Program-made: the position numbers and the translations under genes | In this document: in pieces, positions 1 to 53,682 of the stretch | How the letters are laid out: each line of letters starts with the position of its first letter | Numbering within the stretch: the first letter of the stretch is position 1 | Notes under the pieces: generated by a model | Database searches by the model: none | What the model was told of the DNA's origin: nothing | The model's input: only the letters and a program-made list of their open reading frames with translations | Assembly: GCA_947568535.1 (NCBI GenBank) | Contig: CANOPF010000002.1 | Location: forward strand, 1 to 53,682 | Direction: 5' to 3' | Origin: an uncultured Clostridium sp. | Lineage (GTDB): Bacteria > Bacillota > Clostridia > TANB77 > CAG-508 | Length of the DNA: 53,682 nt

Positions 1-624
1 GATGCATTGTATAACAATTTATACAAGACTAATGGAAGAAATTTAAACTTTTATAAAAGACTAGCAGAAACAATAAAAACAGCTTCAATTAACTCTTATC
101 CTGGAGTTGATAAAGAACACGAAGACACAAAAAATCTTTCAAATATGGCTAAAATAGTACAAAATAATAACAATATCATAAATGAATTGAGAGATAAAAT
201 GATAGAAACAGCAAAACAATCGCCATATTATGAAATAATAAATTCATTTTATGGAATTGGAGAAATACTGACAGCAGAGATACTTGGAGAATTAGGAGAT
301 ATAACAAGATTTGATAGTCCAAAAGAAATAATAGCATTTTGTGGACTTGATCCAACAATAAAACAGTCTGGAAAAAGTATAAATGTGAAAGGAGCAATAT
401 CAAAAAGAGGAAACAAATATGCACGATATATATTATTTAATTGTAGTCAAATGGTAGTAAAACTAGGTGCTTCAAATTATCCAGAACATCCAGTATATAT
501 TTATTATCAAAATAAAAAAGCAGAAGGCAAACACTACTACGAAAGCCTAACTGCTTGTTCTACAAAAATTCTAAGAATGTTATATTCTATGTGCAAAAAT
601 AATAAACAATTCTTAGAAAAATAA
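1..624 (+). CDS. IS110-family transposase, C-terminal part (5' end cut by the window edge)
   Basis: The frame is open from nt 1. It contains the IS110/IS1111-type C-terminal block YGIGEILTAEILGELGDITRFDSPKEIIAFCGLDPTIKQSGKS...SKRGNKYARYILF. Confidence 0.85.
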   Translation, partial: DALYNNLYKTNGRNLNFYKRLAETIKTASINSYPGVDKEHEDTKNLSNMAKIVQNNNNIINELRDKMIETAKQSPYYEIINSFYGIGEILTAEILGELGDITRFDSPKEIIAFCGLDPTIKQSGKSINVKGAISKRGNKYARYILFNCSQMVVKLGASNYPEHPVYIYYQNKKAEGKHYYESLTACSTKILRMLYSMCKNNKQFLEK

Positions 625-800
625 CCATAATTGAATTTTATCATAAAAGAAGTGAAAAAGATACAATTTTTTAAAAAATATATCGTTTTCGCTTGTTTGC
701 CATACAAAAAAATAATATAATAAATTTATAAAAAAGGGCTTGACAAAAATTAGATAGTCAATAAGTAAAAGAAGATAATAAGTTGAAATTATTGTTTGGT

Positions 801-830
801 AAAAGATTAGATTAAAAAGTCTAGTCTTTT
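801..830 (+). terminator. Hairpin plus short T-run at the end of the IS110 3' non-coding flank
   Basis: aaaagattagat(801-812)/taaaaa/gtctagtctttt(819-830) forms a 12-bp stem with two G-U pairs and ends in TTTT. It sits immediately before the annotated start of the sigma-factor ORF. Confidence 0.35.
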
Positions 831-831
831 C

Positions 832-1500
832 TTGATGAAGAGTAAAATAAAGTATTTTAAAAAATTATTTGGGAACTGTAACTTTTTTAAAAAAATTGGT
901 ATTATAAAAGTAAGATATCTAAAAATAAAAAGGAGATTTAGATCTAAATTGAAACAGCATAAACTATTAAAAGATTATATAGAAAAGAATGAACTAAATA
1001 TAGAACAAATAATTAACGATTATAGTGGATATGTTTATACAATTATAAAAAATATATCTAACCAAAAATTTACACAAGAAGATATAGAAGAAATTATAGC
1101 AGATACTTTTTTTGTACTATGGAAAAATGCCTATAAAATAAACGAAAATGATAAAATAAGCTCTTATTTGTCTGGCGTAGTAAATAATATTATTAAAAAG
1201 AAAAGAAGAGGAATAAAAGAAAATCTTAACATTGAAGATTATGAAAACATTTTACAAGAACAGAACCAAGTAGACAATATCTATGAAAATCAAAATAAAA
1301 TAAAAATAATGGAAAAAGCGTTAGAAAATATGACGAAAGAAGATAACGACATTTTTGAATTATTTTATTATGCTGGTAAAAAAGTAAAAGAGATTGCCAA
1401 ACAATTAAATATTACAGAATTTAAAGTAAAAACAAAGTTACACAGAATTAGAAAAAGGATAAAACGAATTTTAGAGAAAGAGGGATATAGGTATGAATAA
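832..1500 (+). CDS. ECF-type RNA polymerase sigma-70 family factor (start uncertain; in-frame TTG at 949 would give a typical ~183 aa)
   Basis: Region 2-like segment IINDYSGYVYTIIKNIS...IIADTFFVLWKNAYK. Region 4 HTH segment DIFELFYYAGKKVKEIAKQLNITEFKVKTKLHRIRKRIKRIL. No SD precedes 832/835, and a hairpin ends at 830. Confidence 0.75.
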   Translation: MMKSKIKYFKKLFGNCNFFKKIGIIKVRYLKIKRRFRSKLKQHKLLKDYIEKNELNIEQIINDYSGYVYTIIKNISNQKFTQEDIEEIIADTFFVLWKNAYKINENDKISSYLSGVVNNIIKKKRRGIKENLNIEDYENILQEQNQVDNIYENQNKIKIMEKALENMTKEDNDIFELFYYAGKKVKEIAKQLNITEFKVKTKLHRIRKRIKRILEKEGYRYE

Positions 1501-2677
1501 TGAAGAGTTAAACAGAAATGTGCTAAAAAGAGTAAAAAGAAAAATAGCTATATCCAACTTTGAAAAGGAGGAAACAAGAATGTTCAAAAATAGAATAGGG
1601 AAAATGGTAGCAACCTTTGCATTAGCAACTGGATTAACAGCAGGAGTGGTATTTGCTGGAACAATGGTATATGAAAAAGTCTTTAAAGAACCAAAAAAAT
1701 ATGAATCTTATGGAGAATTAATACAAGATATTAAAGAAAGTCAAGGCTCACAAGAAGTTACAAAAGAAGATGAAAAAAAAGCAGTTAATATGGAAGAGGC
1801 TATGGTTGAAGCAAATAAGTTTTTAAATAAATTTGGGATTGACAATCAGGAATTTGTTACGAAGGAATTAAAGAAAAACTATATAATGGGAGCTGAATTA
1901 GTGTATTATTTTACAACAGATAAAAACTTAAATAAAGGGATTCATGTAGGAATTAATGCAGAAAATGGTAAATTTATAAGTTTTACCAATAACAATTTAG
2001 CACATTCTGGTTTTGAGCCAGACAAAATAAGTAAAGAACAAGCCATAAAAAAAGCAGATGAAATATATAATTTATTGGATTTAAAAGAGAAGGAATATAA
2101 AATAAATGAAGTTTCAGAGCCACCATGTTATTTTCCAAATAACGAAGGAAATAGTGCCGAATGGTGTGTAACATATTATAAAGTTTATGGAGAAGCATTA
2201 AATCAATTTGAAAGAGTTCAAATTATGTTTACAGTAGTAAATGGAGAAGTAAAGGTATATAGTGCTTTTATAGCAAATGAGAATGTAGAATATAAAGATA
2301 ATCCAGTTCAAATTACAAAAGAAGAAGCAGAAAAAATTGCGTTAGAAAAAGATAAGAAAATAACAGATAATGAAGTAGATTGGATTATTACAAAACAACA
2401 AATTAGACAAATTAATTCATGGATTTATTTACTAGAACAAAATGGAGGAAAATATCCTGAATTCAAAGAGGAAAAACAAGCAGATGGAAGTACTGTAAGA
2501 TATAATGAATATCAAACAGTACAAAATATAGCAAGAAAAGTTTGGTCAGTTAATATTCACTATAAACAAGGTGAACCTGATTCAAACAATGAAAAGAAAT
2601 ATAATTCTAAATCAATTTTTGTAGATGTAACAACAGGTGAAGTTATAGGTGGTGCCGATGAATCTTATTGGGATTAG
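1493..2677 (+). CDS. Putative anti-sigma factor: single-pass membrane protein with three PepSY-like extracytoplasmic repeats
   Basis: An ATGA overlap with the sigma gene (1493-1500) suggests translational coupling. TM segment MVATFALATGLTAGVVFAGTMVY. Repeats carry the signature (I/V)(S/T)KE(E/Q)A...and end in VDVTTGEVIGG. Confidence 0.5.
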   Translation: MNNEELNRNVLKRVKRKIAISNFEKEETRMFKNRIGKMVATFALATGLTAGVVFAGTMVYEKVFKEPKKYESYGELIQDIKESQGSQEVTKEDEKKAVNMEEAMVEANKFLNKFGIDNQEFVTKELKKNYIMGAELVYYFTTDKNLNKGIHVGINAENGKFISFTNNNLAHSGFEPDKISKEQAIKKADEIYNLLDLKEKEYKINEVSEPPCYFPNNEGNSAEWCVTYYKVYGEALNQFERVQIMFTVVNGEVKVYSAFIANENVEYKDNPVQITKEEAEKIALEKDKKITDNEVDWIITKQQIRQINSWIYLLEQNGGKYPEFKEEKQADGSTVRYNEYQTVQNIARKVWSVNIHYKQGEPDSNNEKKYNSKSIFVDVTTGEVIGGADESYWD

Positions 2678-2715
2678 ATAACCAAAATATTAGAAATTTT
2701 TAGAAATGGTATTTG

Positions 2716-2829
2716 TATGGCAATCGCTTAAAAATTTTTTACCTTAGAAAAATCAAGGTTTTAAATTTTCACTAAAAAATAAGAATTGAGTATTTTTAAT
2801 ATGTAGAAGTTTTTTAAGCGATTGCCATA
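2716..2829. mobile_element. MITE-like miniature inverted-repeat element (114 bp) with 9-bp target-site duplication
   Basis: Perfect 19-bp terminal inverted repeats TATGGCAATCGCTTAAAAA (2716-2734) and TTTTTAAGCGATTGCCATA (2811-2829). They are flanked by perfect direct repeats TGGTATTTG (2707-2715 and 2830-2838). There is no coding capacity. Confidence 0.55.
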
Positions 2830-2835
2830 TGGTAT

Positions 2836-2864
2836 TTGACAAATGCAAAAGAATATGTTATTAT
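2836..2864 (+). promoter_or_regulatory. Near-consensus sigma-A type promoter driving a short rightward RNA
   Basis: TTGACA (2836-2841), 17-nt spacer, extended -10 TGtTATTAT (2856-2864). Confidence 0.5.
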
Positions 2865-2870
2865 TTAATT

Positions 2871-2950
2871 ACAGAATAAATGAACTTTGAATATCGCTAG
2901 TATTCAATCATGACAGTGTGTGTACCACGAATACACATGCTATTTTTTTT
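2871..2950 (+). ncRNA. Predicted ~80-nt antisense-type small RNA (candidate antitoxin/regulator of the convergent small ORF)
   Basis: It is bounded by the promoter at 2836-2864 and an intrinsic terminator at 2915-2950. A 5' hairpin TTGAATA/TCGCTAG/TATTCAA lies at 2887-2907. It has 15-nt complementarity to the start region of the opposite-strand ORF. It holds no meaningful ORF (only MNFEYR). Confidence 0.45.
2915..2950 (+). terminator. Intrinsic terminator of the rightward small RNA
   Basis: Stem 2915-2924/2932-2941 (10 bp including G-U pairs), loop CCACGAA (2925-2931), followed by T8 (2943-2950). Confidence 0.6.
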
Positions 2951-2951
2951 G

Positions 2952-2984
2952 TCAAAAAATAGAGCAGACCACGAATCTGCTCTA
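2952..2984 (-). terminator. Intrinsic terminator of the leftward small-ORF mRNA
   Basis: Stem 2960-2968/2976-2984 (9 bp). The + strand loop is CCACGAA (2969-2975), which reads UUCGUGG in the minus RNA. It is followed on the minus strand by TTTTTTG (2952-2959). Confidence 0.6.
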
Positions 2985-2997
2985 CGACTAAATACAG

Positions 2998-3138
2998 CTA
3001 ATTAGTCTTAACTTTGTTGTCATCTTGCATTTGCTTATATTGTTGTTCTAATTGTTGTTGTAATCTAATGTTTTTTTCTCTTTCTGCTATGTACTTGTCA
3101 GCAAAATGCAAAATTAAATCGCTAGTATTCAAAATCAT
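2998..3138 (-). CDS. Small hydrophilic protein, 46 aa (MILNTSDLILHFADKYIAEREKNIRLQQQLEQQYKQMQDDNKVKTN); not in the supplied ORF track
   Basis: ATG at 3138-3136 is preceded by GGAAAGGGGG (complement of 3141-3150). Stop TAG is at 3000-2998. It has its own terminator directly downstream. The 5' UTR can form alternative hairpins (3151-3175) able to mask the SD. Confidence 0.45.
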   Translation of the reverse strand: MILNTSDLILHFADKYIAEREKNIRLQQQLEQQYKQMQDDNKVKTN

Positions 3139-3196
3139 AACCCCCTTTCCGCCTTTTAGAAAAGGCTAGCCTTTCCTTTAACGTAAGGTTGTTAAT

Positions 3197-3225
3197 ATAT
3201 TACTATAATTTTATATTCAAAACAA
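3197..3225 (-). promoter_or_regulatory. Possible promoter of the small-ORF mRNA
   Basis: On the minus strand: TTGTTT (3225-3220), 17-nt spacer, TAATAT (3202-3197). This would give a ~50-nt structured leader. Confidence 0.3.
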
Positions 3226-3731
3226 GCGAACATAATAAAATGTTACAAGTTTTTTCCAATTATTTGTTGTCAAATTTTTATAGATGTAAGATTTTTCGCA
3301 TAAATAATATCAAATATTGGGTAATTTTTTAAGTAGTAAATTTGAATAGATATAAATTAAGAAAAACCTTAATAATTAACGGTTCTAAAATATTAATTTG
3401 ATAGTTATTCTAAATAACTGAAACATAACTTTTTATAAAAAAATAAAAATTTTTTTAATTACGGTTGGTTTTTTTGAAAAATATGGATGTATATATAATA
3501 GAGGAATAATTTCTTAAAAATTTTTTTAAAATCACGAAGAAAAATTTGAAAAACACCTCTGTATATAGAGTATGTGATAATAAATCAAAGAAGGAGGAAT
3601 CAAATACCATAAAACAATAAATATAGTGTTGACCCTTTTTACAAGCCCTTTAAATCAATAATTTATATGTGAATAATAAAGTCTTTCTAGCATATAAATT
3701 GAATAAATATTAATAAAAAACAGGAGAAACT

Positions 3732-3836
3732 ATGAACGAAACATTTAAAATTAATGTGTATTTTGATGAAAAGGGTGAAGAAATCGAAAATTTAATATCT
3801 CATTTTTTAATTGATCTATTAGAGAAAAAGAGATAA
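3732..3836 (+). CDS. 34-aa ORF resembling transposon-encoded TnpW-type mini-proteins (MNETFKINVYFDEKGEEIENLISHFLIDLLEKKR)
   Basis: SD caGGAGaaact precedes the ATG at 3732. It lies directly upstream of a large serine recombinase, as in Tn4451-like elements. The pattern (beta strand ending in hF, then an acidic stretch, then an amphipathic helix) matches my memory of TnpW family members. This was not verified by search. Confidence 0.35.
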   Translation: MNETFKINVYFDEKGEEIENLISHFLIDLLEKKR

Positions 3837-3857
3837 TAAATTTTTATTATTTCAGTA

Positions 3858-3901
3858 TTTGAATTTCCTAGAAAATTAGTTATAATTAATAGGAATTCAA
3901 A
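3858..3901 (+). promoter_or_regulatory. Promoter embedded in an inverted repeat upstream of the recombinase gene (candidate operator)
   Basis: TTGAAT (3859-3864), 16-nt spacer, TATAAT (3881-3886). Imperfect inverted-repeat arms TTTGAATTTCCTA (3858-3870) and TAGGAATTCAAA (3890-3901) bracket the -35 and the start site. Confidence 0.35.
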
Positions 3902-3935
3902 TCGTTGTTTTTATCAAGCATGGGAAGGAGGAGAG

Positions 3936-5505
3936 ATGCTTGAACCAATAAAAACAATAATTTATAAGGTAGCAATTTATATAAGATTATCGAAAGAAGA
4001 TGTAGACAAAGGCTATGATGAAAGCGAAAGTATTACCAACCAAAAATCCTTATTAACAGAATATGTAGAAAACTTAGGATGGGAATATGAATTAGTAGAT
4101 ATTTATATAGATCCAGGATATACGGGAACAAACTTTAACAGACCAGATTTTCAAAGAATGATTAGAGATATCGAAAACGGAAAAGTAAATATGGTCATAA
4201 CAAAAGATTTATCTCGTTTAGGTCGTGATTACATAGAAACTGGAGAGTATATTGAGAAATGGTTTCCAGAGCATGAGGTTAGGTATGTTTCTGTAACAGA
4301 TGGCATAGATACTTTTGCTACTAATAATGGGAATAATGATATAGCACCATTTAAATCTATATTAAATGATATGTATTCTAAAGACTTATCTAAAAAGATT
4401 AGGACAGCCTTACATACCATGCAAAAACAAGGTAAATGGGTAGGAGGAAAAACGGCACTAGGTTATGGGAAAGATCCAAACGACAAAAATAAATTAATCA
4501 TTTGTGAGCAAGAAGCGGAGATAGTAAGAGCTATCTTTAATATGGCTAATTTACGGAAATGAAATAGGCGTGATAAAAAATTACCTAAATGACAATAAAA
4601 TACCAACAGCCAATCAATTAAGATATAGCAAAGCAACATTTTGGGAAAACAAAACAGTAAAAAATATCCTAAAAAATGAAGTATATATTGGAAATACTGT
4701 GCAAAATAAGAGAAGTAGAATTAGTTATAAAAACAGAAAGTTGAGAAGTAATCCACAAGAACAGTGGAATATTGTGGAAAACACACATGAACCAATCATT
4801 GAAAAGCAAGTTTTTGATAAAGTACAAAAAATGGTAATCGTGCAAAAATATAATAGGAATGAGAAAAAGCATAAGTTTTTATTAGATGGATTATTGTTTT
4901 GCTATGAATGTAAACACAAAATAGGAGTAAGAGGAAAGAAAAACGGCTATATGTTTATGATATGTAATAATTATCGTAGAAACTCAAAATTAGGACTTTG
5001 TACATCACATGGATTTAGTTATGAAGCATTAGAAAAAACAATACTACAATACATAAAGAATTTATTTTTAGCAATCGATAGTAAGAAAATAGAATTGAAC
5101 ATAAAGAATAATCGAACGAAACAAGATTATGGAAAAATGCTTAAGCAGAAACAAGCAGAAATAAATCTTGTGAAAGATAATATAGACAAAATGTATGTTG
5201 ATAAGTTGAATAACAAAATAAGTGAAGAAATGTATAATAGGCTATTTGATAAGCTAATAAAAGAAGTAAATCAGAAAGAGAAAGAATACAATGAGTTAAA
5301 AAACAAAAAAGAAAATGCTTTGCAAGATGATAGTAAAGAGATAGAAAAGATAGTAAAAGAATTTCTAAAATTGGAAAAGCCAACACCTGAAATCATGAAA
5401 GTAATCATTTATAAAATAGAAATACACCAAGACAAACAAGTAGATATCATTTTTAATTTTAAGAGATTAAATAATATTAGTGTCAGCAATGCACAAACTG
5501 ACTAA
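3936..5505 (+). pseudogene. Large serine recombinase (resolvase/invertase catalytic domain, recombinase domain, zinc ribbon, coiled coil), split by a +1 frameshift near nt 4545
   Basis: N-terminal VAIYIRLSKED...NQK...GKVNMVITKDLSRLGRD is a serine-recombinase catalytic domain. The second ORF (4570-5505) continues with the recombinase domain and CYECKHK...CNNYRRNSKLGLC zinc ribbon. Frame 2 is open from 4528. Deleting one nt near 4545 gives the continuous sequence ...AIFNMLIYGNEIGVIKNYLNDNKIPT. Confidence 0.85.
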
Positions 5506-5560
5506 TTTAATATTGCGTATTAGAATAGTCAAAACAAAACAACATAGCTGTCTACTTTGA

Positions 5561-5866
5561 CCTCAACCAGAAGGAATATCCATGGCAGTTCCAATGAAAA
5601 ATGGAGGAATGAAGATAAGTAAAGTAATTTATTATGTCATATTATCAGGAATTACAACAGGAGTAGGTGCTTTTTTTGGTGCCATCATAGGCTCTATATC
5701 AGAGACCATCATAGCAACTTGCTTAAGTTTTGCAGCGGGGGCTATGTTATATATTGTATCGGGAGAACTAGTACCAGAAGCCAATCATTTGTATCATGGA
5801 AGAATGACAGCTTTAGGAAATATGTTAGGATTTTTAATGGGAATTTTTGCTACTTTTATCCATTAA
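5561..5866 (+). pseudogene. ZIP-family (ZupT-like) metal transporter, 3' remnant only (about the last 100 codons)
   Basis: The frame opens right after a TGA at 5558-5560 with PQPEGISMAVPM..., which is the conserved (HN)xPEG(I/L)A(V/M)..P motif region of ZIP permeases. This is followed by two C-terminal TM helices (FAAGAMLYIVSGELVPEA...). No N-terminal half is found anywhere in the window. Confidence 0.7.
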
Positions 5867-5971
5867 AAAAGATAAAAAAACTACTTGCTTTTTGCACAAA
5901 GATATAGTAAAATACAAACAGACATTTGAAAAAAGAATAAAGATAACGGATATAACAGAAAGGAAGATTAG

Positions 5972-8284
5972 ATGCAAAATATATTAGAAGGATTAAATGA
6001 CAAACAATACGAAGCAATTGTTAATACAGAAGGACCATGTTTAGTCATAGCAGGAGCAGGAAGTGGAAAAACCAAAGTGTTAACCCATAAAATAGCTTAT
6101 TTAATCGATCAAAAAGGAGCCAAACCATGGGACATATTGGCTATAACATTTACGAATAAAGCAGCTAATGAAATGAAAGAAAGAATTATTAATTTAGTAG
6201 GAGATATAGCAAAAGATATTTGGATGGGAACCTTCCATTCCATTTGTGTACGAATATTGAGAAGATTTATTGATAGAATTGGATTTGACTCTTCTTTTAT
6301 TATATTTGATACAAGTGACCAAAGAACGCTAATTAAAGCATGTTTAAGAGATTTATCCATAGATGATAAATTATTCACAGACCGAAGTGTATTATCAGAA
6401 ATTAGTAATGCAAAGAATGAAATGCTAGAACCAGAGCAGTATACAATTCGAGCAAATGGAGATTTTCGAAAAGAAAAGATAGCAACAGTATATGAGTTAT
6501 ATCAAAAAAGATTAAGGGAAAACAATGCCATAGACTTCGACGATATTATTAACTATACAATAAAGATTTTAACCGAAAATCCAGATATACTTGAATATTA
6601 TACAAGTAAATTTAGATATGTATTAGTGGATGAATATCAAGATACGAATAAAGCACAATTTACATTAATAACCATATTAGCTTCAAGAAATGGGAATATT
6701 ACTGTAGTAGGGGATAATGACCAGGGAATATATAGTTTTAGAGGAGCGGATATTGCGAACATCTTAAATTTTGAAAGGGATTTTCCTGGTACAAAAATCA
6801 TAAAGTTAGAGCAAAATTATCGCTGTACACAAAATATTTTAAAAGCAGCTAACAGTGTAATTAAAAATAATGAAGTAAAATATAAAAAAGAACTTTGGAC
6901 GCAAAATACAGAAGGAAACTTACCACATGTATATCAAGCCAATAATGAATATGATGAAGCATCTTATATTGTAGAACAAATAGAACATCTAAAAAGAATT
7001 GAAAATTATACCTATTCAGATTTTGCTGTATTATATAGAATGAATACACAATCTAGAGCTATAGAAGATATCCTAAGAAGAGAAGATATCCCCTATAGAA
7101 TTATTGGGGGGCTAAAGTTTTATGAGAGAAAAGAAATTAAAGATTTAATTGCCTATTTACGATTAATTCAAAATAGTGCTGATAATTTGAGTTTAAAAAG
7201 GATTATTAATGAACCCAAAAGAGGAATAGGAAAAACAAGTTTAGATAAAATTGAACAATTAGCTATAACCAATGAAATATCTATGTATGAAGTAATCAAA
7301 AAGGCAGATGAATATGGATTAAATAGGGTATTTCTTAATTCTAGAGAGTTCATTAATTGTATAGAAGAATTAAAAATACAGAAAAATAATGTAACGTTAT
7401 CACAATTGATAAAATTGACACTAAAAAAGTCTGGATATACCAAGGCCCTAGAACAAGAAAATACCATTGAGGCAGAAAATAGAATGGCTAACTTAGAGGA
7501 ATTTTTAACCGTTGCTATTGAGTTTGAAGAGGAATTTGTAGAAAATTCATTAAGTGAATTTTTAGAAGGAATTACTTTATCAAGTGATTTAGACAATCAG
7601 GAAGAACAAGAAGAAATGGTTACATTGATGACACTGCATAGTGCAAAAGGATTAGAGTTTCCTGTTGTGTTTTTAGTAGGAATGGAAGAAGGAATCTTTC
7701 CAGGGCATCAATCTATCATGGACTTAAAAGAATTAGAAGAAGAAAGAAGATTATGCTATGTAGGAATTACTAGAGCAAAAGAGAACCTATTTCTAACTTG
7801 CAGTAAGCAAAGAACAATATTTGGTTCAACAAGTTACAATCCAGTATCGAGATTTTTACAAGAAATTCCTGAAGAGTTATTAGAAGGATATAATGAAGCA
7901 TTTGGACAAACTTCTCATAAAGATACTATGTTTAAGGATTATACCTATACATGGACATATGGAAAGAAAGATAATAACACAATACAGACTAAGCAAGTAA
8001 GTCAAAAAGAGCCAGTAATGGCAGTTAAGAGTAATCATACGAATTTCGCTTTTCGAACAGCAGAAAGTTTTTTAAACCATTTAGGAAAACAACCATCTGC
8101 TTCCAAAAAAATAGATTTATCACAATACAAAGCAGGAGTAAGAGTATTCCATAAAAAATTCGGAGAAGGAACAATTAATGTCGTAGAACCAGAGGGAGAG
8201 GATTTGAAAGTTGATATAAGCTTTGATAAAGCAGGACATAAACGATTAATGGCAAAGTATGCTAATTTAGAAATTATTAGATAA
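5972..8284 (+). CDS. pcrA: ATP-dependent DNA helicase PcrA (UvrD family)
   Basis: Motifs GAGSGKT (Walker A), AITFTNKAANEM, VLVDEYQDTN, VVGDNDQGIYSFRGA, LEQNYRC, TLHSAKGLEFPVVFL and YVGITRA. 770 aa with a PcrA-type C-terminal Tudor-like tail. Confidence 0.95.
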   Translation: MQNILEGLNDKQYEAIVNTEGPCLVIAGAGSGKTKVLTHKIAYLIDQKGAKPWDILAITFTNKAANEMKERIINLVGDIAKDIWMGTFHSICVRILRRFIDRIGFDSSFIIFDTSDQRTLIKACLRDLSIDDKLFTDRSVLSEISNAKNEMLEPEQYTIRANGDFRKEKIATVYELYQKRLRENNAIDFDDIINYTIKILTENPDILEYYTSKFRYVLVDEYQDTNKAQFTLITILASRNGNITVVGDNDQGIYSFRGADIANILNFERDFPGTKIIKLEQNYRCTQNILKAANSVIKNNEVKYKKELWTQNTEGNLPHVYQANNEYDEASYIVEQIEHLKRIENYTYSDFAVLYRMNTQSRAIEDILRREDIPYRIIGGLKFYERKEIKDLIAYLRLIQNSADNLSLKRIINEPKRGIGKTSLDKIEQLAITNEISMYEVIKKADEYGLNRVFLNSREFINCIEELKIQKNNVTLSQLIKLTLKKSGYTKALEQENTIEAENRMANLEEFLTVAIEFEEEFVENSLSEFLEGITLSSDLDNQEEQEEMVTLMTLHSAKGLEFPVVFLVGMEEGIFPGHQSIMDLKELEEERRLCYVGITRAKENLFLTCSKQRTIFGSTSYNPVSRFLQEIPEELLEGYNEAFGQTSHKDTMFKDYTYTWTYGKKDNNTIQTKQVSQKEPVMAVKSNHTNFAFRTAESFLNHLGKQPSASKKIDLSQYKAGVRVFHKKFGEGTINVVEPEGEDLKVDISFDKAGHKRLMAKYANLEIIR

Positions 8285-8290
8285 CATAAG

Positions 8291-8328
8291 CCTGAAGATA
8301 ACATGAAAATGGATCTTCAGGTTTATTT
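8291..8328 (+). terminator. Intrinsic terminator after pcrA
   Basis: CCTGAAGAT (8291-8299) pairs with ATCTTCAGG (8313-8321), followed by TTTATTT. Confidence 0.55.
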
Positions 8329-8411
8329 GATGGAAACTTCTCATTTTAAGAATAAAAAATTGAAAGAAGGGAAATAATACAATAAGAATAAAAAAGAAAG
8401 GATGGATAAAA

Positions 8412-8600
8412 ATGGCAGATTTGAATCAAATTGAATTACAACATCTAAGACATCTAATTGGTGCACATGAAACAGCATATCAAAAATTAAATACTTATTC
8501 TTCACAAGCAGTTGATCCACAAATCAAACAATTATTTTCAAAGTCAGCACAAGATGCCTTAAATACTAAACAAAAATTAATGACATTTTTAAACAATTAA
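8412..8600 (+). CDS. Small spore coat protein, CotF-family-like
   Basis: It has the ...DPQIKQLF...helical pattern typical of short clostridial Coat-F paralogs and is paired with a second Coat-F gene. Confidence 0.55.
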   Translation: MADLNQIELQHLRHLIGAHETAYQKLNTYSSQAVDPQIKQLFSKSAQDALNTKQKLMTFLNN

Positions 8601-8618
8601 AAGGAGGGAAAAGCAAAA

Positions 8619-8864
8619 ATGGATGAAAAAACAATGGTGAATGATATTTTAGGAAGTGTAAAAGCAGATTTAACAGCCTATCAAACAGCTATTTCGGAAT
8701 CAGAAAATATGCAGTTAAGGCAAACATTTCAACAAATTAGAAATAATGATGAAAGTTTTCAATATGAATTATTTAAAATAGCACAAACAAAAGGATATTA
8801 TGTTCCAGCACAAAAAGCAACGACAACAGAAATTAGTACAGTAAAAACAGAAGTACAACAATAA
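8619..8864 (+). CDS. Spore coat protein F (Coat_F domain)
   Basis: MVNDILGSVKADLTAYQTAISESENMQLRQTFQQIRNNDESFQYELFKIAQTKGYYVPA matches the Coat-F signature as I recall it. Confidence 0.7.
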   Translation: MDEKTMVNDILGSVKADLTAYQTAISESENMQLRQTFQQIRNNDESFQYELFKIAQTKGYYVPAQKATTTEISTVKTEVQQ

Positions 8865-8950
8865 AAAGTAAAGACATTTCTGAGCAGATTAAAGTGAACG
8901 CAATCATTAGACAAAAAAATATTTTTTCGTTAAGTGTTCCTTTGAGCTTT

Positions 8951-8985
8951 ACAGTATAGTTTGAAAACTATGCTGTTTTTATATT
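8951..8985 (+). terminator. Intrinsic terminator after the coat-F pair
   Basis: ACAGTATAGT (8951-8960) pairs with ACTATGCTGT (8967-8976), 10 bp with one G-U pair, then TTTTTATATTTT. Confidence 0.55.
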
Positions 8986-9483
8986 TTGAATACTTTCCTG
9001 AAAGGCATTTTTTCCTTGATCCTCGTTTATTGTAATACTTATTCTGTCAAAATCTACATAATAAATGTTTACTTGTTGATATAATTCACACATAATAAAA
9101 AGAGTTGAAGGATATATCATAAGAGAACAAATTAGCTTTGAACAGATTAGAGAATTTAGTGAAGAATATAATAAAAAATGTAATGATAGATAAAAAATAT
9201 TTATCTAAAAAACAATTAGAATGATTAGAACAAGAGTCAATTAAAATTAAAGCACATAAGCATGTTAAAAAAGATATCGTTTAAAGAAATAGCATGAGTA
9301 AAATGACAAAAAATGAAAATAAGAGATAAATGAAATAAAAAGAAGATAAATAATCAAAAAGCAAATAATCTTACGGAAATTCAGGATAAGGTATCTTTGC
9401 AAAAAAAGAAATATTACAATAAGATGACAATAAATGATTATCCATAGACAAGTAATGAATATACAAAGGAGATTGAAAAAAAC

Positions 9484-10497
9484 ATGTTCAAAAAAGTGAT
9501 GATACATACCAAAAGAAGTATTAAATTTACTGTTCTTTTTATGATTTTAACTTTTTTAATCATAGGTGCTATTGCCTTTTTATACAAACCTACCTATAGT
9601 GTCTTTATGAATGGAAAACAAGTGGGATACACAGAAAATAAGGCAGAGTTACAACAAAAAATCAACGATTATATTGAAAATGGTGAAGGAGATAATAAAG
9701 AAGTAGCCTTTGTGCAAGTGGAGCATATTCCTAGTTATCAATTATGTTTATTGAAAAAAAATATTGTAGCCAATGATGAGGAAATATTTGACAGAGTAAA
9801 AGAACAAGGAGTTACCTATTATCGATATTATGCCATTTTAGAAAATGAAGAAGAGAAATTGTATATGTCCCGTTTTGAAGAAGCAGAACAAGTTATAGAA
9901 GGATTAAAAGAGAAAAATAGTGCTAACTTAGAAAAAATATCTATTGTAGAAAAATATGAACAAACAAAGCAAGATGTAGTTACATCAGAACAAGCTATAG
10001 ATAAATTATATAAAAAACCAATAAAAGCATTAACGGTAGCTAAGAATGGCGTAAGCAATTATCGTACAACAGGAAATGTCAATACAGCCTTAACAACATC
10101 ATTAGGAAAAGCCGATATTGGTATTTCTCTTATTCGACCAATTTCAGGCACAATCAGTTCAAGATTTGGAGTACGTAGTAATATAAGAGTTTCATCACAT
10201 ACAGGCTTGGATATTGCTGCGTCATCAGGCACACCAATTTCAGCAGCAGCATCTGGGACTGTAACATTTTCTGGATACAAGGGTTCATATGGTTATATGA
10301 TTGTTATCACACATGGAAATGGCGTACAAACTTATTATGGGCATTGTAGTAAATTATATGTATCATCAGGGACGCAAGTATCGCAAGGACAAGTTATAGC
10401 AGCGGTTGGTTCAACAGGAAACTCAACAGGACCACATTTACACTTAGAAGTAAGAGTAAATGGAATTGCCTATAATCCACAAAACTATGTATATTAA
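9484..10497 (+). CDS. M23-family peptidoglycan DD-metalloendopeptidase with N-terminal membrane anchor
   Basis: HTGLDIAA...GTVTFSGYKGSYGYMIVITHGNGVQTYYGHCSKL...GSTGNSTGPHLHLEV carries the HxxxD and HxH LytM motifs. N-terminal TM segment FTVLFMILTFLIIGAIAFLY. Confidence 0.9.
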   Translation: MFKKVMIHTKRSIKFTVLFMILTFLIIGAIAFLYKPTYSVFMNGKQVGYTENKAELQQKINDYIENGEGDNKEVAFVQVEHIPSYQLCLLKKNIVANDEEIFDRVKEQGVTYYRYYAILENEEEKLYMSRFEEAEQVIEGLKEKNSANLEKISIVEKYEQTKQDVVTSEQAIDKLYKKPIKALTVAKNGVSNYRTTGNVNTALTTSLGKADIGISLIRPISGTISSRFGVRSNIRVSSHTGLDIAASSGTPISAAASGTVTFSGYKGSYGYMIVITHGNGVQTYYGHCSKLYVSSGTQVSQGQVIAAVGSTGNSTGPHLHLEVRVNGIAYNPQNYVY

Positions 10498-10503
10498 TAT
10501 AAA

Positions 10504-10545
10504 AATAATTCGATTGTTCAATAAACAATCGAATTATTTTGTTAT
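10504..10545. terminator. Bidirectional terminator between the convergent M23 peptidase and mecA genes
   Basis: Perfect 15-bp stem AATAATTCGATTGTT (10504-10518) with AACAATCGAATTATT (10524-10538), 5-nt loop, T/A runs on both sides. Confidence 0.65.
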
Positions 10546-10565
10546 ATAGAAAAAATACATGATAC

Positions 10566-11186
10566 TTAATTGGCGAAGAACTGAATACCAATCTCAATAG
10601 CATTTTTCTTTATAATAGCTTTACTATGTTCCAATAATTTTGCCTCAAAATGAGGAGAAAAAGATACAGGTTTAGCAAACTCAGATAGAGTAGAATAAAA
10701 TAAAGAATTGTTCTTGTAGTTTGGTTGACTATTTCTTAAAATTAGATAATAGAAATTTTTCCACTCATATAAAGCTATGTTTTTGGCTAATTTATTCCAA
10801 TCAATTTTATGTAAAGTTTTAACACTATTGCAAAATTCACAAAACGTATCAAAATGATCAAAACGGTAAATAGCGTGTTGCTTTAATGGATGAAAAGATT
10901 TTCTTTTAGCAATTAGTTTTTTCTTTGGGCAATCTGTTTCTAGAACATATTTAGTAATGGTAAAAACTAAAATATCATCAAGAGAAGAAAATGTTTCGAT
11001 TAGTATTTTGCAACCATCGGTATGAAAATTCACTTCTTTTTCAGCTTTTTTTAAAATTTTAGAGAAAAAATCTTGTGTTTCCATAGCTTTTGTCATCATA
11101 TGATGAACATTTATATTACTTACTCCTAATTCGTCTGTATTAATAATTACACGAATTTTATTTTCTGTTAGTTTTTCAATTTTCAT
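10566..11186 (-). CDS. mecA: Adaptor protein MecA (ClpC adaptor)
   Basis: MKIEKLTENKIRVIINTDEL... N-terminus, an internal ...ILVFTITK block, and a C-terminal ...YYLIL...LSEFAKP...LLEHSKAIIKKNAIEIGIQFF pattern, as in MecA. Confidence 0.75.
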   Translation of the reverse strand: MKIEKLTENKIRVIINTDELGVSNINVHHMMTKAMETQDFFSKILKKAEKEVNFHTDGCKILIETFSSLDDILVFTITKYVLETDCPKKKLIAKRKSFHPLKQHAIYRFDHFDTFCEFCNSVKTLHKIDWNKLAKNIALYEWKNFYYLILRNSQPNYKNNSLFYSTLSEFAKPVSFSPHFEAKLLEHSKAIIKKNAIEIGIQFFAN

Positions 11187-11384
11187 AAAGATAAGTTCCC
11201 CCTTAACTATTATTAATTATATTATACTACTTATATTATTATATTGAAAGCCACAATTTTTGGCAATTAAAATGGAAAAAAATATAGTATTATACTTGAA
11301 AAATTTACTGATTCAAGATATAATACCAAAAGTAGAATAAAAATGCAATAGCCGTAGATAAATCAATAAAAATGGAGGGATAAA

Positions 11385-11642
11385 ATGGCAACAAAAGAAA
11401 AAAATATATGGATATTATTAATATTTATTTTATCTGGATTAGTAGTAGGGGGATTATTGGGAGAATTAGCTTCAAAAGTAAATTGGCTTTGGTGGTTATC
11501 TTACAGTCAAAGTTTTGGATTGGGACATCCTATCGAATTAGATTTAAGTGTTGCCAAGATTACTTTTGGTCTGCTATTTAAAATTAGTATATCTAGCATA
11601 ATAGGAATGGTATTAGCTATATTCATCTATAAAAAAATATAA
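11385..11642 (+). CDS. DUF4321-type small membrane protein
   Basis: 85 aa with two TM segments. The LSGLVVGGLLGELASK...LDLSVAKITFGL...IIGMVLAIFIYKKI pattern and its position just upstream of radC-mreB are typical for DUF4321 in Clostridia. Confidence 0.6.
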   Translation: MATKEKNIWILLIFILSGLVVGGLLGELASKVNWLWWLSYSQSFGLGHPIELDLSVAKITFGLLFKISISSIIGMVLAIFIYKKI

Positions 11643-11675
11643 TAGGGGTAATAGGAACAGGAAAGGAACGATTTT

Positions 11676-12381
11676 TTGCCAATTACAATAAAAGAATTAC
11701 CAGAATTAGAACGACCTTATGAAAAAATGCAATGGTATGGAGAAAAGTCATTATCAAATGCGGAATTACTTGCCATTATTATTAAAACAGGGACAAAACA
11801 AGAGACTTCTGTACAAGTAGCACAAGAAATATTAAAGTTAAATCAAACAGAAACAGAAGGGATTAATTTTTTAAGAAATATAACCATAGAAGAGCTTATG
11901 GAGATTAATGGTATTGGGAGAGTGAAAGCCATTCAATTAAAAGCAGTAGGAGAATTGGCAAATCGAATGACTATGCCATTCCATTATAAAAAAATTATCA
12001 TTAAAGAACCTTATGACTTAGCAAAAATTATGATGGAAGAATTACGATTTCAAAAAAGAGAAATTGCCAAAATTATTATTTTAAATAATAAAAATGAAAT
12101 ATTGAAAATGAAGGATATCGCTATGCGGAGGAGCTAATTTTGCTAATCTTTCCGTAAAAGATATTGTAGAAGAGCCCATTAAAATGAAAGCACCAAAAAT
12201 TATTTTAGTCCATAATCATCCAAGTGGAGATGCAACGCCAAGCCAACAGGATATTGAATTTACGAATCATATATATGATGCCACTAGTTTATTAGGTATT
12301 CAATTATTAGACCATTTGGTCATAGGAAATAAAACATATACCAGTATCTTTTCAACAATAGCTTCAGAAACAGAAGAATAA
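11676..12381 (+). pseudogene. radC: RadC-family JAB-domain protein, split by a +1 frameshift near nt 12117
   Basis: N-terminal part carries ...LSNAELLAIIIKTGTKQETSVQVAQEIL...INGIGRVKAIQLKA. The second frame, open from 12112, reads RISLCGGANFANLSVKDIVEEPIKMKAPKIILVHNHPSGDATPSQQDIEFT (JAMM motif). Deleting one nt restores a normal RadC. Confidence 0.85.
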
Positions 12382-12435
12382 ATGTCCCTAGTCATTCCAG
12401 ACTTTAACGGGGACAACCTATAGAGTAATCGATAA

Positions 12436-13528
<1,093 letters not shown>

Positions 13529-13538
13529 GGAGTAGAAG

Positions 13539-14357
13539 ATGCATCGTAATAGAAAAGTGGGTATAATAGGAATTATGATAACGATCATTATCTTAATATT
13601 AATTGTGATTTTTTCAAATGGAGATTCAGAGAATTCTTTTTTTGAAAATGTAGCAAGTAATTTCGTCATGCCTATTCAAAATGGTTTGACCTATTTAAAG
13701 AATAAAATGAGTGGAAATCATACATTTTTTACCGATATTAATCATCTAAAAGAAGAAAATAAACAACTAAAAGAGACAAATAGTGAATTAGAGCAATCAT
13801 TAAGAGAATTAGAAAATATCAAGACGCAAAATGAGACATTGAAAGAATATCTAAATTTAACAGAAAAGTATGGAGAATATAAAACTATACCAGGATATGT
13901 GATTAATAAAGATATTAGTAATTATTCCAAAACGATAGTTATTAACTTAGGGAAAAAAGATAATGTTGAAAAAGATATGACTGTCATTGGAGACCAAGGA
14001 TTAGTGGGACATGTCATATCTGTTACAGATACAACAGCTAAAGTACAGACAATTATCGATACAGCAAGTTCGGTAAGTTGTTCCATGAGTACAACCAAGG
14101 ATAGTATTGTATGTAAAGGAACGTTAGATGAAAAATCTTCCTTAAGAGCAATGTATATTCCAACAGAAGCCAATATTATTCAAGGAGATAGTATCGAAAC
14201 TTCAGGATTAGGAGGAATTTATCCAAAAGGGATTCATATTGGAACCGTAAAAAAAGTAACCAATACACAAAATATGACCGATCGATATGCTATGATAGAA
14301 ACGGCAGTTGATTTTGATAAACTAGATACCGTATTAGTCATAACAAATCAATCATAA
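13539..14357 (+). CDS. mreC: Rod shape-determining protein MreC
   Basis: N-terminal TM segment, coiled coil (LKEENKQLKETNSELEQSLRELE), and beta-barrel region with VIGDQGLVGHV...V and SGLGGIYPKGIHIGTV motifs. Position after mreB. Confidence 0.85.
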   Translation: MHRNRKVGIIGIMITIIILILIVIFSNGDSENSFFENVASNFVMPIQNGLTYLKNKMSGNHTFFTDINHLKEENKQLKETNSELEQSLRELENIKTQNETLKEYLNLTEKYGEYKTIPGYVINKDISNYSKTIVINLGKKDNVEKDMTVIGDQGLVGHVISVTDTTAKVQTIIDTASSVSCSMSTTKDSIVCKGTLDEKSSLRAMYIPTEANIIQGDSIETSGLGGIYPKGIHIGTVKKVTNTQNMTDRYAMIETAVDFDKLDTVLVITNQS

Positions 14358-14364
14358 AAATGAG

Positions 14365-14907
14365 GTGAATCAATTGAAAAAAACGGTGATTAATATTAGT
14401 TTAATAATAGTAGCTATGTTAATTTATATCTTACAAGCTAATTTTTTCCATTGGTTTTCTATAGCAGGAATTATGCCAAATTTATTTGTTATCTTTATTT
14501 TGTTTATTGGATTATTTGCCAATAGAACAATGGGAACCATTTATGGATTAATTGTGGGGATAATATTAGATTTAACCATAGGTACAAAGGTAGGTAGTTA
14601 TAGCATAGGACTAGGGCTAATTGGTTTTTTAGCAGCTATATTTGATAAGAACTTTTCCAAAGATAGTAGAATGACCATAATGGTCATGGTAGTTGTGGTG
14701 ACTTGTATCTTTGAAATTTTATCATATCTATTGATGTATATCTTTTTCTCTATTCATTTAGAGATAGTAAATTTTATCAAGATTTTGGCTGTAGAAGTCG
14801 TATATAATTTAATCTTAACCATTATCATATATCCACTGATACAAAAATGTGGATATTTTATCGAAAATGAATATAAAGATAACAGAATTTTAACACGTTA
14901 TTTTTAA
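14365..14907 (+). CDS. mreD: Rod shape-determining protein MreD (GTG start)
   Basis: 180-aa polytopic membrane protein directly after mreC. Confidence 0.7.
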   Translation: MNQLKKTVINISLIIVAMLIYILQANFFHWFSIAGIMPNLFVIFILFIGLFANRTMGTIYGLIVGIILDLTIGTKVGSYSIGLGLIGFLAAIFDKNFSKDSRMTIMVMVVVVTCIFEILSYLLMYIFFSIHLEIVNFIKILAVEVVYNLILTIIIYPLIQKCGYFIENEYKDNRILTRYF

Positions 14908-14943
14908 TGTATAGGAAAAATGTAAAGAAAAGAAGGTGAAAAT

Positions 14944-17058
14944 TTGAGGAAACACATGACTAAAAAAGCTAACATAAATTTTAGATTTAACTTGTTAATG
15001 GTTTTTATTTATATTATTGGCATTATTTTAATTGTTAGATTATTTAGCCTTCAAATTGTGCATGGAGCAGAATATAGAGAACAATCAAATACACGACTAA
15101 CAAGAGAAAGTACCCTAGAAGCTTCTCGAGGAACCATTCTAGACAAAACAGGAACAACATTGGTTGGTTCTAAAATCGAATTTTCACTAGAAATGTATAA
15201 AAGTAAAGTAGATACAGATACATTAAATCAGTCCATTCTTAATATGATAGATGTATTGGAAAAGCATCAATGTTCATATTCTGATTCATTTCCTATTACC
15301 ATTGATCCATTTGAATTTACCATTTCTGATGAATCATTAGTTAATTGGAAAAAAGCCAATCTATTAGAAGAAAATATATCAGCAGAATCAGCCTTTCTTA
15401 AATTTAAAGATAAATATAAAATAAAAAACACAAATGTTCAAGAAGTGAGAAAAATCATAACCATTCGTTATTTGCTTTCTCAACAGGGCTATAGTAGTAT
15501 TAGAGCGGTAACTATTGCACAAGATATTCCTAGAGAAGCAGTAGCAGAATTTAGTGAAAGTTCCGAAAAATTTGCAGGGATTAATATTGTCGTACAACCA
15601 GTAAGGGAATATACTTCTGGGAATTTGGCTTCTCACATATTAGGCTACGCAGGGAAAATTAGTAGCGAAGAATATGAATTACGAAAAAATTATTATAGTC
15701 GTAATGATATTATTGGAAAAACAGGAATTGAATATGTATTTGAAGAATTTCTAAAAGGGAAAAATGGAATAAAGCAAATTGATATGGCAGTAGATGGTAC
15801 AACTACAGCAGAATATATTGCAAAAGAAGCAATTGCAGGATCTGATGTTGTTCTTACGATAGATGCTAATCTTCAAAAAATAACAGAAGATGCGTTATCG
15901 GCAAACATACAAAAGATAGCAACAGGAGGATTTGGAAAATCTTATCAAGCAAAAGCAGGAGCAGCAGTTGTTATGAACGTAAATACAGGAGAAGTTTTAG
16001 CTATGGCTAGTTATCCAGATTATAATCCAGCAGACTTTGTAGGAGGAATTAGTCAAAGTGCGTGGAATAATTACACGAATAATGAAGCTAAACCACTTGT
16101 TAATAAAGCAACACAAAATTCCTATTCACCAGGATCTACCTTTAAAATGATAACGGCAATAGCAGGTTTAGAATCAGGTACAATCAATTTGAACACAACA
16201 ATTAATGATACAGGAGTGTATACCAAATATAGAGATTATCAACCACGATGTTGGATTTATACAGATTACCACAGGGGACATGGCTTTTTAAACGTTTCAG
16301 GAGCAATAGAAAAATCATGTAATTATTTCTTTTATGAAACAGCAGATAAAATGGGAATTGATAATTTAGTTAAATATGCAAGATATTTTGGATTAGGAAC
16401 AAAAACAGGAATTGAGCTACAAAGTGAGACATCTGGAGTATTAGCAAGTAAAGAAACAAGACCAAACTTACATCCTAATGAGCCATATTGGAGTCCAGGA
16501 AATACATTACAGGCAGCCATTGGACAAAGTGATAATGAATTTAGCCCATTGCAAATGGCAAGATATATTAGTATGCTTGCTAATGGTGGTCATAAAGTAG
16601 ACGTGACCATTGTAAAAACAATTAGAAATGCAGATGGTTCAGAAACATCCAGACAAGAAATTAATCAATTTGTAAATCAAAAATTAGGATTAGAAAGTCA
16701 AGAAGAAGACAACATAGAAATGAATCCTAATTATTTAAAAGCTGTTTTAGAAGGTATGAAATCAGTTACTAGTGACAGTGGGGGAACAGCATATGTAAGA
16801 TTTAAAGATTTCAATATCAGTGTAGGAGGAAAAACAGGTTCAGCAGAAGCACCAAATAATAAAGTACATGCCTGGTTTGTTGGATTTGCTCCATTTGAAA
16901 ATCCCGAAATAGCTATTGTTGTTATGGTAGAAAATGGAGGACATGGAAATTATACAGCAGAAGTAGTAAGAGACATTATGGCAGAATATTTTGGAATGAA
17001 CACAAAAAATGTTGAAGAAGACATGAGTGCAATACCATATATAGAAATCATGAGATAG
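14944..17058 (+). CDS. mrdA: Class B penicillin-binding protein 2 (elongation transpeptidase)
   Basis: N-terminal anchor and PBP dimerisation region. Transpeptidase motifs STFK (SPGSTFKMITA) and KTGSAE. Position after mreBCD. Confidence 0.88.
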   Translation: MRKHMTKKANINFRFNLLMVFIYIIGIILIVRLFSLQIVHGAEYREQSNTRLTRESTLEASRGTILDKTGTTLVGSKIEFSLEMYKSKVDTDTLNQSILNMIDVLEKHQCSYSDSFPITIDPFEFTISDESLVNWKKANLLEENISAESAFLKFKDKYKIKNTNVQEVRKIITIRYLLSQQGYSSIRAVTIAQDIPREAVAEFSESSEKFAGINIVVQPVREYTSGNLASHILGYAGKISSEEYELRKNYYSRNDIIGKTGIEYVFEEFLKGKNGIKQIDMAVDGTTTAEYIAKEAIAGSDVVLTIDANLQKITEDALSANIQKIATGGFGKSYQAKAGAAVVMNVNTGEVLAMASYPDYNPADFVGGISQSAWNNYTNNEAKPLVNKATQNSYSPGSTFKMITAIAGLESGTINLNTTINDTGVYTKYRDYQPRCWIYTDYHRGHGFLNVSGAIEKSCNYFFYETADKMGIDNLVKYARYFGLGTKTGIELQSETSGVLASKETRPNLHPNEPYWSPGNTLQAAIGQSDNEFSPLQMARYISMLANGGHKVDVTIVKTIRNADGSETSRQEINQFVNQKLGLESQEEDNIEMNPNYLKAVLEGMKSVTSDSGGTAYVRFKDFNISVGGKTGSAEAPNNKVHAWFVGFAPFENPEIAIVVMVENGGHGNYTAEVVRDIMAEYFGMNTKNVEEDMSAIPYIEIMR

Positions 17059-17071
17059 GAAGGAAGTAAAA

Positions 17072-17683
17072 ATGAAAAATTGTGTTAGCATTAATTTAAA
17101 GAAAGATCAAATTGTTATTAAACTAAGTGACGAAGCTAGTCATATCGAAATAATAGAAGCATTAAAGAAGAAATTGACAGAATTAAAAAAGTTGTATAAA
17201 GAAGAAACAACACCTATCATGGTAACAGGAAAGATTTTGAAAAATAAGGAAATTGATGAAATACAAGAGTTAATCAAAAGTAAAATAGACGTAGAAATTG
17301 ATTTTGATATGCCTAAAAGTTTAGGATTACATAGTATAAAAAAAACATTTGAGAGAGAAATTGCTATATCAGAAACAAAATTTCATCGAGGTTCTTTGCG
17401 TTCTGGTCAAAAAATGGAATCAGAAGGTAGCTTAGTCATTATTGGAGACGTCAATTCAGGTGCAGAAGTAATGGCATCTGATCACATCATTGTATTAGGA
17501 GCCTTGAGAGGATTGGCACATGCAGGAGCAAAAGGAAATAAACAAGCAATTATAGCTGCAGGTTTATTAGATACGGTACAAATTAGAATTGCTAATATGG
17601 TCAAGGAAATCGACCGTGATGAAGAACCTATGCACAAACAGGCTTATGTTAGTATTGATAAAGATAATATCATCATTGATTAA
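17072..17683 (+). CDS. minC: Septum site-determining protein MinC
   Basis: C-terminal beta-helix signature GSLRSGQKMESEGSLVIIGDVNSGAEVMASDHIIVLGALRGLAHAGAKGNKQAIIAA...VQIRIA. Confidence 0.85.
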   Translation: MKNCVSINLKKDQIVIKLSDEASHIEIIEALKKKLTELKKLYKEETTPIMVTGKILKNKEIDEIQELIKSKIDVEIDFDMPKSLGLHSIKKTFEREIAISETKFHRGSLRSGQKMESEGSLVIIGDVNSGAEVMASDHIIVLGALRGLAHAGAKGNKQAIIAAGLLDTVQIRIANMVKEIDRDEEPMHKQAYVSIDKDNIIID

Positions 17684-18021
17684 GTAATTAATAATAAAAT
17701 GAGAGAAATAAATAGCATTTCGTCTTGCACACCTTCTTGATATAAGAAAAATAATAGACCAAGAATAATAATGTCATCTAGATATAATTGGATACCAAGT
17801 ATTTCAAAAATGGGTTCTTCAATATCATTAAACAACAGATTTTTGAAATGGATAGGACCAAAAGATCTAGATGATTTTTCTTCTTTAGATAAATGGTGAT
17901 CATTTTCTTGATGTGATTTGTCCTGCTGGGATGGAGAAAGACTAGTATTGGTTGGATGGTTGAAATGAGGAGAGTGGTAAGGTCGATAATATCGGTAATA
18001 ATTATTATAAAAACTAGCCAT
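17680..18021 (-). CDS. Hypothetical protein with Tyr/His/Pro-rich N-terminus and hydrophobic C-terminus (113 aa from ATG 18021)
   Basis: AAGGAG SD upstream of ATG 18021. MASFYNNYYRYYRPYHSPHFNHP...FEILGIQLYLDDIIILGLLFFLYQEGVQDEMLFISLILLLIT. The start overlaps the stop of the upstream gene (ATGGCTAG). Confidence 0.5.
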   Translation of the reverse strand: MASFYNNYYRYYRPYHSPHFNHPTNTSLSPSQQDKSHQENDHHLSKEEKSSRSFGPIHFKNLLFNDIEEPIFEILGIQLYLDDIIILGLLFFLYQEGVQDEMLFISLILLLIT

Positions 18022-18436
18022 TGTCAGAGTTCTCCTTATGATTATCTTTAAATAGATCAGCAATTTTAGCCATATTTAATAAATTAGCATATTGATCTAT
18101 TTTTCCTTTTTTTTCTTCTCGCAAATAAGGTTTTAGAGAATATAATAAATTAGAACGTGGATCATTAGATGTATTTAATTTGTCCATAACCGATTTCATT
18201 TTCATAATTGTATTTATGTCAATTTGACTAAAATCAAAACCATTATTATTTGCATTGTTATGATTAGGTTGTGAAGCAACATTAGAAGAAGCATTTGGTT
18301 TATTTTGTGACATCATAGAAGAAAAATTTTGTATCATTTCAGGGGGAATTTGTGATAAAACATCATTTAAATTGCCATTATTCATCATGTCCTTTAATTT
18401 ATTTACTGTATTTTCATCAAAATTTATATTATTCAA
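18014..18436 (-). CDS. Hypothetical Asn/Ser-rich protein (about 140 aa; TTG start at 18436 preferred over the GTG inside the SD)
   Basis: AGAGGTGA SD. The conserved-looking C-terminal segment DPRSNLLYSLKPYLREEKKGKIDQYANLLNMAKIADLF resembles an uncharacterised clostridial family I cannot name. Confidence 0.5.
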   Translation of the reverse strand: MNNINFDENTVNKLKDMMNNGNLNDVLSQIPPEMIQNFSSMMSQNKPNASSNVASQPNHNNANNNGFDFSQIDINTIMKMKSVMDKLNTSNDPRSNLLYSLKPYLREEKKGKIDQYANLLNMAKIADLFKDNHKENSDNG

Positions 18437-18705
18437 ATAAATCACCTCTTAATAGTATATGAAAGAACCCGAAGAAAGTTTACTCATGAAAAAATAAACG
18501 TAAAAAAATAGTTACCATAAAGAGTTATTTTTTATCATAAACCATTGAAAAGTGACAGAAAATATTGTATAATAATAAGTGATTATGCGTAAATAGGCAG
18601 ATAACAAAATGTAATGAAAAAATAATATTTATTTCTTTATCAACAAGAGAACGAATTTCCGTAAGGAAAACTCTGTTCTAGAAACAAAAGATAAGAAAAT
18701 AAGAG

Positions 18706-18735
18706 TTGATTTATTTTTAAAAAAGTCTATATAAT
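18706..18735 (+). promoter_or_regulatory. Candidate promoter of the A1-B1 operon
   Basis: TTGATT (18706-18711), 18-nt spacer, TATAAT (18730-18735), about 50 nt upstream of the ATG. A second candidate lies further upstream: TTGAAA (18545-18550), 17-nt spacer, TATAAT (18568-18573). Confidence 0.35.
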
Positions 18736-18787
18736 ATAGAAGAAGGATTAGGTTCAAAAAGAATACCTAAAAAATAAGGAGGATACA

Positions 18788-21700
18788 ATGAATTATAAAG
18801 TTTTAAAATCAATGATAGCCATTCTATTAATCATCACATTAGTGGGATTAAATGTCATGTTTTTAGGAAATAAGGTCGCAATTGCTATTTATGAAGAATT
18901 AGAAAAGCAACAAGGGACAACCAACGTCGAAAATATTATTTTCGATGCATATTTCCATGAAGAAGAAACAAAAAAGCATAGTAAGCAAGCAAAAATTAAT
19001 GAAGGTGATAACCTAATTCTTGATTTAACCGTAAAGAATGTGGGTGTATTAGAAGAGGGAAAAATCAAATTAGAAAATACAAACTTCACCATTGATACAG
19101 AAAAGGTAAAAAATGAAAATATAAAAACAATCAATGAAGAGACAAATGAAATTACCTTAAACCATTTAAGTAGTGGAAATATCAATATCGTTTTACCAAT
19201 CAAATTTAACAAAGAGGATGCCAATACCTTTCATTATTTTGACCAAGAGAATATGGTTACTTTAACAGGGAAATATAAACAAAGTGATACTAATACCAAA
19301 GACGTAAAAGGGCAAGTAGTAACTAGACTAATGTGGGAAGACGAAGCAGAAGTAGAATTAACACAAGAAGTAGAAAAGTATCTAAATTTAGGCGAAAAAG
19401 GAATCTTATTAGAACAAAAAGTATCCTTAGCCATAACCAATCATGTTTTACCAATGGAAAGACAAGCCATTCAAGTAAAAGTACCAGAATTAGATGGTAA
19501 TTATCCATCTAAAGTAGTTGTATTATACAATGGAAGGAAATTAGAAGAAACAGCCTACCAATGGAATGAGGAACATAGAACTATAGATATTCAGCAAGAA
19601 CAAAATAAAGATAATATTCAATGGGGAACAGGAATAGAAGAATATAAGATCATCTATACTTATCCAAAAGAAGCAGAAACGGAAACAAAAAATATTGAAT
19701 TAGATACAACAGCCATAACAAAATTATATACAAAAGAAGAGGTAACCCAAAGAGACTGTCAACCATTAACCATAAATTATAAAGGAAGCAATATAACGAT
19801 AGACAAAATAACAACACCATCTATCGACAAAGGATATATGTATGCTAATGTTAACCGACAAGTTAGTTATCAGGAAAAAATCAGTACAGAATTTTCTCAA
19901 GTAGATTTACTAGAAGATACCATTACTTTAACAGCAGACGAGAAATTTATCGATGCCAAAAAAACAAAACATAATGTACAAAATAGTATTGAAACGAAAA
20001 AAATACAAATTAATAAAGACAATCTCTTAGCTATCTTAGGAACAGAAGGAAATATACAAGTACAAAAAACAGATGGAACAATATTAACCAATATTAATGC
20101 AAATGTAGAAGCAGATGAGAATGGCAATATCATTTATGAGGTAAATTCAACTGATTCTATACAAATACAAATGACAAAGCCACAACAAGAAGGAACATTT
20201 GTGATTTATATAGAAAAAGCAATCAATGGACAAACAGGATATACAAAAGAAGCGGTTAAAACATTTGTTGCTTTAGAAGATACAACTATCGTAAAAGATA
20301 CAGAAGTAGTTGGTATAAAAACCATAGCATTACAAGAGCCTGTTACTGAAGCAAAACTAAGTATCAATAACGATAATTTATCAGCATTAGAAAATAATGA
20401 AAATATCCAACTAGTCATTACCTTAAAATCAGATGAAGCAAAATATAAGCTATGGAAAAATCCACATCTTTATTTAAAACTTCCACAAGGGATAGAAACC
20501 ATAAAGGTAAATTCTACGCAAATTCTTTATACAGATAGCCTAGTTATAGAGAGTGCTAATTTAGTAGAGGAAGATAAAGCAATTGATATACAAATGCGAG
20601 GAGAACAGACAGAATTTCAAAATAGTATGAATGAAGGAATTCAGATTATTATTAATGCAGATGTTTCCTTCGCTAAAACAACACCAAGTCAATTGGCGAA
20701 AATAGAATTAATTTATGAAAACAAGAATGACACAATAGGAGAACAAAAAACAGATATAGGCATAAATATCCATTCAAAAGTTGGTGCTTTATTATATAAC
20801 CGATTAGAAGGATACAATGAAGAAAACGAGAAATTAGAAACGATTTCTCAACAAACTATTGAGGGAGAACTTAATACAAGAGCAGAAGCACGAGTAGGTA
20901 AAGCACATATGGAAGTAGTTAATAACTATGAAGATGTTATGAAAGAGGTTAATACCATTATTCATTTACCAAATACACAAAATCTAGAAGAAAAACAAAG
21001 TACGATTAATTTAGCTTTAGCTGAAGCAATAGAAACACAAAAAGATAATGTAAATATTTACTATGCCACACAAGACATCGAAAAAGATAGTCAGGAGTGG
21101 ACAAGTGAAGTGCCTAAGCTAGAAGATATTCAAAAAGTAAAAATAGTCGTAAAAGAACTTCAACCAGGGGAAAGTATTCCTGTTAATTACACCATGACAA
21201 TACCAGAAAACCTTACAGAAAATCAAGAAGCTTATCAAAAAACAGATTTAACTTATGAATATCAAGGAAAAGAATTTGATACTTATGCCACAGTAAGATT
21301 AGCAACACCTGATGAAAAGGTAAGCCAAGTAGTAGAGCAAGAAAACAATGGTTTAGGCGTTCAGGTAAAAGTATCTACACATGATAAAGAAATAAATAAT
21401 GGTGATATGGTACGTGAAGGGCAAACCATAAGATACCATATTGATGTAACCAATCATACAGGAAAAGAATTAAAAAATTTTTCCTTAGAAGGATTACAGA
21501 CTGATGCAGAAGGTAATACCAATGTTACTTTCTTTCACGAGAAAGAAATAAAAGAATACCAACCAATTGTTGCTCAAGAGGTTGTCGTAAAACGTTATAT
21601 GGAAGATGACACCCTAAAAAGTATAACATTAGAAAAAGAGAAAATTTTAGAAGGAGAAGTTGTTAGTTTCCAATATGAATTTACAGTAAATAAAAAGCAA

Positions 21701-23590
21701 AAAGAAGATGAAGTAACAAAAGGAAGTATTGTATTAAAGGCAGAAAATTTAGAGGAAACCATACCATTAATGGAAAATACCATAGAAAAAGCAGATGTAA
21801 AAGTAGTGACTACTTATGGTTCTAACGAAGCAGTAGAATTTATTGCTGATACAGAAAATGCATTCTTATATACTCTTGAAAATTTAACCAATAAGACTTT
21901 AGAAAATATAGAATTGAAGGTTGTCCTACCAGAAGGAGCAAGTTTTAGCCCAAATTATCAAAAAGATACAGATATCTATGAGTTTGTGGGATATGAAAAT
22001 AGAGAAGTAAAGTTAAAAATTCATCAATTGGCTGTTAATCAAAAGTTAACTATACCATTATCCATCACAATTGGTGAAATAGATAGTCATAAATTAGAAC
22101 AAGAATATACATTTTTCTGTGAAGCTACTGTTAATCATCAAACATATTATTCAAATGAAATAGAAAAAATAGCTAAACAAAATAGAGCAAAGTTAGGTAT
22201 ATTACAAAAAGCAAATAAAACAGGTGAATATGCAAAAGAAGGAGAGGAAATTACCTATACGACAACCATTACCAATCAATCTCTTTTAGACACAGAATTA
22301 ACCATAGAAGACAATTTAGAAGAAATTTTAGAGATAAAAGAAGCATATCTAGAAAAAGAAGGACATAAACTAAAGGATTTTGAAAATAGAGAAGAATCAT
22401 TTGTTAATACACAATACCCACTAAAAGCAGGAGAAACCATTCAAGCCATCATTAAGACAAAAGTAGGAGAGAATGAAGATGATATTACTGAATTTAGTCA
22501 TTATTTAGATATTTATAATTCTGTACAAAGTGATGAATCCAATGCAATTACATATCAATTAGAGGGTACAGAAGGAATAACAAAAGGAGACAAAGGAAGT
22601 ATTCGTGGAAAGGTATGGCTAGATAGTCATAAAGATGGAATAAAAGAAGAAACAGGAATTAGCCAAGTAGAAGTGTTATTAATCCATGCAGAAAATGGTA
22701 AAGTAGTAGCCAATACACAGACTAATAGTGAGGGAGAATATCAATTCCAGAATTTAGACAATGCTCGTTATTTGGTAGGATTTAAATATGACACAACGAA
22801 ATATACAGTAACAAAATATAAAGTAGAAGGAAGTAATGAAGATAATAATTCCGATGTTATTAACAGGGAATTAACAATTGGTGGACAAACCATGACATTA
22901 GCAGTTACCGATGAAATAAACATAGCAGGGAATATAATGGATAATATAGATGCAGGATTTTATGAGAATAAAATTTTTGATTTGTCATTAAAAAAAGGAA
23001 TTAGGAAAATTATTACCCAAAGTTCAAGAGGAACAAAAGTACAAGAATATCATGATGTAGATTTAGCTAAAGTAGAATTACATGCCAAAGAAGTACAAGG
23101 TGCTAATGTTTTAATTGAATATGTAATCAAAGTAACCAACGAAGGCGAAATACCGGGATTTGTTAATAATGTAATAGACTATTTACCAAAAGAATTAACT
23201 TTTAGTTCTGAAATTAACAAAGATTGGTATGTAACAAATGGTAGATTATATAATCAAAGTTTAACCAATGAAGTAATACAACCAGGCGAAACAAAAGTAT
23301 TAAGTTTAACATTAACCAAAACAATGAGTGCAGACACAACAGGAACCATTCGTAATACAGCAGAAATTGGGGCAAGTTCAAATGATTTAGGACAAGCTGA
23401 TCGAGATTCAACACCAGGCAATAAACAAGAAAATGAAGATGATATTAGTTCAGTAGAGGTTATTGTTTCTGTTAGTACTGGTGCAATGACCATAATGGTT
23501 ACCAGCATAACCATTATAATAGGATTACTATTTATTAGTTTGATTATCTATCAATTACGAAAAACAACAGTAAAAGACGAGGAGGTGTAA
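18788..23590 (+). CDS. Giant surface protein A1 (1600 aa): N-terminal anchor/signal, long beta-rich region with DUF11-like repeats, SdrD-B/CnaB-like domain, DUF11-like anchor-proximal domain, xxxTG sorting-like signal
   Basis: AAGGAGG SD. SdrD-B-like GKVWLDSHKDGIKEETGISQVEVLLIHAENG...SEGEYQFQNLDNARYLVGF...NSDV (about 22594-22870). DUF11-like FDLSLKK...LIEYVIKVTNEGE...NTAEIGA...DRDSTPGNKQENEDD. C-terminal SVSTG (23468-23482) plus hydrophobic stretch plus RK tail. Confidence 0.85.
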   Translation: MNYKVLKSMIAILLIITLVGLNVMFLGNKVAIAIYEELEKQQGTTNVENIIFDAYFHEEETKKHSKQAKINEGDNLILDLTVKNVGVLEEGKIKLENTNFTIDTEKVKNENIKTINEETNEITLNHLSSGNINIVLPIKFNKEDANTFHYFDQENMVTLTGKYKQSDTNTKDVKGQVVTRLMWEDEAEVELTQEVEKYLNLGEKGILLEQKVSLAITNHVLPMERQAIQVKVPELDGNYPSKVVVLYNGRKLEETAYQWNEEHRTIDIQQEQNKDNIQWGTGIEEYKIIYTYPKEAETETKNIELDTTAITKLYTKEEVTQRDCQPLTINYKGSNITIDKITTPSIDKGYMYANVNRQVSYQEKISTEFSQVDLLEDTITLTADEKFIDAKKTKHNVQNSIETKKIQINKDNLLAILGTEGNIQVQKTDGTILTNINANVEADENGNIIYEVNSTDSIQIQMTKPQQEGTFVIYIEKAINGQTGYTKEAVKTFVALEDTTIVKDTEVVGIKTIALQEPVTEAKLSINNDNLSALENNENIQLVITLKSDEAKYKLWKNPHLYLKLPQGIETIKVNSTQILYTDSLVIESANLVEEDKAIDIQMRGEQTEFQNSMNEGIQIIINADVSFAKTTPSQLAKIELIYENKNDTIGEQKTDIGINIHSKVGALLYNRLEGYNEENEKLETISQQTIEGELNTRAEARVGKAHMEVVNNYEDVMKEVNTIIHLPNTQNLEEKQSTINLALAEAIETQKDNVNIYYATQDIEKDSQEWTSEVPKLEDIQKVKIVVKELQPGESIPVNYTMTIPENLTENQEAYQKTDLTYEYQGKEFDTYATVRLATPDEKVSQVVEQENNGLGVQVKVSTHDKEINNGDMVREGQTIRYHIDVTNHTGKELKNFSLEGLQTDAEGNTNVTFFHEKEIKEYQPIVAQEVVVKRYMEDDTLKSITLEKEKILEGEVVSFQYEFTVNKKQKEDEVTKGSIVLKAENLEETIPLMENTIEKADVKVVTTYGSNEAVEFIADTENAFLYTLENLTNKTLENIELKVVLPEGASFSPNYQKDTDIYEFVGYENREVKLKIHQLAVNQKLTIPLSITIGEIDSHKLEQEYTFFCEATVNHQTYYSNEIEKIAKQNRAKLGILQKANKTGEYAKEGEEITYTTTITNQSLLDTELTIEDNLEEILEIKEAYLEKEGHKLKDFENREESFVNTQYPLKAGETIQAIIKTKVGENEDDITEFSHYLDIYNSVQSDESNAITYQLEGTEGITKGDKGSIRGKVWLDSHKDGIKEETGISQVEVLLIHAENGKVVANTQTNSEGEYQFQNLDNARYLVGFKYDTTKYTVTKYKVEGSNEDNNSDVINRELTIGGQTMTLAVTDEINIAGNIMDNIDAGFYENKIFDLSLKKGIRKIITQSSRGTKVQEYHDVDLAKVELHAKEVQGANVLIEYVIKVTNEGEIPGFVNNVIDYLPKELTFSSEINKDWYVTNGRLYNQSLTNEVIQPGETKVLSLTLTKTMSADTTGTIRNTAEIGASSNDLGQADRDSTPGNKQENEDDISSVEVIVSVSTGAMTIMVTSITIIIGLLFISLIIYQLRKTTVKDEEV

Positions 23591-23591
23591 T

Positions 23592-26500
23592 ATGAAGAAG
23601 CTTAAACAAATAGGTTATATTTTATTCATGTTAATCATTATTGTTTTGCTCAATTATCATACAGCAGAAGCAGCAGGAGTAAAAGGGTTAACCACAGAGC
23701 AAATATTTAATTGGGTAAGTAAAGAAAATGATGCATTTATAAAATTAGATGCAAAAGCATTATTAAAAACGTATTACAGTGAAAATCAAATACAATCAAC
23801 TATCAATGAAGCATCACATGGACCATGGTCTAAATATTGGCGATGTATACGTAGTTTTGAAACTAATCCCGAAAAATCATGGGGATTTAACCTAAAAAAC
23901 GTTATTGATATTGATTCAGATGGAGAAGTAAAAGTAACGTATATGGATAAGAATACACCCAAAACAGAGGAAATTACAAAAGGAAGAGCACAAAGATTGT
24001 TTAACAATTGGGGGTATGCCATAAGTACAGATTTAGATGTTAAAGCAGATGCTAGTAATAACTTTGGTCAAAACTCGTATTATGGTCATGATTACTATTA
24101 TGCCTACCGAAGCACATTAAAGAGTAACCATGTTTACTATCCAGGAGATTACAAAGAAGATTTTGGTCATAGGTTAGAGGCTTTAACATCTCCAACAGCA
24201 AGAAAATATGTCAAAAAAGGTTACACTGTTCGTATTTTAGTGGCTACCATGGAAAAAAATAAAGGTCAAGCAAGACTTATTTTTGGAAGAGCTAAAAGTA
24301 TAGATATAGATGAACCCGATCTAGGAAATTTAAAGGTAATTAAAAAAGCCACTAATTCAGATGTAAAATTAAAAGATGTAGGATTTACTGTTCAACAAGA
24401 ATCAACAGGTAAATTTGTTAAAGAAGTAACAACAAAAGGAAAAAAAGAAATCAAGTATGTCAATACAGAAAAGGAAGCACAAGTATTTTTTACGAATAGC
24501 AAAGGTGAAAGACTAATTAGTAATCTACAGACAGGAACTTACTTAGTTAAAGAAGTAAGTAATCCAAATGAGTATTATGAAGTTGCTGTTGAAGAAATAA
24601 AAAAGAAAGTAAAGGCAAAAAATACCGTAGAAATTGAAATGGAAAATACACAGGTTTATGTTGATTTATCTGGATATGTATGGGAAGATAAGTTTGACGG
24701 AGCCAAAATGAAAGAAAGAAATGACTTATATCGAGATGATCCACTTTATGATGGAAAAGATGAATTAAAAAATGGTATTAAAGTAAGATTAATGAAGCGA
24801 AAAAGTCATACAGATAGTAAAACAGGACAGATTATCTTAGATACACCAGAAAAAGTAAGAGAAACAATAACAAGTGCATTGGGTAGGTATTCTGCAACAG
24901 GTAAAATACAAGATAATAGAAATAATGGAAATGGAGAATATTTCTTTGAGAAAGTACCAGTAGAAGATTTAGAAGATTATTATATAGAATTTGAATATGA
25001 TGGAATGACTTATACAAATGTTAATCCACATATAAAAGTAAATAATGGTTCAAAAGCAATAGAAGGTGACGCACGAAAAGTACTAAATCAATCATTTGGT
25101 GTAATCAATGGCTCTACAGCAGGAGAAATAAATCAAGGAACGTATAACATAAATGCTAGAACAGATTTAGCAGGATATACCATCAGTGAATATTTTAAAC
25201 CAGGACAAAAAGAAATTACTTACATAAATCTAGGATTGCGTGAAAGAGATCAACCAGATCTATCTTTACAAAAAGACTTGCAGACAGTCCAATTATCAAT
25301 TAATGGATATGGACATACCTATTATTATAATCAAAGATATACACCACCAGGAGAAAATCAAAATGGCTCTAACTTAGGTGTTCAATGGGCAGAAAAGGAA
25401 TTAGATGGAACAAAAACATATTTAAGACCTATATATCAAGCAGATGTTGACTATACAGATACAAACACAGACAACGAATTGAAAGTAAAGATAACCTATA
25501 AAATAAGAATCAATAATGCAACAACAGGAGAGAAATTACAAGCACGAGTACATGAGGTAGTAGACTATTATGATGCACGATACGAAGGGAAACCAAAAGC
25601 AGGAACAGGATTAAATGCCCAAGGAGAATTGACAGGAGAGATTTCTTGTTCAGAACCAGTAGCTTATGGAACAGAATACAAAAAAATTATCATTAATACT
25701 GGAGATGGAGAACTATTGGGAAGTGGAGAAACTGGAGGTAAGCCATCATATAAAGATATCTATGTACAATTTACATTAGGTAGACAGGCTGTGCTTAATA
25801 TTTTAAATAACCAAGAGAATTTAGACAATGTAGCAGAAATTAATGCATATTCTATTTATGATGCAGAAGGAAATCCATATGCCGCTGTTGATAAAGACTC
25901 TACTCCAGGTAACTGTAAGCCAGGACAACCAGATACTTATGAAGACGATACAAGTGAAAGTCCATCGTTAAAACTAGAAGTAGCAGAAGCAAGAGAGATA
26001 GCTGGTAAAGTATTCTTAGATGAGACAGCACCAACATTAACAGTAGGAGAAGAACGTAGAGGATCTGGAAAATACGAAGACAACGAGAAAGGAATTGCAG
26101 GAGTAAAGGTTGTATTGAAAGAAAACAAGGAAAACGGAAAAACATATGATGAAGCAGAAACAAATGAAGAAGGAGACTTTTTAATTAATGGATTTATACC
26201 AGGAGATTATACATTAACATATACCTGGGGAGATGACACTTACACAGTACAAGACTTTAAAGGAACGATTTATGACAAAGAAAGATATACCATAAATCAA
26301 ACAGATAAATATTGGTATAAGGGAACAAACAAAAATGATCCAAACGAAAGATATTCAGATGCAATAGATGATTATTCATTAAGACAGAAGATTGATCAAG
26401 AAAGTGCACAAGGAAATGAGACAAGCAAACAAATGCATTCAACAACACCAACAATAGGAATTGGTGTAGAATATGAAACCATTTATACAGCTTCAACAGG

Positions 26501-27458
26501 AGATAAATATACATATAGAATTAACCATATAGACTTTGGAATTGTAGAAAGAGCAAGACAACAATTATCTATTTCAAAAGATGTTTCAGCAATAAAAATG
26601 AAATTGGCTAATGAACAAACAATTATTGATGCTACAGTAAATGCAGATGGAACATTAACAGGTACTCGTAAAGATTTAACGTATGGTCCACCTAATGGAA
26701 TATCCAATGGATTTGTGAAGGCAGAAATTGATGATGAGTTAATACAAGGAGCAACATTAGAGATTACCTATAAAGTTAGTGTGCATAATCAGAGCGAATT
26801 AGATTATGATTCGAAAGAATATTACCACTTTGGCAATCCAATAGGCGATATTATTTCATTAAAACCAGATGGAGTTTATGATTATTTAGATAATCAAATG
26901 ATTGTATCTGATAAATCTTCTACTACATGGAAAGTAGAGAATAAGGAAACAATGATCAATGAACCAACGATAGTGGAAACCTATTTTAATGAAGGTAAAG
27001 TAGAAGGAACAGACGGAACATATCAATGGGAAACAACAATAGAAAGTTATCAAGTGGTATTCACACAATGGAGTCAAACCATAATAGAAGAAAGTACAGA
27101 GACAATAAGAGACATTAAACTTAAGAATAAGACCATTTTGAAAAATGCACAACTTGAGCAGGAATTAAAACCAGGAGAAAGTAAAGAAGTAGAATTATAT
27201 ACGTCTAAGGTATTAGCCAATACAGATGAAATCAACTTGAACAATGATGTAGAGATGACACACATAAAACGTACAACAAAAACAGGAAGAATGCCAGATG
27301 TTGCAACTTCTAAAGCGTATGATAGAGGAGAAACCATAATTGTTACAGCAAACACTGGAGGCAACAAGAATTACCTTGCACCAATAGTAATAGGAGCCAT
27401 GGCTATGGTTATTTTAGGAGCAGGAGTTGTGTTAATTAAAAAGAAAGTACTTAAGTAA
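23592..27458 (+). CDS. Giant surface protein B1 (1288 aa): signal peptide, unassigned N-terminal domain, CnaB-type domain, two (SdrD-B-like + DUF11-like) modules, xxxTG sorting-like signal
   Basis: GAGGAGGTG SD; the start lies 1 nt after the A1 stop. Signal peptide ...NYHTAEA/AG. CnaB/E-box-like GTYLVKEVSNPNEYYEV. SGYVWEDKFDG... and AGKVFLDE...EGDFLINGFIPGDYTLTY. DKDSTPGNCKPGQPDTYEDD. C-terminal TANTG (27345-27359) plus TM segment plus KKKVLK. Confidence 0.85.
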   Translation: MKKLKQIGYILFMLIIIVLLNYHTAEAAGVKGLTTEQIFNWVSKENDAFIKLDAKALLKTYYSENQIQSTINEASHGPWSKYWRCIRSFETNPEKSWGFNLKNVIDIDSDGEVKVTYMDKNTPKTEEITKGRAQRLFNNWGYAISTDLDVKADASNNFGQNSYYGHDYYYAYRSTLKSNHVYYPGDYKEDFGHRLEALTSPTARKYVKKGYTVRILVATMEKNKGQARLIFGRAKSIDIDEPDLGNLKVIKKATNSDVKLKDVGFTVQQESTGKFVKEVTTKGKKEIKYVNTEKEAQVFFTNSKGERLISNLQTGTYLVKEVSNPNEYYEVAVEEIKKKVKAKNTVEIEMENTQVYVDLSGYVWEDKFDGAKMKERNDLYRDDPLYDGKDELKNGIKVRLMKRKSHTDSKTGQIILDTPEKVRETITSALGRYSATGKIQDNRNNGNGEYFFEKVPVEDLEDYYIEFEYDGMTYTNVNPHIKVNNGSKAIEGDARKVLNQSFGVINGSTAGEINQGTYNINARTDLAGYTISEYFKPGQKEITYINLGLRERDQPDLSLQKDLQTVQLSINGYGHTYYYNQRYTPPGENQNGSNLGVQWAEKELDGTKTYLRPIYQADVDYTDTNTDNELKVKITYKIRINNATTGEKLQARVHEVVDYYDARYEGKPKAGTGLNAQGELTGEISCSEPVAYGTEYKKIIINTGDGELLGSGETGGKPSYKDIYVQFTLGRQAVLNILNNQENLDNVAEINAYSIYDAEGNPYAAVDKDSTPGNCKPGQPDTYEDDTSESPSLKLEVAEAREIAGKVFLDETAPTLTVGEERRGSGKYEDNEKGIAGVKVVLKENKENGKTYDEAETNEEGDFLINGFIPGDYTLTYTWGDDTYTVQDFKGTIYDKERYTINQTDKYWYKGTNKNDPNERYSDAIDDYSLRQKIDQESAQGNETSKQMHSTTPTIGIGVEYETIYTASTGDKYTYRINHIDFGIVERARQQLSISKDVSAIKMKLANEQTIIDATVNADGTLTGTRKDLTYGPPNGISNGFVKAEIDDELIQGATLEITYKVSVHNQSELDYDSKEYYHFGNPIGDIISLKPDGVYDYLDNQMIVSDKSSTTWKVENKETMINEPTIVETYFNEGKVEGTDGTYQWETTIESYQVVFTQWSQTIIEESTETIRDIKLKNKTILKNAQLEQELKPGESKEVELYTSKVLANTDEINLNNDVEMTHIKRTTKTGRMPDVATSKAYDRGETIIVTANTGGNKNYLAPIVIGAMAMVILGAGVVLIKKKVLK

Positions 27459-27478
27459 AATCATCATCTAAGAGGAAG

Positions 27479-27508
27479 AAAAAACGAAGGAATAACCTTC
27501 GTTTTTTT
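27479..27508 (+). terminator. Intrinsic terminator after B1
   Basis: AAAACGAAGG (27481-27490), loop AATAA, CCTTCGTTTT (27496-27505), followed by TTT. Confidence 0.7.
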
Positions 27509-27714
27509 GCGATATAGATAACACCATAGAAAATAATATGAATCACATGACCATGGTTTGTTCTTACGCAAATAAGAAAAATAGAGAATAAATCTAAAAT
27601 GTTACCATTATGTTATAAAAATGTAAACAAAACTTAAAAAATAGATAAGAAAGCTCAAAAGTCCATTTCCCTATAAACAAAAAAGAAAAGAAAAAATGGC
27701 CAAAGAAATAGATA

Positions 27715-27742
27715 TTGATTTCAGCAAAATGTTTACTATAAT
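27715..27742 (+). promoter_or_regulatory. Candidate promoter of the A2-B2 operon
   Basis: TTGATT (27715-27720), 16-nt spacer, TATAAT (27737-27742), about 45 nt upstream of the ATG. It has the same -35 hexamer as the proximal A1 candidate. Confidence 0.4.
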
Positions 27743-27784
27743 ATAAGGAAAAAGATATTTTATGATACAAGGGAGTATAGACTA

Positions 27785-30700
27785 ATGCAAGAAAAAATAG
27801 TAAAGATATTATTCATTATCATATGTATAGTTACCTTAGTGGGATTGGATATCCTATTTTTGGGAAATCAAGTCATTCTAGCTTTGTATGAAGGATTAGA
27901 AGAACAAGAAACCACGACTAATAGCAAAAATGTTTTGTTTGATGCCTATTTTGAGGAAGAGACAAAAGTACATCATAAAGAACTCAAAATTAGTCAAGGA
28001 AATAACGTCATTCTAGATATCACCATAACAGAAGGTGGCATTTTGGAAGAGGGAGTAATAAAAATTGAAAACGCCAATTTTAAAATAGATAAGGCAAACA
28101 TAAAAGATAAAAATATCAAATGTATTCATGAAGATAGCAATGAAATAGAATTAACTGTAATTCCCAATGGAAATGTAAAAATAGTTTTACCCATTCAATT
28201 TGAACGACAAGAAGCAAAAAATATAGACTATTTTGATCAAGAAAATCAGATAAAGATTAAGGGGAAATATAAAAGTAGTGATACGAAGAAAAAAAGTGTT
28301 CAAGGTCAGGTTCTAACTAGAACACAATGGAGTGAAGATACCGATATAGAGTTAACACAAAAAATAGAAAAATATTTAGATTTAGGAGAAAAGGGGATTG
28401 TATTACAACATACCGTCAATGTTAAACAAGATAATAACACTTTGCCACTTAATAAGCAGATTCTTACTGTTGAAGTGCCAGAGTTGGCCAAACAAATGCC
28501 AAAGGAAATAAGCGTATTGTATAATGGAAATTCATTAGAACAAGAGAATTATCAATTAGATAGGGATAATCATATATTGACCATTAAAAGAACATACAAT
28601 GATGATGAAATTCATTGGGAGGAAGAAGAAGGTGAATATAAAATAATTTATACCTATGAAAAAGAGGTAGGTAGTGAATCTAGAGTCATCAATCTTAAAG
28701 CCAATTTAGTTACACAATTATACACAAAAGAACCAATTATAAAAACAGATGAACAATCAACAAAGATAAACCGTAAAGGAAAGATCATAACATTAAGAAA
28801 ACAAGTAACACCTCATATAGGAAAAGGTTATATGTATGCTAATGTGAATAATACAGTAGAATATAAAGAGAAAATGCAATTAGAAATTTCAAAAGTAGGT
28901 GTAATAACAGAAAATACGATAATTAAGCAAACAGATCATTTTGTTGATGCTGAAGAAGTAAGAAAAACTACAAATCATAGTATTACCTATAAAAGTATTG
29001 AACTAGATAAAAACAATTTACTAACTATTTTAGGAGAAAAGGGAAATATTCAATTACAACAAGAAGATGGGACAATGATTACTCGTATCGATAAAGATAC
29101 GTCATCCAATGAAGAAGGGAAAATAGTCTATGATTTACCAAATTCAGTGCATGGATTAACAATCGTATATACCACACCAGTAAAGGAAGGAAACCTAAAT
29201 ATCCAACTAGTAAAAACAATATGTGGTGAAACAGGATATACGAAACAAGAATTACAGTCATTTGTTTTATTAGAGAATATTACTTATATGGAAAATGAAG
29301 TTGAACAAGAGAAATTAACAAAAAATATAGCATTAAAAGAAAGCATGGCAAAAGCAAAACTAGAATTCAACAAGACAAATTTATCAACATTAGAAAAAAA
29401 CGAAAATGTACAAATTTTAATTACTTTATTATGCAACAATGAGAATGATAATCTATGGAAAAATCCTTATGTGGAAGTTCAGTTACCACAAGAAATCCAG
29501 AAAATAGCAATAAAATCCGTAAAGACTCTTTATCATGGTGGAATCTATATCGAACAGGCAATGTATAAAAAAGATGAGAAAGTAATTAGTTTATCCATGA
29601 AAGGAGAGCAATTAGCATTTCAAACCGATATGAATGAAGGAATACAAATTATCATTCATGCAGACATTACATTAGATAAGAAAACACCAACAAAAGACGC
29701 AGAAGTAAAAATGTTATATGCCAATGAAGGAGAAGCACAGAAAGAAGAAAAGCAGAGTGTTCAGTTAACTTCGAAATATGGTGTATTTGTCTATAATCAG
29801 ATAAGCAATTATAATGAATCGAAAGAAAATTTAGAGAGTCTTAGTGAAGAGATAGTAGAAGGAAATTTAGATAGTCATGCAGAAGAAAGAATAGCCAAAC
29901 AAGAGGTTACCATTATTAATAATTATCAAGAGCCAATAGAAGAAGTTGTTGTCGTAGGAAGAATTGCTGAGAATAAGCAAAAACAAAATAGTATAGAAAC
30001 AGAGTTATTAGAAGAATTGGCAGTAAGTAGAGAAGATGTCAACATATTTTATTCAGAGGATCAAAATGCGACAGAAAATAGTGATTCATGGGGAGATTAC
30101 CGAGAAAGTGTAAAATCATATAAAATTGTATTAGCTAATCAACATATTAATCCATATGAAAAAATGACTTTATCTTATCCATTAAAAATACCTAATAATA
30201 TTGAGCCAAACAAAACGAATTATCATGTAGAAGAAGTAACTTATCAGTATAAGGGACAAGAAGAAAAAATCACCTCTTCTATGAAACTGTCTACGGCAAA
30301 GGAAGAAGAATTAGCCAAACAAACACAACAAGTAAAAAAAATAGATGGCATGGAAATTAACATGAAATCTAAAATAGGAAAAAATGAAATAACTAACGAT
30401 GAAGTAATTTATGGAGGGCAATCCATTGCTTGTACCATAGAAATAACTAATCACACAGGAAAAGACCTAAACCATTTAGCTATAAAAGCTGACTACGAAA
30501 ACGTAAATTTTTACGATGAAGTAAGGTATGAATCAATTGGTGGATTAGAAGAAACGTTTAATATATATATAGAAGAGGTAGAAAATCAAACACAAAAAGA
30601 ATGGGGTATTGAACAGTTAAAAGACGGAGAGGCTACGTTAATTGAATATGAATTTTCGGTAAAAGAAATACAAGAGGGGAATATTCTTGGAAAATTAATC

Positions 30701-32590
30701 TTAGGAGCGGACGAATGGGGAGAACACACCATAAAGGTAATGGAAAATCCAATAAAAAAAGCAGAAGTAAAATTGTATATCAGGAATAGTCAATCAGAAG
30801 ATATGATACTAGATACCAATACATATATTCCTGTTAAAGTATATGTTAAAAATTTATCTGACGTTGAACTAAATGATCTTATTGTCAATATTCACTTAGA
30901 TTCATATTCTTATTTTGATACAGATTGGCATTATGAAGGATGTGAAGTTTTAGACTATGACCAAACAAAAAATATCGTAAAAATGAAAATATATTCTATA
31001 AAAAGTCAAGAGACCATGATTATGGATGCTAATATTTGGTTCCATGAATTAGATGAACAGACAAAAAAAGTAGATATTCATATCTTAGCCGACTTAGAAA
31101 TGAATCATAATTCATATATATCGAATGCATTAATTAGAACAGTATACCAAGGAAAACCAAGTATAGAAATGAAACAAGAAGGAAGCGTTCATGGTGAATA
31201 CATTAAAGATGGAGATCAAGTAACCTTTACGACTACCATTACAAACACGGGCGTTAGAGGAGGAGTTTTTACCATTGAAGATGAGTTCCATGATACATTT
31301 GAAATAATTAATGCGTATTACGAAAAAGATGGAATAAAACAAGAATTAAGTGAAGAAGGAAATATCATTAACTTTGATGTTCAGTTAGATGAAGGAGAAC
31401 AAATAACATTAGTCATAGAAACAAGGATATATGCAGAATGTATGGAAGGAGATTCGGTTAGCAATAAAGTCTTGTTAAGTGGAATGTATTATGAAACAGA
31501 ATCGAATGAAATAACCTATAAACGATATCAACCTTCACAAGAAGAAAAGCCAGAAGCCCAAACATATAGTATTTCTGGAAGCGTGTGGTTAGATAAAAAT
31601 AAAAATGGAGCAAAAGATGCGGAAGAAGAAGGATTGAAAGGCATCAAAGTGATTTTGTTAGATGCTACTACAGGAGAGATAGTAAAAGATAAAAACGGAA
31701 GTCAAAAAACGATATCTATACAACATGATGGCAATTATGTATTTGAAAATTTAGAAAGAAATCGATATATGGTAGTATTTGAATATGACGACCAAAAATA
31801 TACTGTGACAGAATATCAAAAAACAGGGGTAAACGAGCAAATCAATTCGGATGTTATTGCTAAAAATGTAACAATAGAGGGAGAAAAGAAGGTAAGAGCA
31901 ATAACTGATATGTTGATATTGGAAAATCAACATATAACCAATATTAATGCGGGATTTTGTGAAAATAAGATTTTTGATTTATCATTACAAAAAGCAGTAA
32001 AAAAAGTCATTGTACAAAATACAAGAGGAACAAGTATATATGAATACAACGATGTAGATATAGCAAAGGTAGAATTAAGTGCAAAAGAAATAGAAGGCTC
32101 AAATATATTAATCGAGTATAGTATAAAAGTTAAAAATGAAGGCGAAATAGCTGGATATGTAACTGATGTACTTGATTATATACCAAAAGATTTAACCTTT
32201 CGTTCAGAAATCAATAAAGATTGGTATATTTCTACAGACGGTATTCTTCATAATCAAAGTTTGACCAATCATATTTTGGCACCTGGACAAAGCAAAGAGT
32301 TAACGTTAATGTTAACCAAGACGATAACCACTCATAATATAGGATTAATACATAATACAGCGGAAATTGGAAAAAGTAGTAATCCTTTAGGACAAGAAGA
32401 CATAGATTCAACACCAGGAAACAATCAAAAAGATGAAGACGATCTTAGTTCAGCACAAGTAATTATTTCTATATCTACAGGTAGAATAGGTTGTTATATT
32501 AGTGTGATGCTAATTAGTGTAATCCTATTTCTGATTGGTATTTATGTTATAAAAGGAAAAGTATTTGTAAGAAAGGAGAAAAATACATGA
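27785..32590 (+). CDS. Giant surface protein A2 (1601 aa), colinear paralog of A1
   Basis: It aligns with A1 from the N-terminal anchor (LVGLDILFLGNQV vs LVGLNVMFLGNKV). The match continues through the SdrD-B-like domain (GSVWLDKNKNGAKDAEEEGLKGIKVILLD...) to DIDSTPGNNQKDEDD and SISTG (32468-32482) plus TM segment plus basic tail. Confidence 0.85.
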   Translation: MQEKIVKILFIIICIVTLVGLDILFLGNQVILALYEGLEEQETTTNSKNVLFDAYFEEETKVHHKELKISQGNNVILDITITEGGILEEGVIKIENANFKIDKANIKDKNIKCIHEDSNEIELTVIPNGNVKIVLPIQFERQEAKNIDYFDQENQIKIKGKYKSSDTKKKSVQGQVLTRTQWSEDTDIELTQKIEKYLDLGEKGIVLQHTVNVKQDNNTLPLNKQILTVEVPELAKQMPKEISVLYNGNSLEQENYQLDRDNHILTIKRTYNDDEIHWEEEEGEYKIIYTYEKEVGSESRVINLKANLVTQLYTKEPIIKTDEQSTKINRKGKIITLRKQVTPHIGKGYMYANVNNTVEYKEKMQLEISKVGVITENTIIKQTDHFVDAEEVRKTTNHSITYKSIELDKNNLLTILGEKGNIQLQQEDGTMITRIDKDTSSNEEGKIVYDLPNSVHGLTIVYTTPVKEGNLNIQLVKTICGETGYTKQELQSFVLLENITYMENEVEQEKLTKNIALKESMAKAKLEFNKTNLSTLEKNENVQILITLLCNNENDNLWKNPYVEVQLPQEIQKIAIKSVKTLYHGGIYIEQAMYKKDEKVISLSMKGEQLAFQTDMNEGIQIIIHADITLDKKTPTKDAEVKMLYANEGEAQKEEKQSVQLTSKYGVFVYNQISNYNESKENLESLSEEIVEGNLDSHAEERIAKQEVTIINNYQEPIEEVVVVGRIAENKQKQNSIETELLEELAVSREDVNIFYSEDQNATENSDSWGDYRESVKSYKIVLANQHINPYEKMTLSYPLKIPNNIEPNKTNYHVEEVTYQYKGQEEKITSSMKLSTAKEEELAKQTQQVKKIDGMEINMKSKIGKNEITNDEVIYGGQSIACTIEITNHTGKDLNHLAIKADYENVNFYDEVRYESIGGLEETFNIYIEEVENQTQKEWGIEQLKDGEATLIEYEFSVKEIQEGNILGKLILGADEWGEHTIKVMENPIKKAEVKLYIRNSQSEDMILDTNTYIPVKVYVKNLSDVELNDLIVNIHLDSYSYFDTDWHYEGCEVLDYDQTKNIVKMKIYSIKSQETMIMDANIWFHELDEQTKKVDIHILADLEMNHNSYISNALIRTVYQGKPSIEMKQEGSVHGEYIKDGDQVTFTTTITNTGVRGGVFTIEDEFHDTFEIINAYYEKDGIKQELSEEGNIINFDVQLDEGEQITLVIETRIYAECMEGDSVSNKVLLSGMYYETESNEITYKRYQPSQEEKPEAQTYSISGSVWLDKNKNGAKDAEEEGLKGIKVILLDATTGEIVKDKNGSQKTISIQHDGNYVFENLERNRYMVVFEYDDQKYTVTEYQKTGVNEQINSDVIAKNVTIEGEKKVRAITDMLILENQHITNINAGFCENKIFDLSLQKAVKKVIVQNTRGTSIYEYNDVDIAKVELSAKEIEGSNILIEYSIKVKNEGEIAGYVTDVLDYIPKDLTFRSEINKDWYISTDGILHNQSLTNHILAPGQSKELTLMLTKTITTHNIGLIHNTAEIGKSSNPLGQEDIDSTPGNNQKDEDDLSSAQVIISISTGRIGCYISVMLISVILFLIGIYVIKGKVFVRKEKNT

Positions 32591-35500
32591 AAAGATATGT
32601 AAAGATTATTATTATCCTATGTTTATTTTCATGTATGTTAATTATTCCAAAGCAGTCAATTCTTGCTTTTGAATCAGCGGGAAAATTAGATGACTTTATA
32701 GCATTAACACAAAAGAATGCATTTTCAACAACTGATTTGTCAACCTTTAAAAAAACATATTTAGGTAAAACATTAAGTATGGGAGCGACAGATCCATCAC
32801 ATAAACAAGGTGCTTCTTGTGCTGGTCATGGTAATAGTATCCTTCAAGAAGCACCAATAGCAACCCGATTTATACAATGTATATTAGATGTCGAGACAAC
32901 ATTTAATGAAAAAACCAGAAAAGTAGAAGTGAATCGTACCTCTTTTTTTACCAATAATAAAGGGGAGATACAGCCTTCTTTAAAAGAAGAAGATATGAAT
33001 AGTGCACAAAGAGAATTGTTAAATAAAATAGCTTATGTAGCCTTTAAAGGAAAAGAAGAAAAGGGAAGCAAGGAAACTGATATTGATACACCATATAAGA
33101 AGACTTTACATGATTTATTACATAAAAGTTTGAATAACGAGCAAAGAAACTTAGGCATTAGTAAGTACCTAAAAACAGGAAAAATAGATAATGAAACAAA
33201 AGCAGATACTACCATTATTACTCAGGCAAATGCGTATAATAACAAGATAAAAAATGGCGATAAGTTTTATTCGTTAAAAACAGCTCCAAAGTTAAGCAAT
33301 AAAACAGTAAAATTATCAGGTGATGCAGAAGCAAAAGAGTATACATATATAGGGCCATTCAAAATTGTAAGTGGAGGAGGAATTAAACCTAGTGGTATAC
33401 AATGTATAGGAGCAAAGGGAGGAAAAAGAACAGTAAAAGGAATTGTGACAACAGCAAATGGAACCAATCCTAAAAAGGTTTCCACTATTCAAGACAAAAA
33501 GCAATTTTGGGTTGTTGTAGTAGGAAAATTAACCAAAATGCCTACCATAACATTAGAGAAGAAACTATCCTATATAGCTAATGCAAGAGTTGTCATATTA
33601 ATTAATACATCTCCAACTCATAGTGTACAACATAATGCTGTTTTTTCAGGAGCAACAGAAAAGACGGCAACATTAACATTAGAATTAACAGGAGCAGGTG
33701 TAGAAACAGGGAATGGAAACATAAACATTGAAAAGAAATCAAGTACAACAGGGGAACCAATGAAAGATGTTCAATTTACTATACAAAATAGTGAAGGTGA
33801 ATATTATACCAAGGCAAAGATTTTTTCTTCTACTTTTACCGATGATTGTATATGGATAACTGGTGCAAATGGAAGAATAGAGATTGCCGATATAGAATCA
33901 GGTATTTATACAGTAACCGAAATAGGTGTATTAAATAATGGTTATGGACAAGATAATTATGGGTATTTATCTAGTGGAGAGGAACAAACTGAAGAAGTAG
34001 AAATAGGAGGAACAGTAACATTTATTTTTGAAAATGTGAAACATACAGGCAAATTAGTCATTAACAAAATAGATAAAGGTACAGGTCAACCAATGAGTAG
34101 AATAGGATTTACTTTACAAATGGTATCACCAGGTGACAAGTATCAGAAATATATCCACATCAATGATAAGGGTAATATTACCTATGAATCAACTCCACAA
34201 ACGTTATTAACAACAGTAGATGGAAAATTAGTCATTGATGGTATATGGGAAGGAGCCTATAAATTAACAGAAGTAGAAAATCCTTATTTTGGATATGAGG
34301 TACTCCCTAAGATAATTGAAGAGCAGTTAATTGTGCAAGGGCATAGTCAAGAAGTTACAATTATTGTTGAAAATGAAAGAAAGTATATTAAACTATCAGG
34401 ATATGTATGGGAAGATAGAAATAATCTTATTGGAAAGAAATGGGAAAAAGATAATCTCTATACACCAAACAGTAATGACAAAAAACTACAAAATGTAGAG
34501 GTTATACTAAAGAAATCAGATGGAACAATATTGGATACACAAATAACCAATGAAAATGGCACATATGTATTTGGAGATTTTGCCTCAAACCAAAAACCAA
34601 TTGAAATCGCTGATTTACATGGAGCTTATATAGAATTTACTTATAATGGCATGTGTTATCAATCTGTAGAAGTAAATGCCAATCAAGATAATGGAAGTAA
34701 AGCAACAGATGAACCATTAAGAAAGGAATTTAATGAGGCGTATAGCACGATAACTAAAGGAAAAGCACAAAATGGAAATTACAATTTAGTCTATGATTAT
34801 CAGGATCACAAAGCTATCTTAACTTATGGAGAAAAACAAAAGTATGTATATGGATATGAAGGACAAAAATACCCTATTTCGGGTATTAGCAATCAATATA
34901 CATTAAAAGCTAATACATTAGATGCGTCCCCAGATAAATGGTTAGGACAATCAACATATACCATAGAAGATGTTTACAAAAATGGCATACAAGAGATTTC
35001 GAACATTAATTTAGGATTAACAGAAAGAGAAATGCCAGATATTGCTTTGGTACAAGATATTCAAGATGTCAAGATTGGGTTAAATGGATATATGCATACC
35101 TATCAATATGCACAAAGATTTTCCAAGTTAAATCAAGAAATAGCCAAATTTGTAGAAGAAAATAAAGATACGGATAAAATCTTTAATATCGGTGTGAATT
35201 TTGGAGAGAAATATGGTCCAGAACAATATACAGCTACCATTTATTCCTCAGACATTGTATACAATAACCAAGAGGGAAATCAGGGGAAATTAGGTGTATG
35301 GATTAATTATGAAATGAGATTAATGAATCAAACAGCTTCGGTAAAAACCGTAGTCAATGAGTTATATAATTATTATGATTCTGATTATGAAGTTGACTCA
35401 GTAACAGATAAAAATGGCAAACACCTTACCTATACTATAGATGAAGGGTATGTACAAAACAATCGTAAAAGAATGTTAATCCATCCAGAAGAGGGAATTT

Positions 35501-37236
35501 CCATAGAAGAACAAGGAGAACAAAAAGTTAAGATAACTTATCGAGTAAAAAACGAAGCAGTGAGCAGGATGTTAAATCACGATCAAATATTAAACTCAAT
35601 TACGGAAGTAGTATCTTATTCATCTTATGATAAAGATAATCATAGATATGCGGGTATTGATGTAGACTCTGAACCCAATAATGCTATAATAGGAAAGACA
35701 GAAACATATGAAGATGATATTGATCAAGCACCATCAATTATTTTACAGAGTAGAAATACAAGAAAGATCGAAGGTACAGTTTGGGAAGAAAATGCAATAG
35801 AAGAATTATTGAAAAAAACTGGATATGACAAGGAAAGACTAGGAAATGGTCAATATGATGAAGGTCAAGAAGGAATAATAGAAAATGTGCAGGTAGAATT
35901 ATTAAAAATAGAAGAAAACAAAATGTCATGGGCTTCGTTGTATCAAGCAACAGGACAAGTAGTAACCCAAGCAAAGACGAAGACAGATGGGAAAGGATAT
36001 TATTGCTTTGATGGTATCATACCAGGAAGGTATGTAATCAGGTTTACGTATGGAAATAATAGTATAGTTTGTGAACCAAATGGAAATAAAAAGACTATTC
36101 AAGAAAAAGATGGCGTGGAATATTATAAATCAACATTATATCGAACAAAAAACATAGGAGGAGAAAAACAATCATTCTATCAGGAAGAAGACCCATATTG
36201 GTTTAAAGATAGTCAGGAAAGTGCAAATAGGTTATCCGATGCTAGAGATGATAGGCGTTTAGTACAACAAAGAATAAATGATAGTCAGGAAATAAACTAT
36301 AACACAGTAATACAAGAAAGCAAAATACAAGAGATTCAAGCCAGTACAGATCCTTTTGTAATGGAAATGGATTTTAATCAAAATGACACAGAACGTATTA
36401 GTCAGTTTGGACAGCCACTTAAGTTTGTATTTGAACATCTAGATTTTGGTATTATTCGTAGGCCAAAACAAAACTTGAGTTTAAAGAAAGAAATTGCTCA
36501 TGTTAAAGTAACATTAGCAAATCAACAAACCATTATTGACGGAGATCCAAGAAAAGGAGGATTAAAACATCTAAAATATTCGCCAGATGGAAATGTACAG
36601 ATTGAATTAGATAGTGAAATTATGCAAGGTGCAACATTAACATTAACTTATGATATTATAGTAGATAATACTCAGTGTGAAATCGATTATCATGACATCA
36701 ATTATTACGATTTCGGAACGCAAAATAGGAATAAGTGGAAAGTAGCAACCATTAAGAATTTATTTGAATATCCAAGTAATGAATTTAACTTTGAACAAAA
36801 GTATAATCAAAATTGGGCTATTGTAGATGTAAAACAGTTAGACAACAACAAGTTAAAACCAGGTCTTAAGAAAAAACTGGAAATTTACCAAACGATTTTG
36901 CAAACACAACAATTTGCTATGATGAAACCAGGCGAGAAAAAAATAGAGAAAGTGATATTAAGCAAGTTAATTGCTAATACAGAGGAAGACTTATCTTTTG
37001 ATAATGACATAGAAGTAAATACTTATCTACATAGTAAAATGGATAAAACAATACCAGGAAATTATGATCCAGCCGATAGCCATACAAAAGAAAAAGATAA
37101 TGATCATAAAAATCTTGTTCTTACTGTACCAACAGGAGAAAATCGAGAATATTTACCTTACATTATCTTAGCCATAGTATCATGTATTATTTTGGTAGTA
37201 GGCATAATAAGCATAAAACGAAAAGTATTACAATAA
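32587..37236 (+). CDS. Giant surface protein B2 (1549 aa), paralog of B1 with a longer N-terminal region and two CnaB-type domains
   Basis: ATGA overlap with A2. Signal peptide ...SILA/FE. E-box-like GIYTVTEIG and GAYKLTEVENPYFGYEV. SGYVWEDRNN... INLGLTEREMPDIALVQD... VDSEPNN...YEDDIDQAP. C-terminal TVPTG (37123-37137) plus TM segment plus KRKVLQ. Confidence 0.85.
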   Translation: MKRYVKIIIILCLFSCMLIIPKQSILAFESAGKLDDFIALTQKNAFSTTDLSTFKKTYLGKTLSMGATDPSHKQGASCAGHGNSILQEAPIATRFIQCILDVETTFNEKTRKVEVNRTSFFTNNKGEIQPSLKEEDMNSAQRELLNKIAYVAFKGKEEKGSKETDIDTPYKKTLHDLLHKSLNNEQRNLGISKYLKTGKIDNETKADTTIITQANAYNNKIKNGDKFYSLKTAPKLSNKTVKLSGDAEAKEYTYIGPFKIVSGGGIKPSGIQCIGAKGGKRTVKGIVTTANGTNPKKVSTIQDKKQFWVVVVGKLTKMPTITLEKKLSYIANARVVILINTSPTHSVQHNAVFSGATEKTATLTLELTGAGVETGNGNINIEKKSSTTGEPMKDVQFTIQNSEGEYYTKAKIFSSTFTDDCIWITGANGRIEIADIESGIYTVTEIGVLNNGYGQDNYGYLSSGEEQTEEVEIGGTVTFIFENVKHTGKLVINKIDKGTGQPMSRIGFTLQMVSPGDKYQKYIHINDKGNITYESTPQTLLTTVDGKLVIDGIWEGAYKLTEVENPYFGYEVLPKIIEEQLIVQGHSQEVTIIVENERKYIKLSGYVWEDRNNLIGKKWEKDNLYTPNSNDKKLQNVEVILKKSDGTILDTQITNENGTYVFGDFASNQKPIEIADLHGAYIEFTYNGMCYQSVEVNANQDNGSKATDEPLRKEFNEAYSTITKGKAQNGNYNLVYDYQDHKAILTYGEKQKYVYGYEGQKYPISGISNQYTLKANTLDASPDKWLGQSTYTIEDVYKNGIQEISNINLGLTEREMPDIALVQDIQDVKIGLNGYMHTYQYAQRFSKLNQEIAKFVEENKDTDKIFNIGVNFGEKYGPEQYTATIYSSDIVYNNQEGNQGKLGVWINYEMRLMNQTASVKTVVNELYNYYDSDYEVDSVTDKNGKHLTYTIDEGYVQNNRKRMLIHPEEGISIEEQGEQKVKITYRVKNEAVSRMLNHDQILNSITEVVSYSSYDKDNHRYAGIDVDSEPNNAIIGKTETYEDDIDQAPSIILQSRNTRKIEGTVWEENAIEELLKKTGYDKERLGNGQYDEGQEGIIENVQVELLKIEENKMSWASLYQATGQVVTQAKTKTDGKGYYCFDGIIPGRYVIRFTYGNNSIVCEPNGNKKTIQEKDGVEYYKSTLYRTKNIGGEKQSFYQEEDPYWFKDSQESANRLSDARDDRRLVQQRINDSQEINYNTVIQESKIQEIQASTDPFVMEMDFNQNDTERISQFGQPLKFVFEHLDFGIIRRPKQNLSLKKEIAHVKVTLANQQTIIDGDPRKGGLKHLKYSPDGNVQIELDSEIMQGATLTLTYDIIVDNTQCEIDYHDINYYDFGTQNRNKWKVATIKNLFEYPSNEFNFEQKYNQNWAIVDVKQLDNNKLKPGLKKKLEIYQTILQTQQFAMMKPGEKKIEKVILSKLIANTEEDLSFDNDIEVNTYLHSKMDKTIPGNYDPADSHTKEKDNDHKNLVLTVPTGENREYLPYIILAIVSCIILVVGIISIKRKVLQ

Positions 37237-37250
37237 TTTAGGATAAAAAA

Positions 37251-37312
37251 TACCATATAAGGGAAAATAGTCAGGTAATTGATTATTGGTAACTTATATG
37301 GTATGATTGCTT
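37251..37312 (+). terminator. Long-loop hairpin plus T-run after B2 (probable terminator)
   Basis: Perfect 11-bp arms TACCATATAAG (37251-37261) and CTTATATGGTA (37293-37303), 31-nt loop, then GATTGCTTTT. Confidence 0.4.
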
Positions 37313-37527
37313 TTAGGAGAAAATTACTTCTACATATGTCGTGTTTATATTGCTTTTTTTTCTATTCTGTAATAAAATAAAACACAGAAAATAAAAGAAT
37401 CAAAAAAAAAAGAAAAAAATAGTCAATAAAATGTAGAAAACTTTTTTGGTATAGATTACCAAAAAAGACAAAAACCACAAAGGACAAGTAGTAAAATAAG
37501 CCTATAAAAATTTAAGAGGTGGTAAGG

Positions 37528-39918
37528 ATGTTTCAAAATATTATGGAAAAAGAAAATCAAAAAGTCAATGTTTTTTCAAAGGTATTTGATGTAAAAAATA
37601 TAGTCATATATATTATTTCATTTATGTTATCAATGGTAGGACTAGGAGGGGAATTCTCTGTTTTTAGTATTAGTATGTTAGGAGCTTGTTTAGCATCTTC
37701 TGTACCTGCACTAGGCGTTATTTTGGTATCACTAATGGGAAATTTAGTGAAATATGGAGTGGGAGGAGCACTAGGATATTTCTTGACAGCATTGGTATTA
37801 GTAGCTATTCTATTCCTTTTTAAACCAAGATATAATGAAAGAGAAAGAAATGAGAAAATTAGAATGGGAAAACAGGTATTATTTTCTATTCTTATTATAC
37901 AAATGGTAAAATTGGGCATTTCTGGCTTTACTATTTATGACATTTTATCTAGTATTACATTATCTATTATTGGGTTTGTATTCTATAAAATTTTTGTTAA
38001 TTCCACTCTTGTGTTACAAGAATTTTGGACAAGAAGAGCTTTTACCATTGAAGAATTAATTGGTGCAAGTTTGTTACTAGCTATTAGTGTAGGAGCTTTT
38101 GGCGAATGGAATATTTTTGGATTTGGTATAAAAAATATCTTAAGCATTCTTATTGTTATGATATTAGGATGGAAAAATGGTGTATTAGTGGGAACAACGG
38201 CAGGAGTAACCATAGGAGTAACGTTAGGAGTAATTACTGGATCAGAACCAATTATGATAGCAGCATATGCTATCTCTGGTATGATGGCAGGTGTTTTAAA
38301 TCGTTTTGGAAAAATTGGTGTAGTAGTTGGCTTTACACTAGGCAATGTTATTTTAGCATATGTTTCTAATGGATATACGATTGAACTAATTTTATTTAAA
38401 GAAATCTTGATTGCTTCTATTGGTTTATTGGCTGTTCCTAACCATATCCATATTGAATTAGAGGAATTTATAGGAAAAACAAAATTATTACCAGTAACAC
38501 CAGATCGAGCATTAACAAGAAGTAAAGAAGTAGCGGATAACCTAAACCATGTATCAGAAGCTATTCAAGAAATGGCGACAAGCTATCATCAAGTAGAAAA
38601 CACATCATATGAGGCGAATAAACAAATTTTTATTACAGAACTATTAAGTAATTTAGAACCTTATCAAGATAATATGTTATATGAAGATATGGCTGATACA
38701 GAAGGAAAAATAGTCGATGAAATCTTTAAATATCTATTGGATAAACAAGAGATCAATCGACAAGCATTATTGGAAACATTTGCTAAAGGAAATAGTTATA
38801 TTGTTGGTTTTGAGGATACAGATATTAGTCAATATTTAGAGCAAAATCTTTCACAAATGATTCGTATGATTAATGTATCATATAAAGTAGCTAAAACAGA
38901 TTTTATTTGGCAAAAAAGAGTAGAAGAAAATCAAAAAAATATGGGGAAACAATTAGATAGTGTTTCTAAGGCTATTCAAAAAATGGCAAAAGGAATTGAA
39001 AACGATATAGAAAATGAAGTTCAGTATCAAAAACAGAAAACAGAGATTATAGAATTATTGAAACAGAAATCCATTCTTATACAAGATCTTTCGATTAAAA
39101 AAGAAGGAAGATATATGCTAGAGCTATATGTAAATGAAATATTAGAAACAAGTAAAATTGAAATAATAGAAAAGATTATTTCACAGGTTTTAGCAGAGCG
39201 TATTGTTTTACATGAAGAAACAAGCATAGGAAAAAAATTAAATTTCTTATCAGATGATAAATATATTATGGCCATAGCAACGGGAGAGAGTACAAAAAGT
39301 AAAAGTGAGTCATCAGGCGATAGTATGCTAAATATACGATTAAAAGATGGAAAATATTTAGTAGCCATTAGTGATGGAATGGGAACAGGGAAAAAAGCTA
39401 AACAAAGTAGTACACAATCGCTAAGAATGTTGGAAAATCTTTTATTATCTGGATTTGATAAAACGATTTCTCTTGATTTAATTAATACCACATTAATGAA
39501 TCAAAATTTCGAAACGTTTGCTACACTAGATATAGCCATTATTGATTTATATGAAGGGAATATTGAATTTATTAAAAGCGGAGCTTGTCCAACGTATATC
39601 AAGAATAAGAAAAAAGTACAAATGATAAAATCAAATTCTTTACCTACAGGAATGGTAGAAGCAAATCATATACAAACTTTTGATAAAGACATTGTTTCTG
39701 ATGATATTATGCTCATGTGTTCTGATGGTATATTAGATGCTAATATCGAATATAAAAATAAAGAATTGTGGATCAAATATATGTTAGAAGATATTGAGAC
39801 CAATAATACCAAAAAAATTGCTGATTTGATTTTGAATGAAGCAATAGATAATCAATTTGGTAATATTAAAGATGATATGAGTATTATGGTTTGTAAATTT
39901 AAAGAAAAAGAAAGTTAG
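37528..39918 (+). CDS. spoIIE: Stage II sporulation protein E (membrane PP2C phosphatase)
   Basis: About 10 N-terminal TM helices, a central regulatory region, and a C-terminal PP2C block SGDSMLNIRLKDGKYLVAISDGMGTGKKA...DGILDA...DDMSIMVCKF. ATG 37528 is preferred (AGAGGTGG SD) over the GTG at 37519 in the track. Confidence 0.9.
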   Translation: MFQNIMEKENQKVNVFSKVFDVKNIVIYIISFMLSMVGLGGEFSVFSISMLGACLASSVPALGVILVSLMGNLVKYGVGGALGYFLTALVLVAILFLFKPRYNERERNEKIRMGKQVLFSILIIQMVKLGISGFTIYDILSSITLSIIGFVFYKIFVNSTLVLQEFWTRRAFTIEELIGASLLLAISVGAFGEWNIFGFGIKNILSILIVMILGWKNGVLVGTTAGVTIGVTLGVITGSEPIMIAAYAISGMMAGVLNRFGKIGVVVGFTLGNVILAYVSNGYTIELILFKEILIASIGLLAVPNHIHIELEEFIGKTKLLPVTPDRALTRSKEVADNLNHVSEAIQEMATSYHQVENTSYEANKQIFITELLSNLEPYQDNMLYEDMADTEGKIVDEIFKYLLDKQEINRQALLETFAKGNSYIVGFEDTDISQYLEQNLSQMIRMINVSYKVAKTDFIWQKRVEENQKNMGKQLDSVSKAIQKMAKGIENDIENEVQYQKQKTEIIELLKQKSILIQDLSIKKEGRYMLELYVNEILETSKIEIIEKIISQVLAERIVLHEETSIGKKLNFLSDDKYIMAIATGESTKSKSESSGDSMLNIRLKDGKYLVAISDGMGTGKKAKQSSTQSLRMLENLLLSGFDKTISLDLINTTLMNQNFETFATLDIAIIDLYEGNIEFIKSGACPTYIKNKKKVQMIKSNSLPTGMVEANHIQTFDKDIVSDDIMLMCSDGILDANIEYKNKELWIKYMLEDIETNNTKKIADLILNEAIDNQFGNIKDDMSIMVCKFKEKES

Positions 39919-39929
39919 CGTATACAAAG

Positions 39930-39955
39930 GAGGCTTAAAAGCCTCTTTTATATTT
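39930..39955 (+). terminator. Intrinsic terminator after spoIIE
   Basis: GAGGC/TTAAAA/GCCTC followed by TTTTATATTTT. Confidence 0.55.
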
Positions 39956-40067
39956 TCTTTAATAGATATCCTTACTATGTATCAAAAAACCAAACTTAAA
40001 TCGTCATAACTATTGAAACCAAAAAGGTTTTATGATATAGTGTAAATGTTAAAAAGGAGGCAAAACG

Positions 40068-41588
40068 ATGAGTAAAGGAAAAAGATATGATGAACCAAAA
40101 TTGAACCTAAAAAAAGTATTTGCTGTAGTCATAGCAATAATTGTTTTCATTATGTTTATGGTTATTCTTATGGGTATAATCAATAAAGATAAAGAACAAG
40201 GAAAAATAGTGAGTAAAGACTATGTAACCATATTAGAAAATAACAAATGGGGAGTTATGGATTCGAATGGAAATATCATCATTGATCCTGCTTATGAAGA
40301 AATGATGATTATCCCTAATCGTAAAAAAGATATCTTCTTATGTATATATGATGTAAATTATCAGACTGGAGAATATAAGACAAAAGTTTTAAATAGCCAA
40401 AATCAAGAGATTTTTACACAATATGAACAAATAGAAGCCATAGCTAATCAAGATATTAATGGAAATGTGCTATATGATGAGAATGTACTAAAAGTAAAAA
40501 AAGAAGGAAAATATGGCATCATTAATCTAGAAGGGAAAGAGTTAACTACTTTTCAATATGATGAAATTATGCCATTTCAAGGGATGCAAGATAGATTAAA
40601 AATAAGCAAAGATGGAAAAATAGGCGTAATCGATCAAGAAGGAAAAGAATGGATAGCACCACAATACTTAGAAGTTACCAATTTAGGTAAAAACAGCAAA
40701 GAAGGTTTTATGGTAAAAGCAGAAGATGGTAAATATGGGATAGTAGATGATACCAATCAAGTGATATTAGTGACAAAATATGATGCTATTAGTAAAGTTC
40801 ATGAACAAGATAGATATGTAGTAAAACAGGGAGAAAAACAAGTTTTAGTTAAAAAAGATGGAACAGAGATATTAACGACTGGTTCTGATGAAATAATAGA
40901 AATCCTAAAAAATGAGCAAGATGGAGTTATTTATGCACAAAAGGGAAAATATGGGGTAATGAAAGCATCAGGAGAAATTGTTATTACGCCAGATTATGAA
41001 GAACTAAAAGAAGCAAAAGCAGGATTATTCATTGCTAAACAGAAGGGAAAATATGGTGTAATTGATGAACAAAAATCTACTAAAATAGAATTTAATTATA
41101 CCCATATTAATTACCAAGAAAAAGCAGATTTATATGTAGCAGAAAAAGAAGATTATCATAATGATATTATCGATCATGACTTTAATATCAGACAATCTGG
41201 GATTTTAATGGATTTAGATGAAGAAAAGGGATACTTATCATTAAAACAAGGAGAAGAAGAGAGATATTATAATTTCAAATTTGAAGAAAAGAAAGTAGCA
41301 GAAATCTATATAGACCACAATTTATTTAAAAGCAAAAAAGAAGGTAAATATGGTTTTGTGGATAAAAACGGAAAGGTAGTTGTTGACTACATTTATGATG
41401 ATGTAACACAACAAAATTCATATGGGTATGCAGGAATCAAGAAAGAAGGTAAATGGGGAGCAATTGACCGTCAAGGAAATGTAGTGCAAGAACCAACCTA
41501 TGATTTAGAAGATTACTTAAAAATTGATTTTATTGGTAAATGGCATTTAGGAAAAGATATGAATATGAATTATTATCATCAACAGTAG
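40068..41588 (+). CDS. WG-repeat (KWG) protein with N-terminal membrane anchor
   Basis: About 8 repeats of the type GKYG(I/V)(I/V)D..G..(I/V)...YDE(I/V), for example GKYGIINLEGKELTTFQYDEI, GKIGVIDQEGKEWIAPQY, GKYGFVDKNGKVVVDYIYDDV and GKWGAIDRQGNVV. TM segment VFAVVIAIIVFIMFMVILMGII. Confidence 0.75.
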   Translation: MSKGKRYDEPKLNLKKVFAVVIAIIVFIMFMVILMGIINKDKEQGKIVSKDYVTILENNKWGVMDSNGNIIIDPAYEEMMIIPNRKKDIFLCIYDVNYQTGEYKTKVLNSQNQEIFTQYEQIEAIANQDINGNVLYDENVLKVKKEGKYGIINLEGKELTTFQYDEIMPFQGMQDRLKISKDGKIGVIDQEGKEWIAPQYLEVTNLGKNSKEGFMVKAEDGKYGIVDDTNQVILVTKYDAISKVHEQDRYVVKQGEKQVLVKKDGTEILTTGSDEIIEILKNEQDGVIYAQKGKYGVMKASGEIVITPDYEELKEAKAGLFIAKQKGKYGVIDEQKSTKIEFNYTHINYQEKADLYVAEKEDYHNDIIDHDFNIRQSGILMDLDEEKGYLSLKQGEEERYYNFKFEEKKVAEIYIDHNLFKSKKEGKYGFVDKNGKVVVDYIYDDVTQQNSYGYAGIKKEGKWGAIDRQGNVVQEPTYDLEDYLKIDFIGKWHLGKDMNMNYYHQQ

Positions 41589-41601
41589 AGAGGAAATGTA
41601 A

Positions 41602-42834
41602 ATGGAACTAAAGACGAACTATCAATATACTTATTTTATTCATCCTTTTGTTATCAAGGATGGACAGTATCAAAAATATATACTAAAAATGTTAAAAGAC
41701 AAAAACTGTAGATTAAAAGTTTTCCAGAAAGAAAAAGATTTAAAATTATATCAATATTTTTTACCTAACATGAGAGAATTTTTATTTTCTAGTTTTCGTT
41801 ATAGTCATACTAAGATGCGAAGATTAGCAGAATTACCTATAGAAACAAGAGCAGCTTTATTAAGTAAAAACTCCTGTAATATATTTGAATATACATTAAA
41901 GAGAGAGATTCAGGGGAAAATAGAAAAAAGTAATGGTATATTTTTTACTATACAGAAAATAGAAATTATCTGTTTTTCTACAGGTATCTCTTTTTTAGCC
42001 ATAAAAACAAATCTTGAAGAATCGATAGAATTGAATAATATTCTAAACTTTAATTACAAATTTAGAGATATCAATAATACATTAATCAATTTAGAAAGTT
42101 ATGATAATATACGTATTCAGACAGATAGTTTTGCTGATACGCAGGTATTTCAAAAGTTTATACAAGAGATAACAGGTTCTCATGAAGAAGCAACAAAATT
42201 AGATATTGATACAGAAAGATTTTTGACATATTCATATGTATGTATAGATCAAGATAGATGGAATAGTGAAACAAGTTTTGAACAAATTAAATATCCATTT
42301 ATTAAATATGCCAATATTTTACCAGCAGATGATAGTAGAGATTATGAATATGAAAAAATACATACTTTTTCCAGATGGCGATATGCAAAGTTAGGACTGA
42401 CTAAATTAGGCATGAGTCTGTTTTCTTCTAGTAGTGACATCAATAATTATACGATTTTGCCAGAAGACTATGAGAATCAATACTTTTATACATATATTTT
42501 TAATCTTTATCAAAAAATATATTTAAGGAAAATACAATTAGAGTTAAAAAAAGTTACCAAAATAAAGCAAGCAAGAAAACAGTTTGTCAAATTTACAAAG
42601 GAGTTGTGGATACAAGAAATAACACAAGATGAAACAGGAACATTACTAAATGATAAATTACATGAAGTATTTGCATTAGATAAATTATATAAAGAAACAA
42701 AAAGTAAATATGATATCTTATATAAGGAGCTAAATATTGAAAAAGATAGAAGCATAGTATGGATAATTGTAATCATATTGATGGTCTCATTCGTATTAAA
42801 TGTTTTAAATTTTATTCTATTAATGAAAAGGTAA
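41602..42834 (+). CDS. Hypothetical 410-aa protein with a single C-terminal TM helix
   Basis: Good SD (GAGAGGAAA). Cytoplasmic globular part, coiled-coil stretch, then terminal IVWIIVIILMVSFVLNVLNFILLMKR. No motif I recognise. Confidence 0.6.
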   Translation: MELKTNYQYTYFIHPFVIKDGQYQKYILKMLKDKNCRLKVFQKEKDLKLYQYFLPNMREFLFSSFRYSHTKMRRLAELPIETRAALLSKNSCNIFEYTLKREIQGKIEKSNGIFFTIQKIEIICFSTGISFLAIKTNLEESIELNNILNFNYKFRDINNTLINLESYDNIRIQTDSFADTQVFQKFIQEITGSHEEATKLDIDTERFLTYSYVCIDQDRWNSETSFEQIKYPFIKYANILPADDSRDYEYEKIHTFSRWRYAKLGLTKLGMSLFSSSSDINNYTILPEDYENQYFYTYIFNLYQKIYLRKIQLELKKVTKIKQARKQFVKFTKELWIQEITQDETGTLLNDKLHEVFALDKLYKETKSKYDILYKELNIEKDRSIVWIIVIILMVSFVLNVLNFILLMKR

Positions 42835-42851
42835 AGAAGAGGAGAATACAA

Positions 42852-43232
42852 ATGAAGATTTGTTGCGGTACAGATATTATTGAAATTGAGAGAATCAAAG
42901 AAAGTATAGAAGATCCAAGAATGGGAAAAGCATTTTTAACCAGAATATATACACAAAAAGAGATACATTATTGTGAAAGTAAAAAGAAACAAAAATATCA
43001 ACACTATGCTGCTAGATTTGCTGCTAAAGAAGCGACCTTTAAAGCCATATCACAGCAATTAGCAGACAAATATTCCATCACATGGAAAGATATCGAAGTT
43101 ATTAATGATGAACAAGGTAGACCACAACTTAACTTATTTGGCATTGATTTAAACAACATAGAGGATATGGATTTAAGTATTTCACATTGTAAAGAATATG
43201 CGATAGCCAATGTAATGTTATTAAGAAAATAA
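42852..43232 (+). CDS. acpS: Holo-[acyl-carrier-protein] synthase
   Basis: GTDIIEIERI...FLTRIYTQKE...AARFAAKEATFKA...IEVINDEQGRPQL...ISHCKEYAIANVML. ATG 42852 has an AGAGGAGAA SD. The upstream extension in the track overlaps the previous gene. Confidence 0.9.
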   Translation: MKICCGTDIIEIERIKESIEDPRMGKAFLTRIYTQKEIHYCESKKKQKYQHYAARFAAKEATFKAISQQLADKYSITWKDIEVINDEQGRPQLNLFGIDLNNIEDMDLSISHCKEYAIANVMLLRK

Positions 43233-43254
43233 GTATAAGGAGAGGGCAATTCAG

Positions 43255-44043
43255 ATGGAATTTTTTGATAGTCATGCACATTTAGACGATGAAAAATTTG
43301 ACGAAGATAGAGATATCATTATTCAGCACATAAAACAAGCAGGAATATCTAGATTAATTTCGGCAGGGTATAGTTTATCATCTTCAGAGAAAGCAAAGAA
43401 TTTGGCAGAAGCAAATGATTTTATTTATGCCACTGGTGGGATTTCTCCTAATGATATTCCACAAACAGAAGAGGAATTGTGGAATAGTATAAGTCAAATC
43501 AAGAAAATTGCACAACAAAGTAAAAAAATAGTAGCCATTGGTGAGATTGGCTTAGATTATTATTGGGAGCAGAAAAATAAAGAATTACAAAAGATGGCTT
43601 TTATCCAACAAATCAAATTAGCGAATGAATTAACATTACCTATTGTTATCCATACCAGAGAGGCTGTTATGGATACCATTGAAATATTAAAGCACCATGA
43701 AGTACAGTTAAAAGGTGTATTCCATTGCTGTCCACTTAATCGAGAACTAGTGAGAGAAGCGTTAAACTTAGGCTTTTTCATTTCTTTTGCTGGTCCAGTC
43801 ACATTTAAAAATGCAAAAAATGCAGATGAAGTGATCAACATGGTTCCCCAGGAAAACATTTTGATTGAGACAGATAGTCCATATTTATCACCAGAACCAT
43901 TTAGAGGCAAAAGAAATGATTCTAGAAATGTAAGATATATTGCTGAAAAGATAGCACAAGTCAAGGATATGGATTTAGCCCAAGTAGCATCGATTACCTA
44001 TGAAAATGCTATGAGATTATTTGGAATAGAAAAAAGCATATAA
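43255..44043 (+). CDS. tatD: TatD-family metal-dependent hydrolase (YabD-like)
   Basis: FDSHAHLDDEKF..., IGEIGLDYYW, PIVIHTREA, GVFHCC, FAGPVTFKNA and ETDSPYLSPEPFRGKRN motifs. Confidence 0.9.
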   Translation: MEFFDSHAHLDDEKFDEDRDIIIQHIKQAGISRLISAGYSLSSSEKAKNLAEANDFIYATGGISPNDIPQTEEELWNSISQIKKIAQQSKKIVAIGEIGLDYYWEQKNKELQKMAFIQQIKLANELTLPIVIHTREAVMDTIEILKHHEVQLKGVFHCCPLNRELVREALNLGFFISFAGPVTFKNAKNADEVINMVPQENILIETDSPYLSPEPFRGKRNDSRNVRYIAEKIAQVKDMDLAQVASITYENAMRLFGIEKSI

Positions 44044-44063
44044 TGTCATTTATATGCTTTTTT
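44031..44063. terminator. Bidirectional terminator between convergent tatD and htpX
   Basis: Perfect 13-bp stem AAAAAGCATATAA (44031-44043) with TTATATGCTTTTT (44050-44062). It overlaps the tatD stop codon. Confidence 0.6.
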
Positions 44064-44065
44064 GG

Positions 44066-44971
44066 TTATTTTAGATTTTTTAATGCTTCAATTCTATCTT
44101 CTATACTAGGATGAGTAGACCATAAACTAGAAGATTTTTTCTTACCTTCTTTAGTATTCTTTTTAAAGGGATTAACAATATACATATTAGCAGTAGCACT
44201 GTTAGCGGTAGCCAATTGATTGTCATCAGCATCGAGTTTTTCAAGAGCAGAAATTAATCCATCTGGGTTTCGGGTAAATTCAATAGCAGTACTATCTGCT
44301 AAAAACTCTCTTTTTCGAGAAAGTGCTAATTGCATTAACGAACCAAAGATAGGAGACAAAATTAAGAAAATAAGTCCAATAATCATTAAAATACCATTTC
44401 CTTTATTGTCATTATCTCTATCATTATTGAATCCTCCCCAAAATAAGGCACGAGAGAAAAGATCTGACAACATAACGATAAATCCCACCATTACTGATAC
44501 AATACAACTAAGTCTAATATCATAATTTTTAATATGGCTTAATTCGTGAGCAATGACACCTTCTAGTTCATAATAATCCAATTTTTCTAGAAGACCAGTT
44601 GTGACACAAATGACTGCGTTTTCGGGGTTTCTTCCTGTAGCAAAAGCATTTGGTTGAGGATCATCTGTCACATATAATCTAGGTTTTACGGATAAGCCAG
44701 AGGTTACCATTAAGGCATCTAAGATATTGACAAGTTTTAAGTCTTCTTCTTTTGTGGCTGGTCTAGCTCGATTTAATGTTAATACAATTTTATCACTGTA
44801 ATAATAGGAACCCCAAGCAGAAGCTACAGAAAAAGTAAGTGCAAATAGAATTGATAGGGGACCTAATCTTAAGGCGTGACAAATGTAGTAAACGATTAAT
44901 GTAATAACCACTATAAAAATGGTGATAATTATACCAGATTCTAATTTATTTTTTCTTATATTTTCAAACAT
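44066..44971 (-). CDS. htpX: M48-family zinc metalloprotease HtpX
   Basis: HELSHIKNYD (HExxH), four TM segments, downstream ...EFLADSTAIEFT and a C-terminal STHPSIEDRIEALK motif. Confidence 0.9.
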   Translation of the reverse strand: MFENIRKNKLESGIIITIFIVVITLIVYYICHALRLGPLSILFALTFSVASAWGSYYYSDKIVLTLNRARPATKEEDLKLVNILDALMVTSGLSVKPRLYVTDDPQPNAFATGRNPENAVICVTTGLLEKLDYYELEGVIAHELSHIKNYDIRLSCIVSVMVGFIVMLSDLFSRALFWGGFNNDRDNDNKGNGILMIIGLIFLILSPIFGSLMQLALSRKREFLADSTAIEFTRNPDGLISALEKLDADDNQLATANSATANMYIVNPFKKNTKEGKKKSSSLWSTHPSIEDRIEALKNLK

Positions 44972-45009
44972 TGTTCATTTTTCCTTTCTTGCCATTTAAT
45001 AAAAAGGGT

Positions 45010-45043
45010 TGGAAATTGATTAAACCTCCAACCACCCTATTTG
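45010..45043 (-). terminator. Hairpin plus T-run between lemA and htpX (terminator/attenuator on the minus strand)
   Basis: Minus-strand GGTTGGA (45043-45037), 13-nt loop, TCCAACC (45023-45017), followed by CTTTTTATT. Confidence 0.45.
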
Positions 45044-45050
45044 TATCGAA

Positions 45051-45614
45051 TTATGCATTTGAACCAAAATCTACTTTTACATTTTTTCTTGCTTCATCAC
45101 TTTCTGCTTTGAATAAGTCACGAGAAGTAAAGTGAAACATACTAGCGATAATATTAGAAGGGAATACTTGTAATTTCGTGTTATACATGGTTACTGTATC
45201 ATTATAGAATTGTCTAGAAAAAGAAATTTTATTTTCTGTATTTCGTAATTCTTCGGATAAGTCAGCAAAGTTTTGGTTCGCTTTTAGTTCAGGATAACTT
45301 TCAGAAACTGCCATTATCGTTTTTAATGCACTAGATAATTGGTTATCTAAGTTTGCCTTTTCAGAAATACTTTGTGTGTTTGCCCAAGAAGTTCTTAGTT
45401 CAGCTATTTTGGTGAATGTTTCTTTCTCATGCGTCATGTATCCTTTTACTGTTTCTACAAAGTTAGGGATTAAATCAAATCTTCTTTGTAATTGTACGTC
45501 GATTTGACTCCAAGCATTATCCACTTTTATTTTAGATTGTACTAAACCATTATACATACCAATAATGGCAATAACAAGAATAGCAATGATAGCTAATATA
45601 ATCCAAACGATCAT
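45051..45614 (-). CDS. lemA: LemA family protein
   Basis: N-terminal TM segment followed by YNGLVQSKIKVDNAWSQIDVQLQRRFDLIPNFVETVKGY...ESYPELKANQNF..L..EL...ENKISFSRQFYND, the LemA signature. Confidence 0.9.
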   Translation of the reverse strand: MIVWIILAIIAILVIAIIGMYNGLVQSKIKVDNAWSQIDVQLQRRFDLIPNFVETVKGYMTHEKETFTKIAELRTSWANTQSISEKANLDNQLSSALKTIMAVSESYPELKANQNFADLSEELRNTENKISFSRQFYNDTVTMYNTKLQVFPSNIIASMFHFTSRDLFKAESDEARKNVKVDFGSNA

Positions 45615-45794
45615 GTAAATTCCTCCTTATTTTTATTATATACAAATTTATCATAACATATTAAAAAAATTTATACAACAAAATTATGAAAATATTGTGA
45701 AAATTAGGTAATATTTTAAAGAGATAAACATATACTATAGTAAATCCTTATTTGATTAGGAAGGACAAAGGATAAAGGCAAAAATTTACTAAAT

Positions 45795-45823
45795 TTGACA
45801 AATCATGATTAAAATGGTATAAT
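45795..45823 (+). promoter_or_regulatory. Consensus sigma-A promoter with extended -10
   Basis: TTGACA (45795-45800), 17-nt spacer, TGgTATAAT (45815-45823), 34 nt upstream of the ATG at 45857. Confidence 0.6.
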
Positions 45824-45856
45824 TTAGTTGTTGCCAAAAGGAGGTAATTAATTTAT

Positions 45857-46858
45857 ATGAAAAAAGATGAACAAGCTTCCCTATCAATAATGAAAATTAT
45901 TTGTATTAGTATTATATTAATTCTCATCTCAGGCATTGGTGTTATGGCAGTTAATATCAAACTAAATGATGTTAAAATTATCCTTCAAAATGGATATGAA
46001 ATGACAGTCCTAACATCAAAAACAAAAGTATCTGAAATTTTAGAAGATAACAAAATCATATTACAAGAAAATCAAAAAACTATACCAGATGTAGAAAGTG
46101 AAATTACTGCGGGGGAAAGCATAAAAATTACAGATAAATCTTATCAAGAAGTACAAATTGCTAAAATATCAGAAGAAGGAGTAGAAACTTCTTTAGAGCA
46201 ATTATTAGAAAATTATGCACCAATTACGGAAAAAATTATTGTAGAGCAAGTGGAGATTCCTTATGAGACAATCACAAAAAATACAACAGATGCCAAAGAA
46301 GGTACAACCAATAAAGTATTACAAGAAGGAAAGAATGGTTTAAAAGAAGTAACCTATAAAGTGAAATATCAAAAGGAAGTCGAAATAGAAAAAAATGTAT
46401 TATCAGAAGTTATCGTAAAAGAGCCAGTCAATAAAATTGTACAAGTTCAAAAAACAGTAACATCAAGAGCAGGAACAACAAGAACAGCAACGAACAAGGC
46501 AACCACATCTTATTCAGGAGGAAAATGGTCATACTCAGCTAGTGAATTTGATTTACTATGTGCTATTACAGCACAAGAGTGTAGTTCAAGTTATACAGGT
46601 TCATTAGCAGTTATTACTACTGCTTGTAATCGAGCAGAAGCTAGAGGTACAGATCCATTGACAGAATATAAAAGGAAAGGGCAATTCTGTTATTCTATCG
46701 ATTCTCATTGGAAGAAAAGATTAAATGGTAATTATTCTGGGAATGTATCTAAAGCAGTAAAAGATGCATTAAATGGTACTAGAAATCACAATTATCGTTC
46801 TTTTCGAACAGCTGGTACTCATGCAGGAGTAAATATTGGAGGTAATGTATATTTTTAA
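45857..46858 (+). CDS. Membrane-anchored DUF348 + G5 domain protein with C-terminal SleB-like cell-wall hydrolase domain
   Basis: DUF348-like VKIILQNGYEMTVLTSKTKVSEIL. G5-like IPYETITKNTTDAKEGTTNKVLQEGKNGLKEVTYKVKY...V. C-terminal ...LLCAITAQEC...LAVITTACNRAE...GQFCYS pattern of Hydrolase_2. Confidence 0.7.
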   Translation: MKKDEQASLSIMKIICISIILILISGIGVMAVNIKLNDVKIILQNGYEMTVLTSKTKVSEILEDNKIILQENQKTIPDVESEITAGESIKITDKSYQEVQIAKISEEGVETSLEQLLENYAPITEKIIVEQVEIPYETITKNTTDAKEGTTNKVLQEGKNGLKEVTYKVKYQKEVEIEKNVLSEVIVKEPVNKIVQVQKTVTSRAGTTRTATNKATTSYSGGKWSYSASEFDLLCAITAQECSSSYTGSLAVITTACNRAEARGTDPLTEYKRKGQFCYSIDSHWKKRLNGNYSGNVSKAVKDALNGTRNHNYRSFRTAGTHAGVNIGGNVYF

Positions 46859-46860
46859 GG

Positions 46861-46889
46861 AAAAAAGGCTATCAAGATAGTCTTTTTTT
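46861..46889 (+). terminator. Intrinsic terminator
   Basis: AAAAAAGGCTAT/CAAG/ATAGTCTTTTTTT. Confidence 0.55.
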
Positions 46890-47004
46890 GTTACACAGAA
46901 AAATGTTTTTATTTTTCTATACCATAAACACGTTGTGCTCCAAATAGGGCATGTATAGTTATGGAAAAGGTTAAGATATTTTTTTATTTTACATAACAGA
47001 GGAG

Positions 47005-47208
47005 TGATTCCGTAAGTTTTTACACGATTACTTATGAAAAAGAAAGGTAATGTTAAGAAAATGTCATATAAATGTAATAACAAAATAACAGAAAGAGATC
47101 TTGTGTTTCCGTAATAACTAGAAAGTTAAATGTTTATTTTCTACAAATCCTCCCTTGAAAAATAAAGGTGAATATGTGATGATATAAGAGAATAATGTGG
47201 AGGAAAAA
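47005..47208 (+). promoter_or_regulatory. Conserved ~200-nt upstream leader of LRR gene 1 (paralogous to 51333-51545)
   Basis: The same ordered blocks occur upstream of both LRR genes: (A/T)(A/T)CCGTAAG, AAAATGTCATATAAA, GTTTCCGTAAT, TTAAATG, C(C/T)CTTGAAAA and GGTGAATATGT(G/A)ATGATA(T/A)AAG. Confidence 0.5.
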
Positions 47209-49149
47209 ATGAGAAAGAATACAATCGTTATTACTATTTTATTTAGTTTTATTTTTAGTATAGGAATTGTCAGTGTAGGAAATATTTTGAACAAGAAAGA
47301 ACAATCGATTAGTCAAGTGGTGGAAACAGCAAAATATCAAGCAGAAGAAAAAAAGCTTTTATCGATAAACGACGAGGATAGTGAAGATGGCGACATAGAT
47401 GATGAAGATAATGGAAATGAAGAAGGAGAGATAATGGCAGAGTGGGATATTTCTGCAACAGGAGAAGAAAACGAAGTATTTGCCTATTTACTGGAAGATG
47501 GAACATTAATCATCACAGGAGAAGGAAGGATGAAAGATTGGACAACTAGTGATGGACAAGAGTGGAACGATAAAAAAATGGAAATTACATCTATTATCCT
47601 TGATGAAGGGGTAAAAAATATAGGAGAATGTGCCTTTTGGGGATGTGAGAATGTAACAGAAGTAGCGATTTCTCGTACAGTAGAAACAATTAGTGAGGAT
47701 GTATTTACCTATTGTAGAAGTCTAACAAACATAGAAGTAGATGAGGACAATGAATATTACAAAAGTATAGAAGGTGTTTTATTTGATAAAAAAGCAACAG
47801 AAATATTGTGTTATCCAGAAGGGAAGAAAGCAACTACATATGAAATACCAGATACAGTAAGATACATTGGAACGTCAGCCTTTATAGAATGTAAAAGTCT
47901 AGAAAGTATTACCATACCTAATACAGTGGTAGAAATAAAAAATGAGGCATTTTGGGGATGTAGTAAATTAACAGAGATAGAAATTCCTAATTCAGTAACG
48001 AGTATAGGAAATAGTGCTTTTAATGATTGTGCAGGTTTGACAAAAGTAAAAATTTCCAATTCAGTAAAAAGCGTAAAAAATGGAACATTTTTTCACTGCG
48101 TTAATCTGGTACAAGTAATGATTCCAGAAGGCGTGACCAATATAGAAAATTATGCATTTGTAGGATGTAGTCGTTTGAGGTGGATACGTATTCCTGATAG
48201 TGTAACCAATATAGAAGATAATGCTTTTGAGGATTGGTGTGAAGATTTTACTATTTATTGTCATGAAAACTCAGTAGCTAAAGAATATGCTGAAACAAAA
48301 AAGATAAACTATGAAATAATTGATAATGTAGCGCCAGAAATAATTAGTATAACAGGAAATCCAGAAACATGGACAAAAGGTAAAGTAACATTAACAGTAA
48401 TCGCTCGTGATGAACAACCAGGATTAGCAGATGAAGCTTATAGTTTTGATGGAGGAAAAACATGGCAAGTAAGTAATCAAAAAACATATACAGACAACAC
48501 AAAAGGAATTCAAATAAAAGTAAGAGATAAAGTAGGAAACATAAGCCAAAGTGAAGAGATCAATATAACAAAAATAATAAAGATAGACCGTATAGCAGTT
48601 AAAGTAAATCCAAACAAAACCAGTTATCATGTAGGAGATACTTTAGATACAACAGGATTACAAATAGAAGTAATTTATGATAATGAAATAACAAGAGAAG
48701 TCATAAAAAGTGGGTTTACTTGTGAACCAAAATTATTAACAGCAGGAACAAACAAAATTACTGTAACTTATCAGGGAAAAACAACAACCTTTGCGATAAC
48801 CGTGAAAGAGAGAATAGAAGAAAACGAGGATCAAGATCAAGTAGAAGAGCCAGATGAAGATACAGATGAAACTGATGAATGGGAGGAAATAGAGGACTGG
48901 ATTGAGACAGACGAATTAGAAGAAGACGCAATGGAAGATTGGGATGAGATAGACGATTTTGATGAAATAGAAGAAGAGTTAAGCAATAAGGAAGTAACAA
49001 GTAAAAGTTATGATTTTGAGAAAGAAGCAAAAGCAGAAACAAGTTTGCCAAAGACAGGTCATTCAATTGTGATATTTATCCTATTAACAATTGCCATAAC
49101 GGTAACATGTATTTTGTATGTAAAATATAAAGAGTATAAACAAATATAA
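47209..49149 (+). CDS. BspA-type leucine-rich-repeat surface protein with Ig-like domains, acidic linker and LPKTG cell-wall sorting signal
   Basis: GGAGGA SD before ATG 47209. LRR_5-like repeats (IPNSVTSIGNSAFNDCAGLTKVKI...). Ig-like domains (APEIISITGNPETWTKGKVTLTV...; VKVNPNKTSYHVGDTLDTTGLQIEVIYDN...ITVTYQGKTTTFAITV). LPKTG at 49045-49059 plus TM segment plus KYKEYK. Confidence 0.85.
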   Translation: MRKNTIVITILFSFIFSIGIVSVGNILNKKEQSISQVVETAKYQAEEKKLLSINDEDSEDGDIDDEDNGNEEGEIMAEWDISATGEENEVFAYLLEDGTLIITGEGRMKDWTTSDGQEWNDKKMEITSIILDEGVKNIGECAFWGCENVTEVAISRTVETISEDVFTYCRSLTNIEVDEDNEYYKSIEGVLFDKKATEILCYPEGKKATTYEIPDTVRYIGTSAFIECKSLESITIPNTVVEIKNEAFWGCSKLTEIEIPNSVTSIGNSAFNDCAGLTKVKISNSVKSVKNGTFFHCVNLVQVMIPEGVTNIENYAFVGCSRLRWIRIPDSVTNIEDNAFEDWCEDFTIYCHENSVAKEYAETKKINYEIIDNVAPEIISITGNPETWTKGKVTLTVIARDEQPGLADEAYSFDGGKTWQVSNQKTYTDNTKGIQIKVRDKVGNISQSEEINITKIIKIDRIAVKVNPNKTSYHVGDTLDTTGLQIEVIYDNEITREVIKSGFTCEPKLLTAGTNKITVTYQGKTTTFAITVKERIEENEDQDQVEEPDEDTDETDEWEEIEDWIETDELEEDAMEDWDEIDDFDEIEEELSNKEVTSKSYDFEKEAKAETSLPKTGHSIVIFILLTIAITVTCILYVKYKEYKQI

Positions 49150-49152
49150 ATA

Positions 49153-49180
49153 AAAAGGCTATTTCAAATAGCCTTTTTAT
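49153..49180 (+). terminator. Intrinsic terminator after LRR gene 1
   Basis: AAAAGGCTATT/TCA/AATAGCCTTTT, followed by TATTGCTATTTTT. Confidence 0.65.
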
Positions 49181-49270
49181 TGCTATTTTTTGAAATTTAT
49201 AGTAAAATCAATAAGAAAATAAAAAGGATGAAAAATAGGGATAAAAATAGGAGATAAGGAGGGAAAGCAA

Positions 49271-50023
49271 ATGAAATTTATCTCATGGAATGTCAATGGG
49301 ATACGAGCATGTATCAATAAGGGGTTTAACGATTTTTTTGAAAAAGAGCAAGCAGATATATTTTGTATCCAAGAGACAAAATGTCAGCCAGAGCAAATTC
49401 ATTTAGAATTTGACGGATATAGAAGTTACTGGAATAGTGCAGAAAAAAAAGGATACTCTGGAACAGCAATCTTTACAAAAGAGAATCCCATGTGTGTAAC
49501 CTATGGAATAGGAAAAGAAGAGCATGATAAGGAAGGTAGAATCATTACATTAGAATTTACAGATTTTTATCTAATCAATAATTATACACCAAATGCCAAA
49601 AGAGAATTAGAAAGATTAGCCTATAGGCAAAAATGGGAAGACGAAATCAGAAAATATTTAGTAAAATTAGAACAAAAAAAACCAATTATTATGTGTGGAG
49701 ACTTGAACGTAGCCCATCAGGAGATAGACCTAAAAAATCCAAAAACGAATAAAGGTCATGCTGGCTTCACCAATGAAGAAAGAGAAAAAATGACACAATT
49801 ATTAGAAGCAGGATTTATTGACAGCTTTCGATACAAGTATCCAAACCAAGAAAACGCATATAGTTGGTGGTCATACATGGGAAGAGCCAGAGAAAAAAAT
49901 GTAGGATGGAGGATTGACTATTTCATCGTATCAAATCAAATAAAAGAAAAAATAAAAGAAGCAAAAATATATTCCGAAATTATGGGAAGTGACCACTGCC
50001 CAGTAGGGTTAACATTATCGTAA
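49271..50023 (+). CDS. xth: Exodeoxyribonuclease III
   Basis: MKFISWNVNGIRA...DIFCIQETK...GYSGTAIF...NNYTPN...CGDLNVAH..IDL...GFT.EER...W.Y...R..N.GWRIDY...GSDHCP. Confidence 0.93.
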   Translation: MKFISWNVNGIRACINKGFNDFFEKEQADIFCIQETKCQPEQIHLEFDGYRSYWNSAEKKGYSGTAIFTKENPMCVTYGIGKEEHDKEGRIITLEFTDFYLINNYTPNAKRELERLAYRQKWEDEIRKYLVKLEQKKPIIMCGDLNVAHQEIDLKNPKTNKGHAGFTNEEREKMTQLLEAGFIDSFRYKYPNQENAYSWWSYMGRAREKNVGWRIDYFIVSNQIKEKIKEAKIYSEIMGSDHCPVGLTLS

Positions 50024-50036
50024 AATGGTCAAAGTG

Positions 50037-50080
50037 TGCCTGTCCCAGCTTGGCCACCCATGGCAAAACTGGGACAGGTA
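50037..50080. other. Isolated GC-rich hairpin (12-bp stem, 20-nt loop) in an otherwise AT-rich spacer
   Basis: TGCCTGTCCCAG (50037-50048) pairs with CTGGGACAGGTA (50069-50080). The loop CTTGGCCACCCATGGCAAAA contains the TGGCCA and CCATGG palindromes. There is no T-run on either strand. Confidence 0.5.
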
Positions 50081-50116
50081 CGACTTAGCCATAAAAAAAA
50101 GAAAGAAGGGATAAGT

Positions 50117-51259
50117 GTGAAAGGTTTTAAAGAGCAAGGAAGAAAATGGTTATATTGGTTTATGCTGGGAGTGGCTATTATTGTGGTTTATAAGGCTTTG
50201 GATAATTTTCCTGATGTGATGCATGTGGTTACTAAGTTTTTTGATATTGTTGCCCCATTTTTGGCTGGTATTTTTATTAGTTATTTGTTATATATGCCAT
50301 GTAGGAAGATGGAAGCATTTTATAAACGATCAAAATTAAGGTTTGTAAGAAGAAAAGCTAGGACTTTTTCTATTTTAACGGTGTATGTCATTGTTATGCT
50401 ATTATTAATTATTTTGATTCGTTTTATTTTGCCAGTTGTGTTTGAGAGTGTGGTAGATTTAATTAATAATATTCAAACTTATTATGAGATTACGATTAAT
50501 AAGTATCATGATTTGCCAAATGACAATATTTTGAAGAGTGATATGGTTAATGATGTTATGCGAACGATTCAGAATATTGATATTAAGCAATATTTTAAAT
50601 TAGATAAGATTATGGCGTATGTTGTTAGTGCCATCAGTGCTGTGACTGGTTTATTTGATGTATTTGTTGCTGTTATTGTTTCAATATATATTTTGGCAGA
50701 AAGGGCACAAATTTTGGCTTTTTTAAAAAAAGTAACAGAGGCAATATTTAAGGAAAGAACATATAAAAACATAGATAAATATTTTAATCATTCGAATGAG
50801 ATATTTTTTAAATTTATAGCTAGCCAATTCTTAGATGCTATTATTGTGGGAATCATGGTAACGATTGCTATGACCATTATGGGAGTTAAATATGCACCAT
50901 TATTAGGATTTTTGATTGGTCTATTTAATATGATTCCTTATATTGGTGCGATTATTGCTGTAGTGCTTTCTGCGATTATTACGTTAATAACAGGAGGTTT
51001 ATCACAAACAATTTGGATGTTATTGGTAGTAATTGTTCTACAACAAATTGATGCTAATATTATTAATCCTAAAATTATTGGACAATCGTTGAAAATTAGT
51101 CCATTGTTAGTTATCTTTTCTATTACTGTTGGAGGTGCTTATTTTGGCATAGTGGGGATGTTTTTAGCTGTACCAGCTATTGCAGTCATTCGTATATTAA
51201 TAGAGGATTATATCAATTATAAGATTTCGTCAAAGAAGAAAGAAAATGATCAACTTTAG
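50117..51259 (+). CDS. AI-2E family (PerM/YhhT-like) transporter; GTG 50117 preferred as start
   Basis: Eight or so TM helices. C-terminal ...NMIPYIGAIIAVVLSAI...QQIDANIINPKIIGQSLKISPLLVIFSITVGGAYFGIVGMFLAVPAIAV is the family signature. GAAGGG lies 6 nt before the GTG. The track's upstream 27 codons run through the GC-rich hairpin. Confidence 0.85.
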   Translation: MKGFKEQGRKWLYWFMLGVAIIVVYKALDNFPDVMHVVTKFFDIVAPFLAGIFISYLLYMPCRKMEAFYKRSKLRFVRRKARTFSILTVYVIVMLLLIILIRFILPVVFESVVDLINNIQTYYEITINKYHDLPNDNILKSDMVNDVMRTIQNIDIKQYFKLDKIMAYVVSAISAVTGLFDVFVAVIVSIYILAERAQILAFLKKVTEAIFKERTYKNIDKYFNHSNEIFFKFIASQFLDAIIVGIMVTIAMTIMGVKYAPLLGFLIGLFNMIPYIGAIIAVVLSAIITLITGGLSQTIWMLLVVIVLQQIDANIINPKIIGQSLKISPLLVIFSITVGGAYFGIVGMFLAVPAIAVIRILIEDYINYKISSKKKENDQL

Positions 51260-51278
51260 GGTTGATCATTCTTTTTTT
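51245..51278 (+). terminator. Intrinsic terminator overlapping the AI-2E stop codon
   Basis: AATGATCAAC (51245-51254) pairs with GTTGATCATT (51261-51270), followed by CTTTTTTT. Confidence 0.65.
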
Positions 51279-51332
51279 GCTATAGAACAAACGTGTTTAG
51301 TATGACATGTTCATGATGCTTGTTTTATTCTA

Positions 51333-51545
51333 GTAACCGTAAGGCTGGAGCAATTTTTGTAGAAAGAAAAAATCATTATAGAAAAATGTCATATAAACTT
51401 AATATAATAGATAGATAGAATGATATCAGAGGTTTCCGTAATGACTTAAATGAAGTTGATAGAAAATGAAAAAAAGCAACTCTTGAAAAGTTATGGTGAA
51501 TATGTAATGATAAAGTACATGAAGAGATAAGAAAGGGAGAGAAGC
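51333..51545 (+). promoter_or_regulatory. Conserved upstream leader of LRR gene 2 (paralog of 47005-47208)
   Basis: AAAATGTCATATAAA (51383-51397), GTTTCCGTAAT (51432-51442) and GGTGAATATGTAATGATAAAAG (51495-51516), in the same order and similar spacing as upstream of LRR gene 1. Confidence 0.5.
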
Positions 51546-53682
51546 ATGAGAAAAAGAACAGTGATCTATCTAAGCATATTTAGCATATTTGTATGCATAG
51601 GAGCAATATTTTTTATTAACAGATTTATATTAATAGAAAAAACAAATGACATCGTTAAGATAGCGACCTTTCAATCTAAAGAAGAAAAGGGATTAGCAAC
51701 AACAAATACAGTAGTACAAACATGGAATATTTCAGCAACGGTTAATGATAATGTAACAGCAACGTTATATAGAGATGGACGATTAATTATATCTGGGAGT
51801 GGAAAGATGAGAGAAAGTTGGGGGGGATATAGTGGTATGCCATGGTATAACAGCTTAGAACAAATAAAAACAGTACAAATTGATACAGGAGTAGAGAATA
51901 TAGGAGAGGATAGTTTTTATGGGTGTACAAGCTTAACAAGTATCACGATTCCAAATAGTGTGACGGCTATAGGAGAGTGGAGCTTTTATGGGTGTACAAG
52001 CTTAACAAGTATCACGATTCCAAATAGTGTGACGACTATAGAAAGATATACTTTTAGTGATTGTACAAGTTTAACAAGCATTACAATTCCGAATAGAGTG
52101 ACGACTATAAAAGATAGTGCATTTCGCAACTGTAAGAGCTTAACAAGTATCACGATTCCAAATAGTGTGACGACTATAGAAAGATATACTTTTAGTGATT
52201 GTACAAGTTTAACAAGCATTACAATTCCGAATAGAGTGACGACTATAAAAGAGAATGCATTTCGCAACTGTAAGAGTTTAACAAGTATCACGATTCCAAA
52301 TAGTGTGATGGCTATAGAAAGATATACTTTTTATGGGTGTACAAGCTTAACAAGTATCACGATTCCAAATAGTGTGACGGCTATAGGAGAGTGGAGTTTT
52401 TCTGAGTGTAGTTTAACAAGTGTTACAATTCCGAATAGAGTGACGACTATAGGAGAGTGTGCATTTTATTCTTGTAGAAACTTAACAAAAATAATTATTC
52501 CCAATAGTATAACCAATATAGGCAGTGAAGCATTTTCACAATGTAAAAATAATTTTACTATCTATTGTAAAAGTATATCATATGCTGAACAATATGCAGA
52601 ACAGAATTCCATACCATACGTAATAGATGATGCATCGCCAACAATAGGTAGCGATACAACAGGATGGACAAATCGTAATGTCAATATAAATGTAACAGAT
52701 AGTCAATCTGGACTAAAAGAGGTAACAGTAAATGGAACATTGATACCAAGTTCAAATGGAATATGCAACTACGAAGTCAGTGTAAATGGGACATATACCA
52801 TTGTAGCAACAGATAATTTGGGAAATAGTGGCACAAAAACTATACAAGTTAGTAAAATTGATAAAACCAATCCGACCTTAGAAGTAACAGGAAACCCAAC
52901 AAACTGGACCAATAGTGCAATTCTGAATATAACAGCATCAGATACTCAATCAGGGTTAAGCCAAATAACAGTAAATGGTGTTTCGTTGTCAAATGTAAGT
53001 GAAAGGATGAATTATACAGTAAGTACGAATGGAAGTTATACTTTTGTAGCAACTGATTATGCAGGCAATCGTACAACAAAAACAATACAAGTGAATAAAT
53101 TAGATAAAACTAATCCCACGTTAGAAGTAGCAGGAAATGCAACCAACTGGACGAATGCAAATGTAACATTAAATATAACGGCAATAGATAGTCAATCAGG
53201 ATTAAATCGAGTAACGGTAAAAAAAGATAATGAGGGAGAAGCAGACTTAGTGCTGAATAGTGGAAAAACAGACTATACAGTAAGTACAAACGGAAATTAT
53301 ACCTTTGTAGCCACTGACCAGGCAGGAAATACGACAACAAAAACCATAGAAGTAAATAAAATCGATAAAACAAATCTAACCATGGAAGTAACAGGAAACC
53401 CAACGAATTGGTGTAATACAGATGTCATGTTAACAATGGATATATCAAACAGTCAATCAGGTTTAAGCCAAGTAACAGTAAATGGAGTAGCTTTAGAAAA
53501 TATAAAAGAGAAAATGACATATGCAGTAAGTGATAATGGAAACTATACATTTACAGCCACTAACCATGCAGGAAGTAATATTACAAAAATAGTAGAGGTG
53601 AATAAAATTGATAAAACTAGTCCAACATTAGAAGTAGCAGGAAATGCAACCAACTGGACGAATGCAAATGTAACATTAAATA
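51546..53682 (+). CDS. BspA-type LRR surface protein 2 with tandem Ig-like repeats; 3' end beyond the window (absent from the supplied ORF track because no stop is reached)
   Basis: My own translation of frame 3 from ATG 51546 reads MRKRTVIYLSIFSIFVCIGAIFFINRF... It continues through about nine 23-aa LRR units (FYGCTSLTSITIPNSVTAIGEWS...), then at least five ~81-87-aa repeats (IDKTNPTLEVTGNPTNWTNS...SQSGLSQITVNG...YTVSTNGSYTFVATDYAGNRTTKTIQV). No stop occurs up to nt 53682. Confidence 0.85.
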   Translation, partial: MRKRTVIYLSIFSIFVCIGAIFFINRFILIEKTNDIVKIATFQSKEEKGLATTNTVVQTWNISATVNDNVTATLYRDGRLIISGSGKMRESWGGYSGMPWYNSLEQIKTVQIDTGVENIGEDSFYGCTSLTSITIPNSVTAIGEWSFYGCTSLTSITIPNSVTTIERYTFSDCTSLTSITIPNRVTTIKDSAFRNCKSLTSITIPNSVTTIERYTFSDCTSLTSITIPNRVTTIKENAFRNCKSLTSITIPNSVMAIERYTFYGCTSLTSITIPNSVTAIGEWSFSECSLTSVTIPNRVTTIGECAFYSCRNLTKIIIPNSITNIGSEAFSQCKNNFTIYCKSISYAEQYAEQNSIPYVIDDASPTIGSDTTGWTNRNVNINVTDSQSGLKEVTVNGTLIPSSNGICNYEVSVNGTYTIVATDNLGNSGTKTIQVSKIDKTNPTLEVTGNPTNWTNSAILNITASDTQSGLSQITVNGVSLSNVSERMNYTVSTNGSYTFVATDYAGNRTTKTIQVNKLDKTNPTLEVAGNATNWTNANVTLNITAIDSQSGLNRVTVKKDNEGEADLVLNSGKTDYTVSTNGNYTFVATDQAGNTTTKTIEVNKIDKTNLTMEVTGNPTNWCNTDVMLTMDISNSQSGLSQVTVNGVALENIKEKMTYAVSDNGNYTFTATNHAGSNITKIVEVNKIDKTSPTLEVAGNATNWTNANVTLN
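51891..52550 (+). repeat. Tandem 69-bp (23-codon) LRR units, including a near-identical 138-bp double unit
   Basis: 52029-52166 and 52167-52304 differ at about 4 positions. Further copies of ...tgtacaagcttaacaagtatcacgattccaaatagtgtgacg... lie on both sides. Confidence 0.9.
52626..53682 (+). repeat. Tandem 243-261-bp coding repeats (Ig-like domains), array truncated by the window end
   Basis: The unit landmark gataaaac(c/t/a)a(a/g)t recurs at 52860, 53103, 53364 and 53610. A 55-nt stretch is identical at 53121-53175 and 53628-53682. Confidence 0.85.

Follow-up and report, generated by a model that had tools for sequence, protein, structure and literature searches.

How might a small gene in a gut bacterium be kept silent by the RNA encoded opposite it, and what does the gene make? 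The question arises at positions 2836-3232 of the window, the 53,682-nucleotide stretch of uncultured Clostridium DNA analyzed here, where a two-gene unit of ~400 bases (the cassette) encodes a putative small RNA (sRNA) and, on the opposite strand, the mRNA of a small open reading frame (ORF). Very few type I toxin-antitoxin systems have been described in Clostridia other than C. difficile (PMC6563280). A sequence-only reading of this DNA had proposed a module of the par type, in which the toxin mRNA is controlled by a convergent antisense RNA. Comparison with homologous loci strongly supports the RNA-level core of that reading, namely convergent RNAs, pairing of a repeat at the start codon, pairing of terminator loops, and a par-like logic. 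[quoted passage not shown]

A convergent two-gene cassette in uncultured gut Clostridia

Homologous loci number 51 in genomes and 16 in metagenomes, all from uncultured gut Clostridia, and mouse, human, ruminant and zoo-animal guts are among the sources. This search of other genomes, which had been suggested as a check, recovered relatives of the ORF and revealed that both sites of contact between the RNAs co-vary across the 67 loci. That the ORF is coding, and that the two RNAs, the hairpins in them and the two contacts between them exist, is shown by conservation and covariation; the predicted features are collected in Table 1.

Convergent promoters for both RNAs are conserved in the 67 loci. 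The near-consensus rightward promoter described earlier is present where it had been placed; it matches 11 of 12 consensus positions, carries TG at -15/-14 and is the top-scoring site in a 1.6-kb scan, and its -35 and TGnTATTAT boxes are nearly invariant among 42 aligned loci. The predicted mRNA promoter, with a transcription start at ~3190, falls under the scan threshold because its -35 box matches 3 of 6 positions; equivalent boxes also occur in the subfamily of loci with a 36-aa peptide. A conserved GTTCG (3231-3227) lies just upstream of this -35 box, where a LexA-type box was considered and rejected, only a half-site being present. Both terminator hairpins of the sequence-only reading were recovered by a terminator scan, the sRNA hairpin at 2915-2941 followed by T8 and the minus-strand hairpin at 2985-2959 followed by T6, and three terminator-like sites were found versus 0.2 expected from shuffled sequences. 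The promoters and ends of both RNAs are predictions; for the sRNA, the 5' end was placed 7 nt past the -10 box and the 3' end at the terminator.

Table 1. Predicted features of the cassette (window coordinates).
Feature	Position	Strand	Description
sRNA promoter	2836-2864	+	-35 TTGACA 2836-2841, 17-nt spacer, extended -10 TGtTATTAT 2857-2864
Predicted antisense sRNA, ~80 nt	2871-2950	+	5' tail, SL1, terminator hairpin SL2, U8
SL1	2880-2911	+	Inner stem 2887-2894/2900-2907, loop 2895-2899; holds the recognition sequence; minimum-energy (MFE) fold
sRNA side of duplex	2893-2914	+	Repeat copy 1 (15 nt) plus UCAUGAC
SL2 terminator	2915-2950	+	Stem 2915-2924/2932-2941, loop CCACGAA 2925-2931, U8 2943-2950
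mRNA terminator	2953-2985	-	Stem 2985-2977/2967-2959, loop UUCGUGG 2975-2969, U6 2958-2953; terminator scan
3' hairpin around stop codon	2986-3007	-	GACUAA 3007-3002/UUAGUC 2991-2986; RNAalifold consensus of 19 full-length mRNAs
Small ORF	2998-3138	-	46 aa from ATG 3138, probably 44 aa from TTG 3132; stop TAG 3000-2998
mRNA side of duplex	3118-3141	-	Last SD base, spacer, ATG, TTG start, codons 2-5 (repeat copy 2)
Shine-Dalgarno (SD) GGAAAGGGGG	3141-3150	-	Read from sequence; nearly invariant in all loci
Leader structure	3144-3188	-	5' CCUU 3188-3185 pairs with AAGG of SD 3147-3144; MFE fold
Leader hairpin GCCUUU/AAAGGC	3167-3162/3157-3152	-	Enclosed by CCUU/AAGG helix; alternative hairpin uses 3175-3169
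mRNA promoter	3197-3225	-	-35 TTGTTT 3225-3220, 17 nt, -10 TAATAT 3202-3197; sequence and conservation

A two-hairpin sRNA

The predicted sRNA folds into two hairpins (-16.6 kcal/mol), an architecture that recurs in 14 diverged homologues. The hairpin that had been proposed around the repeat corresponds to SL1 in the minimum-energy fold, and its stem differs by lineage while the pairing is kept, as in UUGAAUAU/GUAUUCAA, GUUUGAUU/GGUCAAAC, UCUGAUG/UGUCAGA and CUUGUU/AACAAG. The stem pairs of SL2 covary as well, and its loop pairs with the loop of the mRNA terminator. A search of Rfam gave no hit at the gathering score, and relaxing the threshold returned only chance-level matches (E >= 0.8). 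A 10-nt repeat, AAATGCAAAA, at 2841 and 3104 is taken as chance, because its copy in the promoter spacer is not conserved at other loci.

The most conserved part of the module is the sRNA 5' tail, ACAAAAUAAAUGAAC (2871-2886, entropy 0.15-0.28), for which a partner in the mRNA was sought and rejected, the best duplex reaching just -8.4 kcal/mol. Such a tail, conserved in the absence of a conserved mRNA partner, is what would be expected if the plus-strand RNA were chiefly a trans-acting sRNA that uses the tail as its seed, with the adjacent mRNA serving as one target or as a sponge. We consider this improbable, as the sequences that vary, and co-vary, are those matched to the linked mRNA, paralogues differ precisely at these sequences, and no other complementary site was found in the 53.7-kb window.

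Terminator loops that co-evolve

The two terminators had been noted to share a loop sequence, and this shared word proves to be 9 nt long (ACCACGAAT, at 2924-2932 and 2968-2976), so that the loops of the two RNAs could pair. Eleven different loop words occur in the family, and in every case the words of the two hairpins match. Compensatory change is seen at 6 of the 7 intermolecular loop-loop pairs (one pair, for example, is GC in 14 and AU in 11 sequences), and the stem of the mRNA terminator has 5 covarying pairs. Over 27 distinct sequences, the terminator kiss has 98.7% of its cells paired, with compensatory changes at 15 of 25 pairs; these are raw counts in which kinship is ignored, and pairing in slid controls is 20-54%. 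The two hairpins are separate and their stems are unrelated; the matched loops are therefore not a by-product of a shared terminator, and in five loci 80-200 bp are inserted between the terminators with the loop match still kept. This loop covariation is direct evolutionary evidence, at the level of sequence, of selection on a kissing step. A YUNR motif (UUCG, UUCA or CUCG) is found in the mRNA loop of 7 of 10 loop types, UUCG being the form present here. In the minimum-energy fold, the mRNA terminator loop is narrowed to 3 nt by two G.U pairs, and a kiss would therefore need these pairs to be opened. The words of the 36-aa subfamily include TCGTAAC and CTGCAAT, and at one locus (L025) the loop pair is strand-flipped, both loops being inverted together.

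A duplex over the translation start site

The second predicted contact involves a perfect 15-nt direct repeat (2893-2907 and 3118-3132), the copies of which are transcribed in opposite directions; when the module was shuffled by mononucleotides 2000 times, a repeat of this length appeared once. As had been suggested, pairing continues past a 2-nt bulge and across the AUG, and RNAduplex predicts a 22-bp duplex that extends up to the SD (-29.5 kcal/mol). When the whole sRNA and mRNA are cofolded, as proposed in the earlier reading, the energy is -91.8 kcal/mol versus -68.0 kcal/mol for the separate RNAs. All 33 distinct loci retain the start-site duplex, at energies from -24 to -35 kcal/mol, and the shared word takes 23 different forms among them. 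Its mean energy is -30.2 kcal/mol for cognate partners versus -19.5 kcal/mol for non-cognate ones, a cognate mean that none of 10000 permutations reached. Where the repeat copies differ by transitions, 37 of the differences are compatible with G.U pairing versus 5 that are incompatible, a signature of the RNA level rather than the DNA level.

These data bear on a reading in which the matched words are DNA elements (direct repeats to which a repressor, a recombinase or even the peptide binds, or copies that gene conversion keeps identical) and the hairpins are ordinary terminators. Three observations would suit such elements: the words recur in direct orientation along a single DNA strand, the window has a serine recombinase gene 0.8 kb from the cassette, and 15-nt copies have recombined at least once. 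However, the 37:5 excess of G.U-compatible transitions is meaningful for RNA pairing only. In addition, the words, 7-9 nt long, coincide exactly with the loops of two hairpins that have unrelated stems, which would require gene conversion tracts shorter than 10 nt, both loops are inverted together at L025, the match survives unbroken when terminator-word spacing varies by 80-200 bp in five loci, and most loci have no recombinase nearby. We regard this reading as scarcely credible, and the RNA mechanism, in which the words act as matched pairing sites, as highly probable.

One element of the sequence-only reading did not hold: the mRNA hairpin at the start site (UUGAAU/AUUUAA) was rejected, as it is unstable, absent from the minimum-energy fold and not conserved in diverged copies. 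Because this hairpin is not conserved, a second loop-loop contact is not supported.

Selectivity of the contacts was compared among copies that share a genome (L004a/b, L032a/b, L012/L020 and L042/L047). Cognate pairs of these copies have start-site energies of -29 to -35 kcal/mol and loop energies of -9 to -14 kcal/mol, versus -7 to -25 kcal/mol and 0 to -6 kcal/mol, respectively, for cross pairs, and co-resident copies are thus predicted not to cross-react.

Structure of the mRNA leader

The mRNA leader had been described as containing mutually exclusive hairpins that could mask the SD. All three of the segments concerned are present, and the hairpins they form are well kept: pairing reaches 97.5% in the GCCUUU/AAAGGC hairpin, where a single pair covaries (U-A to C-G in 8 of 20 sequences), and 86% in the alternative hairpin. 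For the masking itself, the helix of interest is CCUU/AAGG, which is 95% paired; its CCUU strand, which pairs with the SD, is invariant, as is the helix, and covariation cannot test the masking because of this invariance. At the other end of the mRNA, the region of the stop-codon hairpin has low entropy. A long-range pairing of the mRNA 5' and 3' ends, of the hok kind, was rejected, as it is missing from the consensus fold of 19 mRNAs.

The ORF encodes a peptide predicted to be a soluble helix

The 46-codon minus-strand ORF (3138 to 2998) reported earlier is present, and its pattern of change is that of a coding sequence, as its homologues (n=62) are 70-100% identical, their indels are in-frame, and entropy at the three codon positions is 0.45/0.26/0.58. 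Translation probably starts at TTG 3132 rather than at ATG 3138, which would give a product of 44 aa, because the GGGGG of the SD ends 8 nt before the TTG and 2 nt before the ATG, and because in distant relatives the sole start codon (TTG or ATG) is at the 3132 position. ORFs also run opposite the peptide gene on the plus strand (51 aa in the window and up to 162 aa at some loci). They were rejected as coding, because they cross two terminators, their length is unconserved, and the codon pattern and in-frame indels fit the minus strand.

Peptides of 36-46 aa form a family of 78 clusters at 50% identity (HMMER; cluster proteins of 36-100 aa) that share the motif D-[LV]-I-L-x-L-[VI]-[DE]..E-[KR]-E-K-N. 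AlphaFold2 predicts a single helix spanning residues 5-45 (pLDDT 87), which is amphipathic and Q-rich. The peptide is hydrophilic (GRAVY -1.28) with zero net charge, and it has no membrane segment, its 15-residue hydropathy maximum being 0.18, versus 2.7 for Fst. The helix is predicted to be soluble. Profile searches of Pfam, NCBIfam, PHROGs, PADLOC and the PDB gave nothing above noise; no toxin, defence or structural family was matched, and no enzymatic fold was detected.

An autonomous cassette in unrelated genomic contexts

Homology between loci ends sharply at the two -35 boxes of the cassette: on the sRNA side the edge is at ~2832-2835, just upstream of the box, and on the mRNA side, among distant loci, it is at ~3230-3256. 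The gene contexts around the copies are unrelated to one another, and no conserved neighbour or synteny pointing to a target operon was found among the neighbours of cassette loci. Only two loci, L004 and L032, carry two copies, and no further hidden copies occur in the window, while a single genome may hold several diverged copies, tandem pairs included. One locus (L029) is a deletion scar from which only the peptide gene was lost; the scar reflects recombination between 15-nt copies, and at least one such event has thus taken place.

The sequence-only reading had placed the module on a mobile element. This holds for only part of the family: serine recombinases and type IV coupling proteins are found among the neighbours of the copies, and so are feoB, a ZIP transporter gene, a release-factor-like gene and a two-component system. 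No match to the window segment 2680-3930 was found by blastn in phage and plasmid collections, and viral contigs, scanned three times with profiles of three subfamilies, yielded no relative. As a general claim, carriage on a mobile element is weak, and a role in mobile-element maintenance is conjectural, no copy having been found on any phage, plasmid or viral contig. In the window itself a serine recombinase gene is 0.8 kb away; at most loci no recombinase is nearby, and many copies are flanked by housekeeping genes.

This setting also bears on what the peptide does. With the same RNA mechanism, it could be a benign cytosolic regulator that binds, for example, a kinase, a sigma factor or a protease, which would make the cassette a regulatory switch rather than an addiction or defence system. 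Its hydrophilic, net-neutral, amphipathic and Q-rich helix is of the kind used in protein-protein contacts, it resembles no toxin or defence protein, and many copies lie between housekeeping genes. Nevertheless, a selfish cassette of the toxin-antitoxin kind fits better than a dedicated regulator, because no conserved neighbour marks a target operon, genomes hold several diverged, mutually non-reactive copies and even tandem pairs, homology is sharply limited by the cassette's own promoters, and the scar lacks only the peptide gene. We therefore judge the benign regulator to be unlikely, and favor a harmful peptide. Layered repression, an autonomous cassette, unrelated contexts, non-cross-reacting copies and a scar without the peptide gene make harm the most likely effect, and these features count because they are habits of chromosomal type I toxin-antitoxin loci. 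[quoted passage not shown] Taken by itself, toxicity upon over-production, an argument by analogy, has about an even chance. Nearly all type I toxins have a hydrophobic helix, which this peptide lacks; it matches no toxin family, and 'toxin' is a putative label for a hydrophilic helix, predicted to be soluble, that is not Fst-like.

Comparison with known systems

We used the mechanism of the par locus (Fst/RNA I-RNA II of E. faecalis pAD1 and its chromosomal relatives) as reference (PMC7472228). As in par, the promoters converge with the sRNA 3' of the toxin mRNA, direct repeats transcribed in opposite directions create complementarity over the start codon, and first contact would be made through complementary terminator loops, that of the mRNA carrying YUNR (PMC7472228). 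The SD of the par toxin mRNA is masked by an intramolecular 5' structure (PMC7472228), a part that the invariant CCUU/AAGG helix may play here. In par, however, the RNAs share one bidirectional terminator, which makes loop complementarity automatic, whereas here two separate hairpins have only their loops matched and co-evolving. Where par has the repeats DRa and DRb, the cassette has a single repeat, split into parts of 15 nt and 7 nt. The Fst/Ldr type of toxin has a hydrophobic transmembrane helix, a conserved Trp and a charged C-terminus, whereas the peptide studied here has no transmembrane helix, conserved Trp or PXXXG motif, and par has no sequence or Rfam similarity to the cassette. The proposal of a par-type module is thus borne out for the convergent RNAs and both contact sites, across 67 loci, and not for an Fst-like peptide, a shared terminator or a second loop contact. 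Because its terminators are separate and its peptide is predicted to be soluble, the cassette is, on comparative grounds, a par-like antisense module outside the Fst family.

In the bsrG/SR4 system of Bacillus subtilis, the toxin BsrG is hydrophobic, and its antitoxin SR4 is a true cis-antisense RNA that overlaps bsrG at the 3' end and makes contact first at a terminator loop. Binding of the pair is reported to be multistep, with an antitoxin that acts on both translation and decay (PMC3834814). Multistep binding begun at terminator loops is also what we propose here, whereas the 3'-overlapping cis-antisense SR4 and hydrophobic BsrG differ from the cassette. The Ibs/Sib and Ldr/Rdl loci of E. 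coli are short, autonomous, multicopy and diverged cassettes in which each antisense RNA recognizes its own mRNA. The cassette shows the same kind of gap between cognate and cross energies, but those loci are fully overlapping antisense pairs with hydrophobic peptides in Gram-negative hosts. In SprA1/SprA1as of Staphylococcus aureus the antisense RNA also lies on the 3' side and its functional pairing is at the translation-initiation region, outside the overlap (PMC8594479); SprA1, however, is a hydrophobic membrane toxin and its RNAs overlap at their 3' ends, whereas here the peptide is predicted to be soluble and the RNAs overlap minimally or not at all. The usual type I toxin is a hydrophobic membrane peptide of <60 aa, a description that the 44-aa product fits in size but not in its missing hydrophobic segment. 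RalR and SymE, which are nucleases, are the sole recorded examples of a cytosolic type I toxin in a 2021 review (PMC8309996). RalR/RalA and SymE/SymR thus resemble the cassette as type I systems with a non-membrane toxin (PMC8309996), but these toxins are larger nucleases, whereas the 44-aa single helix has no detectable enzymatic fold.

Proposed mechanism and implications

We propose that a weak minus-strand promoter yields a ~240-nt mRNA (~3190 to 2953) for the 44-aa peptide, and that the near-consensus plus-strand promoter yields a convergent sRNA of ~80 nt (~2871-2950), the transcripts ending back to back at separate intrinsic terminators with little or no overlap. Before the sRNA arrives, the CCUU at the mRNA 5' end would mask part of the SD. 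A fast loop-loop kiss between CCACGAA of the sRNA and UUCGUGG of the mRNA, which contains the YUNR U-turn motif, would then be followed by an imperfect duplex of 22-30 bp in which the SL1 region pairs with the mRNA. Reaching from the 3' edge of the SD across the start codon and as far as about codon 6, the duplex would block the ribosome and would probably be marked for RNase III. Of these steps, the binding order and the translational block, as well as growth inhibition by the peptide, are ones that we infer, the block because the duplex lies over the start codon. It is also quite possible, though we hold this more tentatively, that the 44-aa helix founds a new class of type I toxins that are soluble, are not nucleases and act on an intracellular target, controlled by sRNAs whose two-part address (a kissing-loop word and a start-site word) has diversified into many mutually non-reactive specificities across gut Clostridia.

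The cassette appears to build par-type RNA logic, a terminator-loop kiss and then a start-codon duplex, around an unrelated soluble peptide, and it is widespread in uncultured gut Clostridia. Its natural variants, predicted not to cross-react, offer a ready test bed for the rules of RNA-RNA specificity, and could also supply low-GC Gram-positive hosts with orthogonal translational repressors. Should the peptide prove toxic, whatever it targets would be new biology.

Predicted contacts between the convergent RNAs co-evolve

The main result of our analysis is that the two RNA-RNA contacts predicted for the module, one at the start site of the peptide mRNA and the other between the terminator loops, co-evolve among homologous loci (L-numbers; a and b denote two copies within one locus). 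At the start site, the region of SL1, the first hairpin of the sRNA, forms an imperfect duplex of 22-30 bp with the mRNA, spanning the edge of the Shine-Dalgarno sequence (SD) to about codon 6 (-24 to -35 kcal/mol). This duplex is kept in 33/33 distinct loci, whose longest shared words number 23 different sequences; these counts, like the covariation counts reported below, take no account of shared ancestry among loci. Mean duplex energies are -30.2 kcal/mol for cognate versus -19.5 kcal/mol for non-cognate partners, and the cognate mean was reached by 0 of 10000 permutations. Transitions between the repeat copies lead to G.U in 37 cases and to C.A or A.C in 5, a bias that is meaningful at the RNA level only.

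The second contact is a loop-loop 'kiss' between the terminators of the sRNA and mRNA, whose hairpin tops always have a plus-strand word of at least 7 nt in common, as seen in the 25 distinct pairs that the aligned loci provide. Loop words in these loci include ACCACGAAT, ACCGCGAAT, CCGTGAA, CCGCGAA, CTGCGAA, TGCAACTA and ATTCACGGT; further loci carry CTGCGAG and ATCCGGAAG, and the 36-aa peptide subfamily TCGTAAC and CTGCAAT. As ATTCACGGT is the reverse complement of ACCGTGAAT, both loops were inverted together. When the two hairpins were concatenated in one alignment, with the loop-loop contact coded as a pseudoknot, 98.7% of cells were paired, both sides had changed in 15/25 base pairs, and 6 of the 7 intermolecular loop pairs were compensatory (e.g. 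GC:14, AU:11). These values were reached by 0/500 shuffles, and slid alignments were 20-54% paired. The loop match is no by-product of a shared terminator, because the two stems are unrelated to each other. A YUNR (U-turn) motif occurs in the mRNA terminator loop of 7/10 loop types.

Co-resident copies (tandem L004a/b and L032a/b, unlinked L012/L020 and L042/L047; one MAG per pair) diverge at both the start site and the terminator loops. Cognate pairing is predicted at -29 to -35 kcal/mol for the start site and -9 to -14 kcal/mol for the loops, versus -7 to -25 and 0 to -6 kcal/mol, respectively, for cross pairing.

Promoters, terminators and folds

All of the sequence features claimed for the module in the sequence-only reading were found. 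The sRNA promoter is near consensus and the mRNA promoter is weak. The former scored highest among 12 promoter-like sites in a 1.6-kb scan; such sites are no commoner than in shuffles, so the consensus match is by itself little proof. Terminator-like sites numbered 3, compared with 0.2 expected, and the hairpins ending the two RNAs are oriented toward each other. An exact 15-nt direct repeat arose in 1/2000 mononucleotide shuffles of the 400-bp module.

Features of the module and its surroundings (window coordinates)
Feature	Position	Strand	Details
IS110-family transposase fragment	7-624
ECF-type sigma factor	832-1500
PepSY-domain putative anti-sigma protein	1493-2677
Flanking duplication	2706-2715, 2829-2838		9-10 bp, (A)TGGTATTTG
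MITE-like insertion	2716-2828		113 bp, directly 5' of sRNA -35 box
sRNA promoter	2836-2864	+	TTGACA-17-TATTAT, TG 1 base 5' of -10; 11/12 consensus positions
sRNA 5' tail	2871-2886	+	ACA(G/A)AAUAAAUGAAC
15-nt direct repeat	2893-2907, 3118-3132		ATCGCTAGTATTCAA
sRNA terminator-like hairpin	2915-2941	+	then T8; terminator scan
9-nt repeat	2924-2932, 2968-2976		ACCACGAAT
mRNA terminator-like hairpin	2985-2959	-	then T6; terminator scan
ORF, 46 codons	3138..2998	-	ORF list
SD	3150-3141	-	GGAAAGGGGG; 3' end 2 nt before ATG 3138, 8 nt before TTG 3132
GTTCG	3227-3231		just 5' of mRNA -35 box; conserved across both peptide subfamilies
mRNA promoter		-	-35 TTGTTT (3/6 positions matched), -10 TAATAT
Recombinase frame 1	3936-4562		Resolvase domain
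Recombinase frame 2	4570-5505		Recombinase + Zn ribbon
ZIP transporter gene	5582-5866		C-terminal third only
Four consecutive ORFs	18788-37236	+	1288-1601 aa

The sRNA retains a two-hairpin architecture, and its SL1 stems covary between lineages. Within the module, entropy is lowest in the 5' tail of the sRNA, which even diverged paralogues retain; no partner for it was found within the mRNA. Four elements are kept in the consensus fold of the mRNA: a helix between a 5' CCUU and the AAGG of the SD, which is beyond the reach of a covariation test because it is invariant; a leader hairpin, GCCUUU/AAAGGC, in which U-A becomes C-G in 8/20 sequences; a 3' hairpin enclosing the stop codon; and the terminator. 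The alternative leader hairpin proposed earlier could form (86% paired), and the proposed mRNA start-site hairpin proved neither stable nor conserved.

The peptide and its start codon

The ORF is coding, judging from 62 peptide homologues (70-100% identity; collection of 5.8 billion proteins), nearly all 41-46 aa long with in-frame indels, and from column entropies of 0.45, 0.26 and 0.58 by codon position, a pattern that fits the minus-strand frame. When 1.84 billion representatives were searched with a profile, the matches formed 78 clusters of proteins of 36-100 aa, except for two spurious repetitive ones, with the common motif M-[NT]-x-x-D-[LV]-I-L-x-L-[VI]-[DE]-x-[LY]-[IL]-x-E-[KR]-[ED]-K-N-[IF]-x-L-Q; diverged tandem copies retain it despite different nucleotides. 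The 46-codon frame described previously is present, and its start probably lies two codons later. The upstream ATG is absent in L013-L023, an ATG occupies the TTG position in L050, L004b and L032b, and most family members start 4 residues ahead of an invariant Asp. Together with the SD spacing, these starts make a 44-aa product from TTG 3132, MNTSDLILHFADKYIAEREKNIRLQQQLEQQYKQMQDDNKVKTN, most probable. AlphaFold2 predicts a single helix (residues 5-45, mean pLDDT 87). The peptide has a GRAVY of -1.28 and no hydrophobic stretch, and it had no match in Pfam, NCBIfam, PHROGs, PADLOC or PDB.

Distribution and surroundings of the cassette

The module was found at 51 loci, all in uncultured Clostridia of animal or human guts (one genome per species scanned), and once in the window. 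Homology of distant loci to the window region (blastn) extends from 2832-2835 to about 3230-3256, limits that coincide with the two -35 boxes. The cassette is conserved and self-contained. Neighbouring genes vary from locus to locus. Serine recombinases occur beside the module at about 17 loci, most of them closely related to the window, and type IV coupling proteins at 8; other neighbours are feoB, a ZIP transporter gene, a release-factor-like gene, a histidine kinase with response regulator, and sigma/anti-sigma pairs; the window's own pair also flanks the module in L010, L011, L027, L030, L032, L046 and L047. We consider the case for carriage of the module by a mobile element weak; searches of phage records, plasmid records and IMG/VR contigs turned up no copy.

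In the window, a large serine recombinase is split in two frames, a split common to all close relatives, and a truncated ZIP gene lies downstream. Since an intact ZIP gene directly adjoins the module in L040, the recombinase segment has apparently taken the place of this gene's 5' portion. The MITE-like insertion is bounded by perfect 19-nt terminal inverted repeats (TATGGCAATCGCTTAAAAA) and has a fold of -36.7 kcal/mol; L046 and L047 lack it at this position, and no further copies are present in the window or the retrieved loci. Judging from their size, the four large ORFs may belong to a non-ribosomal peptide or polyketide synthetase cluster.

Several loci are rearranged. The 'solo scar' of L029 (1190-1375) lacks the ORF and both terminators; the repeat connects the sRNA promoter and SL1 with the leader and promoter of the mRNA. 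Recombination between the direct-repeat copies apparently caused this deletion. Inserts of 80-200 bp lie exactly between the convergent terminators in L022, L023, L024, L044 and L051, starting with TAT(A/T)(T/G)TATAGGAAA; they look like a small mobile or repetitive element targeting the A/T tract. L044 contains a perfect palindrome, ATTGTATAGGAAAAATCGAAAATTTTTCCTATACAAT, and L052 a similar one. In L032 copy b (2270-2760), the complete mRNA terminator is preceded by three tandem copies of an 18-nt unit, AAAAATAGAGCAAATCTT, which corresponds to its left arm. L063 (1-1857) has the peptide ORF and leader, with unrelated coding-like sequence replacing the sRNA gene and both terminators; it would be an orphan copy, unless the assembly is chimeric there.

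Comparison with known systems and proposed mechanism

The module resembles par, the Fst/RNA I-RNA II locus of plasmid pAD1, in its convergent promoters, its repeat-derived start-site complementarity and its terminator-loop kiss with YUNR; a 5' SD mask, predicted from the fold, would be a fourth common trait. However, it lacks the shared bidirectional terminator that defines the Fst family, and its peptide is not Fst-like. As the layout is shared but these two defining features fail, we place the module among par-type, type I toxin-antitoxin-like designs, as a variation that stands outside the Fst family. SprA1/SprA1as is a second family with pairing outside the overlap (PMC8594479).

By analogy with par (PMC7472228), we infer a three-step sequence in which the nascent mRNA would mask its own SD, the abundant sRNA would dock through the terminator-loop kiss, and pairing would then extend to the start site and block initiation. 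The proposed RNA logic of convergent transcripts pairing at the start site and terminator loops is supported by covariation at both contacts; the binding order, translational block and RNA decay are proposals. We assign the antisense mechanism a probability of about 0.9.

Toxicity of the peptide is an evenly balanced question. In its favor are the predicted layered repression, the autonomy of the cassette in unrelated contexts, the multiple paralogues without cross-reaction (by predicted energies) and the L029 scar, which lacks the ORF. Two points speak against it: the peptide is predicted to be soluble, and it resembles no known toxin. The only cytosolic type I toxins listed in a 2021 review are the nucleases RalR and SymE (PMC8309996), and reviews of clostridial type I systems describe hydrophobic toxins only (PMC6563280). 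The module represents a well-supported new family that merits experimental work.

Follow-up and report, generated by a model that had tools for sequence, protein, structure and literature searches.

Tandem two-gene units between minC and spoIIE in an uncultured Clostridium encode probable paired fibrillar surface adhesins that are clade-specific and fast-evolving

A block of four giant ORFs in an uncultured Clostridium sp. appears to encode paired fibrillar adhesins of the cell surface that evolve fast and are specific to one clade. In the window, the whole 53,682 nt stretch that was analysed (contig CANOPF010000002.1, assembly GCA_947568535.1), the ORF listing places all four on the plus strand as two tandem A-B units (Table 1). 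With a probability of about 0.6, these units are paralogs, two copies of an operon of two genes that is specific to the clade and whose giant fibrillar products would be co-produced at the vegetative cell surface of this low-GC gut Clostridia bacterium. The paired units are real and mostly of an ordinary Gram-positive adhesin kind, with pairing features that are somewhat unusual.

The coordinates, sizes and junctions of the four ORFs all match the first-pass annotation, which had described two coupled same-strand units: only one base (23591) lies between A1 and B1, and the A2 stop and B2 start overlap by 4 nt (ATGA). The block also resembles the chromosome in composition, as had been claimed, with a GC content of 0.29–0.33 versus 0.25–0.32 in the remaining window. 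It does lie between minC and spoIIE, but the idea that it occupies the place expected of minDE did not survive: the minC–spoIIE position is ancestral to the whole clade, and the block is not an insertion that took the place of minDE.

Each unit had been credited with a promoter candidate and a terminator. Sigma-70-like promoter candidates are indeed found 5' of both A genes, and their sequence is partly conserved among relatives. The distal candidate of unit 1, the top score of the promoter scan (11 of 12 matches), is kept upstream as CATTGAAAA...TGTATAAT in three related loci (L001, L038 and L067), and a ATTGATTT block at the proximal candidate is common to L001 and the A2 upstream region. 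The vegetative sigma-70 type of these candidates would be in line with vegetative expression. As for the terminators, the hairpin and T-run between the units bear out the claim; the hairpin after B2 is stable (−24 kcal/mol, z = −4.7) but has a weak U-tract.

Table 1. Features of the A-B block and its flanks (window coordinates)
Feature	Position	Strand	Description
minC	17072–17683		flanking gene; Pfam
Distal promoter candidate, unit 1	18545–18573	+	sigma-70-like, TTGAAA-17-TATAAT, TG just 5' of −10
Proximal promoter candidate, A1-B1	18706–18735	+	sigma-70-like, TTGATT-18-TATAAT
A1	18788–23590	+	ORF, 1600 aa
A1 signal peptide	18788–18886	+	residues 1–33; hydrophobic core, AIA before predicted cleavage site; read from sequence
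A1 SdrD_B (CnaB-like)	22607–22897	+	residues 1274–1370; PF17210, 57.3 bits (Pfam cut-off 29.7)
A1 DUF11/CLIPPER (CnaA-like)	23099–23392	+	residues 1438–1535; PF01345, 35.9 bits (Pfam cut-off 24.6)
A1 sorting tail	23468–23587	+	SVSTG, ~25 hydrophobic residues, RK
B1	23592–27458	+	ORF, 1288 aa
B1 head	23673–24320	+	residues ~28–243; no assigned fold
B1 SpaA, prealbumin-like (CnaB-type)	24324–24650	+	residues 245–353; PF17802, 39.4 bits (Pfam cut-off 23.1)
B1 sorting signal	27345–27455	+	TANTG, hydrophobic segment, KKK
Intrinsic terminator between units	27479–27508		perfect 12-bp hairpin, then T-run
Promoter candidate, A2-B2	27715–27742	+	sigma-70-like, TTGATT-16-TATAAT
A2	27785–32590	+	ORF, 1601 aa
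A2 sorting tail	32468–32587	+	SISTG, hydrophobic segment, KGK
B2	32587–37236	+	ORF, 1549 aa
B2 head	32665–33711	+	residues ~27–375; distant relative of head in most B homologs
B2 sorting signal	37123–37233	+	TVPTG, hydrophobic segment, KRK
Hairpin after B2, possible terminator	37250–37304	+	stable, weak U-tract
spoIIE	37519–39918		flanking gene; Pfam

The two units are strongly diverged. A1 and A2 align at 40% identity and are colinear over 1615 alignment columns, so the earlier description of full-length paralogs one residue apart in size is correct. The same domain order had been claimed for B1 and B2, and this is true of their C-terminal ~1030 aa (28% identity, restricted to B1 260–1288 and B2 503–1549), but their N-terminal heads cannot be aligned, and an extra SpaA-type domain is present in B2. 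The longest DNA repeat between the units, 288 nt at 77% identity, rules out an assembly artefact or a recent duplication. Since A1 shares more identity with the orthologous protein of the nearest species (59%) than with A2, the duplication is, on these sequence comparisons, an old one, as first proposed. Compared with the window, A has a median identity of 29% and B one of 26%, versus 50–82% in the flanking genes; the two diverge at about double the rate of their neighbours and are the fastest-evolving genes of the region, as is typical of exposed surface proteins.

The pairing of A and B was followed through 79 related loci, all retrieved through A, from uncultured gut Clostridia MAGs of dozens of species. 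Gene order hardly varies: mreBCD-pbp2-minC comes first, then two small ORFs on the minus strand, one or two A-B units, and spoIIE. B is the next gene 3' of A, within 500 nt, for 73 of the 77 A genes, mostly with gaps of −29 to +24 nt, and the adjacency is kept between species whose A proteins are only ~27–30% identical. In duplicated units A and B were copied together. Furthermore, the second unit of at least four species is a single in-frame A::B fusion gene (2817–3424 aa; L059, L080, L082 and L083, from different assemblies). From A, each fusion keeps the xSTG motif and the TM helix, and from B the signal peptide, with a short basic loop in between, and the junctions carry a small-residue site of signal peptidase I type (VDA, IFA, SLA or VFA). 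B-like extras with no adjoining A also occur, for example in L032. In this neighbourhood survey, of the kind that had been proposed, adjacency, spacing and fusions all favour the earlier view that the pairing is conserved and the two belong together. Linkage and fusion could, on sequence, also reflect co-regulation only.

Protein A is a chain of ~14 beta-sandwich domains with a fixed length of ~1600 aa, SdrD_B and DUF11/CLIPPER coming last. In A1, a signal peptide precedes ~12 uncharacterised beta-sandwich domains, these two domains and the sorting tail; the 12 closest homologs all keep Ala33, and the signal peptide is probably cut after the predicted site. Pfam detected SdrD_B and DUF11 in A1 and no further domain, and the PDB match of the former is the UafA B domain. 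In the family alignment K1403, D1464 and N1523 are nearly invariant, and they fit a described Lys-Asp-Asn isopeptide triad (PMC12617251), so that the bond itself is predicted. The AlphaFold2 model of residues 41–1240 is composed entirely of all-beta tandem sandwich domains (pLDDT 89), for which Foldseek returned only generic Ig/MG-domain arrays. The family is colinear, with column occupancy above 0.94 in all but two 50-residue blocks and without a hypervariable tip; the N-terminal half is moderately conserved rather than hypervariable, and the length is conserved over hundreds of 50%-identity clusters.

Protein B1 consists of a signal peptide, a rare head, SpaA (CnaB-type) and SdrD_B-like domains, and an LPXTG-type anchor. 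Foldseek with its AlphaFold2 model (pLDDT 71) gave as top matches the B. anthracis TIE protein 6FWV and the pilins BcpA, SpaD, PilA and EbpB, and the modelled fold thus resembles TIE proteins and Gram-positive pilins. Given this likeness, and the fact that the SdrD_B, SpaA, DUF11/CLIPPER and DUF7927 domains found by Pfam in A and B are isopeptide-domain families of fibrillar adhesin stalks (PMC12617251), the statement that no characterised equivalent is known was too strong. The Pfam scan that had been suggested found SdrD_B, SpaA and DUF11 above their cut-offs, and the suspicion that homologs might be annotated by generic domains was justified, their NCBI names being ‘SdrD B-like domain-containing protein’ and ‘SpaA isopeptide-forming pilin-related protein’.

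The B heads vary among species and paralogs. Most B homologs cover just 81% of B1, excluding its head, which among the matches listed is aligned by P0112 alone, has low AlphaFold2 confidence and contains no thioester-type Cys/Gln motif pair. B2 has two SpaA domains and a different head. About half of the B proteins have [YFL]C[VIAMLT][EQDN] at residues ~45–105, and a subset also has QxA[IV]W; the head Cys is kept by every sequence of alignment A5, B2 included, and the QxAIW position of B2 has K instead of Q. Pfam TED gave E = 0.41, and a PDB profile search gave no match. The assignment of the B head as a thioester domain, drawn from motifs only, is unproven. The heads in the window give it no support, because that of B1 is different and poorly modelled and that of B2 lacks the aligned Gln.

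Each of the four proteins has a tripartite sorting signal of the sortase type at its C-terminus. These signals had been overlooked in the claim that dedicated assembly genes are missing, which holds locally, for the window. The A-family consensus is the proline-less [SGT][IV]xTG, with TG in at least 90%, and that of the B family is [TL]P[PSN][TF]G. The B1 tail passes NCBIfam TIGR01167 LPXTG_anchor (20.7 bits, cut-off 15.9), the B2 tail fits the B-family motif and scores under the threshold, and the A tails are unmatched by this model. A comparable proline-less sequence, NVQTG, was not cleaved in vitro by C. difficile SrtB (PMC4155245). A further protein in the window, encoded by a neighbouring gene, ends in a canonical LPKTG sorting signal, which suggests that the organism uses sortase anchoring. 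The window has no sortase gene, and a search reaching 10 kb from each of the 79 loci found none there either; flanking ORFs of unclear identity proved to be housekeeping genes. As had been noted for the cluster, secretion ATPases and glycosyltransferases are also absent, in fact from the entire window, and there is no conserved YPKN pilin motif, the one YPKE in A1 (residue 292) being absent from A2. Because sorting signals and an LPKTG protein occur with no local sortase, the most likely route of assembly is conventional sortase anchoring, with the enzyme encoded at another site.

In the mechanism we propose, A and B would be exported via N-terminal Sec signal peptides and then retained at the membrane by the motif, hydrophobic helix and basic tail of the sorting signal. 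A sortase whose gene lies elsewhere in the genome would cleave the B (T/L)PxTG signal and join B to peptidoglycan. The A tail, apparently homologous to that of B, is consistently proline-less (S[I/V]xTG), and A may therefore be less efficiently processed, processed by another enzyme, or membrane-tethered. B would be the ligand-binding partner, with a stalk of CnaB/CnaA-type isopeptide-family domains and a head that seems to be swapped freely between species and paralogs, with thioester-like Cys/Gln motifs in most relatives. A would be its conserved, fixed-length companion, whose ~14 beta-sandwich domains may form a rod of ~50 nm on our own assumption of ~4 nm per domain. Synthesis of the A anchor helix would be followed directly by that of the B signal peptide, and the fusions of some species join the two into a transmembrane hairpin, so that both proteins probably enter the envelope next to each other and probably act jointly as a two-protein fibre or brush. 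Thus, the earlier proposal of a two-component surface fibre or adhesin stands as regards the signal sequence, all-beta multi-domain body, C-terminal anchor and joint occurrence; that A is the stalk and B the tip, we infer.

It is possible, though unlikely, that A and B are independent wall- or membrane-anchored adhesins, co-transcribed without partnership and paired by operon inheritance in a syntenic, reduced genome. Synteny from mreB to spoIIE is clade-wide, so gene order is partly a genome property, but adjacency at translational-coupling distance has persisted even though A and B evolve fastest in the region. Their common domains are generic only, B-like extras do lack an adjoining A, and the pairing is read from sequence; joint duplication, tails with distinct yet homologous motifs, and a TM-signal-peptide junction preserved in fusions at four loci argue for a more specific relationship.

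A minimal heteromeric pilus, in which sortase joins the (T/L)PxTG threonine of B to a lysine of A as a tethered base, giving a covalent fibre of one stalk and one tip, strikes us as very unlikely. The pilin/TIE-like fold of B, sorting motifs that differ between A and B as between tip and shaft pilins, heads that resemble tip-adhesin heads and in relatives have thioester-like motifs, and a moderately conserved A N-terminal half suited to docking would all fit. Yet a pilin-type (class C) sortase is absent beside the genes, in the window and at all 79 loci, the YPKN-type motif is not conserved, and polymerisation would not be needed for a long fibre when each protein has 1300–1600 aa and its own complete anchor. 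Highly improbable, in our view, is a structural layer of the envelope, or a structure tied to sporulation such as a spore appendage or exosporium. This would explain why A and B are core genes placed between cell-shape/division genes and spoIIE. The fixed core-genome locus in every retrieved related locus (all found through A), the ruler-like conservation of A length, and spoIIE and the two conserved small ORFs of no assigned function as neighbours would also fit. However, the promoter candidates are of sigma-70 type, with no sporulation-sigma pattern apparent on reading the upstream sequences by eye, domain scans found no SLH, CWB2 or coat/exosporium domains in A or B, and the sorting signals indicate a place in the wall of vegetative cells. 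Fast divergence and swapped heads also fit ligand binding, or immune or phage pressure, better.

On the preferred reading, that of co-produced paired adhesins, the two units would be two versions of the same system, and their different heads and 28–40% identity suggest that they differ in ligand specificity or antigenic type.

The four genes A1, B1, A2 and B2 lie on the plus strand exactly where the first-pass annotation had placed them, and their coordinates are collected in the table together with those of the neighbouring signals. Within unit 1 (A1-B1) the two reading frames are separated by a single base, and within unit 2 (A2-B2) they overlap by ATGA. The GC content of the block, 0.29–0.33, is like that of the remainder of the window. 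A1 and A2 are 40% identical and colinear over their whole length, and B1 and B2 share 28% identity, confined to the last ~1030 residues. The same domain order had been proposed for B1 and B2; this holds for the C-terminal ~1030 residues, but not for the N-terminal domains, or heads, which do not align, and B2 has one more SpaA domain. Similarity between A and B is limited to a short SdrD_B-like stretch and a 'DSTPGN...EDD' motif. The longest DNA repeat shared by the two units is only 288 nt at 77% identity, so the duplication is old, as previously suggested; with the paralogues only 28–40% identical, an assembly artefact or a recent duplication can be ruled out. In a neighbour-joining tree of the A copies, whose deep star-like branches cannot date the duplications, paralogues from one locus are usually not sisters.

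Coordinates of the four genes and candidate regulatory elements in the window, and of in-frame A::B fusion genes in related loci
Feature	Sequence	Position	Strand	Description
A1	window	18788-23590	+	ORF, 1600 aa
B1	window	23592-27458	+	ORF, 1288 aa
A2	window	27785-32590	+	ORF, 1601 aa
B2	window	32587-37236	+	ORF, 1549 aa
Distal promoter candidate, A1	window	18545-18573		CATTGAAAA-17-TGTATAAT, sigma-70-like
Proximal promoter candidate, A1	window	18706-18735		TTGATT-18-TATAAT, sigma-70-like
Terminator between units	window	27479-27508		perfect 12-bp hairpin, then T-run
Hairpin after B2	window	37250-37304		stable, -24 kcal/mol, z = -4.7; weak U-tract
A::B fusion gene	L080	14267-23236		in-frame, second unit
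A::B fusion gene	L082	14817-24437		in-frame, second unit
A::B fusion gene	L083	14201-23143		in-frame, second unit
A::B fusion gene	L059	1048-9501		in-frame, second unit

Each unit had been credited with its own promoter candidate and terminator. Sigma-70-like promoter candidates are indeed found upstream of both A1 and A2, and the hairpin between the units is followed by a T-run; the case is less good for the hairpin after B2, where the U-tract is weak. Both A1 candidates are partly conserved in relatives and the proximal block recurs upstream of A2. By their sequences, the candidates look like promoters of the vegetative type. The distal candidate is ~215 nt upstream of the A1 start. The putative leader after it (18574–18705) has blocks that are conserved in relatives, for instance AAATGTAAT.AAAAA.TTAATATTT and TTTCCGTAA, and may bind a protein or contain a regulatory RNA not described so far. 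Rfam gave nothing at gathering score in the window and nothing at E ≤ 1 in 18400–18850, and a c-di-GMP riboswitch or other regulatory RNA in the long A1 leader was set aside for want of a match. An invertible promoter or phase-variation switch is similarly unsupported, only short AT-rich inverted repeats being found. The two arms of a 17-nt inverted repeat (18435–18451/18700–18716) are 94% complementary and lie on either side of the distal promoter candidate, at a distance of 248 nt. One arm overlaps the ribosome-binding region of a small minus-strand ORF and the other the −35 of the proximal A1 promoter; in AT-rich DNA this repeat may have arisen by chance. The gap between minC and A1 holds two overlapping small ORFs of 127 and 143 aa (17680–18445, minus strand), transcribed away from A1. 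Neither has a Pfam match, and they are conserved in place in many related loci at ~47–48% median identity. In one of them the N-terminus is rich in Tyr, Arg, Pro and His and the C-terminus is hydrophobic. The two ORFs may be linked to the A-B unit or be independent of it.

Recognisable domains in A are found near the C-terminus, where Pfam reports SdrD_B (57 bits), DUF11 (36–40 bits) and weak DUF7927/DUF7507 matches. The DUF11/CLIPPER domain passes the Pfam gathering score in both copies (35.9 bits in A1 and 40.2 in A2, cut-off 24.6). No Pfam family matched residues 1–1100, and a sequence search of A1 against solved structures gave the UafA B domain as the sole match. AlphaFold2 modelling of residues 41–1240 of A1 from 59 homologues produced an entirely beta structure with a mean pLDDT of 89, which we read as about a dozen tandem sandwich domains. 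Since Foldseek searches with this model returned only generic Ig/macroglobulin-type arrays, at TM-scores near 0.1, A as modelled is a rod without a recognisable functional head. K1403, D1464 and N1523 hardly vary across the A alignment, and their order fits the Lys-Asp-Asn triad of a putative CLIPPER isopeptide bond. The family is colinear throughout, with column occupancy above 0.94 except in two 50-residue blocks, and conservation is highest at the C-terminus and moderate at the N-terminus, with no hypervariable tip. The plan of the staphylococcal Sdr-family MSCRAMMs, a ligand-binding A region and a Ser-Asp repeat region, is not reproduced: similarity is limited to the B-repeat-like domain, the score against the NCBIfam SdrC model is 31 bits where 1700 are required, and no Ser-Asp repeat region was seen on reading the four A and B sequences.

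The B proteins contain SpaA prealbumin-like domains and an SdrD_B/CarboxypepD_reg-like domain by Pfam; sequence searches of B1 and B2 against solved structures matched nothing. The AlphaFold2 model of B1 (residues 29–1228) has a pLDDT of 71 and is poor in the head. Its best Foldseek match is the thioester-isopeptide-ester adhesin (TIE) 6FWV of Bacillus anthracis, followed by the pilins BcpA, SpaD, PilA, EbpB, SpaA, GBS52 and CppA. The CnaA/CnaB-type pilin fold is thus seen in B only, from the first five of these pilins (E = 1e-9 to 1e-6) together with the Pfam SpaA matches. In the related loci B ranges from 1284 to 3182 aa, and most homologues align to B1 only past residue ~245. The common heads form one family, in which [YF]C[VI][EQ]H has an invariant Cys and is followed about 60 residues on by PVQNAIW; the Cys motif is present at residues 45–105 in about half of 91 B proteins. 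Bacterial thioester domains (TEDs), found in pilus tip adhesins and TIE proteins, have a signature of two motifs, which we take the [YF]C[VI][EQ] and QxA[IV]W of the B heads to resemble. The match of the heads to Pfam TED is weak (E = 0.41), a PDB profile search with the heads gave nothing, and a further homologue search, made with the profile of the heads, yielded B-family fragments alone, without a TED annotation on any of them. The B2 head belongs to the common family, with the Cys kept and Lys in place of Gln, and that of B1 is a different, rarer domain that is poorly modelled.

For all four proteins an N-terminal Sec signal peptide, with a basic and then a hydrophobic stretch, is predicted by reading. 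The predicted cleavage site is preceded by AEA in B1 and AIA in A1, and Ala33 of A1 is invariant in close homologues. The first-pass annotation had overlooked the sorting signals, putative ones in the case of A, at the other end: all four C-termini consist of a short motif, ~20 hydrophobic residues and a basic tail. Tails of the A type (86 proteins) and of the B type (91 proteins) were collected from the related loci for comparison. The tripartite pattern was present with [SGT][IV]xTG in 77 of the former (SIKTG, SVKTG, GIKTG, SVSTG etc.) and in 79 of the latter, there mostly as [TL]P[PSN][TF]G (TPPTG 28, LPPFG 11, TPSTG 7, TPNTG 5 and LPPTG 3), a few of the 79 being without proline. The T-G pair of A is at least 90% conserved across 33 homologues and invariant in the 12 closest. 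The B1 tail matches the NCBIfam LPXTG_anchor model TIGR01167 (20.7 bits, cut-off 15.9); that of B2, TVPTG, fits the motif and falls below the threshold, and the A tails, whose motif has no proline, do not match the model. Both kinds of tail share the layout PGN...EDD.S.A..[VI][IV], followed by T-P-x-T-G in B or S-I/V-x-T-G in A. The tails look homologous and, from this parallel layout, the A motif looks like a proline-less derivative of that of B. In two loci (L025 and L055) the A tails are AVQAGG or SISLGG rather than xTG, and B is not directly next; this variant architecture has a ~440-aa ORF after A and a ~1440-aa minus-strand ORF upstream.

The nearest precedent for such motifs is in Clostridioides difficile, where SrtB cleaves (S/P)PxTG and the NVQTG of CbpA was left uncleaved in vitro (PMC4155245). 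The SrtB substrates likewise belong to a low-GC clostridial organism and carry xPxTG rather than LPxTG; the TPxTG of B resembles (S/P)PxTG, and the S[IV]xTG of A resembles the proline-less NVQTG (PMC4155245). In contrast to A and B, however, the SrtB substrates and CbpA are single genes of ordinary size. Because SrtB did not cleave NVQTG, the A motif has no proven counterpart among sortase substrates. When every ORF of the window was scanned against Pfam, no gene for a sortase, for pilus assembly, for a secretion ATPase or for a glycosyltransferase was found, and a search for TLxTC-motif ORFs in the window and in all 79 related loci was negative as well. A Pfam scan of 29 unassigned flanking ORFs showed these to be housekeeping genes. 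Elsewhere in the window (47197–49149, plus strand), a 650-aa BspA-LRR/Big_3 protein has at its C-terminus a canonical LPKTG followed by a TM segment and a basic tail, with an LPXTG_anchor score that is barely sufficient (16.0 bits, cut-off 15.9). Given this indirect evidence, the organism probably anchors proteins by means of a sortase encoded elsewhere in the genome.

A word-indexed search yielded 110 homologues of A1, nearly all of 1550–1700 aa, 25–63% identical over the full length and unnamed. An exhaustive search of 1.84 billion representatives with the Pfam-less N-terminal 1100 residues gave 999 clusters at E ≤ 1e-3 and 459 at E ≤ 1e-30; the full-length members have ~1600–1700 aa and align from residue ~41. 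More than 581 homologues of B1 were found. The few with names are called 'SdrD B-like domain-containing protein' or 'SpaA isopeptide-forming pilin-related protein', bearing out the earlier caveat that homologues might be listed under SdrD-B-type names. Species-representative genomes were scanned with a 12-sequence A alignment, a 33-sequence alignment having no stretch conserved enough, and 212 relatives were obtained. The 79 loci kept are all from uncultured Clostridia MAGs, from human, mouse, rabbit, chicken, goat and sheep guts.

In the window, A-B is flanked by mreB-mreC-mreD-pbp2-minC upstream and spoIIE downstream. The related loci show a near-invariant order of M23 peptidase, mecA, radC, mreBCD, pbp2, minC, two small minus-strand ORFs, A, B, spoIIE and a WG-repeat protein, with the A-B unit sometimes repeated (A, B, A, B) before spoIIE. 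At least one of these flanks is present in 59 of the 79 loci; this synteny, and a base composition matching that of the flanks, rule out a foreign island. The radC-like ORF of the window (11676–12137, plus strand; UPF0758_N and HhH) has 153 aa, most counterparts having about 226–277 aa, and may be truncated. A B gene follows within 500 nt in 73 of 77 cases with a full-length A, and the A-B pairing seen in the window is thus a conserved one. Gaps from A to B are mostly −29 to +24 nt and those from B to A mostly 63–600 nt. In loci with flanking genes on both sides, a single pair was counted 16 times and a double pair twice, and several truncated loci likewise show two. The first reading had expected minDE at the position of the block. 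However, minD and minE are absent after minC from the window and from all the related loci, so their absence is ancestral to the clade and does not reflect an insertion. The clade appears to carry minC alone at the minC locus (17072–17683 in the window).

The pair evolves about twice as fast as the neighbouring genes, the median identity to the window being 29% for A and 26% for B, compared with 82% for mreB, 56% for pbp2, 58% for minC and 50% for spoIIE. In the nearest species (L001), pbp2, minC and spoIIE are 81–88% identical to those of the window, A 59% and B 45%. This locus has a single unit, and an IS110-like fragment (15399–15833) lies between B and spoIIE, at the position of A2-B2. The window itself starts with an IS110-family transposase fragment (7–624) and contains a serine recombinase in two adjacent ORFs (3936–5505; resolvase domain 3936–4562, recombinase and zinc ribbon 4570–5505). 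To judge from their sequences, the IS110 pieces and the split recombinase are mobile-element remnants.

In several assemblies, human-gut and other, A-B is followed by a single gene encoding 2817–3424 aa, of which the N-terminal part matches A to the very end of its tail and the rest matches B. All four junctions examined (L059, L080, L082 and L083) have the same order: the 'IISxSTG' motif and hydrophobic helix of A, a short basic loop, the B signal peptide and a small-residue site (VDA, IFA, SLA or VFA) of the signal peptidase I type. Such a junction is predicted to be a topologically consistent membrane hairpin, running out-to-in and then in-to-out, at which signal peptidase could cut the fusion back into A and B. 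It suggests that the A anchor and the B signal peptide normally enter the membrane side by side. In a further locus (L081), the corresponding region is called as two genes of 307 and 2612 aa.

B is similar in plan to the TIE proteins, such as 6FWV or Cpe0147 of Clostridium perfringens, with a signal peptide, an N-terminal head, a CnaA/CnaB-type stalk and an LPXTG-like anchor. The likeness extends to the closest structural match of the B1 model and to the thioester-domain-like motifs in many B relatives. However, the B heads have no significant match to Pfam TED or to any solved TED, B1 of the window has another head, and B2 is without the Gln. Moreover, B nearly always has an A gene upstream, whereas we know of no partner gene that TIE proteins need.

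A survey that renamed DUF11 'CLIPPER' places it with DUF7927, DUF7507, SdrD_B and SpaA-type domains in a small set of intramolecular-isopeptide domains from which fibrillar adhesin stalks are built (PMC12617251). Like the adhesins described there, A has a long tandem beta-sandwich stalk, a DUF11/CLIPPER domain towards its end and a putative sorting signal. It differs in that its first ~1100 residues are Pfam-less, the number of domains is fixed rather than variable, no adhesive head domain is recognisable and it is obligately paired with B. For the uncultured gut order TANB77 a pilus of the Tad type has been published, with a TadA/CpaF ATPase, a TadB/C platform and pilin-like proteins mostly of 143–237 aa (protein 938: 621 aa) (PMC11680825). 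Both are surface-appendage loci, each conserved across an uncultured, reduced-genome, low-GC gut Clostridia lineage, but none of the Tad genes is in the window, and the A-B pair can be ruled out as the 'conserved pilin' of that report, which belongs to a Tad-type pilus with small pilins.

We favour, with a probability of about 0.6, an operon specific to the clade, from which two fibrillar surface proteins are made together, B as the adhesin and A as a companion rod, in two versions. B would be a sortase-anchored, pilin/TIE-like adhesin with an exchangeable head. A would be a fixed-length companion rod with a proline-less tail related to that of B, and the two units would provide two versions of the pair. 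It is unlikely that A and B are independent adhesins with nothing but an operon in common, as the fusions in four loci of different assemblies are gene-fusion evidence for a joint function. Taking joint function further, the pair could form an obligate fibre with split fates, in which a sortase cuts B at (T/L)PxTG; the S(I/V)xTG of A would stay uncleaved, leaving a membrane-rooted mast of ~50 nm, or would join B to A by a second transpeptidation. One translocon would deliver both, given the back-to-back A anchor helix and B signal peptide, fused in some species. Whilst we regard this as unlikely, it would, if true, be an undescribed route to a heteromeric Gram-positive fibre without a dedicated pilin sortase, and the principal structure that an entire uncultured gut lineage turns towards its host.

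A covalent pilus of one stalk and one tip would account for the SpaA (PF17802) domains and pilin-matching fold of B, and for the different sorting motifs of A and B, as in pili of the SpaA/BcpA/FctA type. It is nevertheless very unlikely, as two defining features are missing. There is no adjacent pilin sortase, class C genes being absent from the cluster in the Pfam scans of window ORFs and in the TLxTC search of the 79 loci. Nor is there a conserved pilin-motif lysine: a YPKN-type motif appears only as YPKE at residue 292 of A1, is absent from A2 and forms no conserved column. In addition, A and B are 3–4 times the size of pilins, and A is pilin-like only in its generic beta-sandwich domains. 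The least probable alternative is a structural or spore-associated layer, and here the vegetative-looking promoter candidates are weak evidence against a sporulation-specific role.

Although the first-pass annotation knew of no characterised equivalent for the paired adhesin and rod that we prefer, fibrillar adhesins already known from Gram-positive bacteria have the same domains, anchors and overall plan; databases list the homologues of A and B under generic names, and no new class of machinery is involved. What is new is the near-obligate pairing of A and B at one fixed place in the core genome of the related loci retrieved, the strict conservation of length and architecture in an A protein with its first 1100 residues in no Pfam family, the two related yet distinct sorting motifs, the natural fusions that keep the hairpin of TM segment and signal peptide, and the free exchange of B heads.

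The A-B pair fills a third of the window (~1% of the genome, if its size is near 1.75 Mb, that of a contig bearing a B homologue). All the related loci retrieved have it, and it ranks with the fastest-evolving parts of a region that is otherwise conserved. These properties make it a strong candidate for the principal structure through which the bacteria make contact with host mucus, food particles or other microbes, and likewise for the role of major antigen or phage receptor. Conserved regions of A could be used to mark the lineage, or as a target for antibody-based enrichment or cultivation, and the variable B heads could define strain-level specificity. The paired, distinct motifs and the natural fusions also offer a simple system for studying the divergence of sortase signals and any joint assembly of two giant adhesins.

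Follow-up and report, generated by a model that had tools for sequence, protein, structure and literature searches.

Sortase substrates are recognised by annotation pipelines through LPXTG-like models. Variant signals have been described for class B sortases; the S. pyogenes enzyme Spy0129 accepts (E/Q/V)(V/P)PTG, which are the signals of the pilins Spy0128 and Cpa, and cuts between T and G (PMC3019223). SrtB of C. difficile reads (S/P)PxTG signals, cut between T and G (PMC4155245, PMC4371152, PMC5569036), and SPSTG and SPQTG proteins exist in C. difficile that sortase does not process (PMC5569036). A preliminary description of the DNA analysed here had cited (S/P)PxTG and NVQTG as motifs of this enzyme; the former stands, but NVQTG peptides were not cleaved in vitro in two of these reports (PMC4155245, PMC4371152). 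Another lineage-specific variant anchor in gut Clostridia, the Ruminococcus NPXTG family, is modelled separately by NCBI (NF033846) and is known here by its model name. Literature searches with the motif strings TPPTG, TTPTG, SIRTG, SVKTG, SIKTG and SVSTG returned nothing relevant, and among reports on sortase motifs in gut Clostridia, judged by title or the start of the abstract, none dealt with tails of the kind described below.

The stretch of DNA analysed (the window) comprises positions 1-53,682 of the forward strand of contig CANOPF010000002.1 from an uncultured Clostridium sp. (TANB77; CAG-508; GCA_947568535.1), whose genome is 83% complete and is labelled G000 below. Two pairs of giant surface proteins are encoded on the + strand. 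A1 (18788..23590, 1600 aa) carries SdrD_B and a DUF11/CARDB-like C-terminal domain, and B1 (23592..27458, 1288 aa), which starts 1 nt past the A1 stop, carries SpaA prealbumin-like and SdrD_B/CarboxypepD_reg domains. They are followed by the A1 paralogue A2 (27785..32590, 1601 aa) and the B1 paralogue B2 (32587..37236, 1549 aa), the ATG of B2 overlapping the stop of A2 (ATGA). As read from the sequence, all four proteins begin with an N-terminal secretion signal, which in A1 runs from a K-rich start through a hydrophobic core of 20 residues to AIA followed by IY, and in B1 consists of MKKLKQIGYILFMLIIIVLLNYHTAEA followed by A. A Pfam search of the B N-termini gave no match to a thioester domain, and a sequence scan showed that the pilin lysine motif ([WYF]PK[NDH] or PKN) is absent from A1, A2, B1 and B2. 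A BspA-type LRR surface protein is encoded at 47197..49149 (+, 650 aa from GTG 47197); the ATG at 47209, previously taken as its start, is possible, and so is the GTG.

The C-terminal tail of A1 (23468..23590, +) consists of SVSTG (23468-23482, aa 1561-1565), the helix AMTIMVTSITIIIGLLFISLIIY (23483-23551) and the tail QLRKTTVKDEEV (23552-23587) before the stop, and that of A2 (32468..32590, +) of SISTG (32468-32482, aa 1562-1566), a single R, the helix IGCYISVMLISVILFLIGIYVI (32486-32551) and the tail KGKVFVRKEKNT (32552-32587) before the stop. In B1 (27345..27458, +), TANTG (27345-27359, aa 1252-1256) is followed by the linker GNKN, the helix YLAPIVIGAMAMVILGAGVVLI (27372-27437), KKKVLK (27438-27455) and the stop; in B2 (37123..37236, +), TVPTG (37123-37137, aa 1513-1517) is followed by the linker ENRE, the helix YLPYIILAIVSCIILVVGIISI (37150-37215), KRKVLQ (37216-37233) and the stop. 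The LRR protein carries LPKTG (49045-49059, +, aa 617-621), a helix and then KYKEYKQI. All five pentapeptides were thus located exactly where the preliminary description had placed them, and each occurs once per protein; the ends it had quoted for the A tails were cut short, QLRKTTVKDEEV and KGKVFVRKEKNT being longer and partly acidic.

The tripartite layout of motif, hydrophobic helix and basic tail that had been described is real in all four giant proteins: after the motif come 0-4 residues, an uncharged stretch of 22-23 residues and a K/R-rich tail. With the layout used in PMC4155245 (motif, hydrophobic segment and basic tail, beginning some 17-45 residues ahead of the C-terminus), A1, B1, A2 and B2 all agree, their tails opening with two or more K/R, and 32-35 residues follow the motif in these proteins versus 29 in the LPKTG protein. 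Leu-Pro is absent from positions 1-2 of SVSTG, TANTG, SISTG and TVPTG, and the A-type tails are without any proline. In long ORFs of G000 the product of the T and G frequencies is 0.0034 per position, so that by chance a TG would stand within a few residues upstream of a C-terminal helix a few percent of the time. Because A1/A2 and B1/B2 are paralogue pairs, no more than two events in the window are independent; what decides is whether relatives conserve the T-G, and they do: the tails are not due to chance.

Among A homologues (121 proteins), 97/100 distinct tails retain T-G, as do 39/40 distinct tails among B homologues (122 proteins), which confirms the conservation in orthologues on which the preliminary description depended. 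Overall identity among relatives with invariant T-G is ~45%, which was counted for the sortase reading. One of the three A misses (P0081) does have GVSTG and a helix, and the other two (P0014 and P0033) end differently. Among wider relatives (50%-identity representatives), T-G was found in 106/128, with 2 more missed by the counting rule; where T-G is missing, the proteins are either very long DUF11-repeat proteins whose C-termini differ or carry the module internally. No LPXTG was found at the homologous position among the 128 representatives, the 106 TG-tailed ones included.

The single motif [ST]-[VIA]-x-T-G proposed earlier was replaced by two. At the family level, the A motif is S-[IV]-[RKSG]-T-G, flush against the helix, and the B motif is T-[PT]-P-T-G-[EQD]-N-[QK]-N, with a 4-residue polar linker; the aligned tails indicate two motif classes rather than one, both without Leu-Pro. 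The residue before T is free in A (R/K/S/G), like X in LPXTG, and this was counted for the sortase reading. TPPTG was present in 20/39 B tails and TTPTG in 13/39, TANTG of B1 being a minority variant. Nothing but T-G is invariant in the wider relatives, with S at position -3 in 58/106, G in 19/106 and T in 17/106; since known sortases read positions upstream of Thr, this variability counts against the sortase reading. The Thr itself is lost in rare relatives: the two genomes of genus g32 (L017, L018) have LPPFG, and P0160 has PPQG. These relatives retain the helix and tail, suggesting that a helix anchor can suffice. Shared tail endings ([KN]KK[VI]L or KK[FY]VL) were observed in 60/182 A and 29/42 B tails, and 10/10 third-type tails end KK(F/Y)VL-like.

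A fifth giant protein, elsewhere in the genome (G000:C3:41452-45579), contains three DUF11 repeats and a sub-threshold match to a thioester domain. Adhesins of this kind usually carry LPXTG; its C-terminus reads MLSLTTG, helix, KKFVL, and was counted for the sortase reading. The A-type module was found in 2843 cluster representatives at E<=1e-3 and in 101/101 sampled genomes of family f1. At class level it was present in 8/300 genomes (301 in the sample, one not scored), all 8 in family f1, and in none of roughly 290 sampled class genomes of other families. The four tails are taken to be real C-terminal anchoring signals that are conserved in the family and have the build of sortase cell-wall sorting signals.

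On TIGR01167 (LPXTG_anchor, cut-off 15.9 bits), the B1 tail in isolation scored 20.6 bits and full-length B1 14.6, below the cut-off, while the LRR protein with LPKTG scored 16.0; A1, A2 and B2 tails had no match to any NCBIfam sorting-signal model. Among typed relatives, 9/10 B tails passed this model and 1/8 A tails reached its cut-off, and in six-frame scans the tail of the B1 orthologue was the top match in G053 and G007. The same scans of control genomes gave matches in 14/14, above cut-off in 9, and the alignment covers only T-G onward, so that a TIGR01167 pass is weak evidence. No window tail matched TIGR03065, the model of the QVPTGV class (cut-off 21.35 bits); among the tails of relatives the A-type tail of P0037 scored best on it, with 18.2 bits.

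Compared with the LPXTG signal, which housekeeping sortases read, the A and B tails share the C-terminal place, T-G, ~22 hydrophobic residues, the K/R tail, the N-terminal export signal and a genome with several sortases, but lack Leu and Pro; in A, the residues before T-G are in addition predicted to be part of a folded beta-strand. B2 TVPTG and the TPPTG of relatives share the x-(V/P)-P-T-G core of the Spy0128 and Cpa signals (PMC3019223), which was counted for the sortase reading; TTPTG, B1 TANTG and the A-type motif do not fit it. The B proteins resemble pilins and adhesins in their SpaA-type prealbumin-fold domains. A and B proteins differ from Spy0128 and Cpa in having no YPKN-type lysine motif, adjacent sortase or co-distributed class B sortase, and they are 5-10 times longer than pilins; the missing lysine motif is a weak difference, since GAS pilins use another lysine context (PMC3019223). 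Like C. difficile with the SrtB signals cited above, the present lineage belongs to the Clostridia and has a non-LPXTG x-x-x-T-G. Position 2 (Ile/Val instead of Pro) is the sole difference between the A-type S-[IV]-x-T-G and SPxTG, and the B type, compared with (S/P)PxTG, has T in place of S/P at position 1 and either P or T at position 2; furthermore, the class B enzyme does not track the A/B proteins in the family. The Ruminococcus NPXTG anchors have another motif, and tails of B relatives scored 11-17.8 bits on NF033846, below its cut-off of 23.5.

G000 encodes six sortases (PF04203 matches above cut-off), five generic (TIGR01076 only) and one of class B; none of the five generic enzymes reaches any NCBIfam class A-F cut-off. 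Two of them, termed "housekeeping" here for being near-universal in the family, are HK1 (G000:C3:11966-12688), adjoining rsmA and mraZ, and HK2 (G000:C30:4238-4930), between a HIT gene and ligA. The three others (C1:47564-48217, C29:4459-5121 and C42:569-1246) adjoin genes for LPQTG, LPKTG or LPVTG substrates. The class B sortase (G000:C7:2623-3351; TIGR03064 166.8 versus a cut-off of 153.75) lies on a contig other than that of the window and is flanked by genes for PrgI, a TraG/VirB4-like ATPase, a DNA methylase and a MazF-like gene, a neighbourhood that places it in a conjugative element. Neither circumstance named in the preliminary description as speaking against sorting signals, a single housekeeping class A sortase that leaves these motifs uncut or motif positions not conserved in orthologues, was encountered, since the genome holds six sortases and T-G is conserved.

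The A and B tails are best explained as variant sortase signals, with a probability of roughly 0.55; the B-type tails are probably sortase substrates, and for the A-type tails the chances are about even. After Sec-dependent export, the helix and basic tail would retain the proteins in the membrane. Regarding cleavage, wall linkage and enzyme identity, we infer that a membrane sortase, most likely HK1 or HK2, would cut between Thr and Gly and join Thr to peptidoglycan, giving a stalk of Ig-like domains, roughly 1300-1600 residues, on the wall. Counted against this are the lack of Leu-Pro, the A and B2 tails without model match, the relatives without Thr, the failure of C. difficile SrtB to cleave the Pro-less NVQTG peptides and the lack of an adjacent sortase in the window, G053, G007, G073, G032 and G075.

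The main alternative, less likely and already named in the preliminary description, is that the tails are permanent membrane anchors. Helix and basic tail would then tether the proteins to the cytoplasmic membrane, and T-G would be a conserved, uncut structural joint that links the final Ig-like domain to the helix as strand end, turn and helix cap. The AlphaFold2 model of A1 (mean pLDDT 85) is consistent with such a joint, as S-V-S is placed in the last beta-strand, T-G forms an exact 2-residue coil and the helix begins right after G; with S-V-S in a strand and no linker, access of an enzyme to the A1 motif seems doubtful in this model. Upstream positions show a strand pattern and no fixed pentapeptide, the FG and QG relatives keep helix and tail, A-type tails miss the curated sorting-signal models, no sortase is adjacent, 1300-1600 residues of tandem Ig-like domains could span the wall from the membrane, and C. 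difficile has SPSTG and SPQTG proteins that sortase leaves unprocessed (PMC5569036). A structural joint would, however, rarely fix T and G in three ectodomain families that are unrelated to one another (A, B and that of the MLSLTTG protein), and it applies poorly to B: the B1 model (mean pLDDT 83.6) shows N-T-G as coil and gives the linker after it a pLDDT under 50, so that T-G is predicted to be accessible, and with T-G 4 residues before the helix in this low-confidence linker a helix-cap role would not be applicable. B tails also pass the LPXTG-anchor model (the isolated B1 tail and 9/10 relatives), and the layout and distance to the C-terminus match those of the LPKTG protein in the window. 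Modelling of the HK1 catalytic domain (residues 100-240, 3-row alignment) with the A1 tail (33 residues, 25 rows) gave a complex score of 0.00 (mark 0.32), which counts neither way.

As to the preliminary description's suggestion of a specialised sortase encoded elsewhere, no such enzyme could be linked with the A/B proteins. By analogy with C. difficile SrtB and Spy0129, the class B sortase of G000 might be considered, or one of the substrate-linked sortases, and class B enzymes are known readers of xPPTG/xVPTG and (S/P)PxTG motifs; the G000 enzyme passes TIGR03064, and Spy0129 (3psq) and C. difficile SrtB entries are among the solved structures closest to it. This assignment is nevertheless very unlikely. 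The gene lies in a conjugative element, and its distribution is unrelated to that of B relatives, the sortase being present in 43/59 family genomes with B relatives and 30/42 without them (101 in total). It was not found in 16/59 B-carrying family genomes. One of these is G053, which is 100% complete and belongs to the same genus, with the same A-B-A-B locus; G008, G033, G054 and G073, with their strong B orthologues, likewise gave no match, and the three remaining sortases already stand beside LPQTG, LPKTG or LPVTG substrate genes. A dedicated neighbouring sortase is likewise less likely than HK1 or HK2: none was found among the 27 other ORFs scanned in the window, nor in the loci read (G053, G075 and three further loci), and in G053, G007, G073 and G032 the sortases lie either on a different contig or a long way from the A/B genes. 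Still more improbable is a non-sortase system, in which an intramembrane or juxtamembrane protease or transpeptidase of a novel kind would read T-G at the membrane surface, parallel to the exosortase and rhombosortase of other phyla. Confinement to one family is the pattern of lineage-specific sorting systems, and the module is confined to family f1 (8/300 class genomes); only T-G and the membrane context are invariant, unlike in known sortase motifs, and the [KN]KK[VI]L / KK[FY]VL endings are common. Against such a system, no exosortase or rhomboid was found in G000 (83% complete) and, in the loci read, the A-B array is not accompanied by any conserved gene that lacks an explanation, whereas sortases are abundant and cut exactly at T-G.

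The A-type module in all 101 sampled family genomes carries a tail mostly missed by LPXTG-like models. If the tails are sortase signals, known sortase specificity would be widened to a proline-less motif, and the tails would identify the principal surface proteins that an uncultured gut lineage anchors to its wall. Tentatively, the A type may represent a new proline-less sortase class, in which only Thr-Gly at the domain-membrane junction would be read, the residues before it would be the last CARDB/DUF11-type beta-strand, and the enzyme would be one of two sortase lineages observed in no other family. A family of small-genome gut Clostridia would then anchor its hallmark giant proteins by a code unseen by annotation models, and a sortase needing little beyond T-G in context would be of interest to protein-ligation work. 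If the tails are not sortase signals, they would be a clear example that xxxTG, helix and basic tail alone do not mark a substrate, which matters for surface-proteome prediction from metagenomes.

Sortases were found in 101/101 family genomes, at 2-14 per genome, with HK1-like matches in 101/101 (E<=1e-20) and HK2-like matches in 97/101 (E<=1e-40). At class level, HK1-like matches were present in 8/301 and HK2-like matches in 8/300 genomes, all in family f1. Phyletic profiling was tried for picking the enzyme and gave no discrimination, as sortases, HK1-like matches and the A module were all present in 101/101 genomes and HK2-like matches in 97/101. As a weak pointer, A modules are present even in G002, G028, G029 and G062, the four genomes in which no HK2-like match reached E<=1e-40. 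In G075 (99% complete), the only sortases are the HK1 and HK2 orthologues, leaving these as the only candidates there; this genome has an array B(NVPTG)-A(AMSTG)-B(MPPTG) before spoIIE, which was counted for the sortase reading. The nearest solved structures, both distant, are 4d70 for HK1 (E 5e-11) and 2kw8 for HK2 (E 6e-14).

The source bin comprises 1.16 Mb in 54 contigs with 82.8% completeness, and the window, with a GC content of about 30%, is its contig C2. The genes encoding the four giant surface proteins are consecutive, in the order A1 (18788-23590, 1600 aa), B1 (23592-27458, 1288 aa), A2 (27785-32590, 1601 aa), and B2 (32587-37236, 1549 aa), and are flanked by the mreB-mreC-mreD-PBP2-minC genes and spoIIE. 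The A1 stop and the B1 start are 1 nt apart, and the A2 stop overlaps the ATG of B2. SdrD_B and C-terminal DUF11 domains were found in the A proteins, and SpaA prealbumin-like and SdrD_B/CarboxypepD_reg domains in the B proteins. No sortase was present among the 27 other ORFs scanned in the window.

Several other genes of the window are interrupted or incomplete. radC (11655-12381) lies in two overlapping frames encoding the N-terminal part (11655-12137) and the JAB part (12112-12381), as does mreB (12436-13528), whose initial ~80 residues are encoded by 12436-12690 and whose remainder by 12638-13528. The counterparts in G053, a 100% complete genome of the same genus, are unbroken (237 aa and 347 aa, respectively). 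Both splits are probably assembly indel errors, so caution is needed in calling single frameshifts here pseudogenes. A serine recombinase is also split (3936-5505): one ORF (3936-4562) has the Resolvase domain and the next (4570-5505) the Recombinase domain and zinc ribbon. The window opens with a fragment of an IS110-family transposase (7-624), and a second BspA-type LRR protein (LRR_5, >712 aa, 51546-53681) runs past the window end, so any C-terminal signal would lie outside.

All four giants share a tripartite C-terminus, x-x-x-T-G followed by a spacer of 0-4 residues, an uncharged stretch of 22-23 residues and a tail rich in K/R, with SVSTG (23468-23482), TANTG (27345-27359), SISTG (32468-32482), and TVPTG (37123-37137) located exactly where the preliminary description had placed them. 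It gave the two A tails too short, the real continuations being ...TTVKDEEV and ...EKNT. The motif-to-end distance is 32-35 residues in the giants, whereas the BspA-type LRR protein (47197-49149) has 29 residues after its LPKTG, which is likewise exactly where described (49045-49059).

To describe conservation, the best 120 of 503 proteins matching the C-terminal 400 residues of A1 and the best 120 of 1567 matching the C-terminal 389 residues of B1 (both E<=0.001) were combined with the window's own proteins and collapsed to distinct 60-residue tails, giving 100 tails from 121 A proteins and 40 from 122 B proteins. In this A set, T-G followed by a helix within 8 residues was observed in 97/100 tails; the three misses were P0081, whose GVSTG plus helix was rejected by the tail rule, and P0014 and P0033, with different ends. 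Within the 97, position -3 was S in 94, position -2 was I or V in 91, position -1 was free (R 41, K 25, S 11, G 9), and the helix began immediately after G in 75. In the B set from the best 120 matches, T-G was present in 39/40 tails (exception P0160, PPQG), the pentapeptides were TPPTG (20), TTPTG (13), TANTG (2), and TVPTG, TQPTG, TPNTG, and TGNTG (1 each), and every one was followed by [EQD]-N-[QK]-N. When the 221 C-terminal residues of A1 were searched more widely and exhaustively against representatives clustered at 50% identity (2843 matches, E<=1e-3), the best 150 included 128 new proteins, of which 106 ended in T-G, helix, and basic tail, 2 had a T-G tail with a charged residue inside the helix, and 20 either were very long proteins of DUF11 repeats that end differently or carried the module internally. 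T-G was the sole invariant in this wider set (position -3: S 58, G 19, T 17, A 5), and LPxTG was not found among these new proteins. The single pattern [ST]-[VIA]-x-T-G proposed earlier thus resolves into two family-specific signals with T-G alone in common. The tails are a genuine feature, conserved throughout the lineage. The B orthologue of genus g32 (G073 L017:259-4416; G032 L018:1489-5643) ends ...TVTVLPPFGETYIYY..., Phe replacing the Thr of all other B tails, and the adjoining A fragment retains ...LSVKTG.

The sortase inventory of the 82.8%-complete genome comprises six PF04203 matches. One is a class B sortase (C7:2623-3351; TIGR03064 166.8, cut-off 153.75), and the other five pass only the generic TIGR01076 and no class model. 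The class B gene is part of a conjugative-element-like cluster (C7:1-11000, L007), as indicated by its PrgI, TraG/VirB4-like P-loop ATPase, N6/N4 DNA methylase, and MazF-like neighbours; the next gene codes for a lysine-rich protein of 486 aa that contains a single internal membrane segment and has no Pfam match. Three sortases lie beside substrate genes: the C29 sortase has a cohesin protein with LPQTG after it, the C42 sortase a cohesin protein with LPKTG before it, and the C1 sortase a thioester-domain (TED)/SpaA protein after it. The remaining two are surrounded by housekeeping genes: HK1 (C3:11966-12688) adjoins rsmA and mraZ, and HK2 (C30:4238-4930) lies between a HIT gene and ligA. Helix-plus-basic-tail C-termini were found in 28 of the genome's 1141 ORFs that reach 120 aa; its other tails included LPKTG (2) and LPQTG (1) and the LPxAG anchors LPKAG (2), LPRAG (1), and LPQAG (1). 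They also include that of a fifth giant protein (C3:41452-45579), which carries three DUF11 repeats and ends ...EDDIDDAPVMLSLTTG, helix, KKFVL.

Sortases were found in 101/101 family genomes (2-14 each), HK1-like in 101/101 (E<=1e-20), HK2-like in 97/101 (E<=1e-40), the A-type module in 101/101 (E<=1e-12), and B relatives in 59/101 (E<=1e-10). In a class sample of ~300 genomes, the A module (8/300), HK1-like (8/301), and HK2-like (8/300) sortases all fell within this family, which leaves phyletic profiling unable to tell HK1 from HK2.

In the AlphaFold2 model of A1 (residues 1330-1600, 25 aligned sequences, mean pLDDT 85), whose C-terminal domain resembles CARDB-type Ig-like folds, the final beta-strand (model residues 224-234) includes S-V-S. 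Only the two coil residues T-G separate this strand from the helix, so the modelled A site looks tight. In the B1 model (residues 1000-1288, mean pLDDT 83.6), the last strand ends ...TIIVTA, and the site looks accessible because N-T-G is in coil and is followed by a GNKNY linker (pLDDT <50) before the helix. The isolated B1 tail scored 20.6 bits on TIGR01167 LPXTG_anchor (cut-off 15.9), above the true LPKTG tail of the window (16.0), and whole-length B1 only 14.6; the A1, A2, and B2 tails matched no curated sorting-signal model. The cut-off was reached by 9/10 B-type and 1/8 A-type tails of 18 typed relatives, weak evidence since TIGR01167 rings in 14/14 control genomes (six-frame scans). Tail alignments start at model positions 3-5, at T-G, and one A-type relative was sub-threshold on TIGR03065 (QVPTGV class; 18.2 vs 21.35).

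Variant sortase signals are the best explanation of the tails, as suggested by T-G invariance, the free preceding residue, CWSS-like geometry, and sortase richness; the case is stronger for B, at a probability of roughly 0.7, than for A, where it is about even. Substrates of Spy0129, a class B sortase of S. pyogenes, carry EVPTG/QVPTG or VPPTG/VVPTG, which the authors summarise as (E/Q/V)(V/P)PTG with the cut falling between T and G (PMC3019223). This core accommodates the B consensus, and the B-type lies close to a known signal class. The A-type appears to be without a described counterpart, and the exact motif strings of both families were not found in a literature search. Against sortase processing stand five points: wide relatives keep no fixed residue upstream of T-G, the A site is embedded in a strand in the A1 model, a few relatives have FG or QG instead, no sortase is linked to these genes, and C. 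difficile provides contrary precedents. Its SrtB cuts SPKTG, PPKTG, SPSTG, and SPQTG peptides and leaves LPETG, NPQTN, and NVQTG uncut (PMC4155245); inactivity on NVQTG, which the preliminary description had wrongly listed as accepted, is independently confirmed (PMC4371152). C. difficile also has SPSTG and SPQTG proteins that its sortase leaves unprocessed (PMC5569036), a warning that motif, helix, and tail together do not prove processing.

The preliminary description had offered a specialised sortase encoded elsewhere or retention in the membrane. The latter, with T-G tails as permanent, uncleaved anchors, would fit the embedded A site and is the chief rival, less likely than sortase processing. 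A dedicated or class B sortase, to which the Spy0129 likeness might point, is improbable: class B matches occur in 73/101 family genomes (E<=1e-10), often multi-copy (<=8 per genome), and their presence is unrelated to B relatives (43/59 genomes with them vs 30/42 without). No class B sortase was found in the 100% complete G053, where the locus is mre-minC-A-B-A-B-spoIIE as in the source genome and the four sortases are HK1, HK2, one by a 450-aa protein ending LPVTGM, and one by a 129-aa LPKTG protein. G075 (99% complete) has only HK1 and HK2 orthologues and retains a B(NVPTG)-A(AMSTG)-B(MPPTG) array ahead of spoIIE. An unknown non-sortase system is less probable still; neither exosortase nor rhomboid was found in the 82.8%-complete source genome.

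Other surface proteins of the genome were also observed. The C1 pair (C1:47564-49607; L004, L033) comprises the sortase and a 477-aa TED plus SpaA protein ending ...KLPVTGK, with one residue after G and neither hydrophobic segment nor basic tail; the same pair in G053 (L029:4119-6130) ends ...KLPVTGM, and such a protein would represent an LPXTG substrate that lacks any signal for retention in the membrane. The four LPxAG proteins (L034-L037; C3:30721-31767, C3:742-1557, C9:19851-21275, C17:23234-24034), with Ala rather than Thr at the scissile position, comprise two BspA-type LRR proteins, one cohesin-domain protein, and one VWA plus GBS104-like tip-pilin Ig protein. Three small cohesin-domain proteins (C29:5154-5882, C42:1257-2312, C3:742-1557) carry LPQTG, LPKTG, and LPRAG, respectively. 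The domain scan found no dockerin in B1 or B2; a precomputed dockerin match (PF00404) is present in many B homologues from other metagenomes among the best 120 of 1567 matches, and it is conceivable that, in this family, cohesin-dockerin pairing connects giant proteins to scaffolds anchored in the wall.
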